DNA of 64,000 bases from Candidatus Sulfomarinibacteraceae bacterium. GTDB lineage: Bacteria; Acidobacteriota; Thermoanaerobaculia; Thermoanaerobaculales; Sulfomarinibacteraceae. Below, piece after piece: positions 1 to 64,000 of the stretch. The DNA is taken from positions 227,656-291,655 of the forward strand of contig CAWGLE010000022.1 of the NCBI GenBank assembly GCA_963823345.1, written 5' to 3'. Numbering within the stretch: position 1 is the stretch's first letter; every line of letters begins with the position of its first letter. Under the pieces are notes generated by a model, which was given only the letters and a program-made list of their open reading frames with translations, was not told the DNA's origin and did no database searches. The position numbers were made by a program, and so were the translations under genes.

Positions 1-504
1 CGGCGCGGGCTCACGCTGCCGGTGGTCTACAACTCGAACGGCTATGACTCGGTGGAGACCCTGCGGCTGCTCGACGGCGTGGTCGACATCTGGATGCCCG
101 ATCTCAAATATGCCGACCCGGCCGCGGGCTGCCGGCTGTCGGGGGTCGGGGACTATCCCCTGCGGGCGCAGGCGGCACTCGCGGAGATGTACCGCCAGGT
201 GGGCGACGCCTGGGACCTGGGCCCCGAGGGCGAGCTGCGGCGAGGGTTGCTGGTCCGGATGCTCGTGTTGCCCGATCACCTTGCGGGCATCGAGGAGAAC
301 CTCTCCTGGGTCGCGCGGTCCCTGTCGCCGAAGGTCGCGATCTCGCTCCTTGCCCAGTACCGTCCCGCCCACCGGGTACCGCGATCGCCGGCCCTCGAGG
401 ACCTCAACCGCCCGATCACCCGCGACGAGTGGCGTCACGCCGTCGAATCCCTGGCACGCCATATGGAGGGCGACCGGCACCACGTGCAGGGCACCTGGCT
501 ATAG
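1..504 (+). CDS. radical SAM protein, PflX/COG1313-like, C-terminal part (5' end outside window)
   Basis: Frame 1 is open from base 1 to TAG 502-504 (track ORF 22..504). VYNSNGYDSVETLRLLDGVVDIWMPDLKY...LVLPDHLAG resembles the C-terminal half of PFL-activase-related radical SAM proteins. Confidence 0.6.
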   Translation, partial: RRGLTLPVVYNSNGYDSVETLRLLDGVVDIWMPDLKYADPAAGCRLSGVGDYPLRAQAALAEMYRQVGDAWDLGPEGELRRGLLVRMLVLPDHLAGIEENLSWVARSLSPKVAISLLAQYRPAHRVPRSPALEDLNRPITRDEWRHAVESLARHMEGDRHHVQGTWL

Positions 505-508
505 ACAC

Positions 509-556
509 GGAACGTTGAAACGTTCCAACGTTCAAACGTTTGAACGTTTCAACGTT
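509..556. repeat. six tandem octamers NNAACGTT, self-complementary array between convergent genes
   Basis: ggaacgtt gaaacgtt ccaacgtt caaacgtt tgaacgtt tcaacgtt read directly. The aspA stop codon (549-551) lies in the last unit. Confidence 0.9.
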
Positions 557-1967
557 GTGAGCGGTGGCGGCTGCGGCGGGTGCCGATCATGCGGGCGGGG
601 TCCATGACCGCCGCGATCTCCTCCTCGGAGAGGAGCTTTTTCTCCCGCACCAGCTCGACGATGCCGCGGTTGGTGGCCAGTGCCTCCTTGGCGAGCTCGG
701 TGGTGACGTCGTAGCCGAGCACCGGGTTGAGCGCCGTCACCACGCCGATGCTGCGCTCGATGTACTCGCGGCACACGTCCTGGTTGGCGGTAATGCCATC
801 GATGCAGTGGACGCGGAGGGTGCTCGCCGCGTTCATGAACATGGTCTGGGACTCGATGATGCAGTCTGCGATCACCGGCTCCATGACGTTGAGCTGGAGC
901 TGGCCGGCCTCCGCGGCCAGGGTCACCGCGAGATCGTTGCCGATCGCCCGGAAGCAAACCTGGTTGACCACCTCGGGGATGACCGGGTTGACCTTGCCGG
1001 GCATGATCGACGAACCCGGCTGCATCCGCGGCAGGTTGATCTCGTTGAGCCCGGCGCGGGGGCCCGATGACAACAGGCGGAGATCGTTGCAGATCTTCGA
1101 CAGCTTGATGGCGAGGCTCTTCTGACAGGACGAGTAGAGCACGAAGGGCTGGGTGTCCTGAGTCGCCTCGACCAGATCCGATGCGAGGCGGATCTCTTTG
1201 CCGGTGATTTCGACCAGGTGCTCGACACAGCGTTCGGCGTAGCCCTCCGGGGCGTTGAGCCCGGTGCCGATCGCGGTCCCTCCCATGTTGACCTCGAGCA
1301 GGACCTCCTCCGCCTCCGACAACGCGGTGATCTCGTTCTCCAGGCTTTCCGCCCAGGCGTCGAACTCCTGGCCGAGAGTCATGGGTACGGCGTCCTGCAA
1401 CTGCGTGCGGCCCATCTTGAGCACGCCCGCGAACTCCCCGCCCTTGTCGCGGAGGGCCGCCACCAGGGCGCCGAGCTCTTCGATGAGCAGGGTGTTGCCG
1501 AGGGCGATCGCCACGTGCAGGGCGCTCGGGTAGGCGTCGTTGGTGGACTGCGACCGGTTGACGTGGTCGTGCGGATCGCAGAAGCGGTAGTCGCCCTTGG
1601 CGTGGCCCATCAGCTCGAGGGCGCGGTTGGCGATGACCTCGTTGGCGTTCATGTTGGTCGAGGTGCCGGCGCCGCCCTGGATCACGTCCACCGGGAACTG
1701 GTCGTGGAGGGCGCCGCTGATGATCTCCCGGCACGCGCCCTCGATGCCGCGCAGGATTCCGTCGCTCAGCTTGCCGCAGTCGTGGTTGGCTCGGGCTGCT
1801 GCGAGCTTGATCATGGCCAGAGCGCGGATGAGCTCAGGATACTGGCTGATCGGCACCCCGGTGATGTGGAAGTTGTCGATCGCGCGCACCGTCTGGATGC
1901 CGTAGTAGGCGTCCGCGGGGACCTCTCTCTCGCCCAGAAGATCGTGCTCGACCCGGAACTCGGCCAT
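549..1967 (-). CDS. aspA: aspartate ammonia-lyase (class II fumarase/aspartase family)
   Basis: Track ORF 549..1994(-), start moved to Met10 (MAEFRVEHDLLGEREVPADAYYG). Family signature GSSIMPGKVNP is present. Confidence 0.9.
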   Translation of the reverse strand: MAEFRVEHDLLGEREVPADAYYGIQTVRAIDNFHITGVPISQYPELIRALAMIKLAAARANHDCGKLSDGILRGIEGACREIISGALHDQFPVDVIQGGAGTSTNMNANEVIANRALELMGHAKGDYRFCDPHDHVNRSQSTNDAYPSALHVAIALGNTLLIEELGALVAALRDKGGEFAGVLKMGRTQLQDAVPMTLGQEFDAWAESLENEITALSEAEEVLLEVNMGGTAIGTGLNAPEGYAERCVEHLVEITGKEIRLASDLVEATQDTQPFVLYSSCQKSLAIKLSKICNDLRLLSSGPRAGLNEINLPRMQPGSSIMPGKVNPVIPEVVNQVCFRAIGNDLAVTLAAEAGQLQLNVMEPVIADCIIESQTMFMNAASTLRVHCIDGITANQDVCREYIERSIGVVTALNPVLGYDVTTELAKEALATNRGIVELVREKKLLSEEEIAAVMDPARMIGTRRSRHRSQR

Positions 1968-2011
1968 GACTTCGTCTCCCCCTCTTCCCTGCACGCCTTA
2001 TAACACGGGGG

Positions 2012-2312
2012 GACCCACCACCCGACCATTTCGGATTTCGGATTTCGGATTTCGGATTTCCACCCCCCCCCCACCGACAATTGGCGTCCGAGTGCCCAGG
2101 GCGGGTGGGACCGCGCGCGGCGGAGGTGCCTGGCTCCCGACATGATGTTGCCCTCAACATCATGTCGGCGTGCCCGGCATCCTCTCGGGAATCGCGTGTG
2201 GAGACGGGCGCGTGCGGCGGAGGTGCCATCTTCACTCTTGTTGGATGCACTATCGCCCACGTGGGCATCGCGATGCGGGCCAACAATGGTGAAGGTGGCT
2301 CCTCCCGGGGAG
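2012..2312 (+). repeat. composite intergenic element, copy A: heptamer array, two conserved boxes, two hairpins
   Basis: (ATTTCGG)x4.7 at 2028-2060 flanked by C-tracts. Boxes ccgcgcgcggcggaggtgcc (2111-2130) and gcgcgtgcggcggaggtgcc (2208-2227). Hairpins at 2138-2167 (13 bp stem) and 2225-2299 (20 bp stem, 35 nt loop). Confidence 0.8.
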
Positions 2313-2371
2313 CGCGTTCTGAAAGGCGGGTTCACTCGATCGTCCGAATCTGGCGAGGGTACACTAACCGC

Positions 2372-5044
2372 ATGAACGACCCCAAACAACGCAAGAAGCT
2401 GTACCTGATCGACGGGCCCAACATGGCGTTCCGGGCGTTTTTCGCCATCGGCGGGATGAGCAACTCGCAGGGTCTGCCCACCAACGCCCTCTTCGGCTTC
2501 ACCAATATGCTGCTCAAGCTCATCCGTGACCAGAAGCCCGACTACCTGGCGATCGCCTGGGACCCCAAAGGCGGTACCTTCCGCGACCGTGTCTTTCCCG
2601 ACTACAAGGGCACTCGACCCGACATGCCGGATGCGCTGCGCACCCAGATGCCGTACTTCGCCCGGGTCGCCGAGGCTTTCGGGGTGCCCTATCTCTGTCT
2701 CGACGACTTCGAGGCCGACGACGTCATGGGCACCCTCGCCCGGCGCCACGAGGACGAGCTCGACGTGGTCCTGGTGACCTCGGACAAGGACCTGATGCAG
2801 CTGGTGAGCGACAACGTCACCCTGTTCGACTCGATGAAGGACCGCCGGATCTCCTACCCGGAAGTGGAGGAGAAGTTCGGCTGCGCGCCCGAGCTGGTTC
2901 CCGACGCGCTCGGCATATGGGGTGATTCGTCGGACAACATCCCGGGCGTCAAGGGGATCGGGGAGAAGGGCGTCAAGGCCCTGCTGGCGCGGTGGAAAGG
3001 GCTCGACGACATCTACGCCCACCTCGACGAGGTGACTCCGCCCGGGACCAGATCCAAGCTCGAGGCCAGCCGCGACAATGCCTATCTTTCCAAGGATCTG
3101 GCGACCATCCGTACCGACGCCCCGGTGGAGGTGAGCCTCGACGCGCTGAAGCTCGACTTCCCTCCCCCCGAGGACCGCGCCCAGGAGCTCTTCGGCGAGC
3201 TCGAGTTCCGCTCCCTGCTCAAGGAGTTCGGCGGCGCGATGGAGACCGTCGACCGCAGCGCCTACCGCCTCGCCGACACCGCGGCCGCGCTCGAGGAGCT
3301 GCGCTCGACGCTTGCCGCGGCCCCACGATTCGCCATCGACACCGAGACCACGTCACTCAACGCCCTGCAGGCCAAACTGGTCGGTCTGTCCTTCTGTTGC
3401 GACGACGACGTGGCCTGGTACGTGCCGGTGGGCCACTCGACCGGGGAGACCCAGCTCGGCTGGGAGCCGGTCCGCGAGGTCCTCGGGCCGATCATCGAGG
3501 ACCCCGGCAAGGGCAAGACCGGACAGCACCTGAAGTACGACCTCAAGGTGCTCGCCAAACACGGTGTCGAGATTCGCGGGATCGACGGCGACACCCTGCT
3601 CGCCGACTACCTCCTGAGCCCGGACCGCCGGTCGCACAAGCTCGACGACCTGGCGCTGATCCACCTCAACCACAAGATGATCTCCTACGCCGAAACCGCC
3701 GGCGCCCAGGCGAGCTTTGCGGAGGTCCTGACGGCTTCGGCAAGGGACTACGCTGCCGAGGACGCCCACGTGACCTGGCTGCTCGACAATAAGCTGACGC
3801 CGCTGGTCGAGGAGCAGGGCATGGAAAAGTTGTACCGGGAGCTCGAGCTGCCTCTCATTCCGGTGCTCGCGCGCATGGAAACGAACGGCATCGCGGTCGA
3901 CCGAACCGTCCTCGACGACTTGTCCGTCGAACTGACGGCCGGCATCGCAGAGGCCGAGAAACGATGCTACGAGGCCGCCGGCGAGGAGTTCAACATCGGT
4001 TCGGTGGTCCAACTGCGCGAGATCCTGTTCGAAAAGCTCGGGCTGCCGGTGGTCAAGAAGACCAAGACCGGGGCCTCCACCAACGAGACCGTACTGCTCG
4101 AGCTCACGGTCCACCACCCGCTGCCGCAGGCGATCCTCGACTACCGGTCGCTGGTCAAGCTCAAGAACACCTACGTCGACCCGTTGCCGGGCCTCATCGA
4201 CCCGGACACCGGGCGCATCCACACCCACTACTCGCAGACCACCGCCGCCACCGGCCGGCTCGCCTCCACCGACCCCAACCTGCAGAACATTCCGATCCGC
4301 ACCGCGGAGGGCCGGCGCATCCGCACTGCCTTCGTGGCGCCGCCCGGGAGGGTGCTGCTCGCGGCCGACTACTCCCAGGTGGAGCTGCGCGTCCTCGCCC
4401 ACCTGTGCGGAGGGACCGGCGGGTTCGCCGACGCCTTCGCGCGCGGCGCCGATGTTCACGCCGAGACTGCGGCCGGGCTCTTCGGCGTCCCTTCCAAAGA
4501 CGTTACCCGGGGAATGCGGGGCATCGCCAAGGCGGTCAACTTCGGGATCATCTACGGCCAGAGCGCATTCGGGCTCGCCCAGACCCAGCGCATCTCCAGG
4601 GCAGAGGCCGCCGACTACATCGCCCGCTACAAGGAGCGCTTTCCGGAGATCGAGGACTATCGGCAGCGGACCCTCGCCCAGGCCGCGGAGCACGGTTACG
4701 TGGAAACCCTGATGGGTCGCAGGAGGCCGGTCCCGGATCTCACCAGCGGCAACTTCGCGGCGCGCTCGGCCGCCGAAAGAGTCGCGGTCAACACCCCCGT
4801 CCAGGGCAGCGCCGCCGACCTCATCAAAAAGGCCATGCTGACGGTGGATCGACGACTCCGCTTGGAGTTCCCGGGCCAACTGCTGCTGCTTCAGGTCCAC
4901 GACGAGCTCCTGCTCGAGGTGGATGAGAATCTCGCCGACGAGATCGGCGAGATGGTGCGCCACGAGATGTGCTCGGCGATGGAGCTCTCCGTACCGCTGG
5001 TGGTCGACCTCGGGACCGGGCGGAATTGGGATGAGGCGCACTGA
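2372..5044 (+). CDS. polA: DNA polymerase I
   Basis: Track ORF 2081..5044, start moved to MNDPKQRKKLYLIDGPNMAFRAF (ATG 2372). 5'-nuclease N-terminus, DYSQVELRVLAH and QVHDELLLE polymerase motifs. Confidence 0.95.
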   Translation: MNDPKQRKKLYLIDGPNMAFRAFFAIGGMSNSQGLPTNALFGFTNMLLKLIRDQKPDYLAIAWDPKGGTFRDRVFPDYKGTRPDMPDALRTQMPYFARVAEAFGVPYLCLDDFEADDVMGTLARRHEDELDVVLVTSDKDLMQLVSDNVTLFDSMKDRRISYPEVEEKFGCAPELVPDALGIWGDSSDNIPGVKGIGEKGVKALLARWKGLDDIYAHLDEVTPPGTRSKLEASRDNAYLSKDLATIRTDAPVEVSLDALKLDFPPPEDRAQELFGELEFRSLLKEFGGAMETVDRSAYRLADTAAALEELRSTLAAAPRFAIDTETTSLNALQAKLVGLSFCCDDDVAWYVPVGHSTGETQLGWEPVREVLGPIIEDPGKGKTGQHLKYDLKVLAKHGVEIRGIDGDTLLADYLLSPDRRSHKLDDLALIHLNHKMISYAETAGAQASFAEVLTASARDYAAEDAHVTWLLDNKLTPLVEEQGMEKLYRELELPLIPVLARMETNGIAVDRTVLDDLSVELTAGIAEAEKRCYEAAGEEFNIGSVVQLREILFEKLGLPVVKKTKTGASTNETVLLELTVHHPLPQAILDYRSLVKLKNTYVDPLPGLIDPDTGRIHTHYSQTTAATGRLASTDPNLQNIPIRTAEGRRIRTAFVAPPGRVLLAADYSQVELRVLAHLCGGTGGFADAFARGADVHAETAAGLFGVPSKDVTRGMRGIAKAVNFGIIYGQSAFGLAQTQRISRAEAADYIARYKERFPEIEDYRQRTLAQAAEHGYVETLMGRRRPVPDLTSGNFAARSAAERVAVNTPVQGSAADLIKKAMLTVDRRLRLEFPGQLLLLQVHDELLLEVDENLADEIGEMVRHEMCSAMELSVPLVVDLGTGRNWDEAH

Positions 5045-5045
5045 G

Positions 5046-5312
5046 GACCCACCCGCCCGCCCATTTCGGATTTCGGATTTCGGATTTCGGATTTTCCGCC
5101 CGACCTCCCACCGAAAATTGGCGCCCGGGTGCTCAGGGTGGGTGGGACCGCGTGCGGCGGCGGTGCCATTTTCAACATTGTTGGACACATGGTCATCCAC
5201 GTCGGCAGGGATTCTCGAGCCAACAATGTTGAGGGTGGCTCCGCCCGGGAACCCACCCGAGGCAGCGATTCGTGGCCGACGGCCGAACTGGTAGGGTGGG
5301 TGGTGGTCGGCC
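5046..5312 (+). repeat. composite intergenic element, copy B
   Basis: (ATTTCGG)x4.7 at 5063-5095 flanked by C-tracts. Box ccgcgtgcggcggcggtgcc at 5148-5167. Hairpin 5165-5239 (20 bp stem, 35 nt loop). An identical extra box sits at 5382-5401. Confidence 0.8.
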
Positions 5313-5455
5313 ATCGGCCACTCGCTGGCCAGGGTTGGTCGCGGCGGCCGCAGGCCGCCAGCAAGCGCGTGCGGAAACGTGCCGCGTGCGGCGGCGGTGC
5401 CTGAAAGCCGGGACGCTTGACGCCACCCCCGGGTCAGCGTACGGTCGCCGGGACA

Positions 5456-5652
5456 GAGCGGTCACCATGAGGTGCCCGAGGGAAGCCGGTGAGAATCCGG
5501 CGCGGCCCCCGCCACTGTAACCGGGGACGCACCGTTCACGGAAGGGTCGAGTGTCGGCCCTTCCAGCCACTGACCGAGCAGGTCCGCGAGGGCCCATCGG
5601 TTGGGAAGGCGAGCGGTCGCGGCTGATCCGGGAGCCAGGAGACCTGCCGCTC
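5456..5652 (+). promoter_or_regulatory. cobalamin (B12) riboswitch
   Basis: gggaagccggtgagaatccggcgcggcccccgccactgtaaccgggga core, then agccactg, gggaaggc and B12-box gagccaggagacctgcc. P1 is gagcgg/ccgctc. It lies 27 nt upstream of the btuB-like start. Confidence 0.9.
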
Positions 5653-5678
5653 TGAATGAATGGAACGGGAGGTTTCAC

Positions 5679-7572
5679 ATGTCCGATCGGTATTTGGCCT
5701 ACATATCTCACCAGGTATCTGCGTTCATCATCGTCCTGTCGGCGGCCACGTCGTGGGCCCAGTATGCACCCCCGCCAACGGCCCAACCATTCACCGGCGA
5801 GGTCACCGTCACCGCCACCGGCGTCGAAACCGAGGTCGAGGAAGCGCCGACCGCGGTCACGGTCATCACGCGCGACGAGATCGACGACGCCCAGACCGGG
5901 TCCGTGGCCGAGATGCTTCGCCGGGTCCCCGGGCTGACCGTGGTGAGTTCAGGCGACCAGGGCAAGGTGACCTCGGTCTTTACCCGCGGCACCGGCTCCA
6001 ACCAGACCCTGGTCATGCTCGATGGAGTTCGCCTCAACTCGCCCTATTTCGGCGGATTCGACTGGAGCCGGCTCTCGACCGCCGGTCTGCGCCAGGTGGA
6101 GGTCGCTCGCGGACCCTACTCGGCGTTGTGGGGCGCCGACGCGGTCGGCGGCGTCATCAACCTCATTCCGGCGCGGTCGCGCTCCGGCTTCAATGGCCGC
6201 TTCTTCGGCGAAGGCGGTTCGGACGGCCGGCAGCGGCTGGAGGCCGACCTCGGGTGGGGCGGCGAGACGTTCGACATCTACGCCTCGGGGTTCGACGGCC
6301 AGAGCGACGGCAGCCTTCAGAACTCCGATTATTCGACGACTCAACTCCTGGTCACCGCCGGCTGGAGCTTCGGCGACCGCGGCAGCCGCATCGGTGTCGT
6401 CGTCCAGGACCTCGAGGGCGAGACCGGGATCCCCTTCGCCGTACCGGGCAACCCGACGCCGGAGCGAAGGCAGAACAGCCAGCAGACTCTGGTGGCCGTT
6501 CCCATCAACATCTTCTTCAGCGATTCGTGGAACGTCGAGCTCACCGGAGCGTCCGTGGACGGCAGTTTCGACTTCTCGGACCCGGACGACCCCTACTTCA
6601 CGTACTCGAACACCGAGACCGACTCCACCCAGTTGCGCCTCGCGAGCAACCACCGCTTCACCAGGCACGTCTTCAGCTGGGGCGGCGAGTGGCGGGAGGA
6701 CGAGGTCTCGGATGCCTCGAACTACGGCACCACCCTCGACAACGAGACCGTGGACGTCACGAGCTTCTTCGCCCAGGACGTGTGGAACATGAGCTCGGCG
6801 GTGCGGCTTCTGCTCGGTGTGCGGTGGGACGACTCCGACCCCTGGGGATCGGAGACCTCGCCCCGCGCCGATATCGGGTGGAAGCTCAGCGACACGGTCG
6901 AGGTCCGTGCGGGCTACGGCGAGGCCTTCCGCCCGCCGTCGCTCGGCGAGCTCTATTTCCCCTTTTCGGGGAATGCCGACCTGCTGCCGGAAACTTCGCA
7001 GTCGACCGACATCGGCCTCACCTACACCACCGCCAAACGCAAGTCCAGGTGGCAGGTGACCGCGTTCAGCACCGATCTCGAAAACCTCATCGAGTACGAC
7101 TTCACCACCTCCGCCAATGCCAATATCGGTTCCGCCACCATCCGCGGCGCCGAGCTTTCGTGGGACTTCCCGCTCGGGCGCCGGGGCGCGTCGTTTCTCC
7201 AGGCAACCTACCTCGACACCGAGGACGATCTCGGCCAGACCGTTGCTGCGGCGGCCGGAGTGGAGCGGATCGTGGACCCTCTACGGCGCTTTTTCGAAAC
7301 GTCTCAACGGTGATCTCACCGTGGTCTACGTGGGTTCCCGGCACGACGTCGACCCGCTGACATTCGAGCGCGCCACGGCCGACAGCTCCACGACCGCGAG
7401 CATCGCCCTCGCCTACGCCGCATGGCACGGGGTCGAGATCACCGGCAGGGTGCTCAACCTCGCCGACGCCGACTACCAGGAAGTCCTCGGCTATCCCGCT
7501 CCCGGGCGGCAGTACGTGGTCGGCCTCAGGCTCGGCGTCGACAACCTGCAGAGGCGGCAGAAACGGCCGTAG
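5679..7572 (+). pseudogene. btuB: TonB-dependent outer-membrane receptor (BtuB-like), frame broken near 7233-7240
   Basis: ORF 5601..7313 (start at Met27, RBS gggagg) carries the plug domain (DEIDDAQTGSVAEMLRRVPGL) and barrel. The C-terminal strands (LNLADADYQEVLGYPAPGRQYVVGLRL) continue in frame 1 (ORF 7117..7572). Confidence 0.8.
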
Positions 7573-7761
7573 GGGCCTGGTGGATATCGTCCGGCCGTCA
7601 ACCTCCGAACCGGTCGGAAGCCCTCACACCCGGAAGGGCTGTCGGCGATTTGACGGAATTTTGAAACTTCGGGTTCATATTTGCGTTCATGCTCATGTAT
7701 AGTGTGACTGAGATCGCGAATCACTTTCTCACCGAGATCACGAGATGAAAGGAGCGAGAAG

Positions 7762-8466
7762 ATGAAGAAGACATTCCTGGTGTTCGGAGTCGTGGCCTGT
7801 GCGACCCTCCTGGTCAACCCGGCCATGGCTTGTGATGGCAAGCAGGCGGCGCAGGTCAGCAACGACGGGACGTCGTGCGCGAAGGCCGCAACCCAGCAGG
7901 CGAGCAACGACGGGACGTCGTGCGCGAAGGCCGCAACCCAGCAGGCGACAAACGACGGGACGTCGTGCTCAAAGGCGGCTGTCAAGCAGGCCTCGAACGA
8001 CGGTTCGGGCTGCGCCACGTCGGCCGCCAAGGCCGCCTACGCCGAGGCCCTCGAGGCGACCGGCTGCGAGAAGACCGCGCAGACTGCCGCGAACAACGCC
8101 ATGGCCGAGAACGTCTACGCCAAGAGCTACGCGGAGAGCGGCTGCACCAAGACCGCGCAGAAGGCGGCTTACGACGCGGTGTACACGTCCACCAGCTGCG
8201 AGAAGTCTTCGGCTGCCGCCGCGACCCACGCGGTTGCTCAGGCCTCCTACAAGGAAACCCTGGCCAACACCGGCTGCGAGAAGACCGCTCAGGCGGCCTA
8301 CGCCAGCGTGACCACGACCGCCGGTGCCAGCTGCGCCACAGCTACTGCCAAGGCCGGTTGTGACAAGGCGGACTGCGACAAGGCCGATTGCGACAAGGGC
8401 GCCGAGACCTCTTCGGATGCGCCCGCCAGCACCGAGGTCAAAATGGCCTCGAACGATAACGGCTGA
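7762..8466 (+). CDS. secreted Cys-periodic, Ala-rich repeat protein, function unknown
   Basis: RBS aaaggag and signal peptide MKKTFLVFGVVACATLLVNPAMA. Repeats SNDGTSCAKAATQQA x3-4 (two 45-nt DNA copies are identical), GCEKTAQ-type x4, CDKAD x3. An intrinsic terminator follows. Confidence 0.75.
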   Translation: MKKTFLVFGVVACATLLVNPAMACDGKQAAQVSNDGTSCAKAATQQASNDGTSCAKAATQQATNDGTSCSKAAVKQASNDGSGCATSAAKAAYAEALEATGCEKTAQTAANNAMAENVYAKSYAESGCTKTAQKAAYDAVYTSTSCEKSSAAAATHAVAQASYKETLANTGCEKTAQAAYASVTTTAGASCATATAKAGCDKADCDKADCDKGAETSSDAPASTEVKMASNDNG

Positions 8467-8490
8467 GCGACCGCTCCCCGACAATCGACG

Positions 8491-8519
8491 ACACCCGGGC
8501 CCGGCCCGGGTGTTTTTTT
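8491..8519 (+). terminator. rho-independent terminator
   Basis: acacccggg / cccgggtgt 9-bp stem, 5-nt loop, then a T7 run. Confidence 0.75.
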
Positions 8520-8599
8520 GTGACCGGGAACACAGCGGCAGGACGGTCGCGAGTGCGACATTGCACCAAAGGGGGGCGAGTTCTTTGGAGAAAGGAAAG

Positions 8600-8929
8600 A
8601 TGATGGCACCGCCGAGATCGCGCCGTCTTCGCCTGCTCGAGAGCCTTCGCCGCACCATCAACGAGATGCTGCACGAGAGGGTTCACCGCGCGGCCTCCGC
8701 AAAGGGCCACGGCGCGCCTGTGAACACGAGCACGATCTACACCTCAGCCGCCAGGGAGGCTCCCGAGCTTCTCGATCAGTTGCTCTTCGTCCACCAGAAA
8801 GTGGACCAGGAACTGGGCGAGGCCAAGGAAGCGACGCCGCCCGCCCAACTCGCCGACCCCGACCGCAGGGCGATGTTGTCGGCCGTGCGGGCCGCTGTCA
8901 ACCGGACCCGCGCGAGCCTCGAGCGGTAG
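8600..8929 (+). CDS. hypothetical cytoplasmic helical protein (109 aa)
   Basis: Internal ATG of track ORF 8324..8929, preceded by ggagaaaggaaag. G/C-rich third codon positions. No recognisable family. Confidence 0.5.
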   Translation: MMAPPRSRRLRLLESLRRTINEMLHERVHRAASAKGHGAPVNTSTIYTSAAREAPELLDQLLFVHQKVDQELGEAKEATPPAQLADPDRRAMLSAVRAAVNRTRASLER

Positions 8930-8952
8930 CTGGTTTCGCGGGCAGCTCCGGT

Positions 8953-9696
8953 TCAGTCGCCCTCCGGCAGGCTGGAGGCGATGACCGCCCGGACCTCGTT
9001 GCTGAGCCGGTTACAGTCCTCGACGGTACATCCCTCCACAGCGACCGGCGGGTGGATGACCAATCGCGCCGACCCCGGCATGAGATCGGAGGTGCCGGCC
9101 GGCAGCACGTCCCGGGTGCCGACGATGGTCAACGGCAAAATCGGCAGCCCGAGATCGAGGGCCATGCGAAAGGCGCCCTTCTTGAACGGCTTCAGCTTCC
9201 CGCTCCGGCTCCGCGTTCCCTCGGGGAAAAAGACCACCGAGGTTCCGTCAACGATCGTGTTTTTGGCCCTCTCGAGAGTGGCCACGGCGGCCGCGTGGTC
9301 GGAACGATCGATGTAGATGTGGCCCAGCCGCTCGCAGGCCACGCCGATCCCCACCACGTTGCGCAGCTCTCTCTTCATGACCCACTTGAAGTCGACCCCG
9401 AGCCACCCGTAGAGAACGAAGATGTCGTACTGGCTCTGGTGGTTCGACACCAACACGTAGGACTGACCGGGATCGATATGCTCGCGGCCCTCGACCTGCA
9501 CCCGCATCGGCGTCACCCAGGCCATGACCCGCGCCCACGGCACCCCTGACAGCCGCGACGCGGTCCGCGGCGTCGTGAAGAACGGAAAGATCGCCCCGAT
9601 CGAGGCGAATATCGCCGTATTCAACGCCAGGACCGGCATGACCACCAGGTACTTGTAGGGTTGATACAGCCACCATGCGAGGTTTCGCTTCCTCAT
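8953..9696 (-). CDS. plsC: 1-acyl-sn-glycerol-3-phosphate acyltransferase
   Basis: Track ORF 8953..9804(-), start moved to Met37 (MRKRNLAWW). Acyltransferase motifs NHQSQYD and FPEGTRS. Confidence 0.85.
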   Translation of the reverse strand: MRKRNLAWWLYQPYKYLVVMPVLALNTAIFASIGAIFPFFTTPRTASRLSGVPWARVMAWVTPMRVQVEGREHIDPGQSYVLVSNHQSQYDIFVLYGWLGVDFKWVMKRELRNVVGIGVACERLGHIYIDRSDHAAAVATLERAKNTIVDGTSVVFFPEGTRSRSGKLKPFKKGAFRMALDLGLPILPLTIVGTRDVLPAGTSDLMPGSARLVIHPPVAVEGCTVEDCNRLSNEVRAVIASSLPEGD

Positions 9697-9805
9697 TGCA
9701 GGGTCATCATATCCAATCTCCGGTCCCACATGCCGGTGTTTTCGCCCGAGAGCGGCGCTTCGGGAATGGTATCCTTCCCCGTCTGCGAGGGATCCCGGAG
9801 GCACT

Positions 9806-11716
9806 GTGAGCGAGCGCTACTACATCACGACGCCGATCTACTACGTCAACGACATGCCCCACATCGGGCATATCTACACGACGGTGATGGCCGACATCTT
9901 CGCCCGCTATCACCGGTTGCGCGGCGCCGACGTCCGATTCCTGACCGGCACCGACGAGCACGGCCAGAAGATCGAAAAGGCGGCCCGCGACCAGGGGATC
10001 GAGCCCATCCAACTCGCCGACCGGGTGGTCGCCCGCTATCACGGTCTGTGGAAGACCTTCAATATCTCCAACGATGATTTCATCCGGACCTCCGAGAGCC
10101 GCCATCAGCGGGCGGTCGACGAGATCATCCGCCGTATCACGGCGGCGGGTGACATCTACAAGGGCGAGTACGAGGGCTGGTATCTGGCGGCCGACGAGGC
10201 TTTCATCCCCGACTCCCAGGTCAAGGACGGCCACGACATCGAGAGCGGGCGGGCGGTCGAGAGGCTCTCCGAGTCCAGCTACTTCTTCCGTCTCTCGGCG
10301 TACCAGGACCGGTTGCTCGAGTGGTACCGCGCCAACCCGGAGTGCATCCGCCCCCGCAGCCGGTACAACGAGGTGGTCAGTTTTGTCGAGGGCGGGCTCC
10401 GCGATCTGTCGATCTCCCGCACCTCGCTCACCTGGGGGGTGCCCTACCCCGACGACGAAGAGCACGTCGTGTATGTGTGGCTCGACGCCCTCACCAACTA
10501 CATCTCGGCCCTCGGGTTCGGCAGCGACGACGAGTCGATGTACGACAGGCACTGGCCCGCAACGATGCACCTCGTCGGCAAGGACATCCTCCGCTTCCAC
10601 TGCGTCTACTGGCCCGCTTTCCTGATGTCGGCCGGGCTGCCGCTGCCCACCCAGATCTTCGGGCACGGATGGTGGTTGCGGGACGACGCCAAGATGTCGA
10701 AGTCCCTCGGCAACGTGGTCCGTCCGGACTACCTCATCGAGCGATTCGGACCGGACGCCCTTCGCTATTTCGTGGCCCGCGAGATGGCCTTCGGCCAGGA
10801 CGCCTCGTTTTCGGACGAAGCGTTCCTCGAGCGCTTCAACGCCGATCTCGCCAACGCCCTCGGCAACACCTCCTCGCGCACCCTCTCGATGACCGGCCGC
10901 TACCTCGAGAGTCTGGTGCCTGCCCGGTCGGACGAAGGGCCGGTGCCGGTGGCCGCCCGGGCGGCCGTGGCCGGTTATCTCGAGCACATGGAGGGCGGCG
11001 AACCGCACCGCGCCCTCGAGGTCGCGTGGCAGCTGCTCAAGGCCATCGACGTCCACATCCAGGAGACTCAGCCGTGGGCCCGGGCCAAGGAGGGCGAGGC
11101 AGGACGATCGTCCCTCGACTCGACCCTCTACGTGTCTCTGGAGGGGCTGCGGATCATCTCGCAGCTGATCGAACCCTTCATGCCGTCGACCGCCCTCCAG
11201 CTGCGACGCCAGATCGGTATCGAAGACGCGCCCCGGAACCTCCGCGCAGCCCTGGAGTGGGGCGGTCTCGCCGAGGGCACCCGGATCGGCACCACCGAAC
11301 CGTTGTTTCCCCGCGTCGACATCGCCGCCTATCTCAAGGAGCTCCAGATGGACACACCGGCTGCGGCCACCGCAAAAGAAAAAGAAGAGGATCTTCTCAG
11401 CATCGACCAGTTCTTCCAGACGAAGTTGGTCGTGGGCACGGTTCGCGAAGCCGAGCCGGTACCGAAGTCGAAGAAACTGGTCCGCCTGTTGGTGGACCTC
11501 GGCGAGCCCCAGCTGCGTCAGCTGGTCGCCGGCATCGGCGAGCGCTACCAGGCAGGAGATCTCGTCGGCCGCCAGATCGTGGTGGTCTCGAACCTCAAAC
11601 CTGCCAAGCTCATGGGGGTCCAGTCGCAGGGGATGCTGCTCGCAGCCAACGTGGAAGGCGCACCGTTCCTGCTCTCACCCGACGCCGAGGTCCCGCCCGG
11701 AACGGTGGTGAGCTAG
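9806..11716 (+). CDS. metG: methionine--tRNA ligase with C-terminal tRNA-binding domain
   Basis: GTG start. HIGH motif (PHIGHIYT) and KMSKS (KMSKSLGN). Trbp111/EMAP-like C-terminus. Confidence 0.95.
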   Translation: MSERYYITTPIYYVNDMPHIGHIYTTVMADIFARYHRLRGADVRFLTGTDEHGQKIEKAARDQGIEPIQLADRVVARYHGLWKTFNISNDDFIRTSESRHQRAVDEIIRRITAAGDIYKGEYEGWYLAADEAFIPDSQVKDGHDIESGRAVERLSESSYFFRLSAYQDRLLEWYRANPECIRPRSRYNEVVSFVEGGLRDLSISRTSLTWGVPYPDDEEHVVYVWLDALTNYISALGFGSDDESMYDRHWPATMHLVGKDILRFHCVYWPAFLMSAGLPLPTQIFGHGWWLRDDAKMSKSLGNVVRPDYLIERFGPDALRYFVAREMAFGQDASFSDEAFLERFNADLANALGNTSSRTLSMTGRYLESLVPARSDEGPVPVAARAAVAGYLEHMEGGEPHRALEVAWQLLKAIDVHIQETQPWARAKEGEAGRSSLDSTLYVSLEGLRIISQLIEPFMPSTALQLRRQIGIEDAPRNLRAALEWGGLAEGTRIGTTEPLFPRVDIAAYLKELQMDTPAAATAKEKEEDLLSIDQFFQTKLVVGTVREAEPVPKSKKLVRLLVDLGEPQLRQLVAGIGERYQAGDLVGRQIVVVSNLKPAKLMGVQSQGMLLAANVEGAPFLLSPDAEVPPGTVVS

Positions 11717-11792
11717 CTCGAGTGACTCGCTTTTTCTGAGATTCCCCGACACTCTTGATCAGATCTGAACGCCTTGGCGTTCCTCGATGTGT

Positions 11793-12066
11793 CTGTCCCG
11801 ACCGAGGCAGCGAAACCACGTCATTCCCTGTCATCCCGACCGAGGCAGCGAAACCACTTCATTTCCTGTCATCCCGACCGAGGCAGCGAAGCCACTTCAT
11901 TTCCTGTCATCCCGACCGAGGCAGCGAAGCCACTTCATTTCCTGTCATCCCGACCGAGGGAGCGAAGCGACTGAGCGGAGGGATCTGGGGGGTGGTTTCA
12001 GGAACGCCACTGCCTGCAACCCCCACCCAGATCCCTCGGCTCGCTGTGCTCGCTCGGGATGACATT
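11793..12066. repeat. 38-bp tandem repeat (about 5 units) ending in an imperfect inverted repeat
   Basis: Unit ctgtcatcccgaccgaggcagcgaagccacttcatttc starts at 11828, 11866 and 11904 (partial at 11793, divergent at 11942). The inverted partner cccagatccctcggctcgctgtgctcgctcgggatgaca lies at about 12022-12064. Confidence 0.85.
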
Positions 12067-12099
12067 TTGTGATTCGAGGCTCCCGGGACCGTATGCAGG

Positions 12100-12600
12100 C
12101 TAACGCATGCGTTCGTAGATCTCGAACGTGCACGCGTGAGTGTTCTTCTCGTCCGCTGCGTGGTGCTCCGAGGACACCAGCTCCCAGTCGTCAAAGTCGA
12201 TCTCGGGGAGAAAAGTGTCCCCCTCGACCTCGGCGTGAACGCGGGTGAGGTAGAGCCTCTCCACCAGCTTCTGAGCCAGAGCCATCCGGTAAATGTGGGC
12301 GCCGCCGCCGATGAACGGCTCCTCGTCGTTCCTCGAAACCTCGAGCGCCTCCTCCAACGAGTGCACCACCGTCGCCCCGGCGGCCGTGAACCGGAGACTG
12401 CGGGTGACCACCACCATCGTTCGTCCTGGCAACGGCTTGCCGACCTCATCCCAGGTGCGGCGGCCGATGATCAGGTGGTGGCCCATGGTCGTGGATTTGA
12501 AGTGCCTGAGGTCCCGGGGCAGGTGCCACGGGAGGCCGCCGTCGCGGCCGATGACCGCGTTGTCGGAAACCGCGACAATCAACGAGACCGTCATCGTCAC
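12100..12600 (-). CDS. folA: dihydrofolate reductase
   Basis: [32 protein letters not shown] start overlaps the thyA stop (GTGA). Confidence 0.9.
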
Positions 12601-13391
12601 ACGGCGATCGGCGCCTTGATGGCGGGGTGCGGGTCGTAGCCATCGAGCCGAATGTCTTCAAACCGGAATGCGAAGATCGAATCCACAACCGGATTCAGAT
12701 ACAGGGTCGGCAGTCGTCGCGGCTCCCGGGCGAGTTGTGTCTCAGCCTGTTCGACGTGGTTGAGGTAGAGGTGGACGTCGCCGAACGTGTGAATGAACTC
12801 CCGCGCTTCCAGACCACAGACCTGCGCCACCATCATGGTCAACATCGCATAGGACGCGATATTGAAGGGCACACCGAGAAAGACATCGGCGCTTCGCTGG
12901 TAGAGCTGGCAGGAGAGACCACCTTCGGCCACCCAGAACTGAAACAGACAGTGGCACGGCGGCAGGGCCATCCTGTCGATGTCTGCCACGTTCCACGCCG
13001 AGACGATGTGGCGCCGCGAATCGGGATCGTGGCGGATGCCGTCGATCAGCCTCGAAACCTGGTCGATGCTCCCCCCGTCGGGCGTCGGCCACGACCGCCA
13101 CTGAGAACCGTAGATCGGCCCGAGGTCACCCTCACCGTCCGCCCACTCGTCCCAGATGGTGACCTTGTTGTCGTGGAGGTAGCGGAGGTTGGTGTCGCCG
13201 GCGAGAAACCACAGGAGCTCGTGGATGATCGACCGTAGGTGGAGCTTCTTGGTCGTCAGGGCGGGGAAACCGCGGCGGAGATCGAACCGCATCTGATAGC
13301 CGAACGCGCTCAAGGTGCCGGTGCCCGTCCGATCCGATTTCGTGACGCCGTTTTCGAGGACGTGGCTCAGGAGGCCCAGATACTGCTTCAC
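12597..13391 (-). CDS. thyA: thymidylate synthase
   Basis: Track ORF 12597..13508(-), start moved to GTG ([15 protein letters not shown]), giving 264 aa. Catalytic PPCHCLFQF. Start overlaps the kdsC stop (GTGA). Confidence 0.95.
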
Positions 13392-13951
13392 GAACGCGGC
13401 GTCCCCTGGCTGACCCAGCGGCCGACCACATCCATCCACTTGCCCTGAACCTTGAGGATCAGCTCGGCGAACTCGCGGACAGCGCCGACACCACCGTTGG
13501 CGCCGCACACCAGATCGCAGACAGCCAACACCTCCGGCGTCGCGTCCGCCGGGCAGGCGGTGAAGACCGCACGCTCCAGCAGCGGCAGGTCGGGGAGGTC
13601 GTCGCCCATCGCCGCGACCTCGAGATCCACGATGTCCAGCAGTTCTTCGATCCGTTCGAGGTCGGCGACCTTGTCCTTCGAGCCGAGGATGATCAGTTCG
13701 GACCGGATGCCGAGCTCGCTGCAGCGCGCGGCAACCGCCTCACTCGACCGTCCTGAAATGACGGCCACTTGAACGCCCGCCTCGAGCAGGAGGCGGATCC
13801 CGAGCCCGTCACGGACCGAGAAGGTCTTCTGCTCTTCACCACGGCTGCTGTACGTCAGGCTGCCGTCGGTCAGCACTCCGTCCACGTCCAGAACCAACAG
13901 CCGGACAGGTTCGAGGCGGTGGCGGATCTCGGTGGGAACTCGACTCGGCAT
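13388..13951 (-). CDS. kdsC: 3-deoxy-D-manno-octulosonate 8-phosphate phosphatase (HAD, YrbI family)
   Basis: HAD motif [12 protein letters not shown]; [10 protein letters not shown]; typical length. Confidence 0.8.
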
Positions 13952-13975
13952 GGCGTCATGCTAGCAGAACGCTCA

Positions 13976-14087
13976 GAGTTCTCAGTTTTGAGTTTTGAAT
14001 TTTGAATTTTGAATTCCCACCCACCCCCCCACCGACGGGAATGTCCAAGTGCTCAGGTTCGGCGGAACCGCGTACGGCGGAGGTGCC
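13976..14087 (+). repeat. composite intergenic element, truncated copy C
   Basis: Octamer array (ttttgaat-type) at 13976-14016, C-tract cccacccacccccccaccga, box ccgcgtacggcggaggtgcc at 14068-14087. Confidence 0.75.
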
Positions 14088-14100
14088 GGCGAAGGGCTCC

Positions 14101-16956
14101 TCAGAACGCCAATCGCACGACGATCGGATCGTGGTCGCTGGCGCGATCGGTCGCCGGGAAATCGGCATTGACGTGGACGATGTCGATCTCGGCGCCGTCA
14201 TCCAGCGCCCCGCTGACCAGCACGTGATCGAGGACTTGCGAATTGCCCTGGTAGACGTACGTGTATCGCTGTTCCCTCGGAACGCTCATCACGAGGTCGG
14301 TGAGACCGGCCGCCATGAGGGACCTCAAGGGCTCCGTGTTTTCGAAGTCGTTGAAATCGCCCAGCACGATCACACCGGTCGTCGGATCCGCGGCCGCGAC
14401 CTGCTCGACAAACCGGGCCAGCGCCTCGGCCTGCTCTGTGCGGCGCTCCGTGGATCCGGTCTGCGGCGGCTGGCGGCGGCCGAATATCGGGTCGTCGCCG
14501 CCCTTCGACACCAGGTGAACGTTGACGACCACCAGCCGCCGCCCGTTGAACCGGAATTTCCCGGCCAGCGGTTTGCGGCTGCCGGCCCCTTCCTCCGCTC
14601 CGGCCGTGAAGGCGCGGTTCAGCGGATCCACCAGCCCCGGGCTGCAGCTCAGGATCGGGTCGGCGGCGACCGCCACCGCGGCGTCGGGTCCGCACCCGGA
14701 CCGGTCGACAAAATCGACCCGCGCCGGGTTGAACAGCAGGACGGTGCGGATATTCGCGCCGGGCTGTCCGCCGTCCGCGCTGTCGGCCGGGTCGACGGAT
14801 CGCCAGTGGTATCGAACGCCGCCCGCCCGCTCGATTGCTTCCACCAGGCGGGTCAACGTCAGATTCGCCGAAACCGTGCCGTCATCTGCGGGCCCGGTGT
14901 CGTCCTGCACCTCCTGCACGGCGAGGATGTCAGGGTTGGCGAGGCTGCCGGCGATGATCCGGGCGAGGCTCGCGAATTTTTCGGCCTCCGACCCGGCCCA
15001 CACGTTCTCGAGGTTCATGGTGGCAACCGTCAGGTGGACCCCGTCACCCGCCAACGCGGTGCGATCGGGCTCCCTGAAACCAGGGTTGACAACCTGTAAA
15101 TTCTCTGTATTGAGTATCTTGTAACTACCGTAGGTGAAGTGGAGGATTCCATCCACCGGTCCTTCCAACCGGTCGCCAACGGCCAGCTGCGGCGGGTTGG
15201 GCACCAGGGCGTCGTCGATCACCACACGCTCGGGGTGGACGTTGCAGGGGGTCAAGCGGAGTCCGCCTCGCGCCGTCCACGGCGCCGAGCCGTGTCCGCC
15301 GTCTCCGACCACCACCGCTTCACCGTGGCCGGAGGTCGGACCAACGACCACCGGTTCTTCGACCCGCACCCGCATGCCCTCGAGCGTCTCGAACGCATCG
15401 GCCGCGTATCGGGACGGGTCGAACACCCGCAGCTGCCGCGAGGCCACCTCGCCGCGCGGGATCGGAACTCCACCCTCACCGATCACGACCGCATCCGGCA
15501 GCGCGAGGTCGTGCCCCGCAAACTCGAGATGGGAGGCCACGATTCTGGTCACCGGCAGCTCGAGGCCCCACGAACGCTCCTCGACCCGGCCGTCGAGACG
15601 CACGAGATCGCCGACTGCAACCGCTGCGGTGCCCTCGAGGGCCGTCACCAGAACGCCCTCGGAGGTCGAAGCATCGTCGTCGCTCGCAAGCCCCTGGATC
15701 CAGAAGGCCTGGCCCTTTCGCTGACCGAGAATGGCGGTGACGACGCCTTCAACACCGACCACGCACCGGCCGGCAAAGGGTGAGAAATGACCTGCGCCCT
15801 GGATATCGTGCACCTTCGGCCTGGATGCTTCCGCGACCGGGCCCGCCACGCCCGATACCGCGAAGAGCAAGACCTGGTTGTCCTGGACCGACGGCTGGAA
15901 GTTGTTGTCCGCCATCAGCACCAGCTGGCGGCGGCCGTCGGGCAGCGCGGGACCGAATGTGACGCTCTCCAGGTTGTCCGGTGCGACCCCGAAGTCGGCG
16001 AGATCGGCGACGAGGACCTTGGTCACCGGCCGCGGCGGGTCGGCGCCGGCACCAGCGACCGCCACCACACCGTGGATATCGGTGGCACCCTCGAGGTCGA
16101 CGAGAAAAAGCCGGCAGCGGTTGCCGACGCCGGCCGAAAAGGAACGTTCGAGCACCAGCAGGTGGGTGCGGTCGAGAGCGACGATCTCCGAGATCCCGTT
16201 GGTGCGGAAGGCGCCGGCAGGGCGCGGTGCGTCGGGCACCGGTTCGACGAGGTACAGATACTCGGCCGACGGCACGCCCCGGGCGAGATCGAACACGAGC
16301 AGGCGGGACGGGCTCCCGGTCTCGAGGTCGGTCGCCGGTCCATCCTGGAGCAGGGCGTTTTCGGTTGCGGCAAAGAGCAGCGTCCCGTCGGGGGAGAGGG
16401 CGAGCCCCTCGAAGCCGAGGTTGTCGCGGACCCCCCGCAGACCGGAGGCGTCGGGCAGGTAGGCGTCGGGCACCGGAAGGGTGCCGTGCAGCGATCCGTC
16501 GAGACCGAATATCGCCACCGCCGGATCGACCCCTCGGTGGGGCACTCCCTCGGTCGCGAGGTAGAGCGTTCCATCGAGGGCGAGAGCGATGGCCTCCGGG
16601 TCCAGGTTGCCGTCGCTGAAGGGTCCGCCGTCGGCGTCGAGGAGGACCGTCGCTGCAAGGACCTCGACCGCGACTTCGCCGTCCTGCACCGCCACTCGCA
16701 GGGTAAAAAAGCGCGGCAACCCGAAGGACCCGCGATCATCGGAGAGGGCGTAGTAGAGGTCGCACCCCGGATCGTAGGCCAGCCCGGAAAGACCTCCGAC
16801 CCGGGTGCGGTCAACCTCGAGATCGCCGGGAATAACGGTCTTCCCCAGGAGCTGGAGCTCGACTACACCGGCGGCAGGGGCCAGGGACGCGGCGAGGCAG
16901 ACCATCGCTCCGAGGACGAGTTTTTCGAAGGCGAGGGGCCTCACTCGAAGGCCCAC
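14101..16956 (-). CDS. secreted ExeM/NucH-type extracellular endonuclease (EEP domain) fused to an N-terminal phytase-like esterase domain
   Basis: Signal peptide. N-terminal GLSGLAYDP / FEGLALSPDG / NGISEIVAL phytase-like motifs. VHDIQGAGHFSPFAG...GVVTA ExeM/NucH hallmark. C-terminal EEP fold (ILAVQEV...DHDPIVVRLAF). An alternative GTG at 16944 gives a GTGA overlap with the upstream gene. Confidence 0.75.
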   Translation of the reverse strand: MGLRVRPLAFEKLVLGAMVCLAASLAPAAGVVELQLLGKTVIPGDLEVDRTRVGGLSGLAYDPGCDLYYALSDDRGSFGLPRFFTLRVAVQDGEVAVEVLAATVLLDADGGPFSDGNLDPEAIALALDGTLYLATEGVPHRGVDPAVAIFGLDGSLHGTLPVPDAYLPDASGLRGVRDNLGFEGLALSPDGTLLFAATENALLQDGPATDLETGSPSRLLVFDLARGVPSAEYLYLVEPVPDAPRPAGAFRTNGISEIVALDRTHLLVLERSFSAGVGNRCRLFLVDLEGATDIHGVVAVAGAGADPPRPVTKVLVADLADFGVAPDNLESVTFGPALPDGRRQLVLMADNNFQPSVQDNQVLLFAVSGVAGPVAEASRPKVHDIQGAGHFSPFAGRCVVGVEGVVTAILGQRKGQAFWIQGLASDDDASTSEGVLVTALEGTAAVAVGDLVRLDGRVEERSWGLELPVTRIVASHLEFAGHDLALPDAVVIGEGGVPIPRGEVASRQLRVFDPSRYAADAFETLEGMRVRVEEPVVVGPTSGHGEAVVVGDGGHGSAPWTARGGLRLTPCNVHPERVVIDDALVPNPPQLAVGDRLEGPVDGILHFTYGSYKILNTENLQVVNPGFREPDRTALAGDGVHLTVATMNLENVWAGSEAEKFASLARIIAGSLANPDILAVQEVQDDTGPADDGTVSANLTLTRLVEAIERAGGVRYHWRSVDPADSADGGQPGANIRTVLLFNPARVDFVDRSGCGPDAAVAVAADPILSCSPGLVDPLNRAFTAGAEEGAGSRKPLAGKFRFNGRRLVVVNVHLVSKGGDDPIFGRRQPPQTGSTERRTEQAEALARFVEQVAAADPTTGVIVLGDFNDFENTEPLRSLMAAGLTDLVMSVPREQRYTYVYQGNSQVLDHVLVSGALDDGAEIDIVHVNADFPATDRASDHDPIVVRLAF

Positions 16957-17519
16957 TCCAGCTTGTCGAGCATCTTCTTCTCGGCCGCGGAGATCGCGGC
17001 GACGCCGAGGAAACCGCCCGCGGCCTCCGCGATCGCCCTGGCGCGACCGATGACCGAACTCTTCATGTGGGCGAGCGCACTGTCGCCCACGGACTTCTTG
17101 AGCTCGGCGATATAGCTCTCCCAGATTTCGAGGAGGAGGGGGTCGGGAGGCGTCTGAAGCCAGTTCCTGAGGAGTTGAGCGGTCGGGCTGTCCTCATCGA
17201 CGCCCCGGTCGACGGCGGCCTTGATGATGGCGTCACGTTCTTTGGGCTGGATCTCACCGTCCGCCCACGCCACCTCGACCAGCGGCACCAGGGTGAAGGC
17301 AACCAGAGTCTCCGGTTCGACCTCGAGATCCACCAGGGCGTCAAGAAACTCGTCATTGTCGATGTTGAGGTACTCGCGGAACTCCTTCTTCTTGTTCTCG
17401 CGCGCGGACGCAGCGCGAAGCTCCTTGAGGATCCGCTCGTTCTCCTTGGCAAAGAAACTGTCCTCGAGTGCACGAGCAGTTTCTTTGAGACCCTTGACCT
17501 TGTCGCTGTGTTTGAGCAT
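16941..17519 (-). CDS. TerB-like (tellurite-resistance TerB / DjlA N-domain fold) protein
   Basis: 192 aa. Coiled-coil N-terminus, then [22 protein letters not shown], typical of TerB-family repeats. The assignment is tentative. Confidence 0.55.
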
Positions 17520-17584
17520 CTGCGTCTCCTTCTGCAGTCGACTTTCGAGCGGCCCGTCTCGCCGCCGCCAGCGATTATGCCACG

Positions 17585-17625
17585 ATCTCTCCCCTCGGGC
17601 ACCGCTGGTGCCCGAGGGGAGAGAT
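17585..17625. promoter_or_regulatory. perfect 19-bp inverted repeat (3-nt spacer) in the TerB-like/leuS divergent region
   Basis: atctctcccctcgggcacc gct ggtgcccgaggggagagat. It is followed by TAGAAT and lies about 50 nt upstream of the leuS ATG. Confidence 0.4.
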
Positions 17626-17674
17626 GCGTAGAATACGCCGGGTCCGTCGCCTGAACGGATCTCGAGGAGATCGC

Positions 17675-20243
<2,569 letters not shown>

Positions 20244-20246
<3 letters not shown>

Positions 20247-20278
20247 ATTTTGAATATTGAATTCTGAATTTTGAATTC
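20244..20278. repeat. AT-rich tandem array (tgaatttt-type, 7-8 nt period) plus C-tract
   Basis: tgaattttgaatattgaattctgaattttgaattc followed by ccgcccttcctccccc. Confidence 0.8.
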
Positions 20279-20334
20279 CCGCCCTTCCTCCCCCGTTTCA
20301 GTGAATGGGGGTCGTCAGGTGGCGGCTGGGGTTG

Positions 20335-21585
20335 TCAAGGGTCGATTGAGAGGCTTCGCGAACGAAAGGTCTCGGAGGCATTGATGACCCGGTCCTCGGG
20401 GGTGGTGTGGCGTGTGTACAGACCAACGGCCGAGGTGGCCAGGACCTCGACCAACACAAGCACGAGGACCACTCGTGCGGCTCTACGATGGGGCCCCTCC
20501 ACCGCGCATCTCCACAACGAGGTCACCGCCAGGGCCAGTGCGATCACCACCGCCGGGAGGAGCGGGTACTGCCAGTAGTGGTGCTGCCAGGCGCCCCAGT
20601 TGAAGAGGACGAGGTATCCGAGGGCGGCGGCGAGGAAGACCCCGCCGATCTCCTCGACCGGGCGCAATCGAACCTTCCCCGCGATCCCGCGCGCGATCCG
20701 CACCGCCATCCACGCGAGCGCCAGAGTTCCCGACAGCGTGGCCAGCCGGCGCGAGAAGCCGAACATCTTGCGAGTCCACTCGATGGCGCCGTAGTCCTGA
20801 CCGGCGCCGAGACGGCGCGAGAAGATCCCCGCCAGGTCCGAGAGATCGCCGCCCCGCACCCAGGCGATGTGCGCCACGTCCACGGCGAACAGCGATGCCC
20901 CCATCCCCGTCAACAGGGCAAGCGTTCGTCCCGCTGCGGGATAGAGCTGCGGCCGGCGAATCGAGAGGGCGGCGTGGACGGCGCACGCTGCGATGGCGAA
21001 GAATGTTACCCACGCCAACAACGCGCCGACCACCGCCGCCGCTGCCAGCCCGGACGCCGCGCGCGAGCCGCCGCCGCGTGCGGTCGCGAAGTAACGATCG
21101 ACCAGGAGCACGATCGCGGGCAACGCCAGCACTTCGTGGTTGACCATACGGCCGTAAAACGCCGCCTGCGGCAGGATCGCGAAGGCCGTCGCGGCCACCA
21201 GGGCCGCCGCGGCGCCCTCCTCTCGACGCACCAACCGCCACACGAAGGCCAGCGTCAGCAGAGTCGCCGCGATCGCGACGCTGCGCACCACCGCGGGCCG
21301 GTCGCTGCCGGTGATCGCGAACGCCCCGGCCAACAGCAGACCGCAACCCGGCGGGTGGTGGGCGTAAAACGCCACCCGGCCGTTGCCGGGGTTGACAAAG
21401 GCGTCCTGCGCCCTGGTGACGCCGAAACCCGCACCCAGGTGGTCACGGGCGAAAGCGGCGTGCATCGCGTTGTTGTCTTCGTGCTTGAGCCGGTAGTCCC
21501 GGGTCACCCCGATCGAGAGGACGGCCAGCGCGACCACCGCAATCGGAAGAACGCACCACCTGCTGTCGAGGACATTACGGGTCAT
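20335..21585 (-). CDS. polytopic membrane glycosyltransferase, GT39/ArnT(PMT)-like
   Basis: Track ORF 20335..21939(-), start moved to MTRNVLDSRW. Multiple TM helices. DNNAMHA..FYAHHPPG loop resembles ArnT/PMT_2 family proteins. Confidence 0.65.
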   Translation of the reverse strand: MTRNVLDSRWCVLPIAVVALAVLSIGVTRDYRLKHEDNNAMHAAFARDHLGAGFGVTRAQDAFVNPGNGRVAFYAHHPPGCGLLLAGAFAITGSDRPAVVRSVAIAATLLTLAFVWRLVRREEGAAAALVAATAFAILPQAAFYGRMVNHEVLALPAIVLLVDRYFATARGGGSRAASGLAAAAVVGALLAWVTFFAIAACAVHAALSIRRPQLYPAAGRTLALLTGMGASLFAVDVAHIAWVRGGDLSDLAGIFSRRLGAGQDYGAIEWTRKMFGFSRRLATLSGTLALAWMAVRIARGIAGKVRLRPVEEIGGVFLAAALGYLVLFNWGAWQHHYWQYPLLPAVVIALALAVTSLWRCAVEGPHRRAARVVLVLVLVEVLATSAVGLYTRHTTPEDRVINASETFRSRSLSIDP

Positions 21586-22147
21586 GCGGCCCCTTTTCCG
21601 TTGGATCCTCCGGCTCCCACCGTTCCACCGATGTCTCCAGAAACTCCACCCGGTCCCTCCGGACCCACCCTCTGTTGAGCTCCCGGCGCAGGGGCTGCAC
21701 GGAATCCTCATCCCGCGCCACCAGAAGCCACACCGCCGGCGGGACGGGCCGTCCGGCCACCGCATCGAGAAACCGCTGCGGCTGTGCCTCCTCGACCCTG
21801 AGCGGCGCCCCGAACTGATCGACGTAGAACTGGAACCCCGGCGCCAGGGTCCCCAGACAGAGGTCGGACCCGGGGTCGAAGGCCGGGTCCGCCACCATGT
21901 GCGCGACGGCCTCCCGCCACTGCTCCTTGCGGGGCTCATCGTAATAACCGCTCGAAAACAGGCCGATGAGCGATGCGGCGGTCAATCCGGCCGCGACCGC
22001 GACGCCCAGCCGGGCCGGGGCGATCCTCGAGATCGCCAGCGCCACCATCAAGAGAAGCACCGGCAGAAAAGCGATCGTCACCTTGGGCACCAGCATCGGC
22101 ACCACCAGGACCGATCGCAGATAGGCTGCAGCCAGCGAGATCGCCAC
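21575..22147 (-). CDS. membrane protein resembling the C-terminal end of GT39/PMT_2 proteins (possible gene remnant)
   Basis: Only the part of ORF 21575..22384(-) downstream of the kinase stop is usable. GTG at 22147. 2-3 TM helices, then YYDEPRKEQWREAVAHM. The start is uncertain. Confidence 0.35.
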   Translation of the reverse strand: MAISLAAAYLRSVLVVPMLVPKVTIAFLPVLLLMVALAISRIAPARLGVAVAAGLTAASLIGLFSSGYYDEPRKEQWREAVAHMVADPAFDPGSDLCLGTLAPGFQFYVDQFGAPLRVEEAQPQRFLDAVAGRPVPPAVWLLVARDEDSVQPLRRELNRGWVRRDRVEFLETSVERWEPEDPTEKGPHDP

Positions 22148-22217
22148 GGCGCCGCCGCCACGAGGCAACCGGCGAGGACGACGGCGCTCGAACGGGTGAT
22201 CGTGTGATCCCGCAGAG

Positions 22218-23612
22218 TCATGTGGATCGTCGATTCTCCGCCGACGGCGCGTCGAAAGGAAACCGCAGAACGACCTCGAGACCTCCGTCCGGATGGTTCC
22301 GGGCCGACACTCCCCCGTGGTGCAACTCGACCGCGCGGCGGGCGATGGCGAGCCCGAGACCGGCGCCGCCCGAGGACCGCTCACGGGCGTCCGCGACCCG
22401 GGTGAAGGGCTCGAACAGCGAACCCAGGTGTTCCTCGCCGACGCCCGGGCCGCGGTCTCTCACCGAGATCTCCGCCCACCGGGGGTCGAACCGGAGCACG
22501 ACATCGACCGCGGTCGACTCGGGAGCATGCCGGATCGCATTTCGCAGGACGTTGTCGATCGCCGACCTCAGGAGAACCGGGTAGCCCGTCACACTGGCAT
22601 CGGCGTCGGCCAGGACCATCACTTCGCGGCCGCCGGCCGATGCTTCGAAGGAGGCGTCGTCCACCACTTCGCCGAGCAGCTCGGCGAGTGCGAATGTGGT
22701 CTTTTCGCCGTCGGGCGCACCGGCGGCCAGCCGCTCCAGGAGGAGGAGCTGCCCGATGAGCTCATCGATCCTGGTCGCCTCGCGTTCCATGCGGTCGATG
22801 CTCTCCCGGGCTGCGGCCCCCGCCCGGTCGCGGGCCATCTCCAGGGCCACCCGGAGGCGGGCGAGGGGCGACCGCAATTCATGGGAGACATCGCGCAGCA
22901 GGCGTTGCTGCGAACCCACCAGACTTTCCATTTGCCCGGCCATGGTGTCGAAGTCGCGCGCCAGATCACCGATTTCGTCCCGCCGGCGGACCACCCTGCC
23001 GCCGACCCGCGCCGAGAGGTCGCCACCACTGAGCTGTTGGGTCGCCTTCCGCAATGCACCCACCGGAGACGACAGGTAACGTGCGAGCAGGAAACTCAAG
23101 AGGCCGATCATCGCCGCGAGGACCGCAAGGCGCGGCCACAAAGCCTTCGGCTCCAGAAGATCGATCGGGCGCGGCGGCCGGTGCAGGGTCCCCACCACGA
23201 CAAACCGCCGCCCGTCGGGCGCCCTCACCGGTTTCGCCACCAGGTGAAATTCCCCGCGGCGGAGGGCTTCCTCCGTACCGCTCTCCGCCACCCGACTCGC
23301 GAGGTCCGCCGCTGCCGCCGGCGCCTCGCGGCCCATCACCTCGCGCCCGGCGTCGTCGAACACGAAGGTCATCGACCCGCGGCGGCCGGGGCCCCTGGGC
23401 TCACCCACCGTCAGGCCATCCACTCCCCTCTCGCTGATCGATCGCACCGTGCGGTCAACCCGATCTCCGGCCCAGGCCTCCGCCCCCTGCTGCCACCTCT
23501 CCACCCTCGACCGCGACTGGGTGAAGTAGGGAGACGTCACCACCAGGACCACGGCCATCACCACCATCGCCACCCAGAACCAGAGGAAGATGCGGAGGAA
23601 GAGGCTTTTCAT
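22218..23612 (-). CDS. sensor histidine kinase (HAMP-HisKA-HATPase; CpxA/BaeS-like)
   Basis: H-box SHELRSPLARL, G2 box GGAGLGLAIA, two TM segments. ATG at 23612 is preferred over GTG at 23621. Confidence 0.85.
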   Translation of the reverse strand: MKSLFLRIFLWFWVAMVVMAVVLVVTSPYFTQSRSRVERWQQGAEAWAGDRVDRTVRSISERGVDGLTVGEPRGPGRRGSMTFVFDDAGREVMGREAPAAAADLASRVAESGTEEALRRGEFHLVAKPVRAPDGRRFVVVGTLHRPPRPIDLLEPKALWPRLAVLAAMIGLLSFLLARYLSSPVGALRKATQQLSGGDLSARVGGRVVRRRDEIGDLARDFDTMAGQMESLVGSQQRLLRDVSHELRSPLARLRVALEMARDRAGAAARESIDRMEREATRIDELIGQLLLLERLAAGAPDGEKTTFALAELLGEVVDDASFEASAGGREVMVLADADASVTGYPVLLRSAIDNVLRNAIRHAPESTAVDVVLRFDPRWAEISVRDRGPGVGEEHLGSLFEPFTRVADARERSSGGAGLGLAIARRAVELHHGGVSARNHPDGGLEVVLRFPFDAPSAENRRST

Positions 23613-23632
23613 CCCACCCACCCTTCCCTCTG

Positions 23633-23749
23633 ATTTCGGATTTCGGATTTCGGATTTCGGATTTGTCCCCCACCCACCCGACGTTCAGAAGTGGTGGGAG
23701 GGCGGTCGGGAAATCCGAAATCCGAAATCCGAAATCCGAAATCCGAAAT
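23633..23749. repeat. inverted pair of heptamer arrays, (ATTTCGG)n ... (CCGAAAT)n, between the regulator and kinase genes
   Basis: Left array 23633-23664, right array 23709-23749, about 44-nt C/G-tract loop. The regulator stop codon lies in the last unit. Confidence 0.9.
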
Positions 23750-24450
23750 CACGGGCTGCTCCCGCTGTGCTTGACGTACACGTAGCCGACGCCCCGCACT
23801 GTCTTGATCCGCTCCCCGCCTTCCGGCGAACGGCCCAGCTTGCGGCGGAGATTGGAGAGGTGGACATCGAGGCTGCGATCGTAGGCACTCGAACGGCGGC
23901 CCAGTGCCTGGCGCGACAGCTCGTCCCGACCGACCACGGTTCCCGCCTCGCGGAGGAGGACCTCCAGGATCATGAACTCGGCCCCGGTGAGTTCGACCTC
24001 GCGGCCGCCGCAGCGGACCTCCCTGGCCCCGGGATCCAGCTGCACGTCGCCGACCGAGTAGGACATCGCGCCATCGTCCGCGGGTTCCTCCGCAGTCCTG
24101 CGGAGAATGGCGCGGATCCTCGCCACGAGCTCTCGGGGGTTGAAAGGCTTGGCGAGATAGTCGTCCGCACCCATCTCGAGGCCGACGATCCTGTCGACGT
24201 CCTCGCCGCGAGCGGTCAGCATGATCACGGGGACCTTCGACCGCTCGCGGATACGGCTGAGGACCGCGAACCCACCGAGTCCCGGCAGCATGACATCAAG
24301 GATCACCAGATCCGGATCGTCGTCGAGGCAGCGGACAACCCCGGTAACGCCATCGTGAACGGCAGCCACTTCCAGCCCTTCACCCCGCAGATACTCGCTC
24401 ACGAGATCGCAGAGATCGGTGTCGTCGTCGATGATCAGGACCCTCGTCAT
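23749..24450 (-). CDS. OmpR-family response regulator (CpxR/BaeR-like)
   Basis: Receiver domain (VLIIDDD...LDVMLPG) and winged-helix C-terminus (VRGVGYVY). Confidence 0.9.
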   Translation of the reverse strand: MTRVLIIDDDTDLCDLVSEYLRGEGLEVAAVHDGVTGVVRCLDDDPDLVILDVMLPGLGGFAVLSRIRERSKVPVIMLTARGEDVDRIVGLEMGADDYLAKPFNPRELVARIRAILRRTAEEPADDGAMSYSVGDVQLDPGAREVRCGGREVELTGAEFMILEVLLREAGTVVGRDELSRQALGRRSSAYDRSLDVHLSNLRRKLGRSPEGGERIKTVRGVGYVYVKHSGSSP

Positions 24451-24506
24451 GATCCGATCCTACCAGCCTGCGGACGGCCTTGACATTTCTTGAGGTTGGC
24501 CGTGCG

Positions 24507-24521
24507 TTTGTTTGGATTTGT
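24507..24521. promoter_or_regulatory. direct repeat TTTGT-N5-TTTGT, candidate OmpR-family binding site
   Basis: tttgtttggatttgt lies in the divergent regulator / Spy-like intergenic region. The 5-N5-5 geometry matches the E. coli CpxR box TTTAC-N5-TTTAC. Confidence 0.3.
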
Positions 24522-24604
24522 TGGTCAACAATAAAGACCGTTCGGACGTTTCATCGCACGACCGAACACATGCCGCCGAGGCGGCGAACCACATGGAGGT
24601 TCAT

Positions 24605-25144
24605 ATGAGAGCACGAAACACCATCCTCACCATCGCGGCCGCGGCACTGATCGCGGTCCCACTGACCCTGGTCGCCCAGGGGGTGCCCGGCGGCGGCTAC
24701 GGCCAGGGACCCGGCGGCGGCCCGGGAGGCGGAGCCTGGGGGCACGGCCCCCACGGCGGGGGCGACGACGGTCTCGGCTTCTTCGACCGCATGCTGCCCC
24801 GGCTCGCCGACGAACTCGGTTTGTCGGACGAACAACTCGCGGAAATCCGGACGATTCTCGATGCGGCACGCCCGGAGATGGAGCAGCTCGCCGAGCAGCT
24901 CGCCGCCGGTCGCGAGGCCTATCGCGAGGCGCACCCCGATCTGACGAACTTCGACGAGAGCTCCTTCCGGACCCACGCCGCCGAGCAGGCTCAGATCCAG
25001 ATCGAGCTCAAGGTTGTCGCCCAGCGCGCCAGGGCGAGTGCCCTCGCCGTGCTCACTCCCGAACAGCTCGCCCAGCTCGAAGAGCTGCGCGGAAACCACG
25101 AAAAACGCTTCACGCGTCGCTCCGGCGGACGCCGCCCGTCATGA
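24605..25144 (+). CDS. periplasmic Spy/CpxP-family (LTXXQ) protein
   Basis: RBS ggaggt. Signal peptide MRARNTILTIAAAALIAVPLTLVAQG, Gly-rich linker, LTPEQLAQLEEL motif. Confidence 0.75.
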   Translation: MRARNTILTIAAAALIAVPLTLVAQGVPGGGYGQGPGGGPGGGAWGHGPHGGGDDGLGFFDRMLPRLADELGLSDEQLAEIRTILDAARPEMEQLAEQLAAGREAYREAHPDLTNFDESSFRTHAAEQAQIQIELKVVAQRARASALAVLTPEQLAQLEELRGNHEKRFTRRSGGRRPS

Positions 25145-25164
25145 CCCCTTGAGCATTCCACCAG

Positions 25165-25193
25165 CGCGGCGGCCCGGAGCCGCCGCGTTTTTT
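25165..25193 (+). terminator. rho-independent terminator
   Basis: cgcggcggc / gccgccgcg 9-bp stem, loop ccgga, T6 run. Confidence 0.75.
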
Positions 25194-25256
25194 CGTTCCG
25201 AAACCCCCGTTGTGTGATTGAATAGCCCGGGCTCGTCGCTGGAGGGCACTGTCGAG

Positions 25257-28200
25257 GTGAAGGTCAACCCCATCATCCGGTTTGCGGTGGAACGCCGGGT
25301 CACCATGGCCATGGCGGTGCTCGGCGTACTCGTGCTCGGGTGGCTGTCGCTCGCGCGGTTGCCGCTGGAGTTCCTGCCCACCTTCTCCTCGTCCCACATC
25401 TCAGTCACCGCCCCCTACCCGTCGTCGTCACCGGCCGAGACCGAGCGGCTCATCGTCCGCCCGCTCGAAGACAGCCTCAGCACCATCAACGGCATCGAAA
25501 CCCTGACCGCGAACGCCACCTCGTCCTCGGGGAACGTCAGCCTCCGCTTCGTCGACGGCACCGACATGGATCTCGCGGCGGTCGACGTCCGCGACCGGGT
25601 GGATCGGGTCCGCAGCCGGCTTCCCGCCGACCTCGAGCGGGTCGACATTCGCCGCTTCCAGAGCTCCGACCGGCCGGTCCTGCGCTTCCAGGTCAGCGCC
25701 GACTGGCCGCGCGAACAGCTCTACCGGTTCACCGAGGACGTCATCGTCCGCCGCCTCCAGCGGCTGGAGGGGGTCGCCGACGTCGACGTCGGCGGCATCG
25801 AGGTCCGCCAGGTGCAGATCAACCTCATCCCCGACCGGCTCGCGGCCCTCGGAATCGACGTCCGCCGGGTCGCGGCGGTCATCCGGTCGAATCACGAGGC
25901 CGCCTCGGTGGGCACCGTGCGGGACGGTTCGCGCTCCTACTTCGTTCGCGTCGACGGCAAACTCAAGAACCTCGACGAGATCCGCGCCCTTCCCCTCGGC
26001 GGCGGCCTCCGGCTCGGCGATGTCGCCGAGGTCGAGATGGCCTATCCCGAACAGGAGGAGTGGGACTTTCTCAACGGCCAGGAAGCCCTCAACGTCCGTC
26101 TCTACAAGGCCTCGACCGCCAACCTCCTGGCGATGATCGACGGCGCCAAGGCCGAGATCGACGCCATTCTGGCAATGCCCGGCGCCGCAGGCCTCCACTT
26201 CAATATCTACCGCGATGACTCCGCGGACGTGCGCAACGGCATCTCCGAACTCCGCAATACCGGCCTGCTCGGCGGCGCGCTGGCGGTGCTCTTCATGTTC
26301 CTCTTCCTGCGCCGCGTCCGCTCCACCCTGCTGGTGGCGATCGCGATTCCGGTTTCGGTCGTCGTCACCTTCGTCTTCATGTACCTGTCGCGGCAGGCGG
26401 GTTGGACCGATCTGACGCTCAACATCATGTCCCTGATGGGTCTGATGCTCTCGATCGGCATGCTGGTGGACAACTCGATCGTGGTCATCGAGTCGATCTT
26501 CCGCCACCACGAAGAGCTCGGGGAGGATGCGCGAACCGCGACCCTGCAGGGCGCCTCCGAAGTGGCATTGCCGATCGCGGCCTCGACGCTGACCACCATG
26601 TGCGTTTTCCTGCCCATGATCTTCCTCCCATCGGGGGGCCGATTCGCGATCTTCATGACCAACATCGGTTTGACGGTGGTGGTCGTGATGGCCGCGTCGT
26701 TGGTGGTCGCCGTGACCGTCGTACCGATGGTCGCAGCGCGGCTCCTCGGCGGCGAACGCTCCCACGAGGGCGGTCTGTGGAGCCGATTCTCCGCCGCCTA
26801 CGCACGCTCCCTTGCCTTCACGCTGCGGCACCGGCTCTCCTTCGGGTTCGCGATCCTGCTCGCACTGGTCGGTTCGTGGTATCTCTACCAGCGCATCGAG
26901 CGGACCTTCCAGACGCCGTCATTCGAGCGCCAGGTGAGCATCGTGGTCGACACCCCGACGAGCTACTCGGCGGAGCAGAAACGGGCCCTGTACGACGAGG
27001 TGTACGACCTTCTCGAGCGGCACCGCGAAGAGCTCGAGATCGCCAACATCACCCACACCTTCAGCCGCAGCTCGGGGCGCTCGCGCGGTTGGTCGAGGGG
27101 CAATCGCTTCGACATCTATCTCGTCGACGAAGAGCTGGGTCACCTCGACACGTCCGAGATCCGCGACCGGATCGAGGCCCTTCTGCCCACCCGTGCCGGA
27201 GTGACGATGACGCTGTCGCGGTCGATGCGCGGCCAATCCGGATCGGGTTCGAGCATCGAGGTCCAACTCCGCGGCGACCGCTTCGAGATCCTCGAGATCC
27301 TCGCCGACCGCGCGGTGGCGGCGCTGCGGGCCCTGCCCGGCGTCCGCGACGCCGACTCCTCGCTGGAGAGCGGCGACATCGAGGTCCTCGTGCGCCCCGA
27401 CCGCGAACGCACCCTCGCCGCCGGGCTGTCGTCGCAGGCGGTCGCACAGAGCGTGTCGTCCGCCCTGTCGTCGCGAGCGGTCACCTACTTCGAGGTCGAG
27501 GACCGCGAACTCGACGTCGTCGTCCAGCACCGGGAATCCGACCGCCAGACCCTCGATCAGCTCAAGAAGCTGCCGGTGGCCTTCGGCGACAACCGGATGA
27601 CCATCGGATCGGTGGCCGATTTCGACACCGCACCCGGGGCGCGCGCCATCGAGCGGGTCGACCGCCGCTCGACCCTCACGATCACCGCCGACACCGCATC
27701 GGGAACGCCTTCGTTCGTCGCCCAACGCATGGCCCAGCAGGCGGTTGACGACCTCAACCTGCCCGCCGGCTACGAAGTCGTGGAGGGCGAGGACTGGATG
27801 AGCGGCGAACGGGACGCGTCGAGCGCGCTGTTCTTGCTGGGTTTCGCGCTGGTCCTGATCTACATGGTGATGGCGTCGCTCTTCGAGAGCTTCGCCCAGC
27901 CCTTCACGATCATGTTCTCCGTGCCCTTCGCCTTCATCGGTGTCGGCCTGATCATGACCCTCACCGGGCAGGCGCGATCTTCGAGCTCGGATATGGGTCT
28001 GATCCTGCTCGCCGGCATCGTCGTCAACAACGCGATCGTGCTGGTCGACCACATCAACCGGCTCCGCCAGCAGGGCACGCCCCGCGACGAGGCCATCGTC
28101 CTCGGCGGCCGCCACCGCCTGCGCCCGATCCTGATGACCGCGATCACCACCGTGCTCGGTCTGTCGCCGATGGTGGCCGGTTACTTCCTGCCGAGCGTGT

Positions 28201-28448
28201 TCGGAGCGCCCGACGGCCGGGCCGCGTTCTGGGCTCCGATCGGGCTGGTCATTCTCGGCGGGCTCACCATGTCCACCTTTCTGACAGTCATGGTGATCCC
28301 GACCATCTACTCCCTCGTCGACGACTTCAGCGTGTTCCTCCGCCGCATCGCCGCCGCGGTCCTTCGACCGCCGTCTATGCCCGTCTCCGTGCCCGTCTCC
28401 GTGCCCGAAATAACTCCACACTCCAATTCAAGGAACCACCTCAAGTGA
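25257..28448 (+). CDS. RND efflux transporter, AcrB/MdtB-like permease
   Basis: Track ORF 25218..28448, GTG 25257 preferred (VKVNPIIRFAVERRVT). 12-TM architecture with two large periplasmic loops. Confidence 0.9.
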   Translation: MKVNPIIRFAVERRVTMAMAVLGVLVLGWLSLARLPLEFLPTFSSSHISVTAPYPSSSPAETERLIVRPLEDSLSTINGIETLTANATSSSGNVSLRFVDGTDMDLAAVDVRDRVDRVRSRLPADLERVDIRRFQSSDRPVLRFQVSADWPREQLYRFTEDVIVRRLQRLEGVADVDVGGIEVRQVQINLIPDRLAALGIDVRRVAAVIRSNHEAASVGTVRDGSRSYFVRVDGKLKNLDEIRALPLGGGLRLGDVAEVEMAYPEQEEWDFLNGQEALNVRLYKASTANLLAMIDGAKAEIDAILAMPGAAGLHFNIYRDDSADVRNGISELRNTGLLGGALAVLFMFLFLRRVRSTLLVAIAIPVSVVVTFVFMYLSRQAGWTDLTLNIMSLMGLMLSIGMLVDNSIVVIESIFRHHEELGEDARTATLQGASEVALPIAASTLTTMCVFLPMIFLPSGGRFAIFMTNIGLTVVVVMAASLVVAVTVVPMVAARLLGGERSHEGGLWSRFSAAYARSLAFTLRHRLSFGFAILLALVGSWYLYQRIERTFQTPSFERQVSIVVDTPTSYSAEQKRALYDEVYDLLERHREELEIANITHTFSRSSGRSRGWSRGNRFDIYLVDEELGHLDTSEIRDRIEALLPTRAGVTMTLSRSMRGQSGSGSSIEVQLRGDRFEILEILADRAVAALRALPGVRDADSSLESGDIEVLVRPDRERTLAAGLSSQAVAQSVSSALSSRAVTYFEVEDRELDVVVQHRESDRQTLDQLKKLPVAFGDNRMTIGSVADFDTAPGARAIERVDRRSTLTITADTASGTPSFVAQRMAQQAVDDLNLPAGYEVVEGEDWMSGERDASSALFLLGFALVLIYMVMASLFESFAQPFTIMFSVPFAFIGVGLIMTLTGQARSSSSDMGLILLAGIVVNNAIVLVDHINRLRQQGTPRDEAIVLGGRHRLRPILMTAITTVLGLSPMVAGYFLPSVFGAPDGRAAFWAPIGLVILGGLTMSTFLTVMVIPTIYSLVDDFSVFLRRIAAAVLRPPSMPVSVPVSVPEITPHSNSRNHLK

Positions 28449-29788
28449 ACACTCGACAGATCACCACGACCATTTCTCTCTCATGCACTCTGCTCGCTCT
28501 CGCCGCGTGCGGCGGGTCCGGCGACTCCGGCGGCCGCGGCGAGGGCGGTCGTCCGGGGATGCGGGGTGGCGGCGCGGCGCCCGGCGCGCCCGCAGCGGCA
28601 GTCCCGGTTCGGGTCCAGCCGGTTTCCCGCCGCGCGATCTCGCAATACCTTCAAACCAACGGCACCCTCGAGGCGGAAAACGAGGTCGACATCGTTGCCC
28701 GTACGTCGGGGCCGGTGACCGAGATCCTGACCGAGGAAGGACGAACGGTCCGCAAGGGCCAGCTGTTGGCCCGCATCGACGACCGTGAGCCGATGAACAA
28801 GGCCGCGATCGCGCGCGTTACCCGCGACGAAGCGCAGCTCGCCTTCGACCGCACCACGACCTCGTGGAACGAGGGGCTGGTGAGCCAGGAGGCCTTCGAC
28901 AGCGCGGGATCGAAGCTCGCCGCGGCGCAGGCACAGCTCGAGAGCGCGGAGATCCAGCTCGCCTACACCGAGATCCGAGCCCCGTTCGACGCCCTGGTCG
29001 TGACCCGGGACATCAAGCTTGCCCAGTACGTGACCCCCGGCAACCGCCTCTTCCGGATCTCCGACTTCACACCGCTCCTGTGCCGGGTCGAGGTGCCGGA
29101 GAAGGACCTGCCGCGGGTGCAGGTCGGCCAGACAGCCCACCTCGAGGTCGAGGCCTACCCGGACGAGCGTTTTCCGGCCGTGGTCGCACGGCTGCGGCCG
29201 ACCGTCGATCCCGCCTCGGGGACTTTCACCGTCACGCTCGAGGTGGACGCGCAGCGCAAGCTGCGGCCCGGTCTATTCGCCTCGGTCTACCTCGAGACCG
29301 GGACGCGCGAGGATGCCCTGGTGATCCCGCGCGACGCGCTCGTGCTCGATTCGCTCGGCGATACGGTCTACGTCATGACGAACGACGTCGCCGCGCGGCG
29401 TGAGGTTCGCCTCGGTGTGCGCGACACGGACTCGGTCGAGATCCTCGAAGGCCTCACCGACGGCGAACAACTGATCGTGCTCGGACAGGAGGGCCTCGCC
29501 GACGGTACGCCGGTGATGGTGCTCGGCGATGCGCCGCCGGCGGCGCCCGCCGCGCCCACCGCCGAAGCCGCGGGGCCACCACCCCAGGACGGAGCCGGCA
29601 CCGGGGGCGCCGGTGGACGCGGTCCGGGAGAGCCCGGCGCCGGCATCCCCCCCTTCATGGTGCAGCGGATCAAGGAGGCCACCCCCGAGGAGCTCGAGCG
29701 CATCAAGGAGCGGATGAAGCAGTTCGGCATGACCGACGAACGTGTCACCGAAGTCATCCGGCAGATCCGCGGCGAAGGCGGGTCATGA
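28445..29788 (+). CDS. RND periplasmic adaptor (membrane fusion protein, HlyD_D23 type), lipoprotein
   Basis: GTG start overlaps the upstream stop (GTGA). Lipobox LLALAAC. Coiled-coil hairpin and beta-barrel motifs. Gly/Pro-rich C-terminal extension. Confidence 0.85.
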   Translation: MNTRQITTTISLSCTLLALAACGGSGDSGGRGEGGRPGMRGGGAAPGAPAAAVPVRVQPVSRRAISQYLQTNGTLEAENEVDIVARTSGPVTEILTEEGRTVRKGQLLARIDDREPMNKAAIARVTRDEAQLAFDRTTTSWNEGLVSQEAFDSAGSKLAAAQAQLESAEIQLAYTEIRAPFDALVVTRDIKLAQYVTPGNRLFRISDFTPLLCRVEVPEKDLPRVQVGQTAHLEVEAYPDERFPAVVARLRPTVDPASGTFTVTLEVDAQRKLRPGLFASVYLETGTREDALVIPRDALVLDSLGDTVYVMTNDVAARREVRLGVRDTDSVEILEGLTDGEQLIVLGQEGLADGTPVMVLGDAPPAAPAAPTAEAAGPPPQDGAGTGGAGGRGPGEPGAGIPPFMVQRIKEATPEELERIKERMKQFGMTDERVTEVIRQIRGEGGS

Positions 29789-29904
29789 TCGCGACCGTAC
29801 ACTCGGATCCGCCGGCGTTTCGGCCGACTGCCGCTCGAATTGAACTCGGTCACGAGACCGCTGGGTGGGCACGAGCGGGTCGGGCCGGATGGGACCGGCC
29901 ATCA

Positions 29905-32900
29905 ATGAAGATCGTCGACCTCTCGATCCGTCGCCCCGTCACGGTCTTCATCTTCGCGGTTGCAGCGGTGATCTTCGGCGCTGTCGCTTTTTCGAACCTC
30001 GCGGTCAACCTGCTGCCCGACATCACCTATCCGTCCCTGACGATCAGCACCACGTACGAAGGGACGGCGCCGATCGAGATCGAGTCGCTGCTGACCAGGC
30101 CGATCGAGAACGCGGTCGGGGTGGTCAACAACGTGGTCCGCGTCACCTCGAGTTCGCGGGCGGACGTCTCCGAGGTCACCCTCGAGTTCGCCTGGGACAC
30201 CGACATGGACTTCGCCTCCCTCGACGTCCGCGACCGGCTCGACCGCGTTCGCCTCCCGCTCGACGCGGAGGCGCCGATCCTGCTCCGTTTCGACCCCTCG
30301 CTCGATCCCATCATGCGGGTCGGCGTCCACGGATCCGACGACCTCGCGCAGCTCCGGTTCATGGCCGAGGAAGACCTCAAGCGCGCGCTGGAGCGCATCG
30401 ACGGGGTCGCCGCCGCAGTGGTCTCGGGGGGGTTCGAGGAGGAGATCCAGGTCGAGCTCGACGAACGCAGGTTGGCGGCACTCGGTCTGTCGGCGGGCCA
30501 GGTGGCCAACCGGTTGGCGGCGGAAAACATCAACATCACCGGCGGTTCGTTGCGCGACGGCCGCACCGAATACCTGGTGCGGACCCTCAACGAGTTCGTG
30601 CGGCCTGAGGACATGCAGTCGATCGTGATCGCCCGCAACGGCGACGCCATTGTCCGCCTCTCCGACATCGCCCGGGTCTACACCGGCCACAAGGAACGCG
30701 AGATCATCACCCGCATCGACGGCGAAGAATCGGTGGAGCTGGCGGTCTACAAAGAGGGCGGCACCAACACCGTGACCGTGTCCGACGCTGTGACCGAGCG
30801 CCTGACCGAGCTGCGCGCCGAGATCGCCCGCGTCGACCCCGGGCTGCGGATCGACATCATCACCGACCAGGCGCGCTACATCCGGCAGGCGGTCCGCGAG
30901 GTTCTCCAGACCGCACTCTTCGGCGGGCTGTTGGCGGTTTTCGTGCTCTACCTCTTTCTGCGTTCGGTCAAGAACACGCTCATCATTTCAATTTCCATTC
31001 CGGTGTCGGTTGTCGCCACCTTCTTTCTCATGTACGTGGCCGGGATCTCGCTCAACATCATGTCGTTGGGCGGCCTCACCCTCGGCGTCGGGCTGCTGGT
31101 CGACAACGCCATCGTCGTCCTCGAGGCGGTGCAGCGCAAGCGCGACGACGGCCTCGATGCCGTCGACGCCGCGCGGGTCGGCACCTCGGAGGTCGGGCGG
31201 GCGATCACCGCTTCGACCCTGACGACAATCTGCGTCTTCGTGCCCATCGTCTTTGTCGAGGGGGTCGCCGCACAGCTCTTCCGCGACCAGGCGCTGACCG
31301 TCGCCTTTTCGTTGCTGGTGTCGTTGGTCGTCGCGCTGACGGTGATTCCGATGCTCGCCTCGCGCCGTTTCGATCCCTCCCAGACGGTGCCCGGACCCGG
31401 CGGAAACGAGCGCCAGCCGGCGCCACTGCGCTGGCTCGGCCGGATGGTCTTCACCGTCGTCACCCGGCTCCTCGGCGCCGCGCTGGCAGTGGTCAGAGCG
31501 GTCGGACGCATCGGGAGCGCCATCCTGAACCCGCTCCTCGACCTCTTCGACAACGCCCTCGCCGCGACCACAGCCGGCTATGCGCGGGCGATCTCCCGGG
31601 TGCTCGACCGCCCGGCGACCGTCGTCGGCGTGACCCTCGCGCTGTTCGTGGCCAGCCTCGCCCTGTACCGGACCCTCGGTTCCGAGCTCATCCCGGAGCT
31701 CGTTCAGGGCGAGTTCTACGCCGACCTCGAGCTGCCCCCGGGGACCCGGCTCGAGGTCACCGACCGTACGTTGCGCGAGCTCACTACGGCATCCGACACC
31801 ATCGGAGGGCTGACCGCCGTCTACACCATCGCCGGCACCTCCAACGAACAGGGCGGCACCACCGGAGACCTCCGCGAAAATCTCGGCCAGATCACGGTCA
31901 CTCTCGAATCTCCGGTCTCGAGGGAGGCTGAAGACGCGGCCATGACCCACTTGAGGAGGGCCGTCGATGCCGACAACCGGAAGTTGCAGGGCGGCGACGA
32001 GCCCGAAAGCGGCGGCCGGCCCGCCGTCGTGGCCCGCTTCGGCCGGCCCTCGTACTTCAGCTTCAAGACCGCCATCGAGGTCGAGGTCCGCGGCTTCAAC
32101 CTCGAGCTTTTGGAGCGGCTGGCGGCGGAGGTCGTCGCGAGGATGCGCGCGATCGACGGTCTCACCGATATCAGCTCCTCCACCGAGGGCGGTCACCCCG
32201 AGCTCCAGGTCATGCTCGACCGCGACCGCCTTGCAGCCTACGGGCTTGGGGATCGACGACGTGGCCGCGGTGCTGCGCGGCATGGTGCAGGGAAACGTGG
32301 CCACCGATATCACCCGCACCGACCGCACCATCGACATCCGGGTGCGCGCCGCCGAACGTTTTCGATCGTCCGCCGAGGCCCTCGCCAACCTGACGGTGAC
32401 CCACGTCGGCGGGACGGCGATCCCGTTGTCGGCGGTCGCCGAAGTGCTCGAACTCGAGGGACCGGCCGAGATCCGCCGCGCCGACGGCACCCGAGTCGCC
32501 AGCATTACGGCCAACCTGTCCGAGCGCGACCTCGGGTCGGTCACCGCGGACATCCGGAATGCGCTCGATGACATGAGCTGGCCGACGGGCTACGACTGGC
32601 GGCTCGGCGGCCAGGAGGAGGAGATGGCGACGTCGTTTGACTCCATGCGACTCGCCTTCGGCCTCGCCGTGTTCATGGTCTACCTGGTCATGGCCTCACA
32701 GTTCGAGAGCCTGCTCCATCCATTCGTCATCATGTTCTCGGTGCCGTTCGCGGTGATCGGCGTGCTGGTCACGATGTGGATCTTCGGCGTCACCGTCAGC
32801 GTCGTGTCGTTGATCGGCTTCATCCTGCTCGCCGGCATCGCGGTCAACGGCGCCATCGTCCTCGTCGACTATGCCAACCAGCTCCGCCGCGAGGGGATGG

Positions 32901-33127
32901 GCAAGAACGAGGCGCTGGCCCGGGCCGGCGGCGTGCGTCTGCGCCCCATCCTGATGACGAGCCTGACGACGATCTTCGGTCTCCTGCCGATGGCCCTCGG
33001 TCTCGGCGAGGGGGCCGAACTGAGGACGCCGATGGCCCTGACCGTCATCGGCGGCATGGCCACCTCCACCCTGCTCACGTTGCTGGTGGTGCCTGCGGTC
33101 TATGCCGTGTTCGATCGCAAGGCGTGA
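29905..33127 (+). pseudogene. second RND permease (MdtC-like paralog), frame broken at G-run 32248-32251
   Basis: MKIVDLSIRRPVTVFIF start (an alternative ATG at 29785 overlaps the MFP stop as ATGA). After LDRDRLAAYGLG the protein continues as IDDVAAVLRGMVQG... in the frame of ORF 31967..33127, through to the normal RND C-terminus. Confidence 0.85.
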
Positions 33128-33213
33128 AGTCAATCTGAGAGCGCGGATCAGAAAAATCAGAAAATATCGCGACCGTGTAAAACAATTCGAACCGCCCTGC
33201 CGTACTCATTGCG

Positions 33214-35481
33214 ATGGTGGATATCTCTCCGCGTTCCAGCCCGATCGGCCGCGCGTTGTTCCTCTTCGTCCTGGCACCCCTGGTTGTGGTGACAGGTACC
33301 GGCGCCTCCACGACCGGCGAACCGACAGCCGCCGACCGGGTGCCCAGTCCGATCCCCCGCGTGGATGTACGGATCGCTGTCGACGGCGTCCTCGACGAGG
33401 CCGCATGGCAGCACGCCTGGTCGACGACCCTCGACTTCGAGGTCCAACCCGGGGAAAACACGCCCGCGCCGATCCGCACCGAGGTCCTGGTGATGCATGA
33501 CGCCAACCGCCTCTACGTCGGCTTCCGCGCCTACGACCCCGACCCCGCTGCCATCCGTGCGCACTTGTCCGACCGCGACCAGGCGTGGACTGACGACTGG
33601 GTGGGCGTCGTCCTCGACACCTTCAACGACGAGCGCCGGGACTACCTCTTCGTCGTCAACCCGATGGGCGTCCAGATGGATCGAGATCGAGAACTGGCCC
33701 AACGGTAACACCCCCTGGGACGGCATCTGGAAGTCGGCGGCGACGTTGACCGAGTGGGGCTGGTCGGCGGAGATCGAGATCCCCTTCTCGACCCTGCGGT
33801 TTCAGCGCAGCGACAGCGCGCAGATCTGGGGCTTCGACGCCATCCGCGGTTACCCACGCAACGTGACCGCCCAGATGGGCGCCTTCCCCCGCGACCGCAG
33901 CAACAACTGTTACCTCTGCCAGGCCCTCAAGATCGAGGGCTTTGCCGGAGTGTCGCCGGGCCGCAACCTCGAGATCGTTCCCACCCTGACCGCGAGCGCG
34001 AACCGATCAACGGGACGACCTGCCCGACGGCCCGATGGTCAACGGCGACCCGGACGTCCAGTTCGGACTCACCGCGCGCTGGGGATTCACCCCCAACATG
34101 ACCAGTCAGCGCCACCCTCAACCCCGACTACTCGCAGGTGGAGGCCGACGCCCGAGAGCTCGCGGTCAACCGCCCGTTCGCCATCTTCTACCCCGAAAAA
34201 CGGCCGTTCTTCATGGAGGGCGCCGACTACTTCGACACCACCATGAACATCGTTTACACCCGGATGATGAGGGAGCCAGCCTGGGGGCTCAAGCTCACCG
34301 GCAAGGAGGGCCCTCACACCATCGGCGCCTACGTCGTCGACGACGACGTCACCAATCTCATCATCCCGGGCAGCGAGAGCTCGAGCGCGACGTCGCTCGA
34401 GGAGTCGACCACCGCCACCGTCCTCCGCTACAGGTACGACATCGGCAACCGGTTCACGGTCGGCGCACTGTTGACCAACCGGGAAGGTTCGGACTACCTC
34501 AACCGGGTTGCGGGCGTCGACGGCGACCTCCGCCTGTCGGCCAGAGACCGGGTCTTCGTCCAGATCCTGGGTTCGAGCACCCGTTATCCCGAAAAGATCG
34601 TCGAGGACTTCGACCAGCCCGGAGACACCTTTGACGATTGGGCCGCCGAGCTCTACTACAGCCATGAAACCCGCACCTGGATGTGGTGGGCGCAATTGCA
34701 GGACGTCGGACCTGATTTTCGTGCCGACCTCGGTTTCATGCCCCAGGTGGATTTCCAGCACTGGGAGGCCGGCCTCGGGTATCAGTGGAATCAGGTCGAT
34801 GGAAGCTGGTACACGCGGATGGACGTCAAGGCGAAGGTGGCCGATACGGTCGACCAGACCGGCTTCCTCCTTTTCCACGAGGACGTCGTTCAGTTCACCA
34901 TCGAGGGGCCACTCCAGTCCCACTCCGTCATCCGCCCGAGCCGGGTGCGTGAGGGTTACAACGGCCAGGAGTTCGAATTCAACCGCCTCAGGCTGCACTT
35001 CTGCGCCAAACCCAACGGCCACAGTCACGCCTGGCTCAACCTCGAGGGCGGCGGCCAGGTCGACTACGTCAACACACGACCCGGAGACGTCATCAACATC
35101 GATGCCGGCTTCTGGTACCGCGTCGGCCGCCACTTCTACGTCCAGCCGGCTTACACACGGGAGACGATGGACGTCGCCGAGGGGTGGCTCTATACATCGA
35201 CCATCGGACAGATGGAGGCCTCCTGGCAGTTCAACTCCCGTTGCTTCGTGCGCGCCATCCTGCAGCACGTCGAGGACCGGTTCAACCCCGATCTCTACAG
35301 CGACGGACGCGGCTCCGAGTACCAGAACCTGTTCGGCCAGTTCCTGTTCTCCTACAAGGTGAACCCGAGCACGGTGGTGTTTGTCGGCTACTCCGACAAC
35401 TCGCTGGCGGATCAGAACTTCGGATTGACACAGCTCAACCGGACGATTTTCGCCAAGATCGGCTACGCCTGGGTGTTGTGA
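33214..35481 (+). pseudogene. DUF5916/CBM9-like outer-membrane-associated protein, three frame breaks
   Basis: N-terminal signal and CBM9-like region (ORF 33214..33708). It continues in ORF 33497..34246, then 34035.., then 34138..35481 (LNPDYSQVEADARELAVNRPF...). Breaks lie near 33680-33685, 33993-34000 and 34101-34105. Confidence 0.6.
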
Positions 35482-35510
35482 CCCGAACCGGCGCCGCCTG
35501 TCGGGCTGGC

Positions 35511-35681
35511 CCGCATTATTCACGAGGATTCGTCGCGAGAGGCGCGAGGTGCAAGCGGGGTGGCGGTTTCGTTGTTGAGGGAGCGGAGGCGTACTTGCAG
35601 TACGTCGAGCGAGCGAATCGAGAAAGCGCCGCCACGCGCAGCGTATCGCGCCTCGCAGTAGAAGACTCGTGAATAATGAGG
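35511..35681. repeat. about 170-nt long imperfect palindromic element between convergent genes
   Basis: Terminal inverted repeats ccgcattattcacgag / ctcgtgaataatgagg. Inner arms pair (gcgag(a)ggcgcga, gtggcgg). Central hairpin cgtact-tgc-agtacg. Confidence 0.6.
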
Positions 35682-35682
35682 G

Positions 35683-36156
35683 CTAGTGCTCGAATCGCGT
35701 CCAGTCGAATTTCGGATCGTCCGCGAACCGCAGGCTGGTGCCGGGCGTAGCGAGCAGGATCTCCCGGTTGTGCTCCTTGCCCGCCAGGTCCCGGAAGAAG
35801 ATCTTGTAGCGCTCGATCTCGCCGACCTTCTCCATGTCGCCGCCCAGAATCCGGTACTTCATGGTGCCGGTGCCTCCGGTGCCGAAGACGACGAAGTCGC
35901 CCCGAAACTCGACCCAGAGATCGGATCTCTCCGGGTCGGTGCACGTCCACATGCCGACGAGACGGGAAGGTGCCTCCTGAAACTGAAACGGATCCTTCGA
36001 CAGCAGACCTCCGACAACGATCGCGGCAACCGCCACCACCGCGAGGCCCCACAGAATCCTCCGGGTGGTCAGGATGTCCGGGCGTGGGGGCTTCTTCTTG
36101 ACGACGACTTCGTCGTCCCAGTCGTCGTCCCAATCGTCTTTTCTCTGCATCCTCAT
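35683..36156 (-). CDS. hypothetical membrane-anchored protein (157 aa)
   Basis: Acidic N-terminus (DDWDDDWDDE), one TM helix (ILWGLAVVAVAAIVVGGLL), soluble C-terminal domain. Coding-like codon usage. Confidence 0.6.
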   Translation of the reverse strand: MRMQRKDDWDDDWDDEVVVKKKPPRPDILTTRRILWGLAVVAVAAIVVGGLLSKDPFQFQEAPSRLVGMWTCTDPERSDLWVEFRGDFVVFGTGGTGTMKYRILGGDMEKVGEIERYKIFFRDLAGKEHNREILLATPGTSLRFADDPKFDWTRFEH

Positions 36157-36194
36157 GTTTCGCCTCCGGACCGACGGCGGGCGGGTTCAGCTAC

Positions 36195-37118
36195 CTATTT
36201 GATGCGGTACCGTGCGACGTCGGGGTTGACTCCCTGCGCCTTGTAGGACTCCCAGACGTAGAAACCCGATCCGGTCTTCGCCCCGAGCTGTCCCGACTCC
36301 ACAAGGCGCTTGAGCAGCGGGCTCGGTTTGTAGAAGCTGCCGAACTCCTCCTCGAGGACCTTACAGATGAAGATCATCGTGTCGAGGCCGACGTAGTCGG
36401 CGGTCATCAGCGGGCCCATCTTGTGTCCGAGGCAGTAGGTGCACTTGTCGACGTCGTCAACCGCCGCGATCCCCTCCTCGACAACGCGGATCGCTTCGTT
36501 GACGAAGGGCACGAACATCCGGTTGATGGCGAATCCCGCCTTGTCCTCGGCCGGGATCTCGATCTTGTCGAGATCGTGGCACAGGGCGACCACCGTCTGA
36601 TAGGTCGCATCCGAGGTGGCGAGGCCCCGGATGATCTCCACCCCCTTCTGCATCGGCACCGGGTTCATGAAATGCATCCCCATGAACTTCTCCGGAGCGC
36701 CGAAGGCCGCGCCGAGCCGGGTGATGCTGATGCCCGAGGTGTTCGAGACCAGGATTTTGTCGTAGCCGAGCTCCGCCAGCTTGCGGTTGATCTTCTCCTT
36801 GAGCTCGGGTATTTCCGGCACCGCCTCGATGATCAGGTCGCAGTCGAGAAGGTCCTTCTCGCTGGTCGTGGTCGACAGCCGGCCCGCCGCTTCCGCTTTG
36901 GCTTCGGCCGTGATGCCCTTCTCGCCTCCCGATTTTTCGAAGGCCTTCACCAGTCGGTCGAGGCTGCGGGTGATGGCGTCGAGTCCACGCTCGAGCGCCC
37001 CCGCATCCACGTCCATGACCACCGTTTCGAAACCGCTCTGCGCCGCCACTTGTGCGATGCCGTTGCCCATCGTGCCGATCCCGATGACGCCGATCTTCTT
37101 GAGTCCGCTCGTGCTCAT
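36195..37118 (-). CDS. hbd: 3-hydroxybutyryl-CoA (3-hydroxyacyl-CoA) dehydrogenase
   Basis: Rossmann motif IGVIGIGTMGNGIAQ. HFMNPVP and C-terminal dimerisation domain. Confidence 0.9.
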   Translation of the reverse strand: MSTSGLKKIGVIGIGTMGNGIAQVAAQSGFETVVMDVDAGALERGLDAITRSLDRLVKAFEKSGGEKGITAEAKAEAAGRLSTTTSEKDLLDCDLIIEAVPEIPELKEKINRKLAELGYDKILVSNTSGISITRLGAAFGAPEKFMGMHFMNPVPMQKGVEIIRGLATSDATYQTVVALCHDLDKIEIPAEDKAGFAINRMFVPFVNEAIRVVEEGIAAVDDVDKCTYCLGHKMGPLMTADYVGLDTMIFICKVLEEEFGSFYKPSPLLKRLVESGQLGAKTGSGFYVWESYKAQGVNPDVARYRIK

Positions 37119-37210
37119 GCCGGTCCTCCTTCGATCATTGTCGGCATTCTACGCTTTCCAGAGCGCCCTTGCAGAGAGGGAGATGGGGTGGGATATCAGA
37201 CGTCGGAGGT

Positions 37211-37265
37211 TGGATGCAGGATGCATCTTGCATCCTGTGACCTGTGACCTTCATCCTGCATCCTG
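37211..37265. repeat. heptamer arrays (GGATGCA)2 followed by five TGNNNCC-type heptamers, partly inverted
   Basis: ggatgca ggatgca tct tgcatcc tgtgacc tgtgacc ttcatcc tgcatcc. The G-tract ggggtggg lies about 20 nt upstream. Confidence 0.85.
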
Positions 37266-37337
37266 TATTCGCGGCGGTGGTTGACTGCGCGCAGTGCCGA
37301 CTGTATACACGTTGAGCCTGAGGAGGCCGTCCAGGAC

Positions 37338-37955
37338 ATGATTCTCGACATCGACCCCGTTGAACCGCAGCCGTGGCTGCTGGCGCGCGCGGCACAGGTC
37401 CTGCGCGACGGGGGCATCGTCGTCATGCCCACCGACACGGTGTACGGCCTCACCTGCGGCATCACCCATCACGACGCGATCCAGCGGCTGTACAAGCTCA
37501 AGGACATGGACCCCAAAAAACCTCTGTCCATCCTGGTCGCCGACATGAACACGATCGGGCGGTATGCCAAGGGAGTGTCGACGCCGGCCTTCCGACTGCT
37601 GAAACGCGTTCTGCCGGGGCCCTACACCTTCATCTTCGAAGCGAGCTCCGAAGTCCCCAAGATCATGCTCCGTAAACGGAAAACGATCGGCATTCGAATG
37701 CCGGACAACCCGATCGCCCTCGCCCTGCTCGGCGAGCTCGGCGAGCCCCTTCTCAGCTCGTCGATCCGCGACCCCGAGCACGACTTCGTCAACGACCCGG
37801 ACGAGATCGATCGCTCGCTCGGCAATCGGGTCGAGATGGTGATCGACGGCGGCGTCCTGCTGCCGGTCCCCTCGACGGTCGTCGACATGTCGGGCGATGA
37901 ACCGGTGTTGATCCGCGAGGGCAAGGGCGACCTCGCCACCCTGGAGCTGTTCTAA
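37338..37955 (+). CDS. tsaC: L-threonylcarbamoyladenylate synthase (YrdC/TsaC type)
   Basis: RBS aggagg. MILDIDPVEPQP...VVMPTDTVYGL YrdC motif. About 205 aa. Confidence 0.85.
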   Translation: MILDIDPVEPQPWLLARAAQVLRDGGIVVMPTDTVYGLTCGITHHDAIQRLYKLKDMDPKKPLSILVADMNTIGRYAKGVSTPAFRLLKRVLPGPYTFIFEASSEVPKIMLRKRKTIGIRMPDNPIALALLGELGEPLLSSSIRDPEHDFVNDPDEIDRSLGNRVEMVIDGGVLLPVPSTVVDMSGDEPVLIREGKGDLATLELF

Positions 37956-38007
37956 CGCAAAAACGTTGAAAGGTTCAAACGTTTGAACGTTGAAACGTTC
38001 CAACGAC
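37952..38007. repeat. seven tandem octamers NNAACGTT-type
   Basis: ctaacgca aaaacgtt gaaaggtt caaacgtt tgaacgtt gaaacgtt ccaacgac. It overlaps the tsaC stop and the last 11 codons of the convergent GT4 gene. Confidence 0.9.
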
Positions 38008-39144
38008 ATCGCGGATCTGTCGGGCAACGACGTCGGGATGGTAGATACCGCGCCACGCGGCACGACCGCGTTCCCCGAGGTCCCGCGCCCCTGCGGCATC
38101 GCTGAGCAGCCGCGCCAACGCCTCTGCCCAGGCCTCGGCGCCATCGGCCACCACCACCGCCCCGGCGGCTTCTTCCGCGAGCCCGGCGGCGGCCCACGGG
38201 TGAACGACCGCCGGCACCCCGGCGGCCATCGCCTCGAGGACCTTCATCGGCACACCCGAACCGCCGCTCATGGGGGCCACCGCCACCCGTGCCGAGCTCA
38301 TGAAGGTCCCGAGGTCGGGCACATCGGCGTGAACCTCCACCCCACGCAGCCGGGACAGTCTCCGGACCGCCGCCGCAGGTCGCGCCCCCGCGAGAACCCA
38401 GCGCGCATCCGGCACTCCCGCAAGAACCCGGGGCCACACCTCGCGGGCGAACCAGGCCGCGCCGTGCACCGTCGGCCGGTAGCCGAGGTTTCCAGAGAGC
38501 AAGACGACCGGCTCTGATTGCGGACGCTCACGGTTCGCCGCCTCGCGACCCGCCACCGGAATGACCCGTCCCCTGCCGGGCGGGACGGACAGCTCGTCGA
38601 GGTCTCGCGCCGACACTGCGACGCTGAGCCCGGCCACCCCGGAAAGCCACCGCTCACGCCGCCGACAGCGCGCCCCTTCGTTTCGCAACAGCACGGCCGG
38701 CCATGCCGCCGCCGAGCAGGCGGCGCGGTCGAAGTGAAGCCCCATGGCGTCGATGGCGTCGAAGACGATCGGCACATCCGGGGCGACCGCCCGGACCGCT
38801 TCCGCCGCCCACGCACAGCGCACCATCTGGATCACGACGACATCCGGCGGCCAACTCAACACCGCCCCGGCCACCGTGCGTCGGGCGGCGGCGCTGTCGT
38901 ACAGCCCCTCCTGCAACGGGCGGCCGGAGACGGCAGCCCGCAGCAACCCGATCGCCCGTCCCACCGGCGTTAACCGATAGTTCGTGACACCTGCCGGCGG
39001 CGTCTCGGCGATCCCGCCGCCCGCCGACGGACATACGAGGTGAAGATCATGATCGGACAGGGCCGACAGCCACTCCATCGTCCGCACCTGGTTGCCGCGC
39101 CACGGCGGCACGGGGTGACGGCTGGTGACCAGCAGGACCCGCAT
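37975..39144 (-). CDS. glycosyltransferase, GT4 (GT-B, group 1) family
   Basis: MRVLLVTSRHPVPPWRGNQVR N-terminus. C-terminal SGGSGVPMKVLEAMAAGVPAVV nucleotide-sugar binding region. Confidence 0.8.
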   Translation of the reverse strand: MRVLLVTSRHPVPPWRGNQVRTMEWLSALSDHDLHLVCPSAGGGIAETPPAGVTNYRLTPVGRAIGLLRAAVSGRPLQEGLYDSAAARRTVAGAVLSWPPDVVVIQMVRCAWAAEAVRAVAPDVPIVFDAIDAMGLHFDRAACSAAAWPAVLLRNEGARCRRRERWLSGVAGLSVAVSARDLDELSVPPGRGRVIPVAGREAANRERPQSEPVVLLSGNLGYRPTVHGAAWFAREVWPRVLAGVPDARWVLAGARPAAAVRRLSRLRGVEVHADVPDLGTFMSSARVAVAPMSGGSGVPMKVLEAMAAGVPAVVHPWAAAGLAEEAAGAVVVADGAEAWAEALARLLSDAAGARDLGERGRAAWRGIYHPDVVARQIRDVVGTFQRSNV

Positions 39145-40253
39145 CAGACTCCGTAGAACTCCGCGATGGCGGCCACCACCTCACGCTGTTCGTTTTCCGT
39201 GAGCTCCGGAAACACCGGCAGCGCGAGGACCTCACGGCTCGCCTGCTCGGACACCGGGAAATCACCCGCCTGGTGACCGAGATACGAGAAACAGGGCTGC
39301 AGGTGCAGCGGCATCGGGTAGTAGACGGCGGCGCCGATGCCGCGCTCGGCGAGGAATGCGCGCAGTTCGTCCCTCCTGGCAGCCCGAACCACGTACTGGT
39401 TGAAGGTGTGGCCGCGTCCGGCCACGGCCTCCGGCAACACCAGAAACTCATCCAGACCGGCTTCAGCGAACAAGCTCCGGTAGCGGTCCGCGTTCGCCCG
39501 CCGGCCATTGATCCATCCCTTGACGTGCGGCAGCTTGACCCGCAGGACGGCGGCCTGCAGGGCATCGATCCGGAAATTGCCGCCGATCTCGGGGTGCAGG
39601 TAGGGGCCCGACTGGCCGTGCATCCGCAGCTCGCGCAGCGTGCGATCGAGTTCCGAGTCCCCGGTGGTGATCAACCCGCCGTCGCCGAAGCCACCGAGGT
39701 TTTTCGACGGAAAGAACGAAAACGCACCCATGACACCGATCGATCCCACCTGCCGACCCCCGCAGTCCGCCCCCCAGGCCTGGGCGCAGTCTTCGAGCAC
39801 CGGCACGCTGCCAGCGGCGTCCATCACGGCATCCATGTCCGCCGACTGGCCGAAGAGGTGCACCGGGATGACGGCTCGGGTCGCCGGACCGATTCGTGTG
39901 GCGAGCTGCCCCGGGTCGATGCAGAAGTCCACGGGGTCGATGTCCGCGAACACCGGCGTCGCTCCGAGGCGGGCGACCACCCCGGCCGTCGCGAAAAAGG
40001 TGAACGTCGGCATCACGACCTCGGCGCCGGGACCGATATCGAGCGCCATCAGCGCTTCGAGCAGCGCGTCGGTGCCCGAACTCACCCCCACTGCGTGCGC
40101 GACTTCGAGAACCTGGGCCGCTTCTTTTTCGAACGCATCGACTTCGGGGCCGAGAATGAACCTCTGGGAATCACACACCCGGTCGAGGGTCCGTCGAAAC
40201 TCCTCGCGGAGTGGTTCGTACTGGCGCGTCAGATCGAGCAACGGCACGGGCAT
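39144..40253 (-). CDS. DegT/DnrJ/EryC1/StrS-family PLP-dependent sugar aminotransferase
   Basis: Track ORF 39144..40487(-), start moved to Met79 (MPVPLLDLTRQYEPLREEF). FSFFPSKNLGGFGDGG contains the PLP lysine. Confidence 0.9.
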   Translation of the reverse strand: MPVPLLDLTRQYEPLREEFRRTLDRVCDSQRFILGPEVDAFEKEAAQVLEVAHAVGVSSGTDALLEALMALDIGPGAEVVMPTFTFFATAGVVARLGATPVFADIDPVDFCIDPGQLATRIGPATRAVIPVHLFGQSADMDAVMDAAGSVPVLEDCAQAWGADCGGRQVGSIGVMGAFSFFPSKNLGGFGDGGLITTGDSELDRTLRELRMHGQSGPYLHPEIGGNFRIDALQAAVLRVKLPHVKGWINGRRANADRYRSLFAEAGLDEFLVLPEAVAGRGHTFNQYVVRAARRDELRAFLAERGIGAAVYYPMPLHLQPCFSYLGHQAGDFPVSEQASREVLALPVFPELTENEQREVVAAIAEFYGV

Positions 40254-40293
40254 GGCGAAACCTCCGGCGGCAAAAGCCGGAGACAGGGTAGCT

Positions 40294-40472
40294 CGGATTT
40301 CGGATTTCGGATTTCGAATTTCGAATTTTTCACCCGCCCACCCCGAGAGCTGGAGAGGCCAACGGCACCCGACGAATGTGGGCCCAACACCCCACCCTCC
40401 CTCAGGGCTGAGGATGGGAAACGGGGGAGGGTGGTTGGGAAATCCGAAATCCGAAATTCGAAATTCGAAATC
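40294..40472. repeat. inverted pair of heptamer arrays (ATTTCGG/ATTTCGA ... CCGAAAT/TCGAAAT) with about 107-nt G/C-tract-rich spacer
   Basis: Left array 40294-40330, right array 40438-40472, in the divergent DegT-like/ugd promoter region. Confidence 0.9.
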
Positions 40473-40522
40473 TCCGTTTGCTACCATGATCCAGCGACTT
40501 CGGGTCGCCTTCGGGAGTACAC

Positions 40523-41850
40523 ATGCACATCTGCGTCGTCGGCACCGGGTACGTGGGGTTGGTTACGGGCGCCTGTCTGGCGGATTTCGGGAACAGCGTG
40601 ACCTGTGTGGACAAGGACGAGGCAAAAATCGCCAAGCTCCACGAAGGCGTGATGCCGATCTACGAACCGGGGCTTGACACCCTGGTCGAAAAAAACGCGA
40701 AGGCGGGACGGCTGCAGTTTTCGACCGACCTGGCGCCCGCCGTCAAAGAAGCGCTCGTCATCTTCATTGCAGTCGGCACCCCGCCGAAGGATGACGGCTC
40801 CGCCGATCTTTCCTATGTGATCCAGGTGGCCGAGTCGATCGCCGACAACCTCAACGGGTACAAGGTGGTGGTCACCAAGTCGACGGTTCCCACCGGTACG
40901 GGACAACTCATCGAACGGATCATCGGCGAACGAAGCTCGGGGGAAAACCCGTTTTCGGTGGTCTCCAACCCGGAGTTTCTCCGCGAAGGTTCCGCGATCG
41001 CCGATTTCATGCGCCCGGACCGGGTCGTCATCGGCGCCCGCGACACCCAGGCCGTGGCCATCATGAAGGACATCTACTCGCCGCTCTATCTGATCGAGAC
41101 CCCGTTCGTGATCACCAACGTGGAGTCGTCCGAGCTCATCAAGTACGCCTCGAACGCCTTTCTCGCGACCAAGATCACCTTCATCAACGAGGTCGCGGAG
41201 CTGTGCGAACGGCTCGGCGCCGACGTCCACCACGTTGCCAGGGGGATGGGGCTGGACAAGCGGATCGGGCCGAAGTTCCTCCACCCGGGTCCCGGGTACG
41301 GCGGATCGTGCTTCCCCAAGGACACTCAGGCCCTGACGGAGATCGCCCGTGAGGCCGGACGACCGTTCGAGATCGTGGAGACGGTGTCGCCGTCAACGAC
41401 CGCGTCAAATCCGGCGCCATCGAGCGCGTGCGCTCGGCCATGGGAAACGACGTGTCGGGGAAGCTGGTGGCGGTCCTCGGTCTCAGCTTCAAACCCGAAA
41501 CCGACGACATGCGCGACTCCCCGTCGATCCCCTTGATCGAGTCCCTCGTCGGCGACGGAGCGACCGTCAGGGCCTTCGACCCCGAGGCCATGGACAATGC
41601 CCGACAGCACCTTCCGGAGGATGTCGCATACTGCGCCGACTCCTACGAAGCGGTCGCCGGCGCCGACGCCCTGGTCATCGTCACCGAGTGGAATCAGTTC
41701 CGGTCCCTCGACATGAAGCGCATCCACGCGGCGCTCAAGCACCCCATCGTGATCGATCTGCGCAACGTTTACGATCCACAGCGGATGAAGGAACAGGGTT
41801 TCGACTATTTCAGCGTCGGACGGGCGGCAGCGAACCTGCCGTTCGCGTGA
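40523..41850 (+). pseudogene. ugd: UDP-glucose 6-dehydrogenase, frame broken near 41386-41388
   Basis: ICVVGTGYVGLVTGACL NAD motif and catalytic GGSCFPKD. After FEIVETV the expected VAVNDRVKSGAIERVRSAMGNDVSGK... is read in the frame of ORF 41428..41850 (one missing base). Confidence 0.85.
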
Positions 41851-41896
41851 CCCGATCGGCTTGACGCCGGCCCGGGCACGCACGACACTGAGGCCG

Positions 41897-42298
41897 ATGG
41901 CAAACGACGACCCGGTCCGACTCGACATCTGGCTCGACGTGTCCTGCCTGTTCAAGACCCGCTCTCAGGCTCAGACCGCGTGTCAGCGCGGGCAGGTCGA
42001 GGTCAACGGCGACCGCGGCAAAGCCCACCGCGCCGTCCGCGCCGGCGACACCATCGTCATCCACCTTCCGGGCGGGCGGCGTCGGACCATCGAGGTCGTC
42101 GAACTGGAGCGAACCAACGTGTCCAGGGCGCGAGCCCGCGAGCTCTACATCGACCACACGCCGCCACCGACCCCGGAAGAGCTCGAGCTGCGGCGGATGC
42201 AGCGCCTCTCCGCCCCACCCCGGAGAGAAAAGGGCGCGGGGGCGCCGAAGAAGCGCGAACGCCGTGATCTCCGCCGGCTGAAAGAGGAGTGGGACTGA
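41897..42298 (+). CDS. S4-domain RNA-binding protein (Hsp15/RluA-N-like)
   Basis: RLDIWLDVSCLFKTRSQAQTACQRGQVEVNG S4 motif with a basic C-terminal tail. The start could be 41861 or 41897. Confidence 0.6.
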   Translation: MANDDPVRLDIWLDVSCLFKTRSQAQTACQRGQVEVNGDRGKAHRAVRAGDTIVIHLPGGRRRTIEVVELERTNVSRARARELYIDHTPPPTPEELELRRMQRLSAPPRREKGAGAPKKRERRDLRRLKEEWD

Positions 42299-42409
42299 CA
42301 CCGACCGTTTCGTTCCACCACAGAAGAGCGGCGGTGCAGGTTAGAATGGCCGGACCCCCTTTCCGGAATTCCTGCAGGAGTGCCCCGGGGTGGGGTTATG
42401 GAGGTCTGA

Positions 42410-43735
42410 ATGAGTAAGGACGCCAACTGGGACATGCTGGTCGTCGGCGGCACCGTGTTGACGATGGAGCCCGGGTCCGAGCCGATCCGCAGCGGGGCCG
42501 TGGCCGTCGCCAACGGACGCATCGCCGCGGTCGGGCCGGCCGAGGAACTCCTCGAACTGGCGCCCTCGGGCGAGGTGCTCAACGCGGGGAACTGCATCAT
42601 CATGCCCGGTCTCGTCAACACCCACTCGCACCTCGCCATGACCGTTCTGCGCGGGATCGCCGACGACCTGCCCCTCAAACAGTGGCTCGAAGAACACATC
42701 TGGCCGGCCGAAAAGGAACACGTCAACCGCGATGTGGTGCGTCTCGGGACCGAGCTGGCGGCGGCCGAGCAGCTGCTGGCAGGGGTCACGACCACGACTG
42801 ACATGTACTTCTTCGGGGACGAGGTGTGCTCGGTACTGGCGGACGCCGGGATGCGGGGCGTCGTCGCCGAATCTCTGATCGGGTTCGCCACCCCCCGCTG
42901 CGCCACCAGCGACGAGATGATCGAAAAACAGCGCGATCTCATTGCGGCCTACTGCAAACACCCGCTGATCGTCCCGTCCGTGGCCGCCCACTCCCCGTAC
43001 AGCGTCAGCGCGAAGGACCTGGTTCGGGAAGCTGAACTCGCCGAAGAGTTCGGAGTGCCGATGCAGATCCACCTCTCGGAGACCTCATGGGAGGTGGAGC
43101 AGCTGCTCAGAGAGAAGGGCATGTCGCCAGTCGCCTACCTCGCCGATCTCGGTGTGCTCTCCGATCGAACGGTGGCTGCCCATTGCGTTCACGTCTCTCC
43201 CGAGGACATCGGCCTCCTCGCCGAGTTCGAAGCCGGGGTTTCCCACAATCCGGTCAGCAACCTCAAGCTCGGTTCTGGGATTTCGCCGGTGCCGGCATTG
43301 GTGGCCGCCGGTGTCAAGGTCGGCCTGGGGACCGACGGCGCCGCTTCCAACAACACCCTCAACCTCCTCCGCGACATGCAGATCGCCGCGCTCCTCCACA
43401 AAGGCACCACCGGTGACCCGACGGTCCTGCCCGCCCGGGCGATGATCGAAATGGCGACCGTTCAGGGTGCGAGGGTTCTCGGGCTCGCAAACCGGATCGG
43501 GACCCTGACTGAAGGTCGCGAGGCGGACCTCATCTGCGTCAAGGTCGAAGGTCCCCACGCCGCACCCATGTACGACCCGTTCTCCCACCTCGTCTTCGCC
43601 GCCCGCGCAACCGATGTTCGACACGTCGTGATTCGCGGCCGTATCATCGTTCGGAATCGCGCCCTCCAAACCCTCGATCTCGACCGGATCGAAAGCCAGG
43701 TCCGGGAGATCTCGGAGACCATTCGTTCGAGCTGA
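42410..43735 (+). CDS. mtaD: amidohydrolase, 5-methylthioadenosine/S-adenosylhomocysteine deaminase-like
   Basis: GLVNTHSHLAM metal-binding HxH motif. TDGAASNN. Typical length of 441 aa. Confidence 0.8.
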   Translation: MSKDANWDMLVVGGTVLTMEPGSEPIRSGAVAVANGRIAAVGPAEELLELAPSGEVLNAGNCIIMPGLVNTHSHLAMTVLRGIADDLPLKQWLEEHIWPAEKEHVNRDVVRLGTELAAAEQLLAGVTTTTDMYFFGDEVCSVLADAGMRGVVAESLIGFATPRCATSDEMIEKQRDLIAAYCKHPLIVPSVAAHSPYSVSAKDLVREAELAEEFGVPMQIHLSETSWEVEQLLREKGMSPVAYLADLGVLSDRTVAAHCVHVSPEDIGLLAEFEAGVSHNPVSNLKLGSGISPVPALVAAGVKVGLGTDGAASNNTLNLLRDMQIAALLHKGTTGDPTVLPARAMIEMATVQGARVLGLANRIGTLTEGREADLICVKVEGPHAAPMYDPFSHLVFAARATDVRHVVIRGRIIVRNRALQTLDLDRIESQVREISETIRSS

Positions 43736-43746
43736 AGGAGGCGACC

Positions 43747-44634
43747 ATGGCCGTTACACCGAAGACGATCCTCGCCGCAACCGATTTCTCGCCGACCGCC
43801 GACAAGGCAGCCGCGGTGGCGCGCGATCTCTGTCGGAGGTTCGACGCGGACCTCAGCATGCTGCACGTCGTTGTCATTCTCGACGACGTCGACCTCGAAA
43901 AGGAAGACCGCCGCCACCTCGACGAGTTGATGGCGAGCACCGGCGAGACCCGGCGCGCGGCCATGGAGAACGATGCCGAATCCCGAACCGGGATCGAGAT
44001 CACATCGCATCTGGTGCGGGGCATCACTCCGGGCGAGACCATCGTGGAGAGCGCGTCCACGTTCGGCTGCGACCTCATCGTCATGGGCACTCACGGGCGC
44101 CGCGGTCTGTCACACCTGCTGCTGGGATCGGTGGCGGAGCGGGTGGTCCGCACCTCGAAGGTCCCGGTCCTCACGGTCCGTTCGGATGCGGCCATCAACC
44201 CGGACGGGGTGCGGCGAATCCTCGTACCCCATGACTTCTCCACGGCCTCGACCGCCGCGATCGAGATCGCGGTCGGGTGGGCGCGCGTGCTCGAAGCCGA
44301 GATCACCCTTCTCCACGTCGTCGAACCGGTTGTCTATCCCGAGTTCTACTCGGTCGACCTGCTGCCCGACGACCTCATGGGGCGCCTCACGGCCCGGTCG
44401 GAGGAGGCGCTGCGGAAGGCGGCCGCCCAGTTCTCCGGGGCCGTTCCGATCCACACCGCCGTCGCGGTGGGCCGGGCGTCCGACAGCATCACGGCGTACG
44501 TCGACCCCGAGAAGTTCGACCTCGTCGTCATGGCCACCCGCGGGCTCTCCGGGCTCGAACACATGCTGTTGGGCTCGGTTGCGGAATCGGTGTTGCGGCG
44601 GAGCCGCGTGCCGATGCTCACGATTCCGGGCTGA
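43747..44634 (+). CDS. tandem-domain universal stress protein
   Basis: Two UspA domains, each ending in GSVAE..(V/L)R...VPVLT(V/I). Confidence 0.85.
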   Translation: MAVTPKTILAATDFSPTADKAAAVARDLCRRFDADLSMLHVVVILDDVDLEKEDRRHLDELMASTGETRRAAMENDAESRTGIEITSHLVRGITPGETIVESASTFGCDLIVMGTHGRRGLSHLLLGSVAERVVRTSKVPVLTVRSDAAINPDGVRRILVPHDFSTASTAAIEIAVGWARVLEAEITLLHVVEPVVYPEFYSVDLLPDDLMGRLTARSEEALRKAAAQFSGAVPIHTAVAVGRASDSITAYVDPEKFDLVVMATRGLSGLEHMLLGSVAESVLRRSRVPMLTIPG

Positions 44635-45226
44635 AACAGCCGGAGGCTGTTTCAGCCCGGAATCGTTGACGATTGACGGTGTTCATCGTTTGTTGAACGC
44701 CGTTCCGAAGGGTTGATTCAACCGCATCCGCGGCCCGATCGATGGCAGCCTCCGCCAGCGCCAGTTGGCTGCTGTCGAAGGGCGAGAGCACGTAGTCGGC
44801 GAGATCTCCCAGGGCCCCTTCGCCGCGGATTCCGACCCGCAGACGCGGGAAATCAGGTCCGATGTGATCGCAGATGTCGCGCAGTCCGTTGTGGGTTCCC
44901 GGGCCGCCGCGCGGACGCAGCCGTAGCGCGCCCAACGGCAGATCGACGTCGTCCACCACGACCAGGAGGTTTCGAGGTTCGAGATCGAGCTCGGCCAGCA
45001 CAGCTGCAGCCGCGGTGCCGGAGCGGTTCATGAAGGTCAATGGACGGGCCACCACGACCATCCGCCCCGGCGTGATCACGGCCAGTTCGCAGTTCGGGCG
45101 GACCATCCACTCCCCCGGGCCGCGCCGCCCCATGAGCACTGCGGTAACGTCGAAGCCGACATTGTGGCGCGTATGGGCGTACCGCGCCCCAGGGTTGCCC
45201 AAACCGAGGACGAGACCGACGGCCAC
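44618..45226 (-). CDS. pth: peptidyl-tRNA hydrolase
   Basis: GTG start. GLGNPGARYAHTRHNVGF motif. The last 15 codons read through the palindrome. Confidence 0.9.
   Translation of the reverse strand: MAVGLVLGLGNPGARYAHTRHNVGFDVTAVLMGRRGPGEWMVRPNCELAVITPGRMVVVARPLTFMNRSGTAAAAVLAELDLEPRNLLVVVDDVDLPLGALRLRPRGGPGTHNGLRDICDHIGPDFPRLRVGIRGEGALGDLADYVLSPFDSSQLALAEAAIDRAADAVESTLRNGVQQTMNTVNRQRFRAETASGCFSPES
44621..44665. terminator. perfect 21-bp inverted repeat (3-nt loop) spanning the overlapping 3' ends of usp and pth
   Basis: cgattccgggctgaaacagcc gga ggctgtttcagcccggaatcg. No flanking T-run, so terminator function is inferred only. Confidence 0.45.
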
Positions 45227-45252
45227 GGATCAGCCCGACAGTGCCGGTTGCG

Positions 45253-45945
45253 CTAGTCGGACTCCGATCCCTCCGCGGCCTTGCCCTTGCCGATGATCTC
45301 GGGTTCCGCAGCCCCACCCATGACCAGCGCTTCCTCGCCCTCCTCCTTGCCTTCTTCTTCGGCGGCGGCACGAGGCATTTCGACCACCACGACCACGCGG
45401 CGTTCGTCGCTGAGGAACCTGGCGCCCTCCGGGAGCTGGCCGGCGAGGTCGGACACCGCGAAGTGTTCCCCGAGGTCGAGTTTGCTGATGTCGACCACGA
45501 ACTTGTCGAACATGTCCTTCGGCAGGATCTCGACTTCGACCTCGCGCGACACGAAATCGACACGACCGCCGTGACGGACCCCGATGCAGTCACCGATCAG
45601 TTCCACCGGGATCTTCACCGACAATTTGTGACCTCGGGTGATCCGGATGAAGTCGATGTGGATGAACTTGCCGCTGATGGGGTCCGCCTGGAGCTCTTTG
45701 ATCATGGCAAGGCGCTCCTCATCGGAGTCCTTCAGCTTGAGCAGGAAAATGGTGTTCTCGCCCGCCGCGCTCTTGAGGATTTCCTTGACCGAGTGCTCGT
45801 CGACCGAAATCGCCACCGGACCGCGGTCGCCGCCGTACAGGACGGAAGGCACACGCCCCGAACGGCGCAGTCTCCCGGCTTCCTCGGAACCCCGGCCTTC
45901 ACGCATCTCGACAGTGATCGTAATCTCAGGACTCTTTAGTGACAT
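45253..45945 (-). CDS. rplY: 50S ribosomal protein L25 / general stress protein Ctc
   Basis: RGSEEAGRLRRSGRVPSVLYG L25 N-domain with an acidic C-terminal extension. Confidence 0.9.
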   Translation of the reverse strand: MSLKSPEITITVEMREGRGSEEAGRLRRSGRVPSVLYGGDRGPVAISVDEHSVKEILKSAAGENTIFLLKLKDSDEERLAMIKELQADPISGKFIHIDFIRITRGHKLSVKIPVELIGDCIGVRHGGRVDFVSREVEVEILPKDMFDKFVVDISKLDLGEHFAVSDLAGQLPEGARFLSDERRVVVVVEMPRAAAEEEGKEEGEEALVMGGAAEPEIIGKGKAAEGSESD

Positions 45946-45972
45946 TTCGCGAATCTCCCTTGTTGAATCTGA

Positions 45973-46920
45973 CTAGACAAAAAGGCTCGAGACCGACGCG
46001 CCTTCGTGGATACGGCGGATGGCCTCGCCGAGGAGAACCGCCAACGACAGCTGTTCCACCTTCGGGCAGGCTCTCGCCTTCTCGCTCAAGGCCAGGGTGT
46101 CGGTGACCATGACCTTTTCGATCGGGGATGCAATGATGCGGTCGATTGCCGGACCCGAAAACACCGGGTGGACGCCGGTCGCGTAGACAGACCTCGCACC
46201 GCGCTCTATCAGAGCTTCGGCCGAATGCGCAAGGGTGCCCGCGGTGTCGATGATGTCGTCGACGATCACGCAGTCGTGACCGTCGACGTTCCCGATGACG
46301 TTCATGATCTCCGCGCGGTTGGCCTCCGGGCGGCGTTTGTCCATGATGGCGAGGTCGACCTTGAGCCGCTTGGCGAAAGCTCGCGCCCGCTCGACCCCGC
46401 CGGCATCGGGTGAGACCAGCATCGGGTTGGCGAGCCCCTTGCGCCGGATGGCCTCGATGAGCACCGGAGCGGCGTACAGGTGGTCCACCGGGATGTCGAA
46501 GAAACCCTGGATCTGGGCCGCATGCAGGTCGATGGTGAGGACCCGGGTGGCCCCCGCCGTCGTGATCAGGTTGGCAACCAGCTTGGCGGTGATGGGAACC
46601 CGGGGAGCGTCCTTGCGATCCTGGCGGGCGTACCCCATGTACGGTATGACGACGCAGACCCTCGCAGGCGACGCCCGGCGAAAGGCGTCGAGCATGATGA
46701 GCAGCTCCATCAGGCTCTCGTTGGGCGGTGGTCCGGTGGGCTGAACGATGAAAACGTCCGAACCGCGGGCATTTTCCTCGATCTGGCAGTAGAGCTCGCC
46801 GTCGGAGAAATTCCCGAGGCGCACCCTTCCCATTTCGATCTGGAGGTATCCGCAGATCGACTCCGTCAGCGCCGGGTTGGCACGTCCGGAAAAGACCAGG
46901 AGTGGTTGCTCTTTCAGCAT
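45973..46920 (-). CDS. prs: ribose-phosphate pyrophosphokinase
   Basis: DLHAAQIQGFFDIPVDHL and VIVDDIIDTAGT PRPP-binding motifs. Confidence 0.95.
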   Translation of the reverse strand: MLKEQPLLVFSGRANPALTESICGYLQIEMGRVRLGNFSDGELYCQIEENARGSDVFIVQPTGPPPNESLMELLIMLDAFRRASPARVCVVIPYMGYARQDRKDAPRVPITAKLVANLITTAGATRVLTIDLHAAQIQGFFDIPVDHLYAAPVLIEAIRRKGLANPMLVSPDAGGVERARAFAKRLKVDLAIMDKRRPEANRAEIMNVIGNVDGHDCVIVDDIIDTAGTLAHSAEALIERGARSVYATGVHPVFSGPAIDRIIASPIEKVMVTDTLALSEKARACPKVEQLSLAVLLGEAIRRIHEGASVSSLFV

Positions 46921-46933
46921 GAATCGTCAGCCG

Positions 46934-47008
46934 TGGCTGGGGCGGCAGGATTCGAACCTGCGAATGCCGGATCCAAAGACCGGAGGCTTACCACTTGCCG
47001 ACGCCCCA
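46934..47008 (-). tRNA. tRNA-Gln (anticodon UUG), CCA encoded
   Basis: Minus-strand read tggggcg tc ggc aagtggtaa gcc t ccggt cTTTGGa tccgg cattc gcagg ttcgaat cctgc cgcccca g cca folds as a cloverleaf, closely resembling E. coli tRNA-Gln. Confidence 0.9.
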
Positions 47009-47189
47009 AGCGCCGCAGAGTATAACCGATTTTCGATCAACTCCGGACGCCGCCGGGACCCGCACAAAGGCCGCGCATGACGACAATCGGCACCGGCGGC
47101 GAATCGACCGGCTCGGTTGCAGCCAACCTCAGTGACCACAAGAGTTTCCGGACTGCGCCGGGAGGCCGGTGAGATCCTCGTGCTCACGT

Positions 47190-47585
47190 TCACTCCTTGT
47201 CGACGTCCGCGGTCGGGGCATCGGCGATCCAGAACTCATCGTTGAACAGCTTGCTTGACAAGCGATCGATCACCGACTCCCGGTCCTCGCTGCCGCCGCC
47301 CTTCGCGCCGCGATCCGCCACGGCCCGGTTTTCGACCGCCGTCGCGAACTCTTCCAGGACCTTTTTCTCGATCAGCTCCCTGGTCGCGCCGTCCAACGGG
47401 TGGGCCACGTCCCGCATCTGACCGTTGCGGGTCTTGCGCGCCGGCATCGTCACAAAGACCTGGCCCTCTCTGCCCTCGACCACCCGCAGGTCGTTGACGA
47501 TAAAGCAGTCGTCAAAAACGATGCTGGCGAATGCACGCACCTTGCCGCCCTTGGCCGGGCTGATTCGCACTTCGGTTACTTCCAC
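47190..47585 (-). CDS. spoVG: SpoVG-family nucleic-acid-binding regulator
   Basis: GTG start 5 nt after ggaggag. VEVTEVRISPAKGGKVRAFASIVFDDCFIVNDLRVVEG is the canonical SpoVG N-terminus. Confidence 0.85.
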   Translation of the reverse strand: MEVTEVRISPAKGGKVRAFASIVFDDCFIVNDLRVVEGREGQVFVTMPARKTRNGQMRDVAHPLDGATRELIEKKVLEEFATAVENRAVADRGAKGGGSEDRESVIDRLSSKLFNDEFWIADAPTADVDKE

Positions 47586-48505
47586 GATCGCTCCTCCTCT
47601 CGGTGTTCGCTCGGGAGGTTCAACAGACATGCCTGCCGCCGCCCCAGAGTCGAACCCACGTGCACCTGCCACTCGTTCCCGATTTCCCGCGCGGCCCGAC
47701 CGGCCGCCCGGGGATCTGCATATATCCCGAAAACCGCAGCACCCGATCCGGTGACCGCTGCGTGGAGCGGCCCGGTTTCCCGGACCGCGCGGACGACCCG
47801 CCCGACGACCGGCCACCGCTCGCCAACGGCCTCTTCGAGGTCATTGACCAGATCCCCCCACGGCGGGTCTCCCACTCCACCCTCGCGATGGCCCGCCGCG
47901 AAGGCCTCTACAGTAGCGTCAGGCCCTCGAGAGGTCAACCGACGACCTGCCTCTGCAAAGGCCAGAGCGGTGGAAACTTCAATTGGCGGCACGGCGATCA
48001 CGACGGCCAGGGGCCGCAGATCCGGTAGCGGTTCAACGATCTCGCCCCGGCCCCGACCGAGAGCGAACCCGCCGTGGAGAAAAAACGCCACGTCCGCCCC
48101 CACCCGTGCGGCGAGATCAGCCAGGGTCGCGGGCGAGAGACGCAGATTCCAGAGACGGTTCAGCGCCACGAGCGTGGCTGCAGCGTCTGCGGACCCCCCG
48201 CCGAGACCGGCACCGACCGGAATCCGCTTGCGCAGACGAATCATCGCGCCCCTTGTGGTACCCGTCCGCTCGCGCAGGGCCGAGACCGCGTGCACCACCA
48301 GATTGTCACTCCCGCCGGGGGCAGCTCCAACCGGCTCCACCGCGAGCTTCAGCCCGCTGCCGGGAGATTCGTCGATCGCGAGCTCATCGGCGAGGTCGAC
48401 ACTCTGGAACAGCGTCCACACCTCGTGGTTGCCGTCCGCTCTCGACCCGAGGATTTGAAGGTGAAGGTTGATCTTGCCGGGAACGGTCACCGATATCCGG
48501 TTCAC
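47576..48505 (-). CDS. ispE: 4-diphosphocytidyl-2-C-methyl-D-erythritol kinase
   Basis: KINLHLQILG and GHMP motif PVGAGLGGGSADAAA. GTG at 48505 overlaps the upstream stop (GTGA). Confidence 0.85.
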   Translation of the reverse strand: MNRISVTVPGKINLHLQILGSRADGNHEVWTLFQSVDLADELAIDESPGSGLKLAVEPVGAAPGGSDNLVVHAVSALRERTGTTRGAMIRLRKRIPVGAGLGGGSADAAATLVALNRLWNLRLSPATLADLAARVGADVAFFLHGGFALGRGRGEIVEPLPDLRPLAVVIAVPPIEVSTALAFAEAGRRLTSRGPDATVEAFAAGHREGGVGDPPWGDLVNDLEEAVGERWPVVGRVVRAVRETGPLHAAVTGSGAAVFGIYADPRAAGRAAREIGNEWQVHVGSTLGRRQACLLNLPSEHREEERSWK

Positions 48506-49227
48506 GGATGCTCGTCCACCACGCACCACGGCACGACGGGCAGAAGCGGCAGGTCACCGCCTTCGTGCCACTCGAGACGGATGAGCTCGAGTTCGGCCCA
48601 CCGGCGATTGCTGGTTTTCAGCCGCACGGCGCCGGGAACCGAACCGGTGTGGTTGGCGAGGGCGATCTCCCAACCGGGCCCGCCCCCCAGCTCTTCGACC
48701 GTCATCACACGCCAGGGTTCCGAAGCCACCTTGACCTCAGCCGCCCAACCCTCCCCCCTGATCAGGAGGCGGCCGTTGCCGGTCGGCGTGACGGTGTCAC
48801 CGGCGGCTGCCGGCAGCCTGCCGGCGAGCAGCAACACCGCCTGCGGCAGCGGCATGGCGCCGATTCCCAGAACCCTCGAAAGATCTGCGGATTCGAGGCG
48901 GCACCCCTCGCGCATATCGTAGAAGAACCCTCCCCCCGCACCGCTCCAGGCGGTCACCGACACTGCGGAGCCCATCGACTCCGAAATGGTCAGCCGGCCC
49001 GCGGTTCCAGAGGTCAGCACGGCCAGACGGAGACCGCCGGCCGTCGGAACCCGCAATCGGTACAACGCCGCCGGATCACCAGGCAGGGGAAGCATGAGTT
49101 GCGCCCGCGCCGATTCGAGGGCCGCCGGAGCGAATTCCGGGGCCGACGTCCGGCACCCGAGAGCCCCCACCGCCCCGACCAGGGCGGCGGCGGTCAGCCC
49201 GACCCTGATCAGGCTACTGCTCGGCAT
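48502..49227 (-). CDS. outer-membrane lipoprotein, LolB/DUF4292-like (positional assignment)
   Basis: Lipobox VGALGC. It sits immediately upstream of ispE, as lolB often does. Sequence similarity was not verifiable here. Confidence 0.5.
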   Translation of the reverse strand: MPSSSLIRVGLTAAALVGAVGALGCRTSAPEFAPAALESARAQLMLPLPGDPAALYRLRVPTAGGLRLAVLTSGTAGRLTISESMGSAVSVTAWSGAGGGFFYDMREGCRLESADLSRVLGIGAMPLPQAVLLLAGRLPAAAGDTVTPTGNGRLLIRGEGWAAEVKVASEPWRVMTVEELGGGPGWEIALANHTGSVPGAVRLKTSNRRWAELELIRLEWHEGGDLPLLPVVPWCVVDEHP

Positions 49228-51133
49228 CGTCTTTGCGATTGAGCAGAGACCGCACGTGTTCCGGGTCGTCGCATCCCATGTCCAGACCCAGCTGGAGGAA
49301 ACGCCGGCCCTCGGTGATCTGTCGGTTGGCCAACAGCACCTCCCCGAGGTGGCAGTAGATGGTGCCGTCACCGATGTTCCCGGCGAAGTCGACGGCCCTC
49401 CGCAGCCACCGCTCCGCCTCGTCCAGATTCCCGCGGCGGTAGTTCACCCAACCGAGGGAATCGAGAAAGGCGGCGTTGTCCGGATCGAGCGCCACCGCCC
49501 GCGCGATCAGGTCCAGGGCTTCGTCCAGATTGACGGCACGGTCCGCCCACATGTAGCCGAGATAGTTGGCCGCATCGGCGTCGTCGGGGTCCGATTCCAC
49601 CAGGCGTCGAAAAACCTCCTCGGCGGCCTCGTGCTCGCCGAGGCGCTCGAGAGCCGCGGCGCGTATGAACGACAGCTCCCGGTTTTCTCCGAACCGGTCG
49701 AGGGCTGCGGCGCTGTTGCTTGCAACGTCGTCCCAACGCTCCACAGACTGCAGAACCTGTAAACCGATCATCACGTCAGGCAGCCGGGTGGAGTCCAGCA
49801 GCGGCCGCAGACGGCGCCACGCCCTCGGGTCGTTGAGACGAAGGCGGAACTCGGCCTCCATCGCCTCGGCCACGACCTGCGCACGTCCTTCGAGCTGCGG
49901 TTCCACCCTGACCAGCGCAGTAATGCCCTCCTGCCACTGCTCGTTCGTACGATAGGTCTCCGCCAACAGGCGGACGAAGTCCTCTCCGGCGAACGAGTAG
50001 CTGCCGACCCGGTCCAACCAGCTCCGCGCCACCATGGGTTTCCCGGCCAGGATCTGCAACCGGGCTGCGGTCAAGGCGCACCGCACCGCCTGTCTGGACC
50101 CGGCGTCGGACTGCACCAGTTCCCAGCCGCGATCCAGCCATCGTTCGGCCTTTTCCATATCACCGGTCCGTCCGAGGGACCATGCGAGCGCGAGGATGAG
50201 ATCGAGATCGTCCGGAGATTTCTTCACCAGCTTCTGCAGACGGTCGATGGCCTCTTCGTGGCGGCCGAGCGCGGACAGGAGATGGGCCTCGAGGACCAGC
50301 GCCCGGGGCGAATCCGGCGCTTTCGCGAGTACCCGTTGCACCGTTTCCAGGCTCAACTGCAGGCGGTTGCCCTCCCACAGCAAGGCCGCCGCCCGCATCA
50401 GGGAATCGAGGTCCAGGTCGCCAAGCCACTGCAACATCAGTTCGCCGGCCTCGCCGGGGCGGTCGTTCTCCACCAGCAGGCTGATTGCGGCGTCCCGGCA
50501 CGACTGGGAGGCAGGCCCGGCTTCGGAGCACTCGATGTAGAGCGCGATCGCCTCGTCCTCTCGTCCGGCGGCGCGCAACAGGTCGGCGTGCATCTGGAGC
50601 AGCCGGGGGTTGGACGGCCGGTCCTCCCGGAGCGACGCGATGATCTGCTCGGCCTCAACCGCCTCACCGAGGTTGGAGAGCGTCTGGGCAAGCGCGAGCA
50701 ACAGATTGGGATCGTCGGGAGCATCCTTGACGGCTTCCCGCAAAGCTGCGAGGGCGTCGTCCTGCAGATCCGTCTGACGCGCCGACAGCTGCGCCAGGGC
50801 CAGAGCCTTGACCCTCATGCCTTCGGGTTGGAGGTCAGGGATGCCTTCGAGCAGTTGTGCGGCCCTCTCGGCCATGCCCATATCAACCAGAAAGGTGGCG
50901 AATGCAACCCTGACCTCATCGACGTCGGGCGCCTGCCGCACCGCCTCTTCGTACGCGTCCATCGCCTCCCGGTAGCTGCCGTTGGCTTCGAGGACCCGCG
51001 CTTCGAGATACGCCTCGAGCCCGTCGGGAAGAGCCACCGGGTCTTCGCCGGCGACGGCATCGCCGGCGCCGAGAACCGCCGCCGCGAGAAAAATCGCAAC
51101 CCATCCTGATCGCTTGAGCGTGTACTGCATCAT
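49214..51133 (-). CDS. secreted tetratricopeptide-repeat protein
   Basis: Signal peptide MMQYTLKRSGWVAIFLAAAVLGAGDAVAG. Many Ala/Leu-rich 34-aa TPR-like repeats. Confidence 0.7.
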   Translation of the reverse strand: MMQYTLKRSGWVAIFLAAAVLGAGDAVAGEDPVALPDGLEAYLEARVLEANGSYREAMDAYEEAVRQAPDVDEVRVAFATFLVDMGMAERAAQLLEGIPDLQPEGMRVKALALAQLSARQTDLQDDALAALREAVKDAPDDPNLLLALAQTLSNLGEAVEAEQIIASLREDRPSNPRLLQMHADLLRAAGREDEAIALYIECSEAGPASQSCRDAAISLLVENDRPGEAGELMLQWLGDLDLDSLMRAAALLWEGNRLQLSLETVQRVLAKAPDSPRALVLEAHLLSALGRHEEAIDRLQKLVKKSPDDLDLILALAWSLGRTGDMEKAERWLDRGWELVQSDAGSRQAVRCALTAARLQILAGKPMVARSWLDRVGSYSFAGEDFVRLLAETYRTNEQWQEGITALVRVEPQLEGRAQVVAEAMEAEFRLRLNDPRAWRRLRPLLDSTRLPDVMIGLQVLQSVERWDDVASNSAAALDRFGENRELSFIRAAALERLGEHEAAEEVFRRLVESDPDDADAANYLGYMWADRAVNLDEALDLIARAVALDPDNAAFLDSLGWVNYRRGNLDEAERWLRRAVDFAGNIGDGTIYCHLGEVLLANRQITEGRRFLQLGLDMGCDDPEHVRSLLNRKDDAEQ

Positions 51134-51316
51134 CTCGAAAACTTCCTCGATCTTTATCTCCGGGGAGCTCGGGTCCATCGGTTTTCTGGACATCACCGGG
51201 CATCACGACCCGTCGTGAACAAGCACGAGTGTATCGCGATTTGTTCCCTCGCCCGCCGCCGCCAGAACGGCGCAGGGACCTCCCGCCTGACGTGCGGGTG
51301 CTACAATCGCCCGCCG

Positions 51317-52675
51317 ATGGCACACAACGACCCCAATAAGACGCTGTTCAGTGATCTCACCTTCGACAATTTCGACCTTCCGGAACCGATCCGGCGCGCC
51401 GTCGACGATCTCGGATTCTCCCGACTGACCAGGGTTCAGGCGGAGGTCCTCCCGATATCACTGACCGGGCGGGATGTCGTGGCCCAGGCGCAGACCGGGT
51501 CGGGCAAGACGGCCGCCTATCTGTTGACGGTCTTCACCCACATTCTCAACAACCCCCGGCGCAGTTCGCCGGACACCCCGCGTGCCCTCATCGTCGCGCC
51601 GACCAGGGAGCTGGCCGTGCAGATCGCCAGCGACGCGGAAGGACTCGGCCACCACGCGGGGATCCGCACTCACGTTGTGTTCGGCGGGCTCGACTACCGA
51701 AAACAACGCGAGATCCTCGAGCGCGGGACGGATCTCCTGATCGGCACGCCGGGGCGTCTGATCGACTACAACAGGAAGGGCTCCTACTCGCTGCGTGACA
51801 CCGAGATGGTCGTCATCGACGAGTGCGACCGCCTCTTTGACATGGGCTTTGCCGAAGACCTGCGGTGGCTGCTGCGGCGGATGCCGGCGCCGAAAGACAG
51901 GCAATCCATGATGTTCACCGCCACGCTTTCGCAGAGGGTGATGACCCTCGGTTGGCGCCAGATGAACAATCCTGCGGAAGTGATCGTCAGCGCACAGCAG
52001 CTGACGCCCGATACCATCCACCAGGTTCTCTATCACGTGGCCACACGCGAAAAGCTGTCCCTGCTTCTGGGCGTGCTGGAGCGCGAGGCCAGTTCGAGGA
52101 CCATGATCTTCGTCAACACCCGCTACCGCGCCCAACACCTGGTGGACGACCTTCGCCACCACGGTTTCGTCGCCCGCGGGTTGACCGGCAACGTGGTCCA
52201 GACGAAGCGGTTGAAGGTCCTCGACGATTTTCGCGACGGCACCCTCCCGATCCTGGTGGCGACCGACGTCGCGAGCCGCGGGCTGCACATCGAGGGCGTC
52301 ACCCACGTCGTCAACTACGACCTGCCGCAGGATGCGGAAGATTATGTTCACCGCATCGGACGGACCGCCCGCGTGGGCGCCGAGGGCAAGGCCATCACGC
52401 TGGCGTGCGAGGACTATATCTACTCGTTGGACGCTATCCAGAAGTACGTCGGCTATGAGCTGCCGACCGAGTTTGCCGACGACAGCCTGTTCGCCAAGGT
52501 CGTTCCCCGGCCGCGGACTCCGAGGAGGAGAGACGGCGGGACGAACCGGCGGCCCCCGGTGCGGCGCGAGCATCACGACCCGGGCGGCGACGGCGCGGCG
52601 AAGACGAAATCGCGCCGGCGCCGGCGCCCGCGAAATTCCTCCCCAGGAAAACCGACCGAACCGGCAAAAGACTGA
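51317..52675 (+). CDS. DEAD-box ATP-dependent RNA helicase (RhlB/RhlE-like) with a basic tail
   Basis: Q-motif region, AQTGSGKT, VIDECD, FTAT, HRIGRTAR. Confidence 0.9.
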   Translation: MAHNDPNKTLFSDLTFDNFDLPEPIRRAVDDLGFSRLTRVQAEVLPISLTGRDVVAQAQTGSGKTAAYLLTVFTHILNNPRRSSPDTPRALIVAPTRELAVQIASDAEGLGHHAGIRTHVVFGGLDYRKQREILERGTDLLIGTPGRLIDYNRKGSYSLRDTEMVVIDECDRLFDMGFAEDLRWLLRRMPAPKDRQSMMFTATLSQRVMTLGWRQMNNPAEVIVSAQQLTPDTIHQVLYHVATREKLSLLLGVLEREASSRTMIFVNTRYRAQHLVDDLRHHGFVARGLTGNVVQTKRLKVLDDFRDGTLPILVATDVASRGLHIEGVTHVVNYDLPQDAEDYVHRIGRTARVGAEGKAITLACEDYIYSLDAIQKYVGYELPTEFADDSLFAKVVPRPRTPRRRDGGTNRRPPVRREHHDPGGDGAAKTKSRRRRRPRNSSPGKPTEPAKD

Positions 52676-52709
52676 TCCGGCGCCACACCTCTCCGCGCGG
52701 CGGCGCGGT

Positions 52710-53753
52710 TCAACCGCCGAGGTTGAGGGTCGGTGGAGCGTTGTCGCTCCATTCGGGAAGCAACGGTCCGGCCATTGCAGGGTCGCACCAAACGATGTCC
52801 CTGGGAGTTGCCGGCAGGTCCACCGATTGCACGGTTTCCCTGGAACGGACATCGATGATCTGCAGCCCGCCTTCGGCGAAACCCACGACGACGTAGCGCT
52901 CGTCCGGAGACGCCGCGATCCGCACCGGTGTGCCGGCGAGTGGGACCCGCCACTCCTTCTTCTGAACCAGACCGTCATCCTTTTCGGCCTTGACCTTCCA
53001 CATCACCAGCTCGCCACCCCCACCGGGGAGTTCGGCGGCCACCGCCAGGACCGACCCCGTATCCACGAACACGAGGTCCACAGGCGAGCCACCGACCGCA
53101 AAGGCCGCTTGGGTCGTCAGGGTCGCGGGATCGGTCAACACCACCCGGCCGCCGGCCGCGTCGCCGAGGGCGATGACCGCCAGCGCCGGCGACAGGGCGA
53201 AATGCCGAACATCCCCTTGCAACGGGCGGCGGTACACCATGCGGCCGTCACTGAGGTTCACCGCCACCATCGCGGTCCCGGCGGACCCCGTCGGGTCACG
53301 TTCGAGCACCAGCAGCACCGTGTCGTCGGCGATGATCGCGACCTGCCACGGGTTGTGGAATGCGATATCGAACGTGCTCATGAGCGCCCGTTCGGGATAG
53401 CTCACCAACAGAAGCTGGCGCGCCACGACCAGGTAGCGATCTTCGCGGGTCCCGAAATGCGGCATGGTGACGCCGTCGAGGCGGTCCCGTTCGGTCTGCG
53501 TCACGAGATCGATGACGGTTGTCGTGCCGTTCACCAGGTCGGGGGCGAACAACGTTCCTCCAGGAGCAGGAAAAAGCCACGCCACCGGACCGGCCGGAAT
53601 CGTCCGCACTGCGCCGGCGGTCGGATCGACCAGCGCCACCGATTCTCCCGCCGAGACGGCGATGAGCCCCGGAAAGGACTTGTCCTTGGCCAGGGCCGCA
53701 GCAACCGGCACCAGAGCGACCGCAAGACACCACGCGCCAAAGCGTCGAACCAT
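52710..53753 (-). CDS. periplasmic beta-propeller-like hypothetical protein
   Basis: Track ORF 52710..54029(-), start moved to MVRRFGAWCLAVALVPVAAALA (signal peptide). Repeated beta-strand-rich segments. Confidence 0.55.
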   Translation of the reverse strand: MVRRFGAWCLAVALVPVAAALAKDKSFPGLIAVSAGESVALVDPTAGAVRTIPAGPVAWLFPAPGGTLFAPDLVNGTTTVIDLVTQTERDRLDGVTMPHFGTREDRYLVVARQLLLVSYPERALMSTFDIAFHNPWQVAIIADDTVLLVLERDPTGSAGTAMVAVNLSDGRMVYRRPLQGDVRHFALSPALAVIALGDAAGGRVVLTDPATLTTQAAFAVGGSPVDLVFVDTGSVLAVAAELPGGGGELVMWKVKAEKDDGLVQKKEWRVPLAGTPVRIAASPDERYVVVGFAEGGLQIIDVRSRETVQSVDLPATPRDIVWCDPAMAGPLLPEWSDNAPPTLNLGG

Positions 53754-53798
53754 GAATCCACTGTAAGCGACTGCACGTTTCTCGGCTACCCTTGCCTC

Positions 53799-54767
53799 GT
53801 GAGAGACCTGACGGACGCCCTCAAGAAGCGATCTCTCGAGGAGGGTTTCGACCTTTTCGGCGTCGCCTCGGCCGGGGCCGCCGACTCTGCGGCCGCCCTC
53901 GACCGATGGATCGCGGCCGCCATGCACGGCGAGATGGATTACATGGAGCGGACCCGGCACCTGCGGACGGACCCCGGGCGCCTCCTCGCCGGGTGTCGTT
54001 CGGTGATCGCGGTGGCCATGAGCTACCACACGAGCCTCCCTTCGTCCGCGACGCTGCGTGCCGGTGACGGACGGGTGTGGGTCTCACGCTATGCGTGGGG
54101 TCGCGACTACCACCGGATCCTCAAGAAGAAGCTCGTTCGCCTGGGGCGGTGGCTGGGGGAATGCCGGCCGGGCTGCGGTTGGAGGGCCTGCGTCGACACC
54201 GCCCCGGTCCTGGAACGGGAGTGGGCGGCGAGGGCGGGTCTGGGGTGGATCGGGAAGAACACGATGCTGCTCAACCGACAACTCGGCTCCGAGCTCTTTC
54301 TCGGCCTTCTGCTCACCGACGTCGACCTCGAACCGGATCGGCCGCGGCCCGAGCATTGCGGCACCTGCACCGCATGCCTCGACGCCTGCCCGACGCAGGC
54401 ATTCGCCGGACCGCGGGTGCTCGACGCCCGGCGCTGTGTCGCCTATCTGACCGTGGAGCACGGTTCGGAGATCCCGGCCGAGCTCGCCGGTGGGATGGGC
54501 GTCATGGTGGCCGGCTGTGACATCTGCCAGGAGGTCTGCCCGTGGACGCAGCGCGCGCCGACGGACCTCCACCCGGAGTTCGCGCCCCACCCCGATCGCA
54601 TGCATCCGCGCCTGGCGGACCTCGAGTCCTTGACCGAGGAAGGCTATCTCCGGTGGCGCCGAGGCAGCCCGCTCAACCGCATCTCGTACGAGCAGTTCCG
54701 CCGAAATCTCGCGGCGGCGCGGCGCAATCAACCGCCAGCGAAGGAGGTGGCGCCGCCTATTTCTTGA
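53799..54767 (+). CDS. queG: epoxyqueuosine reductase
   Basis: Only the last 322 codons of ORF 52332..54767 (GTG 53799). CGTCTACLDACP and CDICQEVCPW 4Fe-4S motifs. KNTMLLN. Confidence 0.85.
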   Translation: MRDLTDALKKRSLEEGFDLFGVASAGAADSAAALDRWIAAAMHGEMDYMERTRHLRTDPGRLLAGCRSVIAVAMSYHTSLPSSATLRAGDGRVWVSRYAWGRDYHRILKKKLVRLGRWLGECRPGCGWRACVDTAPVLEREWAARAGLGWIGKNTMLLNRQLGSELFLGLLLTDVDLEPDRPRPEHCGTCTACLDACPTQAFAGPRVLDARRCVAYLTVEHGSEIPAELAGGMGVMVAGCDICQEVCPWTQRAPTDLHPEFAPHPDRMHPRLADLESLTEEGYLRWRRGSPLNRISYEQFRRNLAAARRNQPPAKEVAPPIS

Positions 54768-55302
54768 CTGGTCGAACGACCATCGTCAGGTCGCGGCCCT
54801 CGAGCTTGCTGGGCATCTGGTCGACCTTGGCGATGTCCTCGAGATCTTCAGCCACCCTGCGCAGGAGATCGAAACCGTTCTCGGGGCGCCGCATTTCGCG
54901 CATCCGGAACATGATGGTCACCTTGACGTGTTTCCCCTCTTCGAGAAACCTGCGGGCCTGCTTCGTCTTGGTTTCGAAATCGTGGATGTTGATGTTCGGC
55001 CGATACTTGACTTCCTTGATTTCGACCGCGTGCTGCTGCTTCTTGGCCTCTCGGGCCTTTTTCTCCTGCTCGTATCGGAATCGCCCGTAATCCATGATTT
55101 TGCAGACGATCGGGCGTGTGGTCGCGGCCACCTCGACGAGGTCGAGCCCCTTTTCCTTGGCCAGCTTCAGGGCTTCCTCGATCGGCACGACGCCGACCTG
55201 GTTTCCCTCGTCATCGACCAGTCGAACCGGTGAGAGTCGAATTCGCTCGTTGATACGCACCTGTGGTGCATCTGGGTCGTCACGAAACGCGAACTTACGG
55301 AT
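54757..55302 (-). CDS. infC: translation initiation factor IF-3, probable non-AUG (ATC) start
   Basis: RINERIRLSPVRLVDDEGNQVGVVPIEEALKLAKEKGLDLVEV. There is no ATG/GTG at the expected N-terminus. ATC lies 6 nt after GGAGG. Confidence 0.8.
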   Translation of the reverse strand: MRKFAFRDDPDAPQVRINERIRLSPVRLVDDEGNQVGVVPIEEALKLAKEKGLDLVEVAATTRPIVCKIMDYGRFRYEQEKKAREAKKQQHAVEIKEVKYRPNINIHDFETKTKQARRFLEEGKHVKVTIMFRMREMRRPENGFDLLRRVAEDLEDIAKVDQMPSKLEGRDLTMVVRPVKK

Positions 55303-55430
55303 GATCGTCCTCCAATCGTTGCGGTTGTTCGATCGGTCGTTCCACACCGCGAAACACGGGTGACACCAAGCCGGAGTATAGCATCCGGATGAGGAAAAAA
55401 GCCGATCGGCAGCCGCTGCTGAGCCGGTCG

Positions 55431-57083
55431 TCATGCATCGGGCAGCGCCGATTTCACCGATCGTCCCACCACCAATAGCGCGGTTGTGATCGCTCCCGTC
55501 CCGGCGACCATCAAGATGACGGGGTGAATTCCGGTCACGGCGTGGACCAGATATCCGATTCCGACAGCGGCGCCCGCGGAGGTCAACGCATAGGGTAGTT
55601 GCGTGCGCACGTGATCCACATGGTCGCATCCCGACGCCATGGAGGACAGGATCGTCGTGTCGGAGATCGGCGAACAGTGATCGCCGAACACCGCCCCGCC
55701 GAGGATAGCGGCCACCGTCGACTCGAGGATGTCGAGATTACCCGCAGCGACCTCGAGGACGAGCGGCACCGCCAGGGGCGTGAGGATGGCCATGGTCCCC
55801 CACGATGTCCCGGTCGCAAACGACACCGCCGCGGCAACCAGGAACACCACGACCGGCAGCAGGACGGCCGGCACATTCGGTCCGATCGCGCCCTGGAGAT
55901 AGCCCGCGGTCGCCAGGTCCGCACAGACCTGGCCGAGTGACCACGCGAGGGTCAGCACCACAAAGGCCATCAGCATGCTCTTGAAACCGTCGACTGCGGC
56001 CGCCAGCGCCTCCCGGATGCTCAAGATGTTCTGTACCACCGAAAGCACGACTGCTGCCGTGACACCCACCAGACTCGCCCACAGCAGGACGGTGAACGGG
56101 TCCGATGCGCCGATTACCAGGCTCAGCGAAGCTGCCGTGTCTCCCGCCTCCGCGAGGCTTGCCCTTCCGGTCTGATACAGGCCGACGAGGGTCGTCACAA
56201 CCACCAGAAACACGGGCACGACGGCGTTCCACCAGCGGGCTTTTTCGGCATTTTTGGGAGCGAGATCTCCCGAGTCGAAATCAGCCAGCGGTTGCGCGCC
56301 GGGGGCCAGAATTTCGCCCGATCGCGCGCGCAGCTCCGCGCGCAGCATGGGCCCCCAGTCGCGCCCCGACACCGAGATCACAAACGTGATCACGAGCGCG
56401 AAGACCGGGTAGTAGGCGTACGGCAGCGAGCCCAGAAAGATCGAGAACGGATTCAGATCGGATCCGGTCTTTTCGAGAGCGTCACCGACCAGGGAAACTT
56501 CGTACCCGATCCACGTCGAGACCAGCGCCACGCAGGCCACGGGCGCAGCCGTCGAGTCCACCAGGAACGCGAGCTTTTCGCGGCTGACGTGATGACGATC
56601 TGTGACCGGCCTCATCGTATTGCCGACGATCAGCGTGTTGGAGTAGTCGTCGAAGAAGATCGCCACCCCCATCAGCCACGTCACGACCTGGGCGCGGCGC
56701 GGCGTGGTGGCGAATGGTTCCAGCGCGCGCACCACCCCGAGGGTGCCCCCGCTCTTGCTCATCACGCCCACCATCCCACCGAGGAGCATGGAGAAGACGA
56801 TGATGCTCATGTGGTCCGAATCGACCAGCGCACCACGGATGTTGGTGTCGACGAGCCGCAGGAAGCCCGTCGCCGGATCTCCCCCGGCAACCATCGTGGT
56901 GCCGATCCACACCGCCATCAGAAGCGCGATCAGGACATCGTGAAAGGCCAGCGCCAGCGCCACCGCTACCAACGGGGGCAGCAGACTCCACCATGTCCCG
57001 GTTGCGGAATCCGCGCCGGGGAGGAGAGCCATCACGCACAGCACCGCGAGCAGGATCGCCGGAGTTTTCAGCCAACGAGGCAC
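55431..57083 (-). CDS. nhaC: Na+/H+ antiporter, NhaC family
   Basis: Polytopic. WWSLLPPLVAVALALAF..., FFDDYSNTLIVGNTMRP. The start is uncertain (GTG 57083 or ATG 57032). The upstream part of the ORF only translates the heptamer array. Confidence 0.75.
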   Translation of the reverse strand: MPRWLKTPAILLAVLCVMALLPGADSATGTWWSLLPPLVAVALALAFHDVLIALLMAVWIGTTMVAGGDPATGFLRLVDTNIRGALVDSDHMSIIVFSMLLGGMVGVMSKSGGTLGVVRALEPFATTPRRAQVVTWLMGVAIFFDDYSNTLIVGNTMRPVTDRHHVSREKLAFLVDSTAAPVACVALVSTWIGYEVSLVGDALEKTGSDLNPFSIFLGSLPYAYYPVFALVITFVISVSGRDWGPMLRAELRARSGEILAPGAQPLADFDSGDLAPKNAEKARWWNAVVPVFLVVVTTLVGLYQTGRASLAEAGDTAASLSLVIGASDPFTVLLWASLVGVTAAVVLSVVQNILSIREALAAAVDGFKSMLMAFVVLTLAWSLGQVCADLATAGYLQGAIGPNVPAVLLPVVVFLVAAAVSFATGTSWGTMAILTPLAVPLVLEVAAGNLDILESTVAAILGGAVFGDHCSPISDTTILSSMASGCDHVDHVRTQLPYALTSAGAAVGIGYLVHAVTGIHPVILMVAGTGAITTALLVVGRSVKSALPDA

Positions 57084-57104
57084 GCAGGGAGGGTACCACG
57101 GGAG

Positions 57105-57238
57105 AATTCGGATTTCGGATTTCGAATTTCGGATTTCGAATTTGGGACTTGGGATTTGGGATATTCCACCCACCCCTTACCGATAACGCAAAACTCAAAG
57201 CCCAAAACTCAACACTCAAAACTCAACACTCAAAACTC
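57105..57238. repeat. three adjacent heptamer arrays (ATTTCGG/ATTTCGA; TTTGGGA; AAACTCA/ACACTCA) around a CCACCCACCCC tract
   Basis: 57105-57143, 57144-57162 and 57190-57238, in the divergent nhaC/recO region. Confidence 0.9.
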
Positions 57239-57260
57239 CTGGCTCGGCTACCATGGGCCG

Positions 57261-57902
57261 GTGCCGACAATCGACGACGACGCACTGGTCCTCGACCACC
57301 ACCCGTATCGCGACCGGCACCTGATTCTCGCGGTGCTCACCCGCAGCACCGGAGTGCAGCGCGGGGTCCTGCGGCGCGCGCGCGGCGGCAAGGTCCCGGC
57401 GGCAGCGGCGACCCAGGTGCTGTCACACGTTCACGTGACCCTCTTTCAGCGGCCGCAGTCAGAGCTTGCCGATTTCCGCCGGATCGAGCTCGTCACCAGT
57501 TCGTTCCCGATCGCCCGCGATCTCGCCACCTCGGGCGCAGGGGCGGTGGTGGCCGAGCTCCTGGCCACATTCTGCCCTCTCGGCGAACCGGCCGAGCGTT
57601 CCTTCCGGCTCGGGGTCTCTGCCCTCGAGGCGCTGTTGTCGGGGCAATCCGCGCAGGTGGTGGTGGCGTATGTCCAGTACTGGACCCTCGCTCTCGGCGG
57701 CGTGCTCGCGGACCCGGCGGCCATCACCGACGCCCTCGGCGTGGACGGTGCGGATTTCCTCGCGACGTGCCGCCGGCTGCCTCTCGCCGACGTCGCCGGC
57801 CCGGTGCCGTCGCGGACCGCTGGCTGGCTTGACCAGCGGGTCCGCGAGGAAGCCGAAAGGCCCCTCCGGGCTCTCGGCTTCTTCCGTTCGATGACAGGGT
57901 GA
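57261..57902 (+). CDS. recO: DNA repair protein RecO
   Basis: GTG start. VPTIDDDALVLDHHPYRDRHLILAVLTRSTGVQRGVLRRARG is an OB-fold N-terminus typical of RecO. The rest of ORF 56292..57902 is antisense to nhaC. Confidence 0.75.
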   Translation: MPTIDDDALVLDHHPYRDRHLILAVLTRSTGVQRGVLRRARGGKVPAAAATQVLSHVHVTLFQRPQSELADFRRIELVTSSFPIARDLATSGAGAVVAELLATFCPLGEPAERSFRLGVSALEALLSGQSAQVVVAYVQYWTLALGGVLADPAAITDALGVDGADFLATCRRLPLADVAGPVPSRTAGWLDQRVREEAERPLRALGFFRSMTG

Positions 57903-57906
57903 CCGA

Positions 57907-58566
57907 GTGCGGGTCGAACGATCAGACGCCGCCGATCAGATCGTCTTCACCTCGCCGATCCTGACGATCCGGGTTCTGGATTCGTTCGCATCCGCTCTGC
58001 GCGAGCTGGCCGCCGCCCGGGACCCCCGACCATTGGTTTTGCGATCCGATCACCCGACCGTGTTTCTCGCCGGCGCCGACCTGCGCGAGATCGCAGCCCT
58101 CGACTCCACAAGCTGCGTCGAGTACGCCCGACGCGGACGGAGCATCGTCGACCTCCTTGGAAGCCATCCGGCTCCGACGGTGGCGGCGGCTGACGGATCG
58201 TGTTCGGGGGGCGGGTTCGACGTCGTGATGGCCTGCGACGCCGTCGTCGCCTCACCCCGGGCGACGTTTGATCACCCCGGCGCACGCCGCGGCCTGGTCA
58301 CCGGGTGGTCGGGCACGGTATCGGCCCCGGCGGTCTTCGGAAAGACCGCAGCCCGCGCCATCCTGGTCGAAGGCCGCCGCCTCGATTCCGAAGCCGCGTT
58401 GTCGCTCGGGCTGGTCGGTCGGCTGAGTGCCGAACCGGTGCCGGACGCCATCCAGACGGCGCTCGAACTCGCCCGTCTGCCTCCCTCCAGACGGCGCTTG
58501 TGGCGGCTGCTGAGAGGGGGGCCATTCGTTGACAGATTCCGCGCCTCCGTGATACATAAATTATGA
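57907..58566 (+). CDS. enoyl-CoA hydratase/isomerase (crotonase) family protein
   Basis: VFLAGADLREI and GSCSGGGFDVVMACD oxyanion-hole-type motifs. Confidence 0.7.
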   Translation: MRVERSDAADQIVFTSPILTIRVLDSFASALRELAAARDPRPLVLRSDHPTVFLAGADLREIAALDSTSCVEYARRGRSIVDLLGSHPAPTVAAADGSCSGGGFDVVMACDAVVASPRATFDHPGARRGLVTGWSGTVSAPAVFGKTAARAILVEGRRLDSEAALSLGLVGRLSAEPVPDAIQTALELARLPPSRRRLWRLLRGGPFVDRFRASVIHKL

Positions 58567-58665
58567 CAGCGTGGCGACTTGCCTTTTTCAACCTCGGTTG
58601 AAAACCTCTCAGAACCATGGCTGCACCATGACTCTGTGTGGTGGCGACTGCCAGCGGGGGGGCTC

Positions 58666-59931
58666 ATGATTCGCAGGATCCTGCTAGCCGACGACAGCCT
58701 GACGATCCAGAAGGTTGTCGAGCTGACATTCGCCGACACCGACTTCGAAGTGCATGCGGTGTCGAGCGGCGACGAGTTGATCGCGAGGCTCCCCGAGGTC
58801 CGACCGGACATCGTGATCTGCGACATCATCATGCCTGGACGAGACGGGTACGACGTGTGCCAGTCGATCAAGTCGAACTCCGAAACTCTGCACCTGCCGG
58901 TGGTGCTGTTGACCGGCACCTTCGAACCGTTCGATCGCGACCGCGCGTTGGCCGTGGGTTGTTCCGAAATCATCACCAAACCGTTCGAGGCGAAGAGGCT
59001 CGTCGAGGCCGTCGAGAAATTGACCTCCGGAGCCGGGGCATCGCACCAGCCGACCTCATCCCTTCGCGAGCCCGATCCGTTCGACGATGGGCGCGTGACG
59101 CCGCCGCCGCCGATCACCGCTCCCGATGTGCTGTTTGACGTCGAGGCCGATTATGACCTGGCGGACACGGCGATCACCGCGGAAGCCGACGACAGCGGGC
59201 CGGTGGCCGAGACGGTCGACGACGGGCTCGAGTTCACTGAGAGCGGATTCTCCGAAATGTTGATCGCCGGACGGGAGCGGGCGGAGAAGGCCCTCGACCC
59301 ACCGACCGACGGGCTCGAGTTCGACCTCGACGCAAACGCCGGCGAACCGTTCGAGCCGGCAGCCGCCTCGATGCTCGACACTTCGGATTTCCGCAGCGAG
59401 GACATCGCCGACGACGAGCCTGCCAGCGCCGCCGATGACGGTCCTTTCTCGACTCCGCCGATAGAGCCGATAGAGGAGCGCGGGATGTGGGAGGACGCCG
59501 TTGAAGCCGAACCCTTCCCCACCGCAGACGAGGAACCTGTTTTCGACGAGCCGGCCCCGGCGACCGACCTCGACCGCAACCTGACCACGCCGATCAACGT
59601 GGCCAGGGTCATGGGGGGCACCGGGCAGGCGCCGCCGGCCGGCAGCGAGTCTCCCACCGCCCCCTTCGTCGAAGAAGAGGTCGATTTCTCCAACGCCGAT
59701 ACCCAGGACTTCGGCAGTCCGCCCGAACCGTTGCCGATGGCGCCGGAGCCCGTCGACGTCGTATCGGGGTTGTCGGATGAAGATGTCGACCGGATCGCCC
59801 GCCGTCTCCTGGAGCTGTCAGGTGATCGGATCGATCGGATCGCCTGGGAAGTGGTCCCGGACATGGCCGAGATCGTCGTTCGTGAACGGGTGCGGGAGAT
59901 CGAGGCCGAGATCGAGCGGGACCGGTCGTAA
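58666..59931 (+). CDS. CheY-like receiver protein with a long acidic low-complexity region and a conserved helical C-terminus
   Basis: MIRRILLADDSLTIQK...ICDIIMPGRDGY...ITKPF receiver, about 250 aa of D/E/P-rich sequence, then SDEDVDRIARRLLELSGDRIDRIAWEVVPDMAEIVVRERV. Confidence 0.75.
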   Translation: MIRRILLADDSLTIQKVVELTFADTDFEVHAVSSGDELIARLPEVRPDIVICDIIMPGRDGYDVCQSIKSNSETLHLPVVLLTGTFEPFDRDRALAVGCSEIITKPFEAKRLVEAVEKLTSGAGASHQPTSSLREPDPFDDGRVTPPPPITAPDVLFDVEADYDLADTAITAEADDSGPVAETVDDGLEFTESGFSEMLIAGRERAEKALDPPTDGLEFDLDANAGEPFEPAAASMLDTSDFRSEDIADDEPASAADDGPFSTPPIEPIEERGMWEDAVEAEPFPTADEEPVFDEPAPATDLDRNLTTPINVARVMGGTGQAPPAGSESPTAPFVEEEVDFSNADTQDFGSPPEPLPMAPEPVDVVSGLSDEDVDRIARRLLELSGDRIDRIAWEVVPDMAEIVVRERVREIEAEIERDRS

Positions 59932-60002
59932 CATCATCCATCCGACAACGAATTGGCGAGGCCGTTGTATCCTAGGCCGGCGACCCGGCTCAAACACACT
60001 CG

Positions 60003-60803
60003 ATGGGTCATGCTTGTGGGGGAGATTTGAGAGAACGTCTCGATAGGCTCACCGGACTGCTTTCCGATCAGGTGGAGAACCTGGTGCTCCTCGATGTCGT
60101 CGACTCGACCCATGCGATGGCTCGACGGTTGATCGCCGGCATGGATGAGGAGGAGCTGGCGCTCGGCGCGACCGTGATCATCGCCGACCAGCAGGAGAAG
60201 GGTGAGGGCCGGGGTGACCGCCGGTGGGTCTCTCCGGCCGGCGGTCTCTACGTCAGTTGGATGCGGTCCGGCATCGACTCCGACACCATTTCCCGCCTGC
60301 CGATGCTGGCCGCAGCGGCGGCCCTGTCCGCAGTCGACTCGGTCGGCATTGCCGACGCGCGCATCAAGTGGCCCAACGACATCCTGGTCGGGGGCAGGAA
60401 ACTTGCCGGCATCGTGGTGTTTGCCCGCCACGGTGAGACCAACTGGGCCACCGTCGGGCTCGGCATCAACATCGACACGACCCCCGTACTCGATAGCCAG
60501 AACGGGGTCCAGACGACGTCGGTGATCGAGATACTCAAGGCCGGCGATCCCGACCGCATGCGGGACACCCTGATCACGGGCTTTCTCGGCGGTCTGTCCC
60601 GGTCGCTCACCGACCCGGCTCCGGCCATGGCCGCCTGGCGCCGCCACCTCATCCAGAAGCCCGGAGACACCGTACGGGTGCGGCTCGCCTCCGCCAAGGA
60701 GGTCTCGGGGACCCTGGTTGCGGTCACTGAAGAGGGTTTTCTGCGCATCGGAGTCAACGGCGATGAGCAGGTCATCAGCGGCGGCGACCTCATCGAGAGC
60801 TGA
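60003..60803 (+). CDS. birA: biotin--[acetyl-CoA-carboxylase] ligase (class I, no HTH)
   Basis: GRGDRRWVSPAGGLYVS biotin-binding loop and KWPNDILVGGRKLAGI. Confidence 0.85.
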   Translation: MGHACGGDLRERLDRLTGLLSDQVENLVLLDVVDSTHAMARRLIAGMDEEELALGATVIIADQQEKGEGRGDRRWVSPAGGLYVSWMRSGIDSDTISRLPMLAAAAALSAVDSVGIADARIKWPNDILVGGRKLAGIVVFARHGETNWATVGLGINIDTTPVLDSQNGVQTTSVIEILKAGDPDRMRDTLITGFLGGLSRSLTDPAPAMAAWRRHLIQKPGDTVRVRLASAKEVSGTLVAVTEEGFLRIGVNGDEQVISGGDLIES

Positions 60804-61171
60804 AAACCCTGGTTCATCCGAACTTGCATGAGGTCGAGAATTTGGCGGATGAGACCTGAATGATCACGCCGCAGCACCCAGCCCGTCCGACCGCTGTCGC
60901 CGGAACCCGCCGCTGATGCTGTACCTGTACCTGGCCCTGTCTTCAGTCGCTGCCCCGGTTCGTGGCGCTGGTGGCTATTCTCCTGACCTCAAACCCGTTC
61001 GGCGCACATCACCCTGAATCAGGGACGACCAAAAAACTGCGCCTTCCTCCATCGCGCGGCGCTGCCGGAGCGGTGCGCTCACCGGTATCGATACTGAAGG
61101 TGGGCCAAGGCCCACCCTACTTCGAACCCACCTTCCGGACCGACTGGTCCCCTGCTCCCCGGATCCTCTGC

Positions 61172-62944
61172 TCAGGAAACGTCCTGCAACCGTTTGAGGA
61201 ACCGCTGTGGAGGCTCGAAACCGGTGATGCGAAAGACCTCTTCGCCGCCGCTGAAAACGATGACGGTCGGGACCCCCACGACCCGGTGTTCAGCAGTCAG
61301 GTCCTGATTCGATTCGGAGCTGCGGGTCAGGTCGACCTTGAATCGCCGGTATCCCGCAAGCCTCTCTTTCACCGCCTCGTCGGCAAAGGTCTTCTCGTCC
61401 AACTCGCGGCACGGCGCACACCAGTCGGCGTAGAAGTCGATGATCACCGGAACGCCGCTCTCGATTGCCGCGTGCGCTGCCGCCGCGTCGTACGGCAGCC
61501 ACTCGAGATGTCCGCCACCGGCCTCTCCCGAAACCTCCTGCGGCCGCAGACCGGGCGCCATCAACACCCCCGCCACCAGCATTACCGCTGACAGCACCCT
61601 CATAACGCGATCGATGGTCGGCTGTTCGTGGCCCGTCCGATCGACAACCAGGAGATAGAGGGCTCCCAGAACCAGGGCGCCGGCCATCAACCACCGACCC
61701 GAGTCCCCCGGCATCAACGGCGCCGCAAAATACGCAGCCATGGCGATGAGGATGACTCCGAAGACCCGCCGCACCCCGATCATCCACATTCCCGAAGCCG
61801 GGAGGCGGTTGACGGCTCCGGTGAAGGTGCCGAGGATCAGGTACGGCACGCCGAGCCCGATCGCCAGGGTGAAGAACAGGAGAAAACCGAGGAACGGATC
61901 GCCCTTCTGGCCGACATAGGTCAAGAGCCCGACGACAAATGGACCGATACACGGCGCCGCCACGAAACCCATCACGAGCCCCATGATCAGGGCGCCGAAG
62001 ACGCCGCTCCTGCCACCCGACACGCGCTGCGCCCACGTCGGCACCCTCAACTCCCACAGCCCGAACATCGATGTCGCGAGGGACAACAGGACGACAACGA
62101 TCAGGCCGACCACCCACGGGCTCTGAAGGGCGCTGCCGAAGATCGCGCCGCTCAGCGCGGCGAGCACTCCCAGCACCGAATACGTTACCGCGATCCCCAG
62201 CACGTAGGCCAGGGCCAGCGGAAAGGCGCTGCCCGCCCGGTCCTTGGTCTGCTGGGTGAAATACCCCACCGTGATGGGGATCAGGGGAAAGACGCACGGC
62301 GTCAGATTGAGGGCCAGCCCGGCAAAGAAGACACCGAGGAGGAGCAGCGGCAGCGACTTCGAGGCGAGATCGGATCCACCGCCCTCTCTCGGGGCCTCGG
62401 ATGACCCTTTCACCAACCGATCGAAGAATTCACCGTTGATGGGTCGCGACGAACTGCCGGCCGCGGCAATCGTGACGTCGACTCCGGTGCGCACGGTTTC
62501 CGGCGGCAGGCACTGGGTGTTGTTGCACGCCTGGGCTGTGACCGAGACCCTCAATCGGAGGTCCCCAACCGCCGATTCCGGAACTGCCAGACTGGCGATG
62601 ATGACCGCCGTGTCGTCCCACACCATGATCGGCGTTTCGGAGAACTCGAACGTGAGAGCTTCGCCGTCCGGGAAACTGACGACCGGATCCATCCAGCCGT
62701 CCGGCAACTCGAACTCGATCGTCGTGGGCCACGAAAACTCGTCTCCGGGGTCGTCGGTGTTGACGTGCCAGCCGGGTTCGACCGAGATCATGGCCGCAAG
62801 GCGCAAGTCCCCCCCCGCAACCACCGGCGAGCGATCCGCCGCCAGATCGACCGTGAAAACCGGCTCCGCATCCAGCCCCTGGGCGAAACAGGAAGCCGCC
62901 CCACACCACATGACAGCGGCCGCAAACGTGATCAATCGTCTCAT
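61172..62944 (-). CDS. dsbD: thiol:disulfide interchange protein DsbD
   Basis: Start MRRLITFAAAVMW (ATGA overlap with the trmD stop). N-terminal DsbD-alpha, CcdA-type TM core, C-terminal thioredoxin WCAPC. Confidence 0.9.
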   Translation of the reverse strand: MRRLITFAAAVMWCGAASCFAQGLDAEPVFTVDLAADRSPVVAGGDLRLAAMISVEPGWHVNTDDPGDEFSWPTTIEFELPDGWMDPVVSFPDGEALTFEFSETPIMVWDDTAVIIASLAVPESAVGDLRLRVSVTAQACNNTQCLPPETVRTGVDVTIAAAGSSSRPINGEFFDRLVKGSSEAPREGGGSDLASKSLPLLLLGVFFAGLALNLTPCVFPLIPITVGYFTQQTKDRAGSAFPLALAYVLGIAVTYSVLGVLAALSGAIFGSALQSPWVVGLIVVVLLSLATSMFGLWELRVPTWAQRVSGGRSGVFGALIMGLVMGFVAAPCIGPFVVGLLTYVGQKGDPFLGFLLFFTLAIGLGVPYLILGTFTGAVNRLPASGMWMIGVRRVFGVILIAMAAYFAAPLMPGDSGRWLMAGALVLGALYLLVVDRTGHEQPTIDRVMRVLSAVMLVAGVLMAPGLRPQEVSGEAGGGHLEWLPYDAAAAHAAIESGVPVIIDFYADWCAPCRELDEKTFADEAVKERLAGYRRFKVDLTRSSESNQDLTAEHRVVGVPTVIVFSGGEEVFRITGFEPPQRFLKRLQDVS

Positions 62945-63741
62945 CGTCGTCCTTCTTCCCGGGCAGGGAATTCCTCCGTTTCGCAGTCGGCGTCGGATTT
63001 CGCAGCCAGTTCCGGCGCGAGGTCCGACACCAACCGCCGAACCTCGTCGGAGTAACCCCTCCAGTTTCTGTTGACCAGGTCGGGGCGTCTGGTTACCGTC
63101 GCCGCGACGGCAGCCTCCAAGCGCCACCGGCGAATCGCCTCGTGGTTGCCGGAGAGTAGCACCTCCGGTACCGGCCGCCCTTCAACCTCCGGCGGTCTGG
63201 TGTAGCTCGGATGATCGAGCAGGCCGCGTTCGAAGCTGTCGGCGGCCACCGACTGCGGGTCACCGACCACCCCCGGCACCAGCCGGGCCACGACCTCGAT
63301 CACCGCCATCGCCGCGACCTCGCCGCCGCCGAGGATGAAGTCGCCCAGCGACACCTCTTCGACACGCGAGATCTCGAACACCCGTTCATCGAAACCCTCG
63401 TAGCGGCCGCACAACATGATGAGTCTCTTCTCACCCGCGAGTTCTTCCGCAAAAGCCTGATCCAGGACCCGGCCTCGCGGACCGAGGGCGATCATCCGCG
63501 CAGGCTCTCCCCTCGACCCGACCTCACGCAGGGCCTCGAGGACCGGCGGCGCCTGCAGCACCATGCCGGCGCCCCCACCGTAAGGCTCGTCGTCGAGCTG
63601 TTTCCACTTGTTGTCGGCCCACTCCCGCAGATCGTGCGCCTCGACGGCGACCACGCCGCGCTCGATCGCCTTGCCGAGCACGCCGGTGGTCCGGAACGCT
63701 TCGAACAAACGGGGGAAGATGGTCAAAACATCAAAGTGCAC
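62941..63741 (-). CDS. trmD: tRNA (guanine37-N1)-methyltransferase
   Basis: GTG start. HFDVLTIFPRLFEAF, YGGGAGMV, LLSGNHEAIRRWR. Confidence 0.9.
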   Translation of the reverse strand: MHFDVLTIFPRLFEAFRTTGVLGKAIERGVVAVEAHDLREWADNKWKQLDDEPYGGGAGMVLQAPPVLEALREVGSRGEPARMIALGPRGRVLDQAFAEELAGEKRLIMLCGRYEGFDERVFEISRVEEVSLGDFILGGGEVAAMAVIEVVARLVPGVVGDPQSVAADSFERGLLDHPSYTRPPEVEGRPVPEVLLSGNHEAIRRWRLEAAVAATVTRRPDLVNRNWRGYSDEVRRLVSDLAPELAAKSDADCETEEFPAREEGRR

Positions 63742-63790
63742 AATCAGTCGTCCTCATTCATCGCGACGGTTCAGCGGAGGGCGCGCGCCC

Positions 63791-63838
63791 TTCAACGATT
63801 CAACGTTCCAACGTTTCAACGTTCTAACGTTCTATCGA
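63791..63838. repeat. six tandem octamers (TTCAACGT-type)
   Basis: ttcaacga ttcaacgt tccaacgt ttcaacgt tctaacgt tctatcga, between rimM and trmD. Confidence 0.9.
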
Positions 63839-63839
63839 C

Positions 63840-64000
63840 TTATCGTGCTTCGATGGCGTCGTCGTCGAGCAGCCCGCGCGGCGCGTCGATCACCACGAAC
63901 CCGCCCTCGAGGTTCACCTCAGTGACGATTTCCGGCACATAGGGAACCAGCCGTTCGCGGTCCCCGGTCCGAACTACGAGCCGCGACTGCCCTTCGCCGG
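63840..64000 (-). CDS. rimM: 16S rRNA processing protein RimM, C-terminal part (5' end outside window)
   Basis: The minus-strand read ends ...RERLVPYVPEIVTEVNLEGGFVVIDAPRGLLDDDAIEAR* (TAA at 63840-63842). PRC-barrel-like sequence in the conserved position upstream of trmD. Confidence 0.65.
   Translation of the reverse strand, partial: GEGQSRLVVRTGDRERLVPYVPEIVTEVNLEGGFVVIDAPRGLLDDDAIEAR

Follow-up and report, generated by a model that had tools for sequence, protein, structure and literature searches.

Among described repeats, the named STRR units are CCCCAGT, TTGGTCA and CAACAGT, and the REP/BIME (REPIN) sequences of enterobacteria and pseudomonads are abundant, strain-variable intergenic mosaics of a few modules and can form long hairpins; REPs have no internal periodicity; they have GTAG as a conserved head, are found chiefly in 3' regions that are transcribed, and depend on RAYT transposases for their mobility. 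Heptanucleotides are described in PMC4679880, after Mrazek 2007, as the most abundant class of LSSR (simple-sequence repeats that are long) for most of the genomes that a survey across prokaryotes covered. The GGGAATC arrays of Xanthomonas and the GGGGA(T/C)T arrays of Nostoc are intergenic, some of them inverted, and are tied to G-runs (Rehm et al. 2015, PMC4692102). TAACTGA of marine Beggiatoaceae occurs in 2-6 copies, mostly just 5' of start codons and oriented with the downstream gene (MacGregor 2015, PMC4679880); it stands ahead of unrelated and housekeeping genes, is common to distant phyla, and is a single unit found in 1 indirect as against 169 direct sets, for which action in the 5' leader has been proposed (PMC4679880). 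The ribbon-helix-helix protein omega (ParB of pSM19035) uses adjoining 7-bp units, both direct and inverted, with at least 4 contiguous heptads needed for full activity (PMC9499535). The hmw1A and hmw2A genes of Haemophilus influenzae have 7-bp repeats of strain-variable copy number in their promoter region; these arrays, of 13-24 units in the constructs and strains described, separate two promoters of a single surface-adhesin gene, and their length tunes expression (PMC8262952).

A preliminary description of the window, the whole 64,000-nt stretch of DNA from a Candidatus Sulfomarinibacteraceae bacterium analysed here, proposed a dispersed family of strict-period arrays flanked by G/C tracts, and both parts hold: TRF recovers all claimed arrays at their positions, and CCCNCCC/GGGNGGG tracts are about 15-fold concentrated adjoining arrays (22 of 82 motifs in the window fall beside heptamer arrays, 1.8% of the sequence, where 1.5 are expected). 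The window has 6 perfect heptamer arrays with 3 or more units, whereas 100 simulations from a first-order Markov model average 0.0, and the same count gives zero for periods 5, 6 and 8-12. All array positions in the window are outside called genes or at the extreme edge of one, the coding fraction being roughly 0.85; genes were called with a home-made caller based on codon usage and identified from Pfam. Base composition of the arrays is 54-65% A+T, in a genome of 66% G+C. Arrays are also carried by short-read contigs of independent origin (L001 and L241), by L201, which is a JGI contig, and by related-species MAGs from several independent assembly projects; because of this recurrence they are taken as real and not as assembly artefacts. 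Rfam at gathering thresholds returns only a cobalamin riboswitch and a tRNA from the whole window, and only chance-level matches appear at 1950-2400. A CRISPR array is rejected, the units being 7-8 nt, contiguous and spacerless, whereas CRISPR repeats are 23-50 nt with unique spacers.

The array at 2028-2060 (minus strand), which is ATTTCGG x 4.7 on the plus strand, reads (CCGAAAT)n toward an aspA-like lyase gene and has C-tracts on both sides (2008-2027 and 2061-2075); a -10-like box TATAAG lies near that gene at 1997-2002 (minus strand). The stretch 2061-2130 (plus strand) comprises a C-tract and a linker of about 64 nt with GCGGCGGAGGTGCC at its end, a module that also lies after arrays at 5096-5167 and 14017-14087 and recurs in the Sulfomarinibacteraceae MAG L018. 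Directly past the polA stop codon, the array (ATTTCGG)x4.6 at 5063-5095 (TRF 5063-5094) is part of a segmental duplicate of about 210-300 bp (5039-5249) of the polA upstream region (2004-2309). The array at 13976-14016 (minus strand) contains 5-6 GAGTTTT/TTTTGAA units, read as (AATTCAAAA-type)n toward a KdsC-like gene; its C-tract is at 14016-14033, and a -10-like box TGCTAGCAT (13958-13965, minus strand) stands 6 nt ahead of the KdsC-like ATG. At 20244-20278 (TRF 20244-20277; fold z = -2.1) TGAATTT x 4.9 sits in a convergent gap and shares bases with the leuS stop codon; a hairpin of C-tract and G-tract comes next, at 20278-20325. The last two arrays had been called octamers, and TRF corrects both to period 7. 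The copies at 5063 and 20244, which had been singled out as antisense to polA and leuS, are present, but both are at gene 3' ends, the one within the polA-upstream duplicate and the other over a stop codon.

Elsewhere arrays are paired as palindromes, whose folding far exceeds that of shuffled sequence. A complete palindrome lies in the response-regulator/histidine-kinase gap (23632-23750, by TRF and folding) in the order (GATTTCG)x4.7, CCCCCACCCACCC, 11-nt loop, GGTGGGAGGGCGG, (GAAATCC)x5.9; TRF places the ATTTCGG-type array at 23632-23664 and its complement at 23710-23750, and the 51-nt arms are 86% complementary, with an RNA fold of -82 kcal/mol (z = -9.25). A compact palindrome of GGATGCA/TGCATCC units at 37211-37265 (TRF TGCATCC at 37222-37265; fold z = -3.06) separates the core promoters of the divergent 3HCDH and tsaC genes, the former with a -10 box at 37146-37151 (minus strand), the latter with a -35 at 37281-37286 and a -10 at 37304-37309. 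The palindromic cassette at 40293-40472, between the -10 boxes of DegT (40285-40290, minus strand) and ugd (40482-40487, plus strand), is composed of (CGGATTT)x5, CACCCGCCCACCCC, a centre, GGGGGAGGGTGGTTGGG and (GAAATCC)x5, with TRF arrays at 40293-40328 and, for the complement, 40439-40472; it has a DNA fold of -43 kcal/mol (z = -4.19), and its variant units lack mirror symmetry. Arrays at 57105-57238 (TRF 57107-57162 and AACTCAA at 57185-57238) separate the divergent NhaC and recO genes, in the order (ATTTCGG/ATTTCGA)x5.5 plus (TTTGGGA)x2.7, CCACCCACCCC, (AAACTCA/ACACTCA)x7, bordered by a -10-like TACCCT for NhaC (57090-57095, minus strand) and a -10-like TACCAT for recO (57249-57254, plus strand), 6 nt ahead of the recO GTG.

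The AACGTT octamers are a self-complementary 3'-end class apart from the heptamers, and the proposal of one family for both is retained for the heptamers only. TRF reports AACGTTNN octamers at 511-556, 37961-38005 and 63791-63831; as full arrays these are (NNAACGTT)x6 at 509-556 in a convergent gap (fold z = -5.7), 5-6 copies at 37952-38007 between the stop codons of tsaC and a convergent glycosyltransferase gene, and 5 copies at 63791-63838, 3' of the stop codon of a minus-strand gene (z = -4.6). The array at 37952-38007 is the same in L001 and L241. Of these two contigs, L001 ends inside an array and L241 ends about 40 nt short of that same array.

In 476 kb of related DNA there are 159 period-7 arrays, about 1 per 3 kb, counts that are not independent since many of the loci are orthologous; at least 8 unit families are present, and chromosomal sites are estimated at hundreds. 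Of the 159, 144 are intergenic. Arrays have a median of 4.6 copies, with a mode at 31-34 nt (47 of 112) and a commonest length of about 32-33 bp. Neighbouring arrays are inverted in 39 of 47 pairs and direct in 4, and in 33 of the 39 inverted pairs the units are reverse complements with no more than one mismatch; of 36 inverted pairs, 31 have the G-rich arm on the 5' side, whatever the gene context. The basic form runs 5' to 3' as a G/T-richer array, a C-tract, a short centre, a G-tract and the complementary, C/A-richer array. On the sense strand, the previously noted succession of G-tract, array and start codon holds for the aspA-like, KdsC-like, kinase, DegT, ugd, NhaC and tsaC genes; this orientation rule is real, but is a consequence of the palindrome's fixed internal polarity, which is seen in all gene contexts.

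From array to start codon the distance is 60 nt for the aspA-like lyase, 24 nt for the KdsC-like HAD hydrolase, 20 nt for the histidine kinase, 40 nt for DegT, 50 nt for ugd, about 80 nt for NhaC and 72 nt for tsaC. Arrays adjoin a -10-like box at the DegT, ugd, NhaC, recO, kdsC-like and aspA-like genes, where -10 boxes are consensus-level assignments from conservation, and of 76 arrays that face a start codon, 26 have a TAnnnT hexamer starting within 14 nt past them, as against a background of 5.8%, a 6-fold enrichment. The motif GCTASCMT has 5 matches in the window, 4 of them immediately past arrays and ahead of gene starts. Arrays span about -15 to -50 of the putative promoters; a UP-element or -35 role is unlikely to be the general explanation, because array units contain no good TTGACA/-35 match and the arrays upstream of tsaC, about 57% G+C, lie beyond the canonical -35. 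The promoter role suggested earlier is made more likely by the hexamer enrichment and the -10 adjacency, but cannot cover all arrays because about a fifth of the intergenic ones (24 of 112) sit in convergent gaps, where promoters would not be expected; many also hug stop codons, 37 of the 72 arrays after a stop codon starting no more than 22 nt from it.

Orthologous sites combine a constant layout with rapid turnover. The DegT/ugd region of about 16 relatives always reads -10 (reverse complement), array, centre, complementary array, TTTGCTAACAT, and the heptamer differs among relatives, with at least 5 unit families at the site; the orthologous units AAATCCG, AATTCCG, AATTCCT and CATTCCT are single-substitution steps. 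The arrays are missing in L161 and L174, and L168, of the same more distant clade, has one left-hand array only. The tsaC promoter is conserved (TTGACN, 17 nt, TATACA) and relatives carry inverted arrays of differing heptamers upstream of it, although 4 relatives have no arrays there; array-less L122 has one TACAGGG where relatives have CAGGGTA arrays. Because some relatives are without them, the arrays are dispensable at these orthologous sites. Copy number, for which a comparison of strains had been proposed, does differ between close relatives: L201 (99.7% identical) differs from the 23632-23750 palindrome by one unit (5.7 vs 4.7) and in the palindrome centre, strains 97.7% identical have 6 vs 4 units, and L123 and L124 have 4/6 vs 5/10 copies. 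In L001 (99.25% identical) the entire DegT/ugd cassette is replaced, both arms together. Two arrays are invariant across three strains about 0.6% diverged. A limited set of unit families is common to several genomes, and combinations of array and module vary both in the window and in Sulfomarinibacteraceae MAGs.

The reading preferred here, at a probability of roughly 45% on sequence comparison, is that these concertedly evolving, cruciform-prone palindromes serve as the upstream half of -10-driven promoters. The arrays constitute a lineage-wide, fast-evolving heptanucleotide microsatellite family in which the outward-facing, G-poor arm usually adjoins a -10-type hexamer; in a putative promoter without a canonical -35, that arm would cover the stretch from about -15 to -50, and the full palindrome would result from a pair of such promoters placed back to back. 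Action is predicted at the DNA level, the arrays providing an A/T-rich, deformable or cruciform-prone upstream half to promoters of which some may be leaderless. They may arise and be homogenised by replication slippage favouring 7-nt units, in combination with template switching or gene conversion between arms and between loci; copies that lie in convergent gaps or at the 3' ends of genes would be explained as by-products or as structural hairpins. Complementarity of the arms could stem from a mutational mechanism alone.

It is possible, though on balance unlikely, that all arrays are neutral or selfish mutational by-products: slippage in unconstrained intergenic DNA, with 7-nt loops that evade mismatch repair and hairpin-templated switching that yields palindromes, and a link to promoters that reflects free space only. 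Presence/absence polymorphism at orthologous sites, free drift of the unit sequence and the reach of arrays right up to stop codons are in keeping with this, the lone TACAGGG of L122 suggests birth in place, and in the accounts of PMC4679880 and PMC4692102 an excess of heptamers across prokaryotes is blamed on polymerase slippage. Triplets of control heptamers are also present in viral contigs, with 8 and 6 loci compared with 24 for ATTTCGG. Simple slippage would not, however, be expected to give a fixed polarity and a constant G/C-tract core, and the length distribution is peaked, not geometric; moreover, each of the roughly 16 relatives retains arrays at either side of the DegT/ugd promoters despite the change in sequence, and -10-like hexamers are enriched right after arrays.

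A more doubtful proposal is that the arrays are a platform for a DNA-reading protein with a 7-bp register (cooperative, omega-like ribbon-helix-helix, or nucleoid-associated), which would require about 4-5 contiguous heptads (about 33 bp) and, at hundreds of promoters, coat the DNA upstream of the -10 box. Its footprint would then be seen in the modal length, in the fixed polarity and in the constant register that arrays keep to the -10 box; the arrays would represent a previously unrecognised global promoter architecture in Thermoanaerobaculia-type Acidobacteriota, and the palindrome between divergent promoters would be a switch controlled by supercoiling or protein.

Action as RNA is improbable as an overall explanation; here inverted arrays would be terminators, RNase III sites or mRNA stabilisers (REP/BIME-like) and single G-poor leader arrays would be unstructured translation enhancers. 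Folding is very strong, the 23632-23750 palindrome lies inside an apparent RR-HK operon 20 nt ahead of the kinase start, AACGTT octamers and many heptamer arrays are at 3' ends or in convergent gaps, arrays in the Acidobacteria MAG SZAS-13 stand 3-5 nt ahead of ATG codons, and TAACTGA offers a precedent (PMC4679880). The commonest context is nevertheless between two divergent -10 boxes, so that neither flanking gene transcribes the palindrome; a 5'-UTR role, one of those first suggested, is thereby excluded for divergent-promoter palindromes. An intrinsic terminator is rejected: the order of U-rich arm, hairpin and A/C-rich arm is the reverse of such a terminator, most pairs are in divergent gaps, and a consensus terminator scan of 36000-42000 gave 2 sites, none at an array, against 4.2 in shuffles.

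Slightly less credible again is a mobile mosaic element of MITE/REPIN/BIME type, in which arrays, G/C tracts and GGAGGTGCC hairpin modules would be non-autonomous and copied between intergenic sites by a transposase. Strains 99.3-99.7% identical show exchange or insertion of whole cassettes, modules recur in varied combinations in the window and in the MAGs, array and modules are duplicated together at 5039-5249, and genomes draw on a limited repertoire of units; orthologous arrays, on the other hand, look as if they change in place by point change and homogenisation, and at the arrays compared no terminal inverted repeats, target-site duplications or defined element ends are definable. Phase-variable contingency loci, in which slippage would switch or tune adjacent genes as at the hmw promoters, were an early suggestion with a heptanucleotide precedent in hmw1A (PMC8262952) and some length variation between close strains in their favour, but are very improbable because the arrays are short (median 4.6 units vs 13-24 in hmw1A constructs and strains, PMC8262952), the neighbours are housekeeping genes (polA, leuS, recO, tsaC, the aspA-like lyase) and two arrays are identical in three strains, while an array that adjoins the -10 can gain or lose a distal unit with no change in local promoter geometry.

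Three things come together in this lineage: an architecture that is kept (palindrome, polarity, about 33 bp, G/C core, -10 adjacency), a unit sequence that drifts freely at orthologous promoters, and cassette turnover at more than 99% identity. A lineage with this density of arrays is an informative case in which the question 'why seven?' becomes testable; in practice, the arrays break short-read assemblies and are candidate strain-typing markers for uncultured sediment Acidobacteriota.

Among known systems, omega has a requirement of at least 4 contiguous heptads, close to the median here; it has, however, a single consensus heptad on a plasmid and a known cognate protein, whereas these arrays comprise at least 8 unit families spread over chromosomal sites estimated in the hundreds, with no protein as a candidate partner. 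Compared with hmw, the arrays are short and lie beside housekeeping genes. The likeness to REP/BIME is in imperfect inverted-pair palindromes set in a mosaic with other motifs; the arrays inspected show no evident head of GTAG type. In Xanthomonas and Nostoc (PMC4692102) every unit contains a G-run and the array is a quadruplex candidate, while here the G-runs are in a separate adjoining tract, units read on the gene-sense strand are rich in A/T and poor in G, and many unit families coexist; a G-quadruplex heptamer class is rejected, as units such as ATTTCGG, TGAATTT and AAACTCA are without G3 runs. TAACTGA differs from the many units found here, which are mostly in inverted pairs and, in the best-resolved cases, upstream of the -10. 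The arrays belong to the general heptanucleotide LSSR/STRR-like class, being tandem 7-nt units beyond chance that are dispersed, intergenic and present in many copies; STRR, named at first as the only precedent, is joined by the Mrazek 2007 survey and by two close analogues, Xanthomonas GGGAATC and Beggiatoaceae TAACTGA. The match is to the class and not to a named repeat, as none of the unit families in the window and its relatives corresponds to CCCCAGT, TTGGTCA or CAACAGT. Strict 7-nt units, intergenic dispersal, several units per genome and a proposed origin in slippage are shared with LSSR/STRR as portrayed in PMC4679880; the STRR literature found contains no description of short arrays with a sharp mode, inverted pairs, fixed polarity, a C/G-tract core or -10 adjacency. 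The arrays of this window and its relatives are distinguished from that class as acidobacterial (Thermoanaerobaculia-like) and short, with a sharp mode near 4.6 units, and most are unit-complementary inverted pairs of fixed polarity around a C-tract/G-tract core that adjoin -10-like boxes.

Every array of the preliminary description is recovered by Tandem Repeats Finder (TRF) at the coordinates given there, and the CCCACCC-type tracts said to flank the arrays are seen on direct reading of the sequence. The window is a bacterial chromosome segment of 63-71% G+C; its perfect heptamer arrays of three or more units number six, whereas 100 first-order Markov simulations average 0.0, and it has no perfect arrays of that size at any other period from 5 to 12. 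The proposal of two periods stands for the three NNAACGTT octamer arrays (511-556, 37961-38005 and 63791-63831), the only period-8 arrays among those originally listed; however, the GAGTTTT/TTTTGAA array at 13976-14016 and the TGAATTT array at 20244-20277 have a period of 7. All arrays of the window lie outside called genes or at a gene edge, as had been proposed, and 22 of the 82 CCCNCCC/GGGNGGG motifs fall inside the 1.8% of the window adjoining heptamer arrays, where 1.5 are expected. The neighbouring genes are confirmed by Pfam as a class II lyase (aspA-like), a KdsC-like HAD hydrolase, a histidine kinase with response regulator, DegT, UDP-glucose dehydrogenase (ugd), NhaC and RecO. CRISPR, coding repeats and assembly artefacts are ruled out by the anatomy of the arrays and their recurrence in independent assemblies.

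Heptamer arrays are commonly the arms of palindromes; adjacent arrays no more than 300 nt apart are inverted in 39 of 47 pairs and direct in only 4, and in 33 of the 39 inverted pairs the unit has at most one mismatch to the reverse complement of its partner. Polarity is fixed: read 5' to 3', 31 of 36 pairs begin with the G-richer arm and end with the C-richer one, independent of flanking gene orientation, and the centre tends to pass from C-skewed to G-skewed. The previously described order of G-tract, array and start codon is therefore real, but it reflects how a palindromic element reads from its centre outward. Examples are the palindrome at 23632-23750 (51-nt arms; RNA fold -82 kcal/mol, z = -9.25), that between DegT and ugd at 40293-40472 (DNA fold -43 kcal/mol, z = -4.19) and a compact GGATGCA/TGCATCC palindrome at 37211-37265; the NhaC/recO arrays (57105-57238) have arms of two different unit families. 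A C-tract and then a conserved linker of ~64 nt ending in GCGGCGGAGGTGCC come after three single arrays (2028, 5063 and 13976).

A TsaC protein query against metagenomes returned 58 loci from relatives (64-94% amino-acid identity); together with loci from acidobacterial genomes these form a related set of 72 non-redundant loci (476 kb), many of them orthologous, so that the statistics drawn from it overstate independence. TRF detects 159 period-7 arrays in this set (144 intergenic) versus 27 of period 8 and 15 of period 6, a heptamer array density of ~1 per 3 kb. The median copy number is 4.6 and the length distribution is peaked, 47 of 112 arrays measuring 31-34 nt; among the matches listed, ATTTCGG arrays of at least three units in other phyla have the same mode (31-33 nt). 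When the G/C tract is included, array flanks have matches in Thermoanaerobaculia and Candidatus Sulfomarinibacteraceae MAGs, which also have a second, longer repeat module in common with the window; a Sulfomarinibacteraceae-like origin of the window is therefore probable. A scan for (ATTTCGG)x3 in one genome per species finds at least 119 loci, a lower bound for the cross-phylum spread, with Verrucomicrobiota, Planctomycetota, Chloroflexota, Bacteroidota, candidate phyla including Patescibacteria, and several Acidobacteriota among the matches listed. Matched control heptamers were run on viral contigs, where ATTTCGG triplets occur at 24 loci versus 8 and 6 for two controls of the same composition; the unit is thus favoured only modestly. 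Array orientation over all phyla is noisy (60 versus 28 among the matches listed). The Acidobacteria MAG SZAS-13 is very dense in ATTTCGG arrays (up to 6 per 8 kb), which occur without a G/C tract and frequently 3-5 nt upstream of ATG.

With gene calls from our own codon-usage caller, heptamer arrays of the related loci are found in all gap types: 47 in 29 of 84 divergent gaps, 24 in 20 of 81 convergent gaps and 41 in 30 of 192 tandem gaps. Among arrays 3' of genes, 37 of 72 begin within 22 nt of the stop codon, and octamer arrays favour convergent gaps (11/20). A TAnnnT hexamer begins no more than 14 nt past the array in 26 of 76 start-facing arrays, compared with 5.8% expected from the intergenic background. 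In the window such boxes directly follow the arrays facing DegT (GCTACCCT), ugd and recO (both GCTACCAT) and the kdsC-like gene (GCTAGCAT); TACCCT lies 9 nt past the NhaC-facing array and TATAAG 25 nt past that facing the aspA-like gene. The box ends 6 nt before the start codon of recO, the kdsC-like gene and an array-less gene starting at 53799, a geometry consistent with leaderless transcripts. A consensus promoter and terminator scan of 36000-42000 yields no sigma-70 consensus sites and no terminators at arrays; it overlooked even the conserved tsaC promoter (TTGACT, 17 nt, TATACA). By eye, no sigma-54 or ECF-type promoter motif is matched in or beside the arrays.

In several genes a -10-like hexamer (consensus GCTACCNT, or TATACT) ends 6-8 nt before the start codon without a Shine-Dalgarno sequence (window 13958-13951, 57249-57263 and 53785-53801; related loci L018, a Sulfomarinibacteraceae MAG, and L093). 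This geometry is seen in 27 of 387 called genes of the related loci versus 2.4% by chance, which suggests that leaderless mRNAs are frequent in the lineage.

The most informative evidence on the arrays comes from orthologous sites, where arrays persist at promoters while the unit sequence is free. The DegT/ugd layout is always the same in ~16 relatives: DegT start codon, leader, -10 box on the reverse strand, array, G/C-rich centre, complementary array, TTTGCTAACAT or TTTGCTACCAT, leader with a conserved hairpin, and ugd start codon. The unit family varies (GGATTTC, GAATTCG, GAATTAG/GAATGAG, GCTATGA or GAGTTTT), and the arms match each other in every relative with two arrays, whatever the family. 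Among relatives of 66-68% identity two lack arrays at this site and a third has a lone left-hand array. At tsaC, the promoter form TTGACN, 17 nt, TATACA is kept in nearly all relatives, and inverted arrays lie directly 5' of the -35 in the clade with at least 81% TsaC identity, with a heptamer that varies by locus (GGATGCA, CAGGGTA, CGGATGC, CAAGATC, ATCGCT, AAACTCA, ATCGAGA, GGATACC). This array is missing in four members of that clade and none is seen in the 64-74% clade. The sequence 3' of the tsaC stop codon is also varied, carrying AACGTT octamers, TTCTCAA/TTTTGAA with CCCACC, GCAGGAT, GCTGGAT or another hairpin element.

Strain comparisons cover four array sites and show turnover. Over 4.7 kb, a Logan contig matches the window at 99.25% identity; its arrays at 37211 and 37952 are identical, as they are in a third sample, but the DegT/ugd cassette is swapped with the break exactly at the array edge; (CGGATTT)5 ... 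(GAAATCC)5 of the window is replaced by (AGGAATG/T)5, CCGCCCACCCC ... (AATTCCT)n, so both arms changed together. A JGI contig (response-regulator gene 99.7% identical) has 4.7 rather than 5.7 ATTTCGG units and a different, longer palindrome centre ending in a GGCGGAGGTGCC module; loci 97.7% identical in tsaC have 6 versus 4 GCAGGAT units, and in loci 95.9% identical the CAGGGTA copy number differs on both arms. The A/T-rich DegT/ugd families AAATCCG, AATTCCG, AATTCCT and CATTCCT are 1-2 substitutions apart, which makes concerted evolution by substitution and homogenisation as plausible as cassette exchange.

The most likely reading, with a probability of about 0.45, is that the arrays are concertedly evolving heptanucleotide microsatellite palindromes which, in this G+C-rich genome, constitute the upstream half of promoters driven by a -10 box. 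The TAnnnT boxes would be active -10 elements; the arrays, lying between polymerases placed back to back, would aid promoter function as A/T-rich DNA that deforms easily or tends to form cruciforms; and slippage with template switching or gene conversion may generate and homogenise the units. Against a promoter role are the approximately one fifth of arrays in convergent gaps, their dispensability at the tsaC site and the lack of a -35-like sequence in the units. The strongest rival holds that the arrays are functionless by-products of slippage; this leaves the polarity and the G/C core unexplained, and accounts for neither the peaked length distribution nor the persistence at DegT/ugd promoters. 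The DegT/ugd palindrome lies between two -10 boxes and is thus transcribed by neither flanking gene; that its form is kept and its sequence is not therefore belongs to the DNA level or results from a mutational mechanism, and is not a matter of RNA structure. An RNA-hairpin role is excluded for the divergent-promoter palindromes. Such a role is still plausible for the palindrome at 23632-23750, which is internal to an operon, and for the AACGTT octamers, which are self-complementary, sit at 3' ends and are treated as a class apart from the heptamer arrays. Classical phase variation is unlikely since the arrays are short, the adjacent genes are housekeeping genes, and slippage at the distal array end leaves the geometry beside the -10 box unaltered.

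A second conserved multi-copy element consists of GCGTGCGGCGGAGGTGCC followed by hairpin A (TGGCATCC...GGCATCCTCTCGGGAAG) or the ~90-nt hairpin B (ATYTTCAMTATTGTYGG...CCAACAATGNTGAAGGTGGCTCCTCTCGGGAAGCGCG), with copies at 2110-2320, 5147-5260, 5381-5401 and 14067-14100 and in ten related loci. The hairpins are commonly in tandem and commonly come after a heptamer array with its C-tract. Hairpin B is present twice in the window, and the differences between these copies are compensatory (z about -3.8); a perfect Shine-Dalgarno sequence, GGAGGTG, lies within the stem of the hairpin element. With up to one mismatch allowed, the 476 kb contain 34 matches to the core motif, of which some fall inside genes by chance. 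No Rfam family matches this element, nor the arrays and adjacent hairpins, in the whole window at gathering thresholds or in 1950-2400 at E-value thresholds; the element may represent a small RNA family not yet recognised or be of ERIC/MITE-like type. The non-coding DNA preceding polA (2004-2309; array, C-tract, 64-nt linker, GGTGCC hairpin B) is duplicated directly 3' of the polA stop codon (5039-5249) at 76-88% identity with ~96 nt (hairpin A) deleted, ~200 nt upstream of a plus-strand cobalamin riboswitch (5442-5665; Rfam RF00174, 90 bits) that precedes the gene at 5679-7313; a further GCGGCGGCGGTGCC motif (5388-5401) lies directly 5' of the riboswitch. AACGTT octamer and heptamer arrays occur side by side in loci L020 (1236-1335) and L018 (1547-1690) and 3' of tsaC in four others, and in L018 an AACGTT array stands in for the hairpin behind GGTGGAGGTGCC; these arrangements suggest a single mosaic system with exchangeable repeat modules.

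A convergent intergenic gap contains a 38-nt tandem repeat (TCCCGACCGAGGCAGCGAAGCCACTTCATTTCCTGTCA, 11796-11972; 4.7 copies, 96% matches) that is ruled out as a CRISPR array, having no spacers, and a 43-nt inverted repeat (11960-12055) directly follows. The ORF at 7762-8466 appears to encode a repetitive protein, with 45-nt tandem repeats (2.8-4 copies) and 54/78-nt spaced repeats at 7851-8030 and 8026-8309. In the ugd region (40523-42298) the ORF stops at 41536 past the central domain (337 aa); Pfam detects only the N-terminal and central domains, and the expected C-terminal domain apparently lies in a different frame. A frameshift or an error in sequencing may be responsible and would account for the lack of any recorded exact match to the Ugd protein; exact searches with the KdsC-like and DegT proteins likewise returned nothing. 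The sole tRNA of the window is a minus-strand tRNA-Gln (anticodon TTG, 46934-47008).

For the ATTTCGG array, full-text literature searches yielded nothing but human primer sequences unrelated to it and no paper in a bacterial context, and nothing relevant was found for GGCGGAGGTGCC. A prokaryote-wide survey is reported to have found that heptanucleotide repeats outnumber every other long simple-repeat class in most genomes, and polymerase slippage was proposed as the explanation (Mrazek 2007, as cited in PMC4679880 and PMC4692102); by the tests applied, the window arrays belong to this general class. Functional likeness is seen to REP/BIME mosaics and to the 7-bp repeats in H. influenzae hmw promoters (PMC8262952), and geometric likeness to the heptad arrays of the ribbon-helix-helix protein omega, which requires at least 4 contiguous heptads (PMC9499535); the window arrays are not assigned to any of these three families. 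Cyanobacterial STRR sequences, at first taken as the only precedent, are among the closest described cases but are joined by the Xanthomonas GGGAATC and Nostoc GGGGAYT arrays (PMC4692102), which are intergenic, at times inverted and variable between species, and by the Beggiatoaceae TAACTGA repeats (PMC4679880), located directly upstream of start codons. The window arrays differ from these close cases in their palindromic coupling with fixed polarity, separate G/C tract, many unit families and association with -10 boxes.

Follow-up and report, generated by a model that had tools for sequence, protein, structure and literature searches.

A strictly intergenic family of box-framed hairpin units in Candidatus Sulfomarinibacteraceae, probably a lineage-specific group of mosaic interspersed repeats

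The window analyzed in this study (the whole stretch of DNA, 64,000 nt) is high-GC DNA in which three composite non-coding elements lie between genes. The first lies in 404 nt of intergenic DNA, with an aspartase/fumarase-like gene on the minus strand (549..1967) on one side and polA (2372..5044) on the other, the identities of both genes being confirmed by Pfam annotations at orthologous loci. The second is found between the polA stop codon and a cobalamin riboswitch, and the third between two minus-strand genes (13388..13951 and 14101..16956), where the minimal unit overlaps the stop codon of the latter gene by 2 nt. The parts of the three composites are given in Table 1.

A sequence-only reading of this region had described a composite, multi-copy element with a conserved 20-nt box and long hairpins, and the element is real. 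Five boxes matching CCGCGYRCGGCGGMGGTGCC were located at 2111, 2208 (one mismatch), 5148, 5382 and 14068, all on the plus strand, compared to a mean of 0.56 in shuffles and no shuffle out of 100 that reached five. The common order of modules at the three loci, namely C-tract, ATTTCGG or TTTTGAA array, C-tract with CACCGA, about 35 nt, G-tract and box, was read directly and was also recovered by repeat families D4, D7, D10 and D13 and by TRF. Four of the five boxes are followed by a hairpin as had been reported (short after 2111, long after 2208 and 5148, minimal after 14068), and the box at 5382 belongs to a truncated unit. The two long hairpins, at 2225-2299 and 5165-5239, do have 20-bp stems and 35-nt loops, and the differences listed between them at stem positions 6, 7, 11, 12 and 13 proved correct when re-derived by hand. 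Because the order recurs across species, the composite first noticed in the window represents the true architecture of the family. The usual arrangement in other genomes is a heptamer array, the C-tract/G-tract hairpin (module A), units, and a terminal module beginning GCGCGTTCTGAAAGGCGGGTTCAC; some composites have a closing inverted heptamer array (L028, L041, L064). Module A folds into its own hairpin and also precedes boxes at loci L028, L054, L066, L080 and L098.

Table 1. Features of the three composites and of associated elements in the window, with the basis on which each was assigned.
Feature	Position	Strand	Description and basis
C-rich tract ACCCACCACCCGACC before array	2012..2027	+	read directly; part of repeat family D4
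Heptamer array ATTTCGG x4.7	2028..2060	+	TRF, 100% matches; pattern search
Module A GGGCGGGTGGGA	2061..2110	+	C-tract, CACCGA, small internal hairpin, G-tract; family D10; fold
Box 1	2111..2130	+	3' half GGAGGTGCC is the 5' basal-stem strand of the next unit
Short unit S1	2119..2191	+	basal GGAGG/CCTC, middle GCC/GGC, apical 14-bp hairpin 2137-2168, tail CTCTCGGGAA; fold
Linker TCGCGTGTGGAGACGG	2192..2207	+	homologous to family linker GCGTGCGGAAACGAGCC
Box 2	2208..2227	+	1 mismatch
Long unit L	2219..2312	+	25-26-bp stem, one U·U mismatch, 35-nt partly self-paired loop, tail CGGGGAG; covariance model 117 bits; RNAalifold, pair counts; fold -64 kcal/mol
Terminal module T AGCGCGTTCTGAAAGGCGGGTTCACTCGATCG	2311..2345	+	also after last unit in L043, L056, L027, L053, L111
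Second composite: C-tract, ATTTCGG x4.6 array (5063-5094), module A	5046..5147	+	read directly; TRF; repeat families
Box 3, C variant (GGCGG)	5148..5167	+	
Long unit L	5159..5252	+	basal GGCGG/CCGCC, tail CGGGAAC; covariance model 119.6 bits
Other hairpin modules, GGCAGCGA...TCGCTGG type and GGCGGCCGCAGGCCGCC, then linker GCGCGTGCGGAAACGTG (5365-5381)	5253..5381	+	fold
Box 4, truncated unit	5382..5401	+	L118 orthologue retains insert and tail
Cobalamin riboswitch	5442-5665		90 bits, Rfam scan; upstream of TonB-dependent receptor gene
Third composite: GAGTTTT/TTTTGAA array (13976-14015) and module A	13976..14067	+	TRF; D7, D10
Box 5 and minimal unit GGAGGTGCC, 7-nt loop, GGCTCCTC	14068..14102	+	stem-loop 14079-14102; covariance model partial match 14050-14112
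Related element without box	23632..23750	.	inverted ATTTCGG arrays around C-tract/G-tract hairpin

The box is no free-standing motif. Its 3' half, GGAGGTGCC, pairs with GGCTCCTC, after which comes CGGGAAG. In the frame of a unit, the 5' flank GCGTGCGGC is single-stranded, GGAGGTGCC and GGCTCCTC pair as the basal stem, and N-CGGGAAG with the linker GCGTGCGGAAACGAGCC forms the 3' flank, the linker leading directly into the following box. The apex that sits on the basal stem is interchangeable, and five types were seen: a loop of 7 nt, as at window 14079-14102; TGGCTTCAGCCTGGC; a short hairpin that is GC-rich or contains ATTGT (S1); a long hairpin of about 75 nt (L); and, in relatives, an octamer array of AACGTTNN (L118) or a heptamer array with module A (L054). 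The L054 unit is a chimera, the array and module A standing in place of the apex with the junction at AGGGTGG. Units are arranged head to tail, and L108 has five L units in tandem, repeating every 121 nt in the pattern A-B-B-B-A. The Shine-Dalgarno-like GGAGGTG to which attention had been drawn is present in the box, where it is simply one strand of the basal stem. A small upstream hairpin between the linker and the 5' half of the box (GCGTGCGG/CCGCGTGC) was rejected, as only 64% of cells pair, and it is also ambiguous because the linker is in addition a direct repeat of the start of the box. A ribozyme was rejected as well; the linker has either CTGATAC or CGGAAAC at a single position and in no case both cores, and no Rfam ribozyme matched.

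Both long stems extend outward, with GGAGG (2219-2223) pairing with CCTCC (2301-2305) in the first copy and GGCGG (5159-5163) with CCGCC (5241-5245) in the second, which is a further compensatory change from A-U to C-G. Thus covariation links the variable "M" position of the box to a base some 80 nt distant. In an alignment of 30 L units (A1), pair 32/121 is AU in 29 units and CG in one, and L062 has the identical double change. RNAalifold predicted 27 pairs from this alignment, seven of them with compensatory changes, and the long helix was 97.8% paired under the alignment's own structure, compared to 43-52% in a control in which the partner was slid by 1-3 columns. Cells changed on both sides numbered 47 vs 13.2 in shuffles, and none of 500 shuffles reached the covariation score; by these measures the hairpin is under structural constraint. 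The arm sequences covary freely save for ATTGT/ACAAT. Apical pairs also covary among 13 distinct S1 units that were aligned. Stem-variant subfamilies (CAAC/GTTG, TGAC/GTCA, TGGC/GCCT, GTCAC/GTGAC and others) each have several dispersed members per genome, which is the pattern expected from the copying of structured master copies.

The pairing is also specific to one strand. In a larger alignment of 43 units (A3) read on the box strand, G·U or U·G cells numbered 134 and A·C or C·A cells 2, an excess that is partly inherited from a few master copies, shared ancestry making the independent events fewer than the cells. With RNA parameters the box strand was more stable than its reverse complement in every one of 40 units (-45.7 vs -36.3 kcal/mol), and with DNA parameters in 37 of 40, the gap between strands being 9.4 kcal/mol with the former and 2.4 kcal/mol with the latter. 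The long hairpin is kept by compensatory change and folds on the box strand only, and the G·U excess together with the strand stability indicates that it is selected as a single-stranded fold of that strand, whether RNA or DNA.

A scan for the box that covered one genome per species returned at least 117 loci. Five Ca. Sulfomarinibacteraceae MAGs account for about 40 of the matches listed, Acidobacteriota ChS5.bin.55 for three and a Thermoanaerobaculia MAG for one; the other listed box matches were single chance matches in GC-rich Actinomycetota and others. A link to phage was considered and rejected, the lone viral-contig match being a chance match inside an Ala/Gly-rich ORF. The nearest sequences among the matches listed were Ca. 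Sulfomarinibacteraceae MAGs (Acidobacteriota; Thermoanaerobaculia; Thermoanaerobaculales), and window 4399-12267 aligns colinearly, at 84-88% identity, with L111, a locus from one such MAG. A covariance model made from 30 copies (R1) identified more than 40 full long units in related genomes and loci, which removes the earlier worry that the covariation evidence came from two copies; over the 64 kb it matched at the five known box places and nowhere else. Scanning of metagenome contigs yielded further S1- and L-type copies, and contigs also carry a module similar to the hairpin modules at 5253..5381. The whole window searched against Rfam at gathering thresholds gave only the cobalamin riboswitch and one tRNA, and positions 1960-2380 searched at E<=10 gave only sub-threshold miRNA/snoRNA noise; no Rfam family matched the element. 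A literature search on the box sequence, Thermoanaerobaculia repeats and STRR found nothing. The family is apparently undescribed and lineage-specific, and is apparently a new family of a known type of repeat.

Comparison of orthologous sites revealed gain, loss and replacement of entire units among close relatives. After polA, an array, module A and units are found in the window and in L118 and L119 (the window compared to these two has 91-92% amino acid identity in PolA and 86-87% nucleotide identity in polA). At the same place L120 has only a diverged L-like hairpin, and L111 and L121 have other heptamers (CCTGCAT, CTCGATG) and no box. Downstream of polA, L118 lacks a counterpart of the long unit of the window. 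Box 4 of the window matches an L118 unit that has kept an apex, the octamer array AACGTTNN, and a tail with the same GGCGG/CCGCC variant; the copy in the window is a deletion remnant. Upstream of polA the flanks of L118 and L119 are identical, and the frame holds the AACGTTNN array in L118 and an L hairpin in L119. Likewise, the place of an L unit in L111 is taken by 38-nt repeats at 11715-12108 of the window.

When the window and L119 are compared at the same polA-flanking site, 12 of 32 stem positions differ between their L units; every difference preserves pairing, and the loops are about 60% identical. Compensatory evolution in situ was considered for the polA sites and rejected, since there are too many differences relative to polA divergence and the loops have so little identity. 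Because the similarity is just the family average, the unit at this site is read as having been replaced by another subfamily. Dispersed copies from one MAG resemble each other no more closely than copies from different MAGs do (loop 60%, frame 85%), and hence no recent burst is in evidence. There was no clean filled/empty pair among the orthologous sites compared, and no target-site duplication was definable from them.

With gene calls made by GC3, all 42 of 42 box clusters are intergenic. Their orientation relative to flanking genes is near random, the four classes having 10, 9, 8 and 7 members (convergent 10, divergent 9, tandem 15), and units are not enriched at gene 3' ends. The family is thus strictly intergenic and indifferent to gene orientation. 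Neither a sigma-70 consensus nor an intrinsic terminator was detected in either window locus scanned, with the proviso that the promoters of this phylum may escape such a scan, and the sequence upstream of solo units has no conservation. A sigma-54 or sigma-70 promoter within module A or the box was rejected; TGGCGT-N-GTGC has GG-N9-GC spacing, which is non-canonical, and the scan found none. Two other motifs beside the elements do appear to be the real promoters. TTGACG-N17-TACGGT (5417-5445) lies directly 5' of the riboswitch and is conserved in L111, L118, L119 and L120, and the hexamer TACACT is found 6-7 nt 5' of the polA ATG in 5 of 5 relatives, a position that suggests the polA mRNA may be leaderless. 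The units stop right at these putative promoters, as though occupying all free DNA.

These results bear on the earlier proposal that the element acts as a plus-strand RNA. The part of it that stands is the strand, as the fold is indeed specific to the box strand. A discrete RNA gene or cis-regulator is not supported, because gene orientation is random, there is no promoter or terminator consensus, and units are tandem, truncated and exchanged at orthologous sites. A 5'-UTR regulator, a terminator, or an sRNA gene with a conserved promoter is similarly disfavored, since the units end at what seem to be real promoters, upstream sequence is not conserved and orientation is random.

A broader version of the RNA explanation would have the box strand give rise to a functional structured RNA, either as a cis stem-loop (exonuclease block, RNase III cut, transcript insulation) or as a trans-acting, multi-copy sRNA family with differing apical loops. 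The bias towards G·U, the stability gap that is larger with RNA than with DNA parameters, and the covariation in the long stem are all consistent with this, as is the fact that the dispersed copies are old yet have kept the stem. The orthologous unit at L069 and L097, private loop included, has 98.2% identity against 70-82% for the adjacent gene, which looks like local purifying selection and would fit a host function at least as well. However, with random orientation half of the copies would be antisense under read-through, no consensus promoter precedes the boxes and no terminator follows them, and many units are truncated, chimeric, or exchanged for others where orthologous sites are compared; the absence of enrichment at gene 3' ends and of an Rfam match also argues against it. 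RNA function, the main rival to the reading given next, is therefore considered unlikely, and what keeps a minor but real share of the probability with it is the G·U bias, the asymmetry in stability between RNA and DNA parameters, and the one strongly conserved orthologous copy.

The reading favored here, with moderate confidence, is that these elements of Ca. Sulfomarinibacteraceae and relatives make up a lineage-specific family of interspersed mosaic repeats that are non-coding and non-autonomous. The family behaves like REP/REPIN, BIME or NIME repeats and not like a discrete regulatory RNA gene, and its units are probably copied or exchanged through a single-stranded hairpin. In the model proposed, units would persist by being copied or exchanged as units via that hairpin, either as DNA in the manner of REP/REPIN-RAYT or possibly as RNA, and a putative protein would read the invariant box and the tail. 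Homologous or microhomology-mediated recombination between frames would then give rise to tandem arrays, truncations and chimeras, and effects on adjacent genes, such as those of stable stem-loops in read-through transcripts, would be secondary.

The closest comparison is with the REP/REPIN-RAYT systems of Pseudomonas and Enterobacteria. A REPIN consists of a pair of inverted REP sequences, each an imperfect palindrome, around a hairpin-forming spacer, and the cognate RAYT (HUH/Y1) is a single-copy gene with the repeats on its flanks. REPINs have hairpin-forming spacers that are never identical and occur in tandem arrays of up to five (PMC3337134), and REP/REPINs are thought to fold in ssDNA or RNA and to be old and vertically inherited and not bursting (PMC3337134, PMC3116915). 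The present family is likewise a short, extragenic, high-copy, lineage-specific repeat (42 intergenic clusters; five MAGs) with a long imperfect hairpin whose conserved ends pair and whose interior is never identical yet hairpin-forming, with arrays of up to five tandem units, and with copies that are old rather than bursting. However, the arms are not REP palindromes; CAAC-ATT-GTTG palindromy was found in one subfamily only, without covariation. The flanks are asymmetric, the units of an array all point in one direction, the apex can be replaced by unrelated modules, and no RAYT was found in the 8-kb MAG chunks searched with an approximate IS200 TnpA query.

A second comparison is with NIMEs, in which a 20-bp dRS3 box, itself an inverted repeat (ATTCCC-N8-GGGAAT), flanks diverse RS units (PMC1797815). 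Here too a conserved box, about 20 nt long, recurs through arrays of diverse 50-150-nt units, and close relatives differ in the number and content of the units. On a rival reading the box would be a double-stranded DNA site, where a site-specific recombinase or a nucleoid protein binds or crossover takes place, and the inter-box material would be spacer built up by repeated recombination (cf. dRS3/RS and the IHF and gyrase sites of BIMEs). Such a site array would account for a box that is near-invariant over more than 100 copies when the material between boxes varies in type and length, for the orphan boxes (window 5382; L066, L080), and for arrays that are dynamic between relatives, and the description of NIMEs fits in outline (PMC1797815). 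However, it leaves the pair-preserving covariation and the preference for G·U over A·C unexplained, and no recombinase gene was found nearby. Whereas dRS3 is a duplex target of phage or recombinase, the box described here forms one side of a long stem and changes in concert with its distant partner (GGAGG/CCTCC to GGCGG/CCGCC). Its sequence is unrelated to dRS3, and only CCGC..GCGG in its 5' half is self-complementary. The duplex-site explanation is accordingly regarded as improbable. Membership fails for REPINs on the arms, which are no REP palindromes, and for NIMEs on the box, which is no inverted repeat of the dRS3 type.

Other modular intergenic mosaics include E. coli BIMEs, pneumococcal BOX elements (boxA-boxB(n)-boxC), and ERIC and Correia elements, some of them built of REP and linker motifs. 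The terminal inverted repeats of ERIC and Correia elements are symmetric, and the latter also show a TA target duplication. The family resembles these in being a modular intergenic mosaic that would form strong stem-loops if transcribed and that occurs in either orientation to genes, but there is no sequence relationship, and BIMEs alternate the orientation of REPs whereas the units here are unidirectional. Integron attC sites are one-strand hairpins with a conserved base and a terminal structure that ranges from a few nt to about 100 nt. The similarity to them is one of architecture only (one-strand hairpin, conserved base, variable terminal structure): the family lacks RYYYAAC/GTTRRRY cores, the AAC/GTT positions are lost through covariation in subfamilies, units abut without ORFs or cassettes, no intI lies nearby, and the copies are dispersed genome-wide.

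A more specific form of the favored reading is that the frame (the box and the CTCCTC-CGGGAAG tail) is the recognition hairpin of a dedicated strand-specific enzyme (HUH, tyrosine-recombinase, or a new type), whose substrate would be folded ssDNA (or RNA, with reverse flow) and which would copy or swap entire units, apices included. This form is speculative. A search for a partner protein, itself a weak test, found none. No ORF recurs beside the units, as all-against-all clustering of ORFs from 37 loci gave ordinary paralogues and orthologues only, and no integrase-like ORF is recurrent near units among the same number of loci. A tblastn search with an approximate IS200 TnpA query sequence against 1.29 Mb of 8-kb MAG chunks had no match, although this is a weak test. 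The strand of the units was not associated with local GC skew or with net gene strand (p = 0.30 and 0.73, respectively; weak, since 8-kb chunks were used), whereas a link with skew is common among elements that depend on ssDNA. If a dedicated enzyme does exist, the family would be, in Thermoanaerobaculia, a REPIN-RAYT-like replicator that is inherited vertically and belongs to an unrelated sequence family, and it might also seed the 7-/8-nt tandem arrays and the G4-prone C-tracts.

The MITE-like character that had been suggested holds for the multi-copy composite, but a classical MITE, i.e. a deletion derivative of a DDE-type IS in which the arms of the long hairpin are terminal inverted repeats bound as duplex, is very improbable: the 25-26-bp inverted arms around a short interior, the multi-copy and strictly intergenic distribution and the presence/absence differences between relatives would all be expected of one, but the conserved flanks are asymmetric (5' box vs 3' CGGGAAG and linker), the arrays are unidirectional and head to tail with shared flanks, the arms covary freely with the one exception given above, the mismatches are nearly all T·G on one strand, related loci have no orphan arms and no arms flanking a gene, no target-site duplication was seen at the sites compared, which include no clean filled/empty pair, and no matching transposase was found. 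Strand-specific covariation and the asymmetric, unidirectional organization are what make both the duplex-site array and the DDE-type MITE less likely.

As interspersed mosaic repeats, these elements would provide an example from Acidobacteriota of the old, structured, non-coding intergenic repeat populations that are known mainly from Proteobacteria, Neisseria and Firmicutes. The family by itself opens no long-standing question. Its category is familiar, and the mechanism is inferred. The invariant base set against an interchangeable apex, together with strand-specific covariation, makes it a tractable case for deciding between an enzyme, an RNA function and recombination alone. In Thermoanaerobaculia MAGs the repeats will complicate assembly, the discovery of intergenic RNA motifs and the prediction of promoters, and covariance model R1 can be used to mask or catalogue them.

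The heptamer arrays also have a counterpart elsewhere. The STRR sequences of cyanobacteria are intergenic 7-nt tandem arrays with several unit sequences per genome, and the arrays described here share these properties. They differ from STRR in phylum and in unit sequences, and also in being coupled to C-tract/G-tract hairpins, often as inverted pairs, and joined to box units. The inverted-array type without a box listed last in Table 1 was also found at 40293-40472 and 57107-57238, and a single array at 20230-20277.

The box, a conserved 20-nt motif, is absent from four heptamer array sites in the window, where the arrays are of the ATTTCGG, TGAATTT and GAGTTTT types and are each followed by a CCCACCC-type tract. 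The array-plus-C-tract element is therefore commoner than the box units. At three sites the arrays form inverted pairs that point inward from the genes on either side, with a C-tract/G-tract hairpin between the two arrays of each pair. The heptamer also shifts in concert between orthologous sites after the polA stop, being ATTTCGG in the window, ATTTCGA in L118 and GAATTCG in L119 (both loci from related genomes). Six of the 11 G-quadruplex-type motifs in the window (four G3+ runs, loops of 1-7 nt) lie no more than 60 nt from heptamer arrays.

Repeat features of the window and the cobalamin riboswitch region
Feature	Position	Strand	Remarks
Promoter-like site TTGACG-N17-TACGGT	5417-5445		conserved sequence
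Cobalamin riboswitch	5442-5665		Rfam, 90 bits
Heptamer array element	23632-23750		no box
Heptamer array element	40293-40472		no box
Heptamer array element	57107-57238		no box
Heptamer array	20230-20277		no box
G-quadruplex-type motif	5048-5062	-	near heptamer array
G-quadruplex-type motif	5127-5146	+	near heptamer array
G-quadruplex-type motif	14016-14030	-	near heptamer array
G-quadruplex-type motif	23613-23628	-	near heptamer array
G-quadruplex-type motif	40383-40401	-	near heptamer array
G-quadruplex-type motif	40416-40439	+	near heptamer array
38-nt tandem repeat	11796-11972		4.7 copies, 96% matches
43-nt inverted repeat	11960-12064		GTCATCCCGA...TCGGGATGAC type
Tandem octamer array	511-556		AACGTTNN
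Tandem octamer array	37961-38005		AACGTTNN
Tandem octamer array	63791-63831		AACGTTNN

The 38-nt tandem repeat is followed by the 43-nt inverted repeat, which is of a widespread type, and the same module was found in L028 and L020, while the orthologous site in L111 has a long box unit (the box frame with a hairpin of about 75 nt as its apex) in place of these repeats. The octamer arrays have the palindrome AACGTT as their core, and in L118 the box frame houses a like array both upstream and downstream of polA. L069 7117-7335 and L097 39-257, from two species, hold an orthologous long unit that is 98% identical, followed by 88 nt of 94% identity, whereas the adjoining gene is only 70-82% identical between the same two species. 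Selection, conversion or recent exchange are candidate causes of this excess.

The promoter-like site lies immediately 5' of the cobalamin riboswitch, which precedes a TonB-dependent receptor gene in the window. This site is kept in L111, L118, L119 and L120, and the DNA upstream of it is variable and full of repeats. In five of five relatives (window 2360-2374, L118, L119, L120 and L121) the polA ATG is preceded at 6-7 nt by a TACACT hexamer, with no Shine-Dalgarno sequence between the two at these starts; the polA product may come from a leaderless mRNA.

Repeats were also seen within coding DNA. Coding region 7762-8466 contains 45-nt and ~78-nt repeats (7851-7976; 8026-8309), which suggests that it encodes a repetitive protein. 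The large paralogous genes at 25218-28448 and 29785-32571 have ~70% identical stretches in common (repeat families D6 and D14-D16) and look like duplicated transporter-type genes.
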